From Fonticula-like sp. SCN 57-25 (lineage: Eukaryota): a DNA stretch of 20,000 bases. Location of the stretch: assembly GCA_001724245.1 (NCBI GenBank), contig MEDX01000003.1:59787-79786 (forward strand), given 5' to 3'. The notes under the pieces are model-generated. The model saw only the letters and a list, made by a program, of their open reading frames with translations. It did no database searches and was not told the DNA's origin. This document shows positions 1 to 20,000 of this stretch, piece after piece. Numbering within the stretch: the first letter of the stretch is position 1; the number at the start of each line of letters is the position of its first letter. The position numbers were made by a program, and so were the translations under genes.

Positions 1-1716
1 CGGACGCTGCGTCGATCTCGTCCACCCTCGAGCCGAGCGCGTCGCAGTTTTCTAACTTTGCTCCTCTCCCCGCTGCCCCCGAGTCTTCCTCTACGGAGGC
101 GCTTCCCGAGCTGCGCCATGTTTTCGTGCGGTGTGCGCTCCTCTCGTACTGGGATGACCGCGAGGGGCCAAAGATCGAGCGCGTGTGGCGGAGCACCCAG
201 GATGACTCTGACGAAGACCTGTTGATGTACGTGTCGCGCCACACACTAAACGGCGAGATGATGCGCCCGTCGACAGAGGACATTGAGCCGCGCCTCTACG
301 TCCTCGGCGATCAAGGTGCGCAGGTCTTAATTGCGCAAGCTCCTCCGGCTAACACTGACCTGCAGGCGTCGCCGTAACCTCCTTTATCTTTTCGGGCTAC
401 AGCGGCGCGCAGACCTCTGCGCTCACGCTGAGCAAGTACTCTCTGTCAGTGCTTGTCCCGATGCATCTTCTCCAGCCCTACCTCGTTTACTACCCGCTGA
501 TCGCCGAGCGGCTCCCCCGTATCCTCGCGCGGCATCGTGTCGTCCAGAAAAAGGTACAAATTTGTTGTATCCCCGCCGCCGCCGCTGACGCCGCGCCCTT
601 GCCAGCTTGCCGTGGCGCCCCTTCCTGCCGGCGGCCGTCGCCCGAGCTCGGCGGACCACCTCTCGCGGCCACTGCTCGAGATGCTGTGCTCAATGGAAGA
701 GCTGTACGAGCACCACATCCCCGCCGACTACTCGCTCAGCGAGACCATCTTTGGGTCCGAGTATGAAGGGACGTACTCTGACCGGCCGTTCCTGTGGCGC
801 GCCTTTTCGTCGCACCTGCAGACGCACTGCCGGACGGTCGTGCTCGGCCACGACCTCCACACAGTCAACATTTTTATCAACTCGCTCGCGCTTCTCATGC
901 CACTCGCGCAGCGCAAGTGCTCCAGGCGCGCGCGCAAGGACACTTTCCGCAAGAATTTGAATGTTTTCTACCCCGAGGCGTTTGTCCAGGGGCTCATTTT
1001 GACGGTACGCGCGGTAATGTTTCGCGGCGGCGGCGCTAACTGCTTGCTGCAGCCCGACACGGACCGCGCGAGCATCCTGCAGGACATGCACGCGCTAGAG
1101 TCGCCCTTCCCGGTGACCGTCGTGGACCTGACGCGGCAGCTCGTCGAGCAGACCGAGGTGCTCAGCGCGTACTCGCGCACGCGCGACGAGTGCTTCAAGG
1201 ACGAGCTCCAGAACGAGCACACGGCAGAGACCGCCGCCTCCCTCATTGCGTGCGCACTTTTGACATTTATTTATGACGCCACGACTCACGCAGGAGCGCA
1301 GCAGCGGTCTGTTCCGCCCAACAAAAGAGTTTGCGCCCTTTGTGAAGCAGATGATCGCCGAGGCGTACCGCCTGCCGTACGCGCTGCGCAAGCAGCACCT
1401 GGCAGAGTCTAGGCGCATCGTAGAGCGCCGCGCACAGTCGCTCCTGACGCGCGTCGACGAGCACATCCAGTGCGCCCCTTTGCCGCCTATTTCTTTTTTC
1501 TGACCACTTCTTTTCAACAGAGACTCTGCCGCGAGCCGCAATTTGCCGCACACGGTGCTCAAGCGCGTCCGGGCCGAGCTCGGCCTCGACGACAACATTT
1601 CGTTCTACATTGTGCTGGCCGAGGCCGAGCGGATGCGGCCGGGCTCGTTCATGGAGATCCTCGCCGACCCGCACTCGATGGCCGAGAACCTGCGCGAGAT
1701 GATGGACGGCTTCTAG
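1..1716 (+). CDS. C9orf72: C9orf72-like DENN-family protein, 5'-partial; introns 316-365, 554-605, 1005-1052, 1250-1301 (acceptor uncertain), 1470-1520
   Basis: Spliced translation contains LSYWDDREGPKIERVW, SRHTLNGE, FLWRAFSSHLQTHCRTVVLG, FVQGL, PFPVTVVD and VLAEAERMRPG, collinear with C9orf72 motifs (FAYWDNILGPRV, HTLNGE, FLLNAISSHLQT, ALAEKIKPG). The frame is open from the window start and ends in TAG at 1714-1716. Confidence 0.9.
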
Positions 1717-1863
1717 ACGCTTTCGGGCAACAGTTTTTATGTGTGTATATTACTGCTGAGTGACAAACAAACAATCTATATTTGGAGCGCAGTGTCTCGG
1801 TCAGCGCGGGCGGCAAAGCACGGCCGCCTGCTACAATGCTCGCAATAAAAGGGGGCGAGAGGC

Positions 1864-2612
1864 TTAGAGGTCGCTGTACGCCAGGGTGCCCGTGGCGTCG
1901 CCGCTGCGGAAGCGCTTGAAGGCAAAGAAGGACGAGGCGCTCCACGCAAAGAACGAAAAGATGGCAAACGCAGCAGCGCCGTTGGTCTTGCCGCTCGTGG
2001 CCATGTTGGAGTTGGCGCCGACGGCATAGGCAATGCCGCCAGCAAACCAAAAGAGCGCAATGATGGCCGAAGTGGCGAGCTCGGCGATGGGCGCCTGGGG
2101 GAAACCCCGATGAGTCAGCATCGTGGCCAAAGCAAGGAAAAAGTCAGCCGTACCTTTGCGAGGAACTGCGGCGGGAGCGTGTGGCCGCGGACGTAAAGAA
2201 CAATGAAAACAACGTCAAAAATGATGCTGATGACAGCAGTGAAGACGATGAACGAGTGGAAGCCGAGCTTGAGCACCGAGATGGCAGCCGACGCCGCGCA
2301 GCTCACCGCCACAATGGCAAAAAAGATCTCAACAAGACGCAGAATAAACTAAAACCACAGTTAAAGTTAGACTTTTAATAAGACGCGCAGAATAGCCTCC
2401 CGCGCACCTTCTTGTCCTTGATCATTGAGGCCGGCGCCTCAGGGGCGCTGTAGGCACCGGGCTGCGGCGCCGACGAGACGCTCTCGGGCATGGCGGCGGG
2501 CGGAGGCGCGCTGTACTCACCCTCGTACGACTGCAACATGCACGAGTTAACCACTGAAAAGGACTCTGCCTTGCTCGGCAAAAGCGAGCGCGCGTACCTG
2601 GAAATCGGCCAT
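1864..2612 (-). CDS. MARVEL-domain four-TM membrane protein, ~187 aa; introns 2531-2597, 2349-2407, 2095-2153
   Basis: Spliced ORF MADFQSYEGEY...KFILRLVEIFFAIVA...ALFWFAGGIAYA...AAAFAIFSFFAW...SDL* has four hydrophobic helices and the MARVEL-type LRxxE start and AAAFxxF end. All three introns are GT-AG and frame-consistent. Confidence 0.8.
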
Positions 2613-2689
2613 TCTGGAAGCTCTTCTTTCTCACTTCACTGGTGCAGAGTCAAAGGGGAACAAAAACGGCCCGCGCGCTGATCCCTTGA

Positions 2690-2813
2690 TGACCATGATC
2701 TCCCTCCACTGACCATGGTCAGCGATTGCCCCATGTCCATGATAGGATCGTGACAATGGTCAGCGATTGCTTTCATGGGCATGAAAGTCAGCGTGATCAT
2801 GATTAGCGATCGC
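2690..2813. repeat. Degenerate direct-repeat array (TGACCATGGTCAGCGATTGC-like) in the divergent MARVEL/SKN7 intergenic region
   Basis: 20-mers at 2710-2729, 2751-2770 (1 mismatch) and 2794-2813 (4 mismatches), with half-copies at 2690, 2734 and 2776. CTGACCATGGTCAG at 2709-2722 is a perfect palindrome. Confidence 0.7.
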
Positions 2814-3011
2814 CTTGCTTTGAGGCAAGCCAGACGACCCCCTCCCCTTCCTTGAACCGTCGGAGGCCCTCAGCCCTCCGTGCCCGCGCGTTTTTTTCCG
2901 GTGTTTCTGCCAGCTACGCGCCTGGGCAGCTTTAGCAGAGGTCAACTCGCTTGGTGAACGCGCGGCGAATTGTTTGCGGCGGCCTGCTGAAAGGTCGATT
3001 GTGTGACGAGG

Positions 3012-4841
3012 ATGGCTGACGTGGAAGCCGACACTGCTGCCGGACTGGATGTCGCGGCGGCTTCCATCCCCGAGTTTGTTAGAAAACTGTTTCGGTACGT
3101 CGGGAGGGGTTGCTTAGGGGGAGATTGTGGCGTGCGTGTTAAAGTGATCTCGGCGCTAACACGCTATTTAATGCGCGCAGCATGCTGGACGATCCCACTT
3201 CGTCCGAGGTCGTAGAGTGGGCAGAGGATGGCGCGTCCTTCATCGTCAAGGACACGAACGAGTTTTCCAAGGAAGTCCTCCCAAAGCATTTTAAGCATAA
3301 CAACTTTGCTAGCTTTGTGCGCCAGCTCAACAAGTACGACTTTCACAAGGTGAAGGCGTCGGCGGACGGCACCGGCAAGCGCTACGGCGATTTTGCCTGG
3401 GAGTTTAAGCACCCCAACTTTACGCTGCACAGCATCGACCAGCTGAGCAATATTCGCCGGAAGCCGCCGTCGTCCAAAAAGTCGTTTGGCAAGGAGGAGT
3501 CCGAGGGCGTCAACATGATGCAGACGATGACCATGGTCCCCGGCGCCGTCCCGTCGGCCCCCGAGGTCAACCTGCTCAACCTTGGGCAGGCCGATCTCGC
3601 CAACTACCTGCAGACGCTCTCCAAGAACTACGAGACCGTCGTGCGTGACATGGTCATGGTGAAGCGCAACATGGCGGCGCAGGATCAGCTGATGCAGCAC
3701 CTCTTGCAGTACCTCGTCAACCGCGAGACGGGCAGTGCGTCTCTTTGTTTTTTTCTCTGACTGCGCTGACCCTTTTACCGCAGCCGGCGCGATTTCAAAT
3801 ATCAACCTCGCGAGCCTGCAGTCGGCGTCTGGCTACGGCGACGCGGCCGCGCGCCCGATGTCGCCGCGCCTGACCGCGCCGATGATCCCTTCGCACCTTC
3901 AGTCGCCGCAGCAGGGCGCGCTGGACCCTTCGATGTCGCCCGCCTCCATGCCGTACTCTGGCAACGTTGGCGTGCCGTCGGCGGGCATGCCGATGTCTGC
4001 CTTTTCGTCGACGCCCGCTATGTGGTCTCCCGCCGAGCTGCCGTCGTACGCCGCGTCGGCTTCGTTCGAGTCGATGGGCAACGCGACGTACCCGCAGCTG
4101 TCCGAGTCGTCCGTGAGCGCCATGGAGGAGCTGAGCCGCCGGAGCGGCACGGGCGCCGAGCCGCTCACCGTCACGACGCTGGGCATGCTGCGTCTGCGCG
4201 AGACGCCCGCCGAGCCGTCGTCCCCGCGGGCCTCAAACTCGATGCGCGTCGTACGCCAGACCTTTGTGCCGTCGTGGTCCGTGCCGCCCAAGGTGCTGCT
4301 CGTCGAGGACGACGCCACCTGCCGCATGGTCGCATCAAAGCTCCTGCAGATTGCGGGGTGCACTTTTGAGGTCGCCCACGACGGCATGGAGGCCGTCAGC
4401 AAGATGAACCTCGACAAGTACGACATTGTGCTCATGGTACGCCGCCGCCTGCGCGCACATGTTGTCATTTATTTTGGCCGCTAACGCATGGCACAGGACA
4501 TTCTCATGCCCAACATGGACGGCATCTCGGCGACGACGCAGATCCGCCAGTTTGACCCGGCGACGCCCGTCATCTCGATGACAACCAACACGTCGCGCGC
4601 AGACATCATGCGCTACATTGACACTGGCATGAACGACGTCCTCGGCAAGCCCTTCTCCAAGGAGAGCTTGATGACCATCATCCAGCGGTACTGCTCCCAC
4701 CTCGTCGACTTTCTCCAGAACCCCGGGATCGCGCCGGGCCGCGTCGACAACACGCAGGGCGGCGCGACCATCACCGAGGAGGAGGAGGCGGCCGACACGG
4801 TGCCGCCTAGCAAGAGGCTCAAGTCCGAGGTCTCCTTATAG
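3012..4841 (+). CDS. SKN7: Skn7/Prr1-like transcription factor (HSF-type DNA-binding domain, coiled coil, response-regulator receiver), ~544 aa; introns 3095-3180, 3735-3783, 4437-4496
   Basis: HSF domain EFVRKLFRML...LPKHFKHNNFASFVRQLNKYDFHKV...WEFKHPNF. Receiver domain WSVPPKVLLVEDD...YDIVLM|DILMPNMDG (phospho-acceptor Asp intact) ...ISMT...DVLGKPF. Confidence 0.95.
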
Positions 4842-4869
4842 CACGCGCACCGGCGATCGCGATCGCCGT

Positions 4870-4893
4870 GTTGTTGATGTTGTTGTTGTTGTT
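4870..4893 (+). repeat. Imperfect (GTT)n microsatellite in the SKN7 3' region
   Basis: gttgttgatgttgttgttgttgtt read directly. Confidence 0.7.
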
Positions 4894-5463
4894 TGCTGTT
4901 CGTTTCAATCTAGTAGTAGCTCGACGCCGTTGCGTCATATATGTTTGCGTTCGGAGCATGGCCTTTTCTCCCCTCTTGTCGTTTCACGCACGCGTCGCCA
5001 CCAGAGCTTGCGCCTCGCTGCGCGACATTTGTCGATGATCCACTGTGCCTTGTGTATTTCTAGTTAACTCGTTCTGGTCTTCTTTTGCGGCAGGTGGCTC
5101 CCATCTGCATTTCATGGCGTGTAGCTTTATGTGGATACTATGATACTAGCTTGTTGCCTCTGTGACGCACGAATGAATATGAACCTCTTTTACAATTGCC
5201 CCATTCCCGCGCTGAAACACCATTGGTCCACTTCAAACCGTGCGACTTTTTGTCATAAACACGGAATAGCGCCATATTTTCACGTTCTTCACCATTCCGG
5301 CCGGATATTTCCTTTTTAAGCAATAAAATTCCCAATATGGCGATGGTTTGCTTTTTCTGACGAATGGCATGCTTAGTGGGAATTGGGGCGAGGGGACCAA
5401 GGTCGGTTTCGTGGTCGGTCTCCAGCTTGTGTTGGAGGCTCCTGTCGAGAGGAGTTGTAAGCG

Positions 5464-7161
5464 ATGGTCCCTGGGGCAGAGATGCTGTCGACGTCGGGCG
5501 GAAGCTCTGTTGCTGCGCCGCCGAGCGGCCTTCGCTTCCGCGTTAACTCGCCTAATGTTCAGTACACGTCTGATCGCATTGTGAGCCGCTTCATGTATGA
5601 GGACACGTCGTGCGAGGTGACGCCGAGCGGCGAGGTTGTGGTGACGCCGAGCACGACGCAGTACACGTTCACGACGAGCACGGCGGTCCCGCGCATGGGC
5701 CTCATGCTTGTCGGCCTTGGCGGCAACAACGGCACGACGGTGGCGGCGAGCATCCTGGCCAACCGCGAAAAGATGGCGTGGCGCACCAAGGCCGGCCTTC
5801 AGCAACCCAACTACTTTGGCTCGCTGACGCAGGCGTCGACCGTGCGCCTCGGCAAGGACCCCAAGGGCGACAACATTTCGATCCCGTTCAAGGACATTCT
5901 CCCGATGGTGAACCCGAACGACATTGTCGTCGGCGGCTGGGACATTAGCGACGCCAATCTCGCCGTCGCGATGGAGCGCGCGCAGGTGCTCGAGCCCGAT
6001 CTCCAGCGCCAGGTTGCCCCCAAGCTCAGCGCCATCGTGCCGCTGCCGAGCATCTACTACCCCGACTTTATCGCCGCCAACCAGAGCGAGCGCGCCAACA
6101 ACGTGATGCGCGGGTCAAAGCAGGACAACCTGGAGCAGGTCCGCAAGGACATTCGCGACTTCCGCGCCGCCAACCAGCTCGACTCGGTCGTCGTCCTGTG
6201 GACCGCCAACACTGAGCGTTACGCCGACATCGTAGAGGGCGTCAACGACAGCGCCGACAACCTGCTCGCCGCCATCAAGGCGGGCCACTCGGAGGTTTCG
6301 CCGTCGACCGTGTTTGCCGTCGCCTGCATCCTCGAGGGTGTCCCGTTCATCAACGGATCGCCCCAGAACACTTTTGTCCCGGGTTGCGTGGAGCTCGCCG
6401 AGCGTCACCGCGTACGTTTAATGTGTTTGTAGTGTACCTTTTTATCGTTGTTGTTGCACGTCCTTGTGCTTTTGCCTTTTGTTCTTTTACTTTGCTCACC
6501 CCTTTCCGCGCAGTCCATTATTGCCGGCGACGACTTTAAGAGCGGCCAGACCAAGCTCAAGTCTGTCCTTGTTGACTTTTTGGTGAGCGCCGGCATCAAG
6601 CCGCTCTCGATCACGAGCTACAACCACCTCGGCAACAACGACGGCAAGAACCTTTCTGCCCCCTCGCAGTTCCGCTCCAAGGAGATCTCCAAGAGCAACG
6701 TGGTCGACGACATGGTCGCCTCAAACGACGTGCTGTACAAGACCGGCGAGCATCCCGACCACGTGGTCGTGATCAAGTATGTCCCCGCGGTGGGCGACAG
6801 CAAGCGCGCCATGGACGAGTACTACAACGAGATCTTTATGGGCGGCCGCAACACGATCGCGATCCACAACGTGTGCGAGGACAGCCTGCTCGCCGCGCCG
6901 CTGCTGCTCGACCTCGCCATCATCACCGAGCTCTTTTCGCGCATCCGCTTCACCAAGGGCGAGAGCAAGGATGCCGAGCCGCAGCCGTTCCACCCGGTGC
7001 TCTCGGCGCTCAGCTACCTGCTCAAGGCGCCGCTCGTGCCCCGCGGCCAGAATGTCGTCAACTCGCTGTTTAGGCAGCGCCAGGCGCTCGAGAACATTCT
7101 GCGCGCGTGCGTTGGGCTCCCGCCGCAGAACGACATGCTCCTCGAGGAGCGCGCGTTCTAG
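5464..7161 (+). CDS. INO1: Myo-inositol-1-phosphate synthase, ~531 aa; intron 6412-6513
   Basis: All four MIPS signatures are present: [30 protein letters not shown] and [10 protein letters not shown], plus [11 protein letters not shown] and CEDSLLA. The start ATG is not certain. Confidence 0.98.
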
Positions 7162-7388
7162 GCGGAGAGCGCGAAAAAAAGGGCAATTTCTTCCAGTTCT
7201 TTCAGTTCTCCGGCAAGTTTTTTCTCAATTCCCCATGATTCATTTAACTTTCTCAAGCGGGCTACAATAGAAAAGCTGTTTATTTCATTGCCTACGGCTG
7301 TTTCGCCGCCTTTTATATACAAAAACTATCGTCCACTCAAAAAGATCAGTTAAACGTCCTCGTCCAAAACCAGATGCAGCGGCACTCA

Positions 7389-7669
7389 TCAGTGTTGGCT
7401 CGAAGGCGCCGCAATGGTCCCTTCTCTCAGTTCCCTAAGCAACAGGTCAAGCTTCTCGCGCAGACGACGGAGCAACGCATCGTCGGCGATCTGCAGAGGT
7501 CGGTTAGCGCGGGATCAGCCGACATCGACGCCGTACCTCTGACGGCTGGCCAATAAGATCAAGAAGGCGCTCGACCTCCTCTTCTGCATCACCGCATAAT
7601 GACGTGAGCGGCACGGCCCCCAAAGCCAGGCGGCGCACCTGCGAGAATAATGGGCCCGCGTGCAGGCAT
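7389..7669 (-). CDS. Small spliced protein, 59 aa (MPARGPIILAEEEVERLLDLIGQPSEIADDALLRRLREKLDLLLRELREGTIAAPSSQH); introns 7584-7638, 7491-7536
   Basis: CCACCATG start context. Two introns with local-consensus donors (GTGCGC, GTACGG), CTCAC/CTAAC branch sites and TGCAG acceptors join into one frame, which ends TGA TGA. Confidence 0.8.
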
Positions 7670-7800
7670 GGTGGAGCAGCGTCGGTCTTTTGGCAGGCAC
7701 CCACACGTCTAAAGTGATGTGTCAGCACTGTGACTGGTGTGTCAGCATTGTGTGCGCCGAGCGCGCATGCCGTTGAGCACGCACGGCGAAGAGCGGCGCG

Positions 7801-8847
7801 ATGGCTGCGCATACGACTGGAATTAACTGCACACAGGACGACGCACATGCCTGCACGTTGCTCGAAACAGAAGAGGCGCATTATCATTGGCATTTCTCGT
7901 CTCGCTACAAACCGCCATCGAGTGCCGGATCTCCCCATGAGCTGATCGTCGATGCCTCGCCTGCGGCCACGCGCGACTCTGACCCGGACGACGATCTGTT
8001 TGAGCATGTCTTGTCTCTCGGCCCTCCCGAGAGCCATTTCCTTCCCATCGTGGTTGATCCCTCGACAGCGACGCGCATTGTTCGCTCGTACGATGGCGCT
8101 GCTCTTGCTGCCCTTCCACAGGCGCGCCTCGTCGTAGTGTCTTCGAGCACGCTCAAAGCCGGCACTGTGTTTCTCGTAGACGCGTCAGACTCGACTGTTA
8201 TTGGCCGCGACCGCGCGAACGACACTCGCCTGCGCGTGCCCGAGCTGCAAGTGAGCAAGCGTCACTGCGCCGTCTACTTTGACCGCTCGGCGTCGCCCGA
8301 CCGCCCCGCCCAGTGGCCGCTCGTCGTCTTCGACTATGGCTCGCAGAACGGCACATTTATAAATGGCGCGCGCCTTTCTCCCGCGCGCACACCGAGCGAG
8401 CCGACACTGTTGCGGCACGGCGCGACCCTCAGCGTCGGCGGCCTGACGTCGTTTTCCGTGCACGTCCACGGCGGGTGGCCACGGTGGTGCGACGACTGCC
8501 GCACGACCGACGCCGAACAGGGAAAGTACGACCAGCAGACGCGCGAGGCGCCCGATCCGCCCGCCAAGCCGACCGTGAGCGAGCAGTGGAGCGCGGTCGA
8601 GGAGGCAAGAACGGCGCGCGAGCACGAGCTGCGGCGGCTGAGGAGGGGCGCGGCGCCGCTGCGGAATACAAGAAAGGGAATTGATAGGGCGGCAGAGCGG
8701 CGCGCGCAGGTGGGGAGCGTGTTTGACTTGCGGCAGCAGGTAGAGGCGCAGCCGACCAATAAGCAACGCGGCGAGGCACGAGACAGGCGAGTGGGTGGAC
8801 AGGGCGGCGACGCGGCTGATAGACACGGGCTGGGGTACTCGGCATGA
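7801..8847 (+). CDS. FHA-domain protein, AGGF1-like, 348 aa, apparently intronless
   Basis: FHA motifs TVIGRD, VSKRHCAV and DYGSQNGTFING are followed by VHVH...CDDC, ELRRLRR and DRAAERR, as in AGGF1-type proteins. The C-terminal GLG is a G-patch remnant. Confidence 0.8.
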   Translation: MAAHTTGINCTQDDAHACTLLETEEAHYHWHFSSRYKPPSSAGSPHELIVDASPAATRDSDPDDDLFEHVLSLGPPESHFLPIVVDPSTATRIVRSYDGAALAALPQARLVVVSSSTLKAGTVFLVDASDSTVIGRDRANDTRLRVPELQVSKRHCAVYFDRSASPDRPAQWPLVVFDYGSQNGTFINGARLSPARTPSEPTLLRHGATLSVGGLTSFSVHVHGGWPRWCDDCRTTDAEQGKYDQQTREAPDPPAKPTVSEQWSAVEEARTAREHELRRLRRGAAPLRNTRKGIDRAAERRAQVGSVFDLRQQVEAQPTNKQRGEARDRRVGGQGGDAADRHGLGYSA

Positions 8848-9152
8848 GACTCAGCTCATAACATTTTTGATATTCATTGTTGTGTTTTTGCATTTTTTTG
8901 CCTCTCTACCTGTGTACAATATTGATACTTGCATTTCGTCAACCTGATCCTAAAACGAAAGATGCATTATTGGTTATTATTTCTTTGCTTCTCCACAGGT
9001 GCACTCTATTACTAAAAGAACAACAGCACAACTCTATAGCAAATGTGACTATGCATAATGTTGTGCTTTTTACAAGTATGCATCGTACCTATTTGTGTCA
9101 CTCTGACTCTGACGCTTGCAGACAGATCCATCCACGTGGCCAAACGGTGAGG

Positions 9153-12013
9153 ATGCCGGCGTTCAGCCCTGCGGCGCCGGTGGCCGGCAGCATCGAGCTG
9201 AGGAGCGCGCGGCTCACATGGGAGCCTGCCCCCGGCGCGCTCTCGTATGAAGTATTAATAAGCAACACGGCGGACGGCACCAACGCGCCGCCCATTCGCA
9301 TCAACGGCGGGACCGGTGCGCTGCATTACGGTTGGTTTGCAACTTGCTAACGCCCCGCCTTGCTAGTGAGGGAGTGCGAATTGAAGGGTCTTCAGCCCGA
9401 CAGCTCCTACACGGTCCTTATAGTTGTGAATTTGCGTGATTTGACACTTCGCTACCCCGAAACCACCTTTACAACGCGCGATCCCACAATTGACGCGCTC
9501 ACCCGCGTCGACAAGATCGCCTCCCGCGGAAGCCCCGTGCGCGCACTCCCCACCGTGACGCCGCCCAAGAGCACCCACTACTCGCCTCATTCGCCGCTTG
9601 CCTTGCCGTCGGAGCGGTTCGGACGGACGCTCGACACGTGCGGGATGCGCGCGACGCCTTCCCCATCACCTGCTCGCGATCCGCCTCGATTCCGCCTCGC
9701 CACACAGCCGATCCAGCGGCGATCGCCCGCGCGCCCAGGCCATACGACGGCACCTTTATCGGTTGTTGCGACGCCTCCGCGCCGTCGCGGCTTCCGTGAC
9801 GACACGGACGATCTTTCGAGCGGGTCGGATGACGATGATTCCTCTGCCGGTTCGCCGTTCGCCGTCTCGTCACCTGCAGGCGTCCGCGTGGCGCCGCGCG
9901 AAGCCGTACTGGCAAAGCTTCTCTCATCATTCACAAGCTCTTCCGACGATATTGAAGAGTCATTTGAAGACGATGTAGCAGACGACGTCGATGCCGCCGT
10001 GCATGAGACGGTCGTGTCGGTACGGCGACAGTACGAGGCTAGCGAGCGGCGATTCCTGCGCGAGAGCGCCCGGGAGCACAACACTGACGAAGAAGAGGAT
10101 TTGGACGACGAGCTGGCAGCGGGTCTTCTTGACGTTTCATATCTTCCGACGCACGCGGCAGAGTCGAACGAGCGGCTGTACAGCAGCACGCAAGACGAGC
10201 CCGAAAATGTCGACAATGTACGTAGTCTTTTTGTTATTGAAAGAAAACTAATTTGCTTCAAGGTTGATACGGCGCCATCGTCCGCGACTGTGCCCGACGC
10301 CCACGCTGCACTCAGCATGTCTCAATTGCAGGCCCCGAGCACAAAGACATTCACGCCCGTCGCTGCTCCCGACCCGCCTCGCACGACACCCCAGCAGCAC
10401 GCGAGCGCCCCAATGCCTTTTACTTCACCTTTTATGCCTTCAGCTCCTTTGGCGTCATCTCCTTTTGCCTCACCTTCACAGCCTTCTTCTTTGACGTCAT
10501 CGTCGTCGCCATTTGCTCCATTGGTCTCTTCACCGCCTATTGCTGCAAGTCAGCCCAAGAGCGCCTTCACTCAGCAACCTGTTGCTCAGCAGCCCAAGAG
10601 TGCATTCACTCAACAGCCAGTTGCTCAGCAGCAGCCATTTGCCCAGCAAACCTCTCCTCAGCAGCCATCATTTGCTCAACCCAAGGCACAGCAGCCACCT
10701 GTTGTTCAACAGCAATCTCCTCTGCAAACTGCTCAGCAAACTCCTCTGCAAACTCCTCTGCAAACTGCTCAGCAAACTGTTCAGCAAACTATTGCTCAGC
10801 CCAAGGCTCAACAACCTCTTGTTCAAGCTCAGCCAAAGGTACAACAACCTGTTGCTCAGCCCAAGAGTGCGCCGCCTTCTTCATCAACACCAGCTACCGC
10901 CCCCACTCCAGCTGCCCCGACACCCGCCGCCACTGCGCCACCCACAGAGCCCAAGCGCGTCCCACGTGGCGTCGGGTCGTTTGAAGCGCAGCGCGAAGGC
11001 GAAGCTCTGTCTGACCACTACGACGAGCTCGAAAAGCTCATGACGCAAATCCCGCCGTACGTTCCTTATTACTTTCAGTATCATGAACTTACCTTTGACT
11101 ATTATAGGAATGCGCGCAGTGATGTTGTGCGTCTCAAAATGAATATCAACAAGCGTGTTTCGCAAATCAACGCATCGCTCGAAAAGGCCGTCGAAGTGGT
11201 ACGTTTTCCCGCCTTTTTCTTTCCTTTCTTCCTTGTCACTCATGTGCATTTCAGGCCGTGCAGCTGTCTGACATTTTGGGCGCGTCCGGCGCCCTTCGCG
11301 GCTACGCTCTTCACACGCTCTGCGGCAAGCTTGTCGAGCAGGCCGCGGCGGAAAACAAGACGCGCTCGCAATTCCTTTCTATTTACCAGGCCATTGCCGC
11401 CATGCTGATCGCCGCCAAGCAGCACGACTTTTGGCCCGCGCTGCACGCGCACCTCGCGCGGTCGTGCCCCCACGTGGTGCCGTGGCGGCCGCTGCCGAGG
11501 GAGGGAGAGAGCACACGTGACTTTATGCTGCGGACGGGCCACGTGCTCGACCCGAATAATGCGAGCGGGTTTGAGGACAGCGAAAAGCACATGGAGCGCG
11601 TGTGCGGCATCTTTGCGCTGTACGCGGCGTTTATGCAGCTACCGACGCCGGCGGTGCTCAAGCACCCGCATAATGCGAGCAGGGCGTGGACGTGGGCGGC
11701 GCGGTATATTAATTTGGCGCCGCAGAGCGCGTCGCTCGATGTTTTCGGCGTGTTTTTAAAGTTCCTGGGGGATGATCTGATGCGCGCGTACGGCGGGCAG
11801 GCGATCAAGATGTTGATGTGCGCGCGGGGGCCGTTTGCGGAAAAGTACGCCGAGACGCACGCGACGGGCAAGTCGGCTGTTGTGCGGCTGCAGATCTTTA
11901 TAGACGACATGATCAAGCACAAAAAGGTGTCGATCGCGCTCGGCGAGCTGGACCCGGCGCTCTTTGAAAAGGCGCTGCAGGACCAGCAGATCATCTTTGC
12001 AAAATTCAAATAA
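9153..12013 (+). CDS. GLE1: Gle1 mRNA-export factor with an N-terminal fibronectin type III domain and a long low-complexity linker, ~885 aa; introns 9316-9366, 10218-10262, 11057-11107, 11199-11254
   Basis: The C-terminal region (KRVSQI, KLVEQA, AHLARSCPHVVP, HMERVCGIFALYAA, HPH...AWTWAARYIN, YGGQAIKML) matches GLE1-domain motifs. The frame is continuous from the FN3 exon. The start could lie further upstream because the frame is open to 8877. Confidence 0.85.
10551..10866 (+). repeat. Coding Q/P-rich tandem repeats inside GLE1
   Basis: 39-nt duplication (QPKSAFTQQPVAQ x2) at 10551-10628, 12-nt CAAACT(CCTCTG/GCTCAG) units at about 10725-10790, and recurring AQPK. Confidence 0.8.
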
Positions 12014-12348
12014 CTTATGCATTATCATTGTACTTTTAATACAGTCTGTATCATTCTTCTTTTGCTTTCGGTATGCGTGCATATGGCTCAGGCTGTATTA
12101 TGGGCGACATATCAAGGAACAAGCGTCGTACTTGACATGCACATAGGCACAATGCATTGCTCGTTTCATGTGTCTTTTTCCAAGCACTAGCACCCCTTGC
12201 TTCATGCTTATAGTCCTTGCTTTGCGCGGCGCGTTCAGGCCACGCTGCCGTTCGCGCCGCCGCCGCCGTTGCATTTGGCGCGCTCGCAGGGGCGGATTCC
12301 GATTGTTGTTTGGTGACAGGCATCCCGTGCGCGCGCCAAAACGCGGTC

Positions 12349-13879
12349 ATGTCGACATCGCTGCCGCGCGGCTTGTACCCGCCGCCCTCTGTCGGCCCCG
12401 ACGAGGACGAGCCCGAAATGGAGGAAGAGGAGGTTGAGGACGAGGAAGAGGGCGTGGACGACCTGGACGAGGAGGAGGAGGAGGATCTCGACGAGTCGGA
12501 CTCTGACGGGCCCATGCTCGTCGACCGGCGCACTGACGACGGCTTTGTCGTCATCGACGACCGCGGCGACGACGACGAGGACGCGCTCATGGACCACTAC
12601 GACCGCAGCGAAATGCTGTCTGTGCAAGCAATGATCAGCGACGCGGCGCCAATGCACCTCGGCGTGCTTCCGCCGACATCTTCCGCGGTCGTGCCGCACC
12701 AGATGCCAATCGTGCGCGCATTCACACTCACGTACGCAATGTCACTCACCAGCACGCGCATAGGCAATTGAGCCACAAAACACCGATGTGCTTGAGGTGC
12801 AGGTGTTTGAAGCCGATCGGCTACGTGGCAGCATCTTTATCGGGCGTGAGAGTAAGCTCTCATCCGTCCGCAAGCGCCTCTACGCTGATCAGGTGCGATA
12901 TATTTACGTTTCTTGCTTCAATTGCTCAATAAACATGCGCAGGTCTTTCCGCGGACGGTCCATATTGTCTTTCTGACGCCCGCCGGCGCGACGATAACCG
13001 GGCGGCAGGAGCGGACTCACCGGCTCGTCATGATTGCGATGCCGCTCGAGGGCGCGGTGCCGCCGGCGCTGCGGCTCCACGTGCGCGCAGAGGTGACGCA
13101 GCGGTCGGCGGGGACGCGCTCGGTGGGGACGCAGACGCCGTCAAAGTTTCCGCGGTTTACGTCGTTTAGCGTGGCGGTGGCGCCGGGGGTCACCGGAGAT
13201 CGGCCATACGTGTGCGATTTTAGGGTACGACCGCCGTTTTTGTGTATTGCCACTGACACAATTTTGCTTATTTTGTCGACATTATTGTTGTTTTTATTGA
13301 TTTTTTATGTGTTTTCTGGTTATTTTCCGTGTATTTTCCCTATCTGTTTCTGTGTCTGTTCCTTTGACCGCTCATATTTCCTTCATTTGTCCTTTCTTTT
13401 GTCCCTTCTTTTGACCTTTTTTCCACCAGAATTGCCTCAAGGCGTACATGAATGCTCGCGCCCTCGAAGAGCACCGTCGGATACACACTGGCGAGCGCCC
13501 CTACGCCTGCGCCGCCAAAGGCTGCGAGCGCTCCTTCCGCACCGCCACCGAGCTCGCCCGCCACAAGCGCCTGCACACTGGCGAAAAGCCGTACGTCTGT
13601 CAGGCACACAACTGCGGCAAAATGTTTCGGCGGCGGCACCACATGGTCGAGCACAGCCGCATGCACTTGCCCGACCGGCCGTTCGAGTGCGAGGTGTGCA
13701 AGCGGACGTTCAAGCACGCCGACTCGCTCAAGCGGCACTTGAAGACGCACGGGGGGGAGGCGCAGGCGACGGTGTCGCCAGAGCTGCCAATTATGTATCC
13801 GCTGAGGATGGCGGGCGAGCAGGCGCAGCAGGGGCAGGCGCAGTACGCGGGGTCGCCATTGGCGGCAATTGTACAATAG
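12349..13879 (+). CDS. C2H2 zinc-finger protein (4 fingers) with an acidic N-terminus, ~407 aa; introns 12712-12763, 12893-12942, 13225-13429
   Basis: Fingers YVCDFR|NCLKAY..HRRIH, YACAAKGC..HKRLH, YVCQAHNC..HSRMH and FECEVC..HLKTH, with TGERP/TGEKP linkers. Splicing restores finger 1. Confidence 0.9.
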
Positions 13880-14327
13880 AAGTGTCTTTGTTTGGTTTGT
13901 TGTAGAATATCAATGCATTTTTCCTTGTCAATATAGTGCCGTTTGTTTGTGTTACAGAGATAATATCCATTAATATAATAAATATTGTGTAATTTCCTGC
14001 AGGGGGTGAAAGAGAATGTGACTGGAATTTTGGCGCGCAAATCTGAAATGGGAATGTCGCTGATGATCCTCAGCAAAACTTCGACATAAATTCAAATAAT
14101 AAAAACAAAACGTTATGGTTAACAGAACCATTTACAGCGGTGTATTATTGCACAGGAGCGCGTTCTTTGTAAGCACGCCGCGGCCGTGCCGCGTCACTAT
14201 AGTTCAATAAACTTCATCCTGGTTCTCACACAGTCTGGAATCCGGGGTAGATTCGACCCCAGAGTCCGGTGTGATGCAACCTTTTCCGTCATCGCCACGC
14301 GCTCTGCCAAGGTTACCCACAGCCGGC

Positions 14328-16066
14328 ATGTCGTCGGAGCAGACCAAGGGCGCCGATGGCGTCGACAACACCGAGGCCGACAGGAACATTCAGATCTGGA
14401 AGGTCAAGAAGCTTATTAAGAGCCTCGAGGCCGCTCGCGGGTACGCCTTAAAACCTTTTTTCCCCTTTTTTGTCTGGATCTCGCTCCTGTTTCTTTCCCT
14501 TTTGCTCACCGCGCGCGCCATGCCTGCAGTAACGGCACCAGCATGATCTCGCTCATTATCCCCCCGAAGGATCAGATTGCGCGTGTGTCAAAGATGCTTG
14601 CCGACGAGTTGGGCACTGCCAATAACATCAAGAGTCGCGTCAATCGCCTGTCTGTGCTGGGCGCCATCACGTCGACCATGCAGCGCCTCAAGCTGTACAC
14701 CAAGGGTACGCGCGCGCCGCATCTTTTCTCGCCACATTATTCCTAACGCCTCTTTTTACGTGTTTTCAGTCCCGCCGAACGGCCTTATTGTGTACTGCGG
14801 CACGATCATGACCGCCGAAGGCAAGGAAAAGAAGGTCAATATTGACTTTGAGCCCTTCAAGCCGATCAACACCTCCCTGTACCTCTGCGACAACAAGTTC
14901 CACACGGAAGCCCTTTCCGAGCTCATGGAGTCTGACAGCCGCTTTGGCTTCATCATCATGGACGGTTCCGGCACCCTCTACGGCGCCGTGTCTGGCAACA
15001 CGCGCGAGGTCCTCCACAAGTTCACTGTCGATCTCCCCAAGAAGCACGGCCGCGGTGGTCAGTCCGCGCTCCGTTTCGCGCGTCTCCGTGTCGAGAAGCG
15101 CCACAATTACATGCGCAAGGTGTCTGAGCTTGCGACCCAATTTTTCATCACGAACGATCGGCCCAACGTTGCCGGCCTCGTGCTCGCCGGCTCGGCCGAC
15201 TTTAAGACCGAGCTGAGCCAGTCCGAGATGTTTGACCCGCGCCTCGCCACCAAGGTCGTCAAGATTGTCGACATTTCGTACGGCGGCGAGTCGGGCTTTA
15301 ACCAGGCCATCGAGCTCGCCGGCGAGGCGCTCAACAATGTCAAGTTCATCCAGGAGAAGAAGCTCATCCAGGCGTACTTTGACCTCATCTCGGCCGACAC
15401 GGGGCGCTACTGCTTTGGTGTCAACGACACGTTCAAGGCGCTCGACATGGGAGCGGTTGAGACGCTCATCGTGTACGAGGGGCTCGAGACGATTCGTTAC
15501 CACCTCAAAAACGCGCAGACCAACGGTACGAAATGGCGAGGAAAAGTTATTTGATCGTGATTTTGAATATTGTATTTGATTATGTTTGAAAAGATTGAAT
15601 ATTGTGCTTGAATATGATTGAAAAGTATTAGTATTGTGCTTGAATATGCTTGAAAAGTTTTAATATTGTGCTTGAGTATGTTGACATATTTTGAATATTG
15701 TGCTTGAGTATCTTGATGCTGTCCACTTTCCCATACCTTTCCCATACGTTCGCTGACACCCCCCCAGAGGAAAAGGTTCTGTTCCTCACCAACAATCAGG
15801 AGGGCGAGCAGTACAAGGACCCCGTCACCGGCGAAGAGTACGAAGTCCTCGAGAAGCTGCCCCTCATGGAGTGGTTCGCCGACAACTACAAAAAGTTTGG
15901 CGCCAACCTCGAGTTTGTCACCAACAAGTCGCCCGAGGGCTCGCAGTTTGTCAAGGGCTTTGGCGGCATTGGCGGCATCTTGCGGTACCAGGTCAACTTT
16001 AGCCAGATGGAGGAGGACGAGGACCAGGACGACATTTACCTGTCCGACAGCGACGAGGACTACTAG
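14328..16066 (+). CDS. SUP45: Eukaryotic peptide chain release factor 1 (eRF1), ~447 aa; introns 14441-14529, 14706-14769, 15526-15767
   Basis: [31 protein letters not shown] and [11 protein letters not shown] motifs plus an acidic tail. Confidence 0.99.
15563..15716 (+). repeat. AT-rich 32-bp minisatellite (~5 copies) in eRF1 intron 3
   Basis: TATTGT(GC/AT)TTGA starts at 15568, 15600, 15632, 15664 and 15696, an exact 32-bp period. Confidence 0.9.
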
Positions 16067-16417
16067 ACGCGAGGCGAACGTCTCGGTGCAGGCACGTGAC
16101 GAGTGGCGCAAATGTGACATTTGTTATTCGATATTGCGCTGTGCAGGGGCGCAATAGTTTAACGCGCGACTCAATTGGCTAGGTTTACACTTTTTTACTC
16201 CTTTTCACTACTCTTTTTCCCTCTTTCTGTTCTGTTTTTTCCTTCTATTCTTTTCGTCGTCTTTTTGGTGTGCTGCGGATGTATCTTTTCGCGCGCGCTT
16301 TTCCTTTGCGTGCTGGCCGTGATCGGCGGCATTTCAGACTCTCAATGTATACAACCGAAACAAAATTAGCGGCTCTTTATAGTAGTGTACACGGCAAAAA
16401 GCGGGTGAAATTCGGCC

Positions 16418-17370
16418 TCATTTCGTCCGAAGCGCCTGCAGACGCGGCAAAATTTCCTTTTCCACAAAGGCGATGCTCTTGAGCAGACCTAGAAAGTGTC
16501 ACGTGAGCGCGATGCAGCGCATCGTCAATGCGTGCCTTGGTCAACGTAGACGGCGCCCACGATCGCCTCCAGGGCCGTCGCCGCCATCGTCTGCGACACA
16601 TCCGTGACACCAGGCCCCACCTGCAGGCGCGTCAAATGGTTAGAGAAAGGTCAAAGAAAAGATGATTCGGACCTTGAGGTACTTTGGCACGGTGAAGCCG
16701 GCGGCGACCTGCGCAAAGAGCTGATTCGAGCGCATTTCGTGGCTCTTTGGCGTAAAATGTTCCCACTAGCAGTGCACATGATCGTGAGCATTTCAGTGTC
16801 AAGATGATGGCGGCGTACCGTGACGGGCCCGCTTGGCGTCTGCGCCACCGTCGTTAGGACGATCATGTTGAGCACGCCGTCGCCGAGCATGGCGAGCCTG
16901 CAGCCCCGCGGTGTTAGCAAACAATCCTGCGATCAAGCGGCGCACCATCTGTTGGAGAGGAGCCCCGTGCGGGTCGTGTCGCCGCCCGTCGATCCCGCCT
17001 CCTTTGACGAGAGCGTCACATTGACATAGGACGAGTGCATCAGCGCCTGCGCCAGCAGCACGCGGTCCTTGAACGACACATTCAGCTGCGCCTCTAGATC
17101 CTTCAAAGACTCCCAAAAGTCGTTTGGAAGCCGGAGGAGATCGAGATGGTTGGGCGTCAGGCGGAACTGGCCCGGCATGCGCGGGTGAAGCGTCGGCGAA
17201 GACATGTTGCGGACATCGTCCGACGTCTTTTCGGAAGAAGGCGACGCCGGCCCGGCCATGGGTGTCAGACGCTGCGCATGGCGAGATAGATCGCTCGTCT
17301 GCTGCGCGCCGCGCTGGTGCGGGGCGACGCCGCTCGATGCCGCCGCCACTTGCCGCACCGCCCGCCGCAT
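16418..17370 (-). CDS. Single RNase III-domain protein without dsRBD, degenerate active site, possible mitochondrial presequence, ~250 aa; introns 16898-16945, 16766-16818, 16621-16672, 16489-16535 (GC-AG)
   Basis: LEAQLNVSFKDRVLLAQALMHSSY, SNRWLAMLGDGVL, RSNQLFAQVA and ATALEAIVGAVYVDQG...AFVEKEILP follow the RNase III fold. The start codon is uncertain. Confidence 0.85.
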
Positions 17371-17481
17371 CAGGATGCAAACTAAACAGAGTTTGCAAAG
17401 CTGCAAACTGATCGCAGTTTGCACCGATTTGCTAACACGCAGGGCGCCAAAAAGCGCGCGGGCGTCAGCGAGGTGCAAGCA

Positions 17482-20000
17482 ATGAGCGCGAGCGCGACTT
17501 CGCCCGAGCCAATGGCCACCACGCCGCCGCTGCCCATGGAAACGGCAGAGCAACCGACTGCGAGCGCAACGGCGTCGTCGTCTAAATCGACCCCGCGCGC
17601 GCAGCCCAGCGCTTTTACAAGCATGCGCGCGCTTTCGGGCGACAAATCGGCTGTCCTCAATGTGAGCGAGCTCGCCGACGTGGTGCACGCGCAGGACGGC
17701 CAAATTTCTCGCAATGCCCTTATCAGCTCGCTTGACGTGCACCCGGACGGAACGCGCCTCGCGACGGGCGGTTTTGGTGCGATCCCGAAGCCTCATTCTT
17801 CCTCTTTGCTAACAAGGCGCCAGACAACACTGTCCGCGTGTGGGATCTCAGGTCGCTCCGCGACGCGGAAAAGCGCAGCGACTCGGCCTTTCCGAAGCTC
17901 CTGACCACGCTGAGCGATCTTCAGGGCAAGGTCATCTGCGTGCGCTGGTCAAAGGACGACGGCAGCCTTCTCGCCGGCGCCGACGACCGCACCATCATCC
18001 TCTGGAAGCGCGCGTACGCACACGATCTCACATTTTTTGGTGCTCAATTTTGTTTAGCGCCAAGACGGCCGGCGGCAACCTTGTCCAGGACGTCGAGCGC
18101 TGGAGCACCGCCGGCACTCTTCACGGCCATCGCCACGGTACGGGCAATATTTGCGTACCCTTTTTCCTCACCTCTTCCGTGCAGATATCCAGCAGATCGC
18201 GTGGTCTTCCGACGGCAACACTCTCGTCTCGTGCGACCTCGACGGCAACGTCTTTGTCTACTCTGTCCGCCCCACCCTCAGTACGCCCTTTCATTGTTTT
18301 TCTCCTCTTCTAACATGCCTTTCTCTCTTTTTCAGCCACCATCAAGACGTTCCGCATTGCCGGCGAGCGCCTCAAAACCATTGCCGTCGACCCCGCCGGC
18401 CAGTACCTCCTCGCGCAGTCCCCCTCTACCGCCTTTATCATCCGCATGTCCGACTATGAACCCGATGGCGCCCTCTCCACCTTTTACCAAGGCTCCTTTG
18501 AACCTCCCGTGATGCGCTCGAGCTGGACCGCCGACGGCGCCCACATTGTCACCTGCAACGGCGTCACCGACGCGCGCCCCGCCGCGCCCATTGTGCAGCG
18601 CCGCAGCTGGCTCAACCCCTCCGAGTGCGTGCCAATCGTGCTCGCCGGCCACCGCGACACTGTCCGCCTCGCCGTCGCCTCCCCTGTCCTGTACGCAGCC
18701 GGCGCCGGCGCCTCCAACTTTACGTGGACGCTCCTCTGCAGCAACGACCGCACCTCGACGCTGTGGCGGCTCGGCGAAGACTCGCGCGACGCGACGCTCC
18801 AAATGGTGTTTACAAACGTCATTTCCGACGTCGCGTGGTTCTCTGACGGCTCTGCTTTTCTCCTGTGCGTCGGCAAGAGCGTTTATCTGTGCGAGCTGGC
18901 GGGAACGCCGCTCGGCGTCGGCGACCCGGTGCCGCGCGCGGCGCTCCAAAAGCAGTGGGCCGACGTCGGCATGCGGCCTGTATCGACCATTCTGCCCGAC
19001 GTGGCGGTGCCGGCGGTGCCGCCGCCGGGGTTCGCGGCAGAGGCGGCGGGGATCGTCGCGGCGGTGCAGCAGCCGCAGAGCCCCGTAAAGGTGACAGTGC
19101 AGGCGCAGAGGAAGGCGGCGATTGCGGCGCCGCTGACGCCGATGCAGACGGGGACGGCGGCGTCGAGCACGGCGAGCGCAGAGCAGCAGGTGAGTGTGAC
19201 AAAGGAAGGTCGCAAGAGAATTCAGCCTGTACTCGTCCAGAGGTACGAATGCAGGGGTTAATTGGAGGGGACTGAAAAGGGTTTAATGGCTTTTTGGTGA
19301 TTTTATGTGTGTGTTTCGGTGCTTTTTGGTACTTTTTCGTGTTTGTTTTGGTGCTTTTTGGCACTTTTTTGGCACTTTTTTGGTACTCTTCATGCCTTTT
19401 TTCATGTTTTTCCAATGCCTTTTTCATGTCTTTCCAATGCCTTTTTGTTACTTTTTAGTGCTTTTTCGGTCCATTCCCATTGCTTTACCTAACACCCCTC
19501 TAGTCTTCAAGAGCAAACACCGACATCTTCCGACACTCCCCCCTCTGACATGCAGCGAAGCGCCGCCGAGTCACGCATGGCCATCGAACTCGTCGGCACT
19601 GCCCAGCCAGTAACGGCGACGGCGGCAGAGGAAAGTGCAGGGGCGAGGCACAGAGCGGCGGACGACGAGGGATCGCCCAGAAAGAAGAAGCGCCACGTGG
19701 TTGCCGTACGAAAGTTGAATTTGATTGGAATGTTACTCACAATGCTCTTTTTAATGCTATTATTGATGATGGTATTAATGCTCTTTTTGATGCTATTATT
19801 AATGTTGTTATTAATGTTGTTTTTTGATGTCGCATTTTTTTAATTTTTGGTCACTTTTCATCATGTTTTCTTCATATTTGTGTCATTTTCACTTTGTTTT
19901 CGTCACTTTTCTACCACTTTTCTGTCACTTTTCTCCACTTTCCACCCCCTTTTCCTTCCACTCCTTTCTTCACAGTCCCTCCCCGTATCCCCTCCCCCAC
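17482..20000 (+). CDS. HIR1: HIRA/Hir1 WD40 histone chaperone, 3'-partial; introns 17777-17823, 18014-18057, 18138-18184, 18281-18335, 19243-19503, 19706-19975
   Basis: ISSLDVHPDGTRLATGG, VICVRWS, VERW...LHGH..DIQQIAWS, DPAGQYL and RSSWTADGAHI, plus the Asf1-binding B-motif QQVSVTKEGRKRIQP. The start codon is uncertain. Confidence 0.9.

Follow-up and report, generated by a model that had tools for sequence, protein, structure and literature searches.

Gene models and introns of the locus

The window, meaning the whole 20-kb stretch of DNA that was analysed, has a GC content of 58-59% and was reconstructed independently as 11 gene models containing 34 introns (3.1 per gene, over 14.1 kb of exon), which occupy 13.6% of its length. 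The intron-bearing genes encode a C9orf72-like protein, a MARVEL protein, a Skn7-like protein, inositol-3-phosphate synthase, GLE1, a C2H2 zinc finger protein, eRF1, an RNase III-domain protein and HIRA, together with a small ORF that itself has no homology support.

The introns, from one uncultured microbial eukaryote, are of the ordinary U2 (GT-AG) type, since 33 begin with GT and one with GC, the 3' ends are AG (including that of the 34th, CAG at 19975), and their removal restores the reading frame in all 11 models. They are mostly 44-102 nt long, and a CTNAC-type branch motif typically lies 11-23 nt upstream of YAG. In 32 of the 34, the last 45 nt contain a YTNAY motif, mostly CTAAC, CTGAC or CTCAC at 11-23 nt; no branch motif was found in 12732-12831 or, within the 45-nt search window, in 19706-19975. 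Minor introns of the U12 type, with the donor consensus RTATCCTT, are ruled out, as no donor has T at +4 or an ATCC core. The introns are given below with strand, gene, donor and the basis of each call.

316..365, +, C9orf72-like, intron 1: GTGCGC, 50 nt, frame-forced, CTAAC 13 nt before the 3' end
554..605, +, C9orf72-like, intron 2: GTACAA (exception, A at +5), 52 nt, frame-forced; upstream of the Pfam C9orf72 match no candidate is GTRCG; the strain comparison shows a single difference, at 567
1005..1052, +, C9orf72-like, intron 3: GTACGC, 48 nt, in-frame and stop-free, weak call on GTACGC, GCTAAC and CAG only; read-through would give surplus residues against the Pfam profile
1250..1301, +, C9orf72-like, intron 4: GTGCGC, 52 nt, frame-forced, CTCAC branch
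1470..1520, +, C9orf72-like, intron 5: GTGCGC, 51 nt, in-frame stop, CTGAC branch
2531..2597, -, MARVEL, intron 1: GTACGC, 67 nt, frame-forced, in-frame stop
2349..2407, -, MARVEL, intron 2: GTGCGC, 59 nt, frame-forced, CTAAC branch
2095..2153, -, MARVEL, intron 3: GTACGG, 59 nt, frame-forced; MARVEL profile match reaches 70 in exon 3 and continues at 73 in exon 4
3095..3180, +, Skn7-like, intron 1: GTACGT, 86 nt, frame-forced; HSF_DNA-bind profile match begins at its position 8, on the first residue of exon 2
3735..3783, +, Skn7-like, intron 2: GTGCGT, 49 nt, frame-forced, in-frame stop
4437..4496, +, Skn7-like, intron 3: GTACGC, 60 nt, in-frame stop; Response_reg profile position 48 is the last residue of exon 3 and 49 the first of exon 4
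6412..6513, +, inositol-3-phosphate synthase, single intron: GTACGT, gapless junction against 8 homologues
7584..7638, -, small ORF, intron 1: GTGCGC, 55 nt, frame-forced, CTCAC branch
7491..7536, -, small ORF, intron 2: GTACGG, 46 nt, frame-forced, CTAAC branch
9316..9366, +, GLE1, intron 1: GTGCGC, the only GTRCG among 6 GT candidates, 51 nt, in-frame stop, CTAAC branch
10218..10262, +, GLE1, intron 2: GTACGT, 45 nt, in-frame and stop-free, weak call on signals only
11057..11107, +, GLE1, intron 3: GTACGT, 51 nt, in-frame and stop-free, weak call on signals only
11199..11254, +, GLE1, intron 4: GTACGT, 56 nt, frame-forced; GLE1 profile begins in the next exon
12732..12831, +, C2H2 zinc finger, intron 1: GTACGC, 100 nt, sole frame-keeping acceptor, weakest call
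12893..12942, +, C2H2 zinc finger, intron 2: GTGCGA, 50 nt, frame-forced
13225..13429, +, C2H2 zinc finger, intron 3: GTACGA, 205 nt, frame-forced, rich in T and containing a tandem repeat; interrupts the first zinc finger, ahead of the zf-C2H2 matches of exon 4
14441..14529, +, eRF1, intron 1: GTACGC, gapless junction against 8 homologues
14706..14769, +, eRF1, intron 2: GTACGC, gapless junction against 8 homologues
15526..15767, +, eRF1, intron 3: GTACGA, junction without gap against 8 homologues, contains a 32-nt tandem repeat
16898..16945, -, RNase III-domain protein, intron 1: GTGCGC, 48 nt, in-frame stop, CTAAC branch
16766..16818, -, RNase III-domain protein, intron 2: GTACGC, 53 nt, frame-forced
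16621..16672, -, RNase III-domain protein, intron 3: GTCCGA (exception, C at +3), 52 nt, frame-forced, just 3 GT candidates
16489..16535, -, RNase III-domain protein, intron 4: GCACGC (GC-AG), 47 nt, frame-forced
17777..17823, +, HIRA, intron 1: GTGCGA, gapless junction against 12 homologues
18014..18057, +, HIRA, intron 2: GTACGC, 44 nt, frame-forced; homologue support approximate, because the junction adjoins a variable loop in the alignment
18138..18184, +, HIRA, intron 3: GTACGG, gapless junction against 12 homologues
18281..18335, +, HIRA, intron 4: GTACGC, junction consistent with 12 homologues
19243..19503, +, HIRA, intron 5: GTACGA, 261 nt, in-frame stop, directly after the HIRA_B motif, contains tandem repeats
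19706..19975, +, HIRA, intron 6: GTACGA, inferred, acceptor TCACAG 25 nt before the window end; the C-terminal part of HIRA is still missing at this point and read-through soon meets a stop

The preliminary description of this DNA had held most donors to be fixed by reading frame, apart from one ambiguous donor (9316) and three in-frame introns for which it had used the consensus. Frame or an in-frame stop leaves no choice for 30 of the 33 complete introns: 24 have lengths not divisible by three and six more contain an in-frame stop. Three introns (1005-1052, 10218-10262 and 11057-11107) are in-frame and stop-free, and therefore depend on splice signals alone. Two further calls are weak, namely 12732-12831, with no clear branch motif, and 19706-19975, whose downstream exon is not verifiable, as only 25 bases of the window follow its acceptor. 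The junctions fixed by continuity with homologues or Pfam profiles number 11, and every one of them has a GTRCG donor.

A rigid donor consensus with C at +4

The donor consensus is (M)AG/GTRCGN, with the slash at the exon-intron boundary, and at +4 C is no less invariant than G is at +1. Tabulated over the 34 introns of the 20-kb window, of which three were called from the consensus only, +1 is G in 34/34, +2 is T in 33 and C in one, +3 is A in 23, G in 10 and C in one, +4 is C in 34/34, +5 is G in 33 and A in one, and +6 is C in 17, A in eight, T in six and G in three. On the exon side, -1 is G in 24/34 and -2 is A in 13/34. Information is nearly all in +1 to +5, and amounts to about 5.0 bits over +3 to +6 as calculated from the counts of the 34 donors. 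GTACG (21) and GTGCG (10) make up 31 of the 34, the others being GTACAA (554), GTCCGA (16672, minus strand) and GCACGC (16535, minus strand), and GTAAG, GTGAG and GTATG are absent from all 34. The independent gene models thus reproduce the earlier tabulation, in the frequencies at +4 and +5, in the identity and positions of the three exceptional donors and in the lack of the usual donor types.

Comparison with a related strain (run X2) placed 23 of 40 substitutions and nine of 12 indels, among the differences listed, in introns. Introns 16766..16818 (six substitutions, two indels) and 17777..17823 (seven substitutions, two indels) differ internally while donor positions +1 to +5 of the former and the donor of the latter stay the same; intron 16621..16672 also carries internal differences, with +6 the only one within its donor. 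Four substitutions and two indels fall in 18281..18335, and 1-nt and 3-nt deletions with one substitution in 6412..6513. Donor positions +1 to +5 are altered in only two cases among the differences listed. At 16534, a differing base seen on two contigs converts GCACGC of intron 16489..16535 to GTACGC, and in runs X5 and X6 an unexplained 3+1-nt deletion at 7534/7538 occurs, of which the 3-nt part at 7534 removes donor bases of intron 7491-7536.

Selection on the fourth intron position

C at +4 is itself under selection, and derives neither from base composition nor from shared intron descent nor from the way in which introns were picked. Composition, which the preliminary description had named as one circumstance that could explain the pattern away, is excluded within the window because intron interiors are only 24% C and 40% T; T is never found at +4 (0/34) despite these T-rich introns. 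At GT sites of sense exons the base after GTN is C in 226 of 665 cases (34%), and of the 257 GT candidates that would also have been compatible with the frame but were passed over as donors, 12 read GTRCG. The three donors that otherwise depart from the consensus retain the +4 C, as does the diverged strain.

It is very improbable that the pattern is an artefact, created by letting the consensus guide the choice of introns or by a window unrepresentative of the genome. The three in-frame, stop-free introns called on signals, the small amount of DNA (20 kb only) and the loose donor-branch-acceptor pattern, which is unspecific, matching 31 times in the window where simulated sequence gives 15 on average, would all be compatible with such an artefact, but the frame-forced introns and the homology-fixed junctions described above argue against it, as does the clustering of strain differences in the called introns. 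Moreover, all 11 gene models close without any other donor type, and the sole GTGAGT within a gene, at 19190, is part of the coding sequence of the HIRA_B motif. A single intron family that had spread recently, in the manner of introner-like elements, would likewise produce a uniform donor without any spliceosomal rule, and Micromonas is reported to have introner families with their own typical donors; however, an all-against-all blastn-short comparison of the 34 introns gave no match between different introns at E <= 0.01. With no detectable sequence common to the introns, common descent is not the explanation, and the chance left to an introner-like spread is negligible.

Known donors with C at +4 and placement of the organism

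Donor consensuses with C at +4 are already in print for a few lineages, and the window is a further instance. In Mastigamoeba balamuthi, a U1 candidate with ACGUAC is described together with donors that prefer GUGCGC (Roy & Bowser, bioRxiv 10.1101/2022.06.08.495308). As reported for that species, C at +4, G at +5 and a preference for C at +6 that is matched by no snRNA base are also the features of the present donors (+4 C 34/34, +5 G 33/34, and at +6 C in 17/34 against T in 6/34). Both genomes are GC-rich (60.7% reported for M. balamuthi) and similar in introns per gene (3.4 there). The two differ at +3, mainly G in M. balamuthi and mainly A here, and in intron length, with a reported mean of 137 bp against mostly about 50 nt. 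A Skn7-type response regulator is encoded here, whereas M. balamuthi is reported to be without eukaryotic histidine kinases, and a U1 candidate is described there, while here the likeness is one of donors.

Five Mamiellales species with GYGCGY donors and Thecamonas trahens, which prefers C at +4, are reported to have a standard U1 (bioRxiv 10.1101/2022.06.08.495308). Canonical introns of Mamiellophyceae have been described as GTGCGTG in Ostreococcus and AG/GTGCGT in Micromonas (Irimia & Roy 2008, PMC2483917; PMC3879977), and share with the present ones a strong atypical +4 C/+5 G consensus of similar strength (4.8 bits over +3 to +6) in a GC-rich compact genome. These green algae, which are not amorphean, differ in having G at +3, T at +6 and a conserved exon AG, in being intron-poor outside one chromosome, and in a branch motif, GACTGACG, that lies far from the acceptor in Micromonas. 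A donor of the Mamiellales type (AG/GTGCGT) is ruled out by the counts at +6 (T in 6/34), -2 (A in 13/34) and +3 (A in 23/34), and the density of introns within the window does not match Mamiellales-type intron poverty. For Thecamonas, an opisthokont relative with a standard U1, all that is reported is that C is preferred at intron position four; it was not among the best 120 matches of the INO1 or eRF1 searches. In Saccharomycotina, the +4 U donors, which have been connected with loss of METTL16/SNRNP27K, represent another lineage-wide shift from +4 A (Parker et al. 2023, PMC10581693), but one from A to U, with little change in the balance between S (G or C) and W (A or U) and with U1 and U6 invariant, in contrast to the present donors with C and never T.

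Single-gene comparisons placed the organism variously. The INO1 tree grouped the query with Amoebozoa (96/92), all named matches among the best 120 of Skn7 were fungi, and in the eRF1 tree the query formed a long branch without resolved position.

Possible readers of the fourth intron position

The information confined almost wholly to +1 to +5, together with the C that mostly occupies +6 in place of U and the weak exon side, two features found in Mastigamoeba as well, inclines us towards a G facing +4 in U1. With C prevailing at +6 and only moderate conservation of the exon side, a U1 with the standard 5' end (ACUUAC) could pair with only four intron bases. The reader of +4 C would most likely be a G at the facing U1 position, in a 5' end of the ACGUAC type, which would form five contiguous pairs with GUACG, or include a G-U wobble where +3 is G; U6 would then take over mainly through the G at +5. 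No Rfam RNA family, snRNA genes included, was found in the 20-kb window, and the snRNA step draws on how the donor logo is shaped and on one precedent. An altered U1 RNA of this kind has, in our estimate, somewhat less than an even chance, and the ACGUAC proposal is a reasonable one by the precedent of M. balamuthi.

Quite possibly, though, U1 (ACUUAC) and U6 (ACAGAGA) are standard and +4 C is a mismatch that the spliceosome tolerates, with proteins or an altered modification state of U6 reading or favouring it, for example through loss or change of METTL16 or SNRNP27K, in likeness to Mamiellales and Thecamonas. Two of the three published +4 C lineages, these same two, are reported with a standard U1 pairing region, the +4 mismatch with U1 is described as tolerated in yeasts (bioRxiv 10.1101/2022.06.08.495308), and U1 ACUUACC and U6 ACAGA are reported as invariant in about 240 species despite switches between A and U at +4 (PMC10581693). 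However, AG/GTGCGT of Mamiellales keeps its U1 pairing through exon AG and T at +6, whereas here T occupies +6 in only 6/34 and A occupies -2 in only 13/34, and many of the present donors, such as tgc/GTGCGC, would be left with four intron pairs; a plain preference for pyrimidines would moreover be expected to give mostly T in these introns. A compensating change of the central A of the U6 box to G (ACGGAGA), alone or with a change in U1, is unlikely. Cyanidioschyzon merolae U6 is reported to have U at the same position, and nine U6 genes with ACGGAGA, all above the Rfam U6 threshold, were found in metagenomes with an exact 25-nt motif, so that a U6 differing elsewhere too would be missed. None of the nine is attributable to this organism; they belong to other organisms, range from 34 to 60% in GC, have different flanks and include some clearly degenerate copies, and the ACAGA box is otherwise reported as near-universal (PMC10581693).

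Returning to the altered U1, it is conceivable, though far from assured, that a microbial eukaryote which is not obviously an archamoeba and has about three introns per gene has independently brought its whole intron set to GTRCG with a co-evolved G in U1, and perhaps in U6. If true, this would be a second independent case of co-evolution between snRNA and splice site, and a clear exception to the rule that a rigid donor consensus occurs only in intron-poor genomes.

Gene models and introns of the window

The window has a G+C content of 58-59% and was derived from a metagenome, the bioreactor run X1 containing all sampled words of it. Parts of it are also present in further runs labelled as wastewater, aquatic or "fungus metagenome"; X2-X4 represent strains or parts of it, and there were no RNA runs among the 19 runs listed for the window. 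Eleven gene models were rebuilt from ORF structure, Pfam and homologues.

Gene models rebuilt in the window (window coordinates, strand)
g1: 3-1716, plus, C9orf72-like protein
g2: 2612-1864, minus, MARVEL protein
g3: 3012-4841, plus, Skn7-like protein (HSF DNA-binding and receiver domains)
g4: 5464-7161, plus, inositol-3-phosphate synthase (INO1)
g5: 7669-7393, minus, 59-aa ORF
g6: 7801-8847, plus, FHA protein
g7: 9153-12013, plus, GLE1
g8: 12349-13879, plus, C2H2 zinc-finger protein
g9: 14328-16066, plus, eRF1
g10: 17205-16433, minus, RNase III-domain protein
g11: 17482 to past the window end, plus, HIRA

These models need 34 introns, the same number as in the preliminary description, which corresponds to about three per gene in 14.1 kb of exon. 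A gene finder based on dynamic programming and free of any consensus was dropped because it merged neighbouring genes and made spurious long introns. Rfam gave no match in the window, neither at gathering thresholds nor at E <= 1.

Thirty introns measure 44-102 nt and four 205-270 nt. In 32 of the 34, a YTNAY motif lies no more than 45 nt from the 3' end, mostly as CTAAC, CTGAC or CTCAC at 11-23 nt, and 32 of the 34 acceptors are YAG. The four long introns (13225-13429, 15526-15767, 19243-19503 and 19706-19975) are T-rich with internal tandem repeats of 10-64-nt units, including a 32-nt unit repeated 4.8 times in eRF1 intron 3 (15526-15767) and several tandem arrays in the last two HIRA introns. 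Repetition is also found in coding sequence, the middle of GLE1 (10551-10858) being an array of imperfect 12-39-nt repeats whose Q/P/A-rich product carries recurring QQPVAQQPKSAFTQ-like units.

Invariant C at donor position +4

Counted from the first intron base (+1), the 34 donors have G at +1 without exception, T (33) or C (1) at +2, A (23), G (10) or C (1) at +3, C at +4 in all 34, G (33) or A (1) at +5, and C (17), A (8), T (6) or G (3) at +6. On the exon side, the last base (-1) is G in 24/34 and the preceding one (-2) is A in 13/34. GTRCG accounts for 31 donors (21 GTACG and 10 GTGCG), and the three others reported previously, GTACAA (554), GTCCGA (16672, minus strand) and GCACGC (16535, minus strand), were recovered as such and all keep C at +4. 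The invariant +4 C of the preliminary description is therefore confirmed for the window. Calculated from these counts, positions +3 to +6 hold about 5.0 bits of information, nearly all of it at +4 and +5, with little at +6 or on the exon side.

An origin of +4 C in intron base composition, named beforehand as the alternative, fails within the window, as the intron interiors contain 24% C against 40% T. At the offset equivalent to +4, C follows 226 of the 665 GT sites in sense exons. Selection on the C itself at +4 is shown, and a mere pyrimidine preference is out, because T-rich introns would give mostly T, yet no donor (0/34) has T there.

Circular choice of donors was addressed through the reading frame. 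The 33 complete introns offer 289 frame-compatible GT donors; 42 of these are GTRCG, and 30 of the 42 are the donors used, while GTRCG makes up 12 of the 257 unchosen GT candidates. Intron length is not a multiple of three in 24 of the 33, and an in-frame stop is present in six more. Only introns 1005-1052, 10218-10262 and 11057-11107 are both in-frame and stop-free, so these three were called on signals alone. The position of eleven junctions is set without recourse to a donor consensus, and the donor is GTRCG in 11/11. All three junctions of eRF1 and that of INO1 are gapless against eight homologues each; in g3, position 48 of the receiver-domain profile falls on the final residue of one exon and position 49 on the first of the next; the HSF and MARVEL profiles run on across their junctions; and in HIRA four junctions are consistent with 12 homologues, one of these only approximately.

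Comparison with the related strain in run X2 placed 23 of the 40 listed substitutions (with a further 315 beyond these) and nine of the 12 listed indels (with a further 37 beyond) in introns, which occupy 13.6% of the window; the length of many indels is not divisible by three. The only change within +1 to +5 among those listed is at 16534, turning GCACGC into GTACGC. Two other DNA runs sharing sequence with the window, X5 and X6, are represented by one contig each (depth 11-12) with 3 nt missing at 7534 and a single nucleotide at 7538, a loss that lies at the exon/donor boundary of the g5 intron 7491-7536 and removes donor bases. It may reflect another organism, an allele devoid of this donor or an alignment effect. 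X6 also has a 1-nt insertion (C) at 18918 in a HIRA coding exon, at about two thirds of the local depth, which would shift the HIRA frame if it came from the window's organism.

All-pairs blastn-short of the 34 introns found no match between different introns at E <= 0.01, and, judged by sequence comparison, the shared donor is not due to one repeated element. Unused GTRCG sites number 47 in sense exons versus 41 on the antisense strand; GTRCG is necessary, not sufficient, for donor use. The single GTGAGT within a gene (19190) lies inside the coding HIRA_B motif and is not a used donor. A loose donor-branch-acceptor pattern scan, with 31 matches in the window against a simulated mean of 15, was not specific and was therefore not used as evidence.

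Placement of the organism

The individual proteins point in different directions. With the HSF part of g3 as query, every named protein among the best 120 matches is fungal (best identity 51-53%), and most have the Skn7 architecture of HSF and receiver domains. No named protein exceeds 81% identity to the eRF1 exon, those at the top being from chytrids, and in the eRF1 tree it forms a long unresolved branch, roughly five times as long as the median. INO1 groups with two metagenomic proteins, and together they cluster with Amoebozoa (Balamuthia, Dermamoeba, Paradermamoeba) with support of 96/92, separate from 14 fungal rows. For HIRA, no relative above 42% identity was found among 1.84 billion representative proteins, the 42% match covering a 214-aa fragment; full-length relatives among the matches listed are 23-35% identical, and those identified in the top ten comprise a cestode and a chytrid protein and an unplaced HIRA/HIR1 record. 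The HIRA segment 17482-19705 is very divergent, with only its own fragment at E <= 1e-30 and the next best matches 27-33% identical. The C9orf72-like g1 (3-1716) and the Skn7-type g3 (3012-4841) occur in one genome; C9orf72 is not known from most fungi.

Because this evidence conflicts, the organism is provisionally called an unplaced, fast-evolving amorphean that resembles fungi in Skn7 and Amoebozoa in INO1. Membership of the Archamoebae seems unlikely, since Mastigamoeba balamuthi is reported to be devoid of eukaryotic histidine kinases while the Skn7-like g3 is present here. An exact 40-mer from the window had no match in the genome assembly contigs searched, and the eRF1 search of such contigs returned a single match, the 1366-nt contig L010 in an assembly of Microbacterium arborescens. 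Positions 418-1170 of L010 encode part of a eukaryotic eRF1 with 77% identity to that of the window, and the contig is probably eukaryotic contamination of that bacterial assembly.

Possible recognition of +4 C

Donor position +4 is the meeting point of the intron with U1 position 5 and with the A that is methylated in the U6 ACAGAGA box. The involvement of U1, U6 or METTL16/SNRNP27K proposed in the preliminary description gains plausibility from one published case and from the form of the donor logo. In Saccharomycotina, +4 is described as the most variable donor position among the species studied, changing almost only from A to U, with U1 ACUUACC and U6 ACAGA invariant in ~240 species, and Cyanidioschyzon merolae U6 has U at the central ACAGA position (Parker et al. 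2023, PMC10581693). Among the titles and abstract openings listed in a literature search, none describes a GTRCG, GTACGT or GTGCGT donor consensus in fungi. A lineage-wide +4 C donor is already described in nature, and so is the ACGUAC U1 that had been suggested. Entamoeba has a co-evolved U1, and M. balamuthi has a U1 candidate with ACGUAC and donors preferring GUGCGC, the C at +6 being unmatched (bioRxiv 10.1101/2022.06.08.495308). The M. balamuthi genome has 60.7% G+C and 3.4 introns per gene.

Standard U1 would pair with typical donors of the window, tgc/GTGCGC and cac/GTACGC, at +1, +2, +3 and +5 only. A G in U1 opposite +4, as in ACGUAC, would give five contiguous pairs with GUACG, so that +6 and the exon positions would be dispensable, as is observed. 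Such a U1 may read +4 C in this organism, a tentative reading that is placed ahead of the others. Close behind, and somewhat less probable, are standard U1 and U6 with the +4 mismatch dealt with by proteins or by U6 modification, for which five Mamiellales species and Thecamonas trahens provide precedent, preferring +4 C with a standard U1 pairing region (Roy & Bowser, bioRxiv 10.1101/2022.06.08.495308). Ostreococcus shows an "atypical consensus GTGCGTG" of 4.8 bits outside chromosome 2, for which possible snRNA changes were raised (Irimia & Roy 2008, PMC2483917), and canonical introns of Micromonas favour AG/GTGCGT (PMC3879977). In Mamiellales, however, the exon AG and the T at +6 are kept and restore pairing with standard U1, whereas the window's organism keeps neither, and it is for this reason that an ACGUAC-type U1 is favoured here.

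A change of U6 to ACGGAGA is a minor possibility, and an improbable one. Scanning metagenome contigs for such a U6 gave nine loci, all Rfam U6 matches (59-110 bits, threshold 44) and some of them degenerate copies; none of the nine could be attributed to the window's organism by GC content (34-60%) or flanks. The scan speaks neither for nor against the U6 idea. Two of the loci, L005 and L009, have one extra base after the conserved U6 core, and L008 carries a second, degenerate U6 copy.

Significance

Lineages in which +4 is fixed for a base other than A offer natural experiments in donor recognition by the spliceosome. The published +4 C cases are few and split between standard U1 (Mamiellales, Thecamonas) and compensated U1 (Mastigamoeba). 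What the window's organism adds is a very strong consensus (~5 bits over +3 to +6) together with a moderate-to-high intron density (~3 per gene), and this combination of a rigid donor with about three introns per gene runs against the inverse relation of donor strength to intron number proposed by Irimia & Roy (2008, PMC2483917).

Follow-up and report, generated by a model that had tools for sequence, protein, structure and literature searches.

A predicted Gle1 protein with a candidate fibronectin type III domain at its N-terminus

Introduction

The final step of mRNA export is regulated by Gle1, a protein that is essential and linked to disease. Less is understood about how its N-terminal half serves in pore positioning and oligomerisation than about its C-terminal domain. 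Human GLE1 has an N-terminal motif that binds Nup155 and a coiled coil through which it self-associates. A locus of Fonticula-like sp. SCN 57-25 raises the question of whether a different kind of module can occupy this place. The original prediction, made from the sequence alone, described a fibronectin type III (FN3) domain joined to Gle1, an architecture of which its author knew no example. The locus lies in a 20,000-nucleotide stretch of contig MEDX01000003.1, referred to here in its entirety as the window, and all coordinates are those of this stretch.

The predicted gene

The gene model and its neighbouring region consist of the following features, all on the forward (+) strand; the contents of exons 1 and 2 are judged from the translation.

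8850-9152, +: AT-rich upstream region, probably promoter and 5' UTR
9153-12013, +: predicted Gle1 gene, five exons, 885 codons
9153-9315, +: exon 1, start codon and first FN3-like half, strands A to C'
9165-9479, +: candidate FN3-type beta-sandwich domain, about residues 5-95 of the spliced protein, split by intron 1
9316-9366, +: intron 1, 51 nt, phase 1, GTGCGC...CTAAC...TAG, with an in-frame TAA
9367-10217, +: exon 2, second FN3-like half with strands E to G (ending near 9479), followed by linkers
10218-10262, +: putative intron 2, 45 nt, GTACGT..AAG, in frame and stop-free
10263-11056, +: exon 3, Pro/Gln/Ser-rich low-complexity linker; the GLE1-homologous region starts at its 3' end
11057-11107, +: intron 3, 51 nt, GTACGT..TAG, in frame and stop-free
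11108-11198, +: exon 4, N-terminal part of the GLE1 domain
11199-11254, +: intron 4, 56 nt, GTACGT..CAG, frame-shifting
11255-12013, +: exon 5, GLE1 C-terminal domain and TAA stop

The C-terminal GLE1 domain

Judged from its sequence, the C-terminus of the protein is clearly a genuine GLE1 domain of canonical appearance. Exon 5 alone matches the Pfam family GLE1 (PF07817) with 97.7 bits (E 9e-28, profile positions 69-248 of 250), against a gathering cut-off of 24 bits, and it has 540 library matches at E<=1e-3. The structures of human GLE1 (6b4f, 7tbl) are matched at 8.6e-20 and those of yeast Gle1 (3peu, 3rrm) at 1.3e-5. At positions that are near-invariant in the family, defined as at least 90% conserved across 89 homologues, the protein keeps the conserved residue in 15 of 17 cases; one of the remaining two is a change from Tyr to His and the other is unaligned. 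No relative turned up when metagenome contigs were scanned with exon 5, and a word-based search with the same exon gave no matches among longer proteins.

If a canonical coiled-coil Gle1 were present as well, the FN3 form could be a specialised paralogue, an explanation that is compatible with a real FN3 architecture and that would suit both the atypical N-terminal half and a GLE1 domain that is no more than 33% identical to every library representative among the matches listed. Gle1 proteins from distant lineages, however, are commonly about 30% identical to one another (alignments A1 and A2), and the retention of nearly all near-invariant positions likewise argues against such a copy. A paralogue is considered unlikely.

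Introns, reading frame and linker

The introns all have GT and AG ends, a length of 45-56 nt, and a donor that reads either GTACGT or GTGCGC. The first of them had been part of the original prediction, and its features agree with that proposal: a branch-like ctaac motif lies between the GT and AG ends, the in-frame TAA is present, and frame-0 coding score is absent from the intron. The codon that it splits encodes V whether the intron is spliced or not. Once it is removed, the FN3 halves lie 14 residues apart, compared with 13 in the fibronectin chain 1j8k_A. An alternative donor at 9331 was rejected, since the resulting 36-nt intron is too short and the FN3 spacing fits worse.

The two short in-frame introns, 10218-10262 and 11057-11107, are likely. 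Putative intron 2 has a GC content of 0.29, against about 0.6 in its flanks, and its donor is the GTACGT of introns 3 and 4; the GC content of intron 3 is 0.31. When intron 3 is removed, residues 565-628 align with residues 144-203 of the homologue P0007, the position predicted by colinearity with exon 5, and exon 4 alone matches residues 245-266 of the homologue P0002, where 248 would be expected. In the spliced protein, residues 561-634 align colinearly with GLE1 homologues from a set of 150 (P0007, E 1e-4; P0006, 6.7e-4; P0002, 7.4e-4), and the spliced protein outscores exon 5 alone, rising from 102 to 135 bits against P0002. Intron 4 is required to join frame 0 with the GLE1 frame.

The original prediction had placed the FN3 region and the GLE1 domain in one continuous frame. 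Frame 0 is indeed without a stop from 9351 to 11408 (685 codons), but most of the GLE1 domain, which is encoded by exon 5, is in a different frame behind intron 11199-11254, and the claim is corrected to that extent.

Upstream of the gene, the GC content is 0.34-0.38 in 100-nt windows across 8850-9099. Two further ATGs, at 9051 and 9078, are in frame with the one at 9153. The segment 9051-9152 has a codon score without frame preference and a GC3 of 0.44; given this lack of a coding signal, ATG 9153 is the likeliest start, and the two upstream ATGs are probably unused. As separate observations, Met148 (9645) could act as an internal start, and no signal peptide is apparent at the N-terminus by inspection.

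Next to the FN3-type domain comes a low-complexity linker of about 470 residues, whose composition is at first basic, then acidic, and then Pro/Gln-rich. The parts encoded by exon 2 are a basic Pro/Ser/Arg-rich stretch and the acidic stretch after it. Exon 3 contains in-frame tandem repeats with periods of 39, 18, 12/24/36, and 33 nt. The 150 residues that precede the GLE1 domain contain 20.7% Pro and 6.7% E+K+R, compared with medians of 2.7% and 27.3% in homologues, and none of the 110 homologues that have 150 residues of upstream sequence is as extreme. By this compositional proxy, the charged, proline-poor segment of coiled-coil type that most homologues have in front of the GLE1 domain appears to be missing.

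A second alternative is that the FN3-like exons are outside the Gle1 protein and have been attached to it by an artefact of the gene model. Translation might start at an internal Met such as residue 148, leaving 9153-9644 as a 5' UTR, an upstream ORF, or an alternative first exon; or an unseen frame-changing intron within the low-complexity region might end a separate small FN3 gene. Databases do contain GLE1 entries that are merged gene models, such as one that joins GLE1 to an aspartyl protease, and the codon score of exon 3 does not favour frame 0, with other frames open at 10268-10984 and 10495-11043. Against either form of the artefact stands the long stop-free run of frame 0, along with the tandem repeats of the linker, whose periods are all multiples of 3. 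The FN3 exons have a strong frame-specific codon bias, unlike a UTR and unlike 9051-9152, which does look non-coding: in exon 1, GC3 is 0.83 and the best codon score belongs to frame 0 (-0.02, versus -1.09 and -0.66 bits/codon), and frame 0 also scores best in 9369-9479. Intergenic-like AT-rich DNA is found only at 8850-9099, at 11950-12099, and in intron 3 with exon 4, and the interval from FN3 to GLE1 has no AT-rich spacer. Finally, the three exonic variants that a related strain has in the FN3 domain (9305 in exon 1, and 9407 and 9416 in exon 2) are all synonymous. An artefact of this kind is judged improbable. The open frame, composition and colinear homology support the prediction that the FN3 and GLE1 parts belong to one gene.

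The N-terminal FN3-type domain

The first 95 residues or so of the predicted protein have the FN3 pattern, which runs in frame 0 to 9315 and resumes past 9316-9366 to about 9479; the residues quoted in the original prediction are present in this frame from ATG 9153. When the read-through translation of 9153-10217 is compared with Pfam, fn3 is the top match (E 0.0093, residues 16-90, profile 13-66 of 84), with a score of 16.6 bits that is below the 25-bit gathering cut-off, the query being one in which 17 intron-coded residues and an X remain inside the domain. Neither exon 1 alone nor exon 2 alone gave an fn3 match in Pfam.

A phmmer search of PDB sequences gave five matches at E<=10, and all five are FN3 domains or FN3-containing chains, as the molecule names state for all but 5g56; the matches are weak, with E values of at least 0.043. 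Both halves align to these matches in the correct order, and they are colinear only with the intron removed. In the alignment with fibronectin 1j8k_A, 'ltWep' falls on the Trp stretch and 'elkGLqPdSsYtV' on 'elqGLrPgSeYtV'. The FN3 core residues, namely the Trp of strand B, the Tyr of strand C, and the Leu..P...Y tyrosine corner of strands E-F, are present.

An AF2 model, obtained from the single sequence with the 17 intron-coded residues and X included, is all-beta with a mean pLDDT of 62.8 and a pTM of 0.55. Its VIA structural neighbours are nearly all FN3 in the top rows, the best being FN3 domains of tenascin, integrin beta4, and fibronectin. The best Z is 9.7 (1tdq_A, rmsd 3.4, 92 aligned) and 38 chains have a Z of at least 8; a Z of 7-8 is often the best value for unrelated models, so that 9.7 is only moderately higher. 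With the same model, Foldseek likewise has FN3 in its top rows, with E values between 3e-3 and 1e-2, and it gave no matches at E<=0.001. Since the model is of low confidence, its support for the fold is moderate.

Together, the Pfam, PDB, and structural comparisons point the same way, and the evidence, moderate and consistent, makes it most likely that the N-terminal stretch truly forms a beta sandwich of FN3 type. That these residues are instead a disordered Gle1 N-terminus with a chance FN3 look is very improbable, given that four independent read-outs agree on the fold family, that the halves become colinear only after intron removal, and that residues 1-100, in their hydrophobic content (14-16 per 50 residues), are like the GLE1 domain and unlike the linker (7-11), even though the fn3 score is under its cut-off, the PDB sequence matches are weak, the AF2 model is of low confidence, and the Foldseek E values are 3e-3 or higher.

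Residues 1-110 and 1-340 of the spliced protein, compared by local phmmer with the 150 GLE1 matches, gave nothing under E 0.1, and a word-based protein search with the N-terminal read-through gave no matches. No orthologue sharing the N-terminus was found in these searches or in the two made with exon 5.

Comparison with known architectures

According to a preprint (bioRxiv 10.1101/2021.10.26.465790), Gle1 activates Dbp5/DDX19 in an IP6-dependent manner and binds Nup42 on the cytoplasmic side of the pore. The protein encoded in the window would be expected to fill this role as an activator of Dbp5/DDX19 at the pore. It shares its C-terminal GLE1 domain with canonical Gle1, as represented by yeast Gle1 (3PEU/3RRM) and human GLE1 (6B4F, 7TBL), and differs from them in the FN3-type N-terminus and the Pro/Gln-rich segment before the GLE1 domain. 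Compared with FN3 domains in general (PF00041), the candidate domain has the same core residue pattern and is predicted to form the same seven-strand-type sandwich, whereas here it is found as a single copy inside a nuclear-pore mRNA-export factor. Intracellular FN3 domains exist in titin and in the tail of integrin beta4, and both of these proteins are among the structural matches of the model.

Among the matches listed, fn3 is found in none of 149 GLE1 homologues at E<=0.01, a threshold that the window's protein passes; to this extent, the original impression of an unfamiliar architecture holds. However, all-against-all clustering of homologue N-termini located two metagenome ORFs from other organisms, P0085 and P0111 (2/149, among the matches listed), in which filamin-type Ig repeats precede GLE1 in a single ORF. 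P0085 contains Invasin_D3 at 56-116, Filamin at 226-313 (1.6e-17), and GLE1 at 402-630, and P0111 contains Filamin at 2-69 (1.1e-4) and GLE1 at 243-456. Looking up P0085 in the ESM Atlas produced no match of use. Like the window's protein, both have Ig-like beta-sandwich modules before GLE1 in one ORF. They differ from it in that their modules are filamin/ABP280 repeats, in several copies, within proteins rich in Lys, Glu, Ile, and Asn; their N-termini have no detectable similarity to that of the window's protein, and their GLE1 domains are only 27-29% identical to the window's. The filamin and FN3 fusions with GLE1 are probably independent. A beta sandwich joined to GLE1 is consequently not unique, which tempers the claim of novelty. 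Literature searches gave only papers that appear unrelated from their listing for Gle1 with fibronectin type III, and no papers for Gle1 with filamin repeat.

A possible role for the FN3-type domain

The reading that we consider likely is that of a five-exon gene for a Gle1 protein in which an FN3 sandwich and a low-complexity linker precede a canonical C-terminal domain, the coiled coil is missing, and the FN3 domain would have a role in docking or self-association. The FN3 domain (residues ~5-95) would be a single cytosolic beta sandwich at the start of the protein. By analogy, it may act as a module for protein-protein docking or self-association, and it would stand in for the coiled coil and anchor motif of canonical Gle1 by keeping the protein at the pore, in an oligomer, or both. 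The C-terminal domain would go on stimulating Dbp5. A broader idea, which is doubtful at present, is that Ig-like sandwiches supplying docking or self-association have taken the place of the N-terminal anchoring/oligomerisation region of Gle1 on more than one independent occasion: a single FN3 domain in this fungus-like lineage, and filamin repeats in the one to which P0085 and P0111 belong.

If the replacement is real, a compact, easily expressed FN3 domain in place of the coiled coil would offer a handle on the N-terminal duties of Gle1, that is, whether they are to dock, to dimerise, or both. Taken with the filamin-repeat forms, it would show that the N-terminal function of Gle1 is modular and that the means of holding Gle1 at the pore are evolutionarily interchangeable. 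An FN3 domain at the Gle1 N-terminus is a modest and unproven variation on a well-known protein. The surprise is moderate, as a single uncultured lineage, probably an early-diverging fungal one, is involved and domain accretion of this general kind is common in eukaryotes.

Variation in a related strain

Of 21 runs listed for the locus, none is RNA; the four that were compared with it consist of DNA contigs, show no joints, and leave parts of the gene uncovered. The 40 listed variants of the related strain consist of 23 synonymous, 14 nonsynonymous, and 3 intronic changes. Among the variants listed, the sole indel is a 1-nt insertion at 11224, within intron 4, where there are also two substitutions; all four of the variants in exon 4 are synonymous.

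The GLE1 domain and the predicted gene

The C-terminal part of the candidate gene is assigned to the GLE1 family. Exon 5 alone matches Pfam GLE1 with 97.7 bits (E 9e-28), human GLE1 structures at 8.6e-20, and yeast Gle1 at 1.3e-5; of 1.84 billion representative proteins, 540 match it at E<=1e-3. Apart from the ORF fragment of the window itself (P0001), none of these is close: the next match has 33% identity, and the best one with an organism name comes from the chytrid Synchytrium microbalum. Among 89 homologues, 17 positions are at least 90% conserved, and 15 of these are kept. The Gle1 C-terminal domain binds Nup42 and carries out IP6-dependent activation of Dbp5/DDX19 on the pore's cytoplasmic side (bioRxiv 10.1101/2021.10.26.465790).

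The window's DNA is of eukaryotic nuclear type (GC 53-63%, short introns, AT-rich spacers). The gene is predicted to comprise:

9153-9315 (+): exon 1, frame 0 from the ATG at 9153; first half of the FN3 pattern
9316-9366 (+): intron 1, 51 nt; GTGCGC start, ctaac motif, in-frame TAA, TAG end
9367-10217 (+): exon 2, again frame 0; second half of the FN3 pattern, to about 9479
10218-10262 (+): putative intron 2, 45 nt; in frame, stop-free
10263-11056 (+): exon 3, low-complexity
11057-11107 (+): intron 3, 51 nt; in frame, stop-free, with homology support
11108-11198 (+): exon 4
11199-11254 (+): intron 4, 56 nt; frame-shifting
11255-12013 (+): exon 5, main GLE1 exon, stop codon included

The predicted CDS is 2658 nt, or 885 codons plus stop. 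The donor is GTACGT in introns 2, 3, and 4, whose GC is 29-43% versus 48-69% for exons. Intron 1 is required because it contains a stop codon, and intron 4 because exon 5 is read in another frame than frame 0. The splicing of intron 2, which holds no stop and keeps the frame, is putative. When intron 3 is removed, residues 565-628 align with residues 144-203 of P0007, a protein matched by the GLE1 exon, at the position predicted by exon-5 colinearity.

All of the N-terminal residues quoted in the original prediction are found in the window, split by 9316-9366 and in frame 0 on both sides. The further claim of one continuous frame with GLE1 holds in part: frame 0 lacks a stop over 9351-11408 (685 codons), but exon 5 is reached through the frame-shifting intron 4. 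In 100-nt windows, GC falls below 45% in three places only (8850-9099; intron 3 and exon 4 at 11050-11149; 11950-12099), and no intergenic-type spacer is seen by this measure between the FN3 and GLE1 domains. The Gln/Pro-rich linker is encoded by in-frame tandem repeats at 10551-10858 (+) of 39, 18, 12/24/36, and 33 nt, every period being a multiple of 3.

A codon-usage score, trained on conserved genes in the window (1055 codons), is best in frame 0 for the FN3 exons, and GC3 of exon 1 is 0.83. In the low-complexity exon 3, frame 0 is not favored by this score, and long stretches of the exon are free of stops in both other frames. In-frame ATGs lie upstream of the proposed start, at 9051 and 9078; over 9051-9152, the score has no frame preference, GC3 is 0.44, and no coding signal was found. 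By appearance, GTATGC...CAG at about 9076-9121 (+) is a possible 5'-UTR intron.

The FN3-type domain

The query for this domain was the unspliced read-through, in which the TAA of intron 1 is written as X and 17 foreign, intron-coded residues lie within the domain. Its top Pfam match is fn3 (E 0.0093; 16.6 bits versus a cut-off of 25), with residues 16-90 aligned to profile positions 13-66 of 84; neither exon 1 nor exon 2 alone gives a Pfam fn3 match. A phmmer search of the PDB (E<=10) returns five sequences, all FN3 domains or FN3-bearing chains. Both halves align in order to the best of these, fibronectin 1j8k_A (E 0.043), and the gap between them, 31 residues in the read-through, becomes 14 without the intron-coded residues, versus 13 in the fibronectin chain.

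The AlphaFold2 model, made without an alignment, is all-beta (mean pLDDT 62.8, pTM 0.55), and its confidence is lowest in the intron-coded insert. Foldseek finds no match to this model at E<=0.001; its top rows are FN3 domains and monobodies (E 3e-3 to 1e-2). Against 48,161 representative chains, VIA-align reaches a best Z of 9.7 (tenascin 1tdq_A, rmsd 3.4, 92 residues aligned); the tool cautions that queries with no real relative often reach a best Z of 7-8. Z is at least 8 for 38 chains. FN3 domains fill nearly all of the top rows, and 3 of the best 50 are antibody or T-cell-receptor variable domains.

Each of these lines is weak to moderate singly, and all point in the same direction, only with the intron removed. 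Together, they make it very probable that the N-terminal stretch is a real FN3-type fold. The observation of an FN3-pattern N-terminus upstream of GLE1 is confirmed. It concerns one uncultured lineage; what the DNA provides directly is the architecture and the family assignments, and the gene model is predicted from it.

Architecture of other GLE1 proteins

Pfam was run on 149 homologues (89 + 60) from the best 150 of the 540 library matches. GLE1 is present in all 149 and fn3 in none at E<=0.01, a threshold that the window's read-through passes. However, two metagenome proteins, P0085 and P0111, each encoded by one ORF, have filamin/ABP280 Ig-like repeats on the N-terminal side of GLE1 (Pfam filamin E 1.6e-17, plus Invasin_D3, and 1.1e-4, respectively). 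Like the candidate gene as predicted, both place a beta-sandwich before GLE1, but theirs are filamin repeats rather than FN3-type, and no similarity to the window's N-terminus was found. A full-text literature search found nothing on Gle1 with either FN3 or filamin repeats. The interpretation as a new FN3-Gle1 architecture is partly supported, by both family assignments and the lack of fn3 in these homologues, and is tempered by the filamin-GLE1 pair. Elsewhere, P0037 has an aspartyl protease C-terminal to GLE1 and P0105 a RIP and ricin-B lectin N-terminal to it; these unrelated domains are most simply merged models of neighboring genes.

The segment upstream of GLE1

Pro makes up 20.7% and E+K+R 6.7% of the 150-residue segment before the GLE1 domain. 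In the 110 of 149 homologues with enough upstream sequence, the same segment is charged and Pro-poor (medians 2.7% Pro and 27.3% E+K+R), and no homologue reaches such extremes; composition here is a proxy for coiled coil. Judged by composition, the N-terminal half is unusual in more than its FN3 domain.

Human GLE1 has an N-terminal Nup155-binding motif and self-associates via its coiled coil. The FN3 domain might dock Gle1 to a pore component or pair Gle1 molecules; it is the best candidate for either because, once the coiled-coil-type segment is gone, the N-terminal half has no other compact module. The filamin repeats suggest the same for another lineage.

Strain differences and occurrence

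None of the 21 runs listed for the locus is recorded as RNA. Related-strain contigs from sequencing run X2 differ at 44 places. Under the gene model, the 40 of 44 that were classified comprise 23 synonymous, 14 nonsynonymous, and 3 intronic differences, which are small numbers. The sole indel among the 40 listed is a 1-nt insertion at 11224, inside intron 4. In the FN3 part, all three exonic differences among them, again few, are synonymous third-position changes; most nonsynonymous ones cluster around the repeat region. Near-identical pieces of the gene (9000-12100) occur in runs X2-X6 from several studies, labeled bioreactor, wastewater, aquatic, and fungus metagenome; the X2 strain is slightly diverged.

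Organism and neighboring genes

Other genes in the window include an FHA protein, eRF1, a HIRA-like WD protein, and:

501-1412 (+): C9orf72-like family ORF (Pfam 5.2e-15)
3143-4484 (+): HSF-type DNA-binding domain (3.8e-31), then response-regulator receiver domain (2.1e-5, below cut-off); a Skn7-like arrangement
5461-7161 (+): inositol-3-phosphate synthase, two genes upstream of the Gle1 gene

The synthase shares 57-63% identity with its chytrid, mucoromycete, and basidiomycete counterparts; this, the neighboring genes, and the chytrid-like best GLE1 match suggest a fungus, possibly early-diverging. Since the C9orf72-like family is not known from most fungi, that ORF may help to place the organism. 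Inositol-3-phosphate synthase is the first enzyme in inositol phosphate synthesis, and its position near an IP6-dependent Gle1 is probably coincidence.
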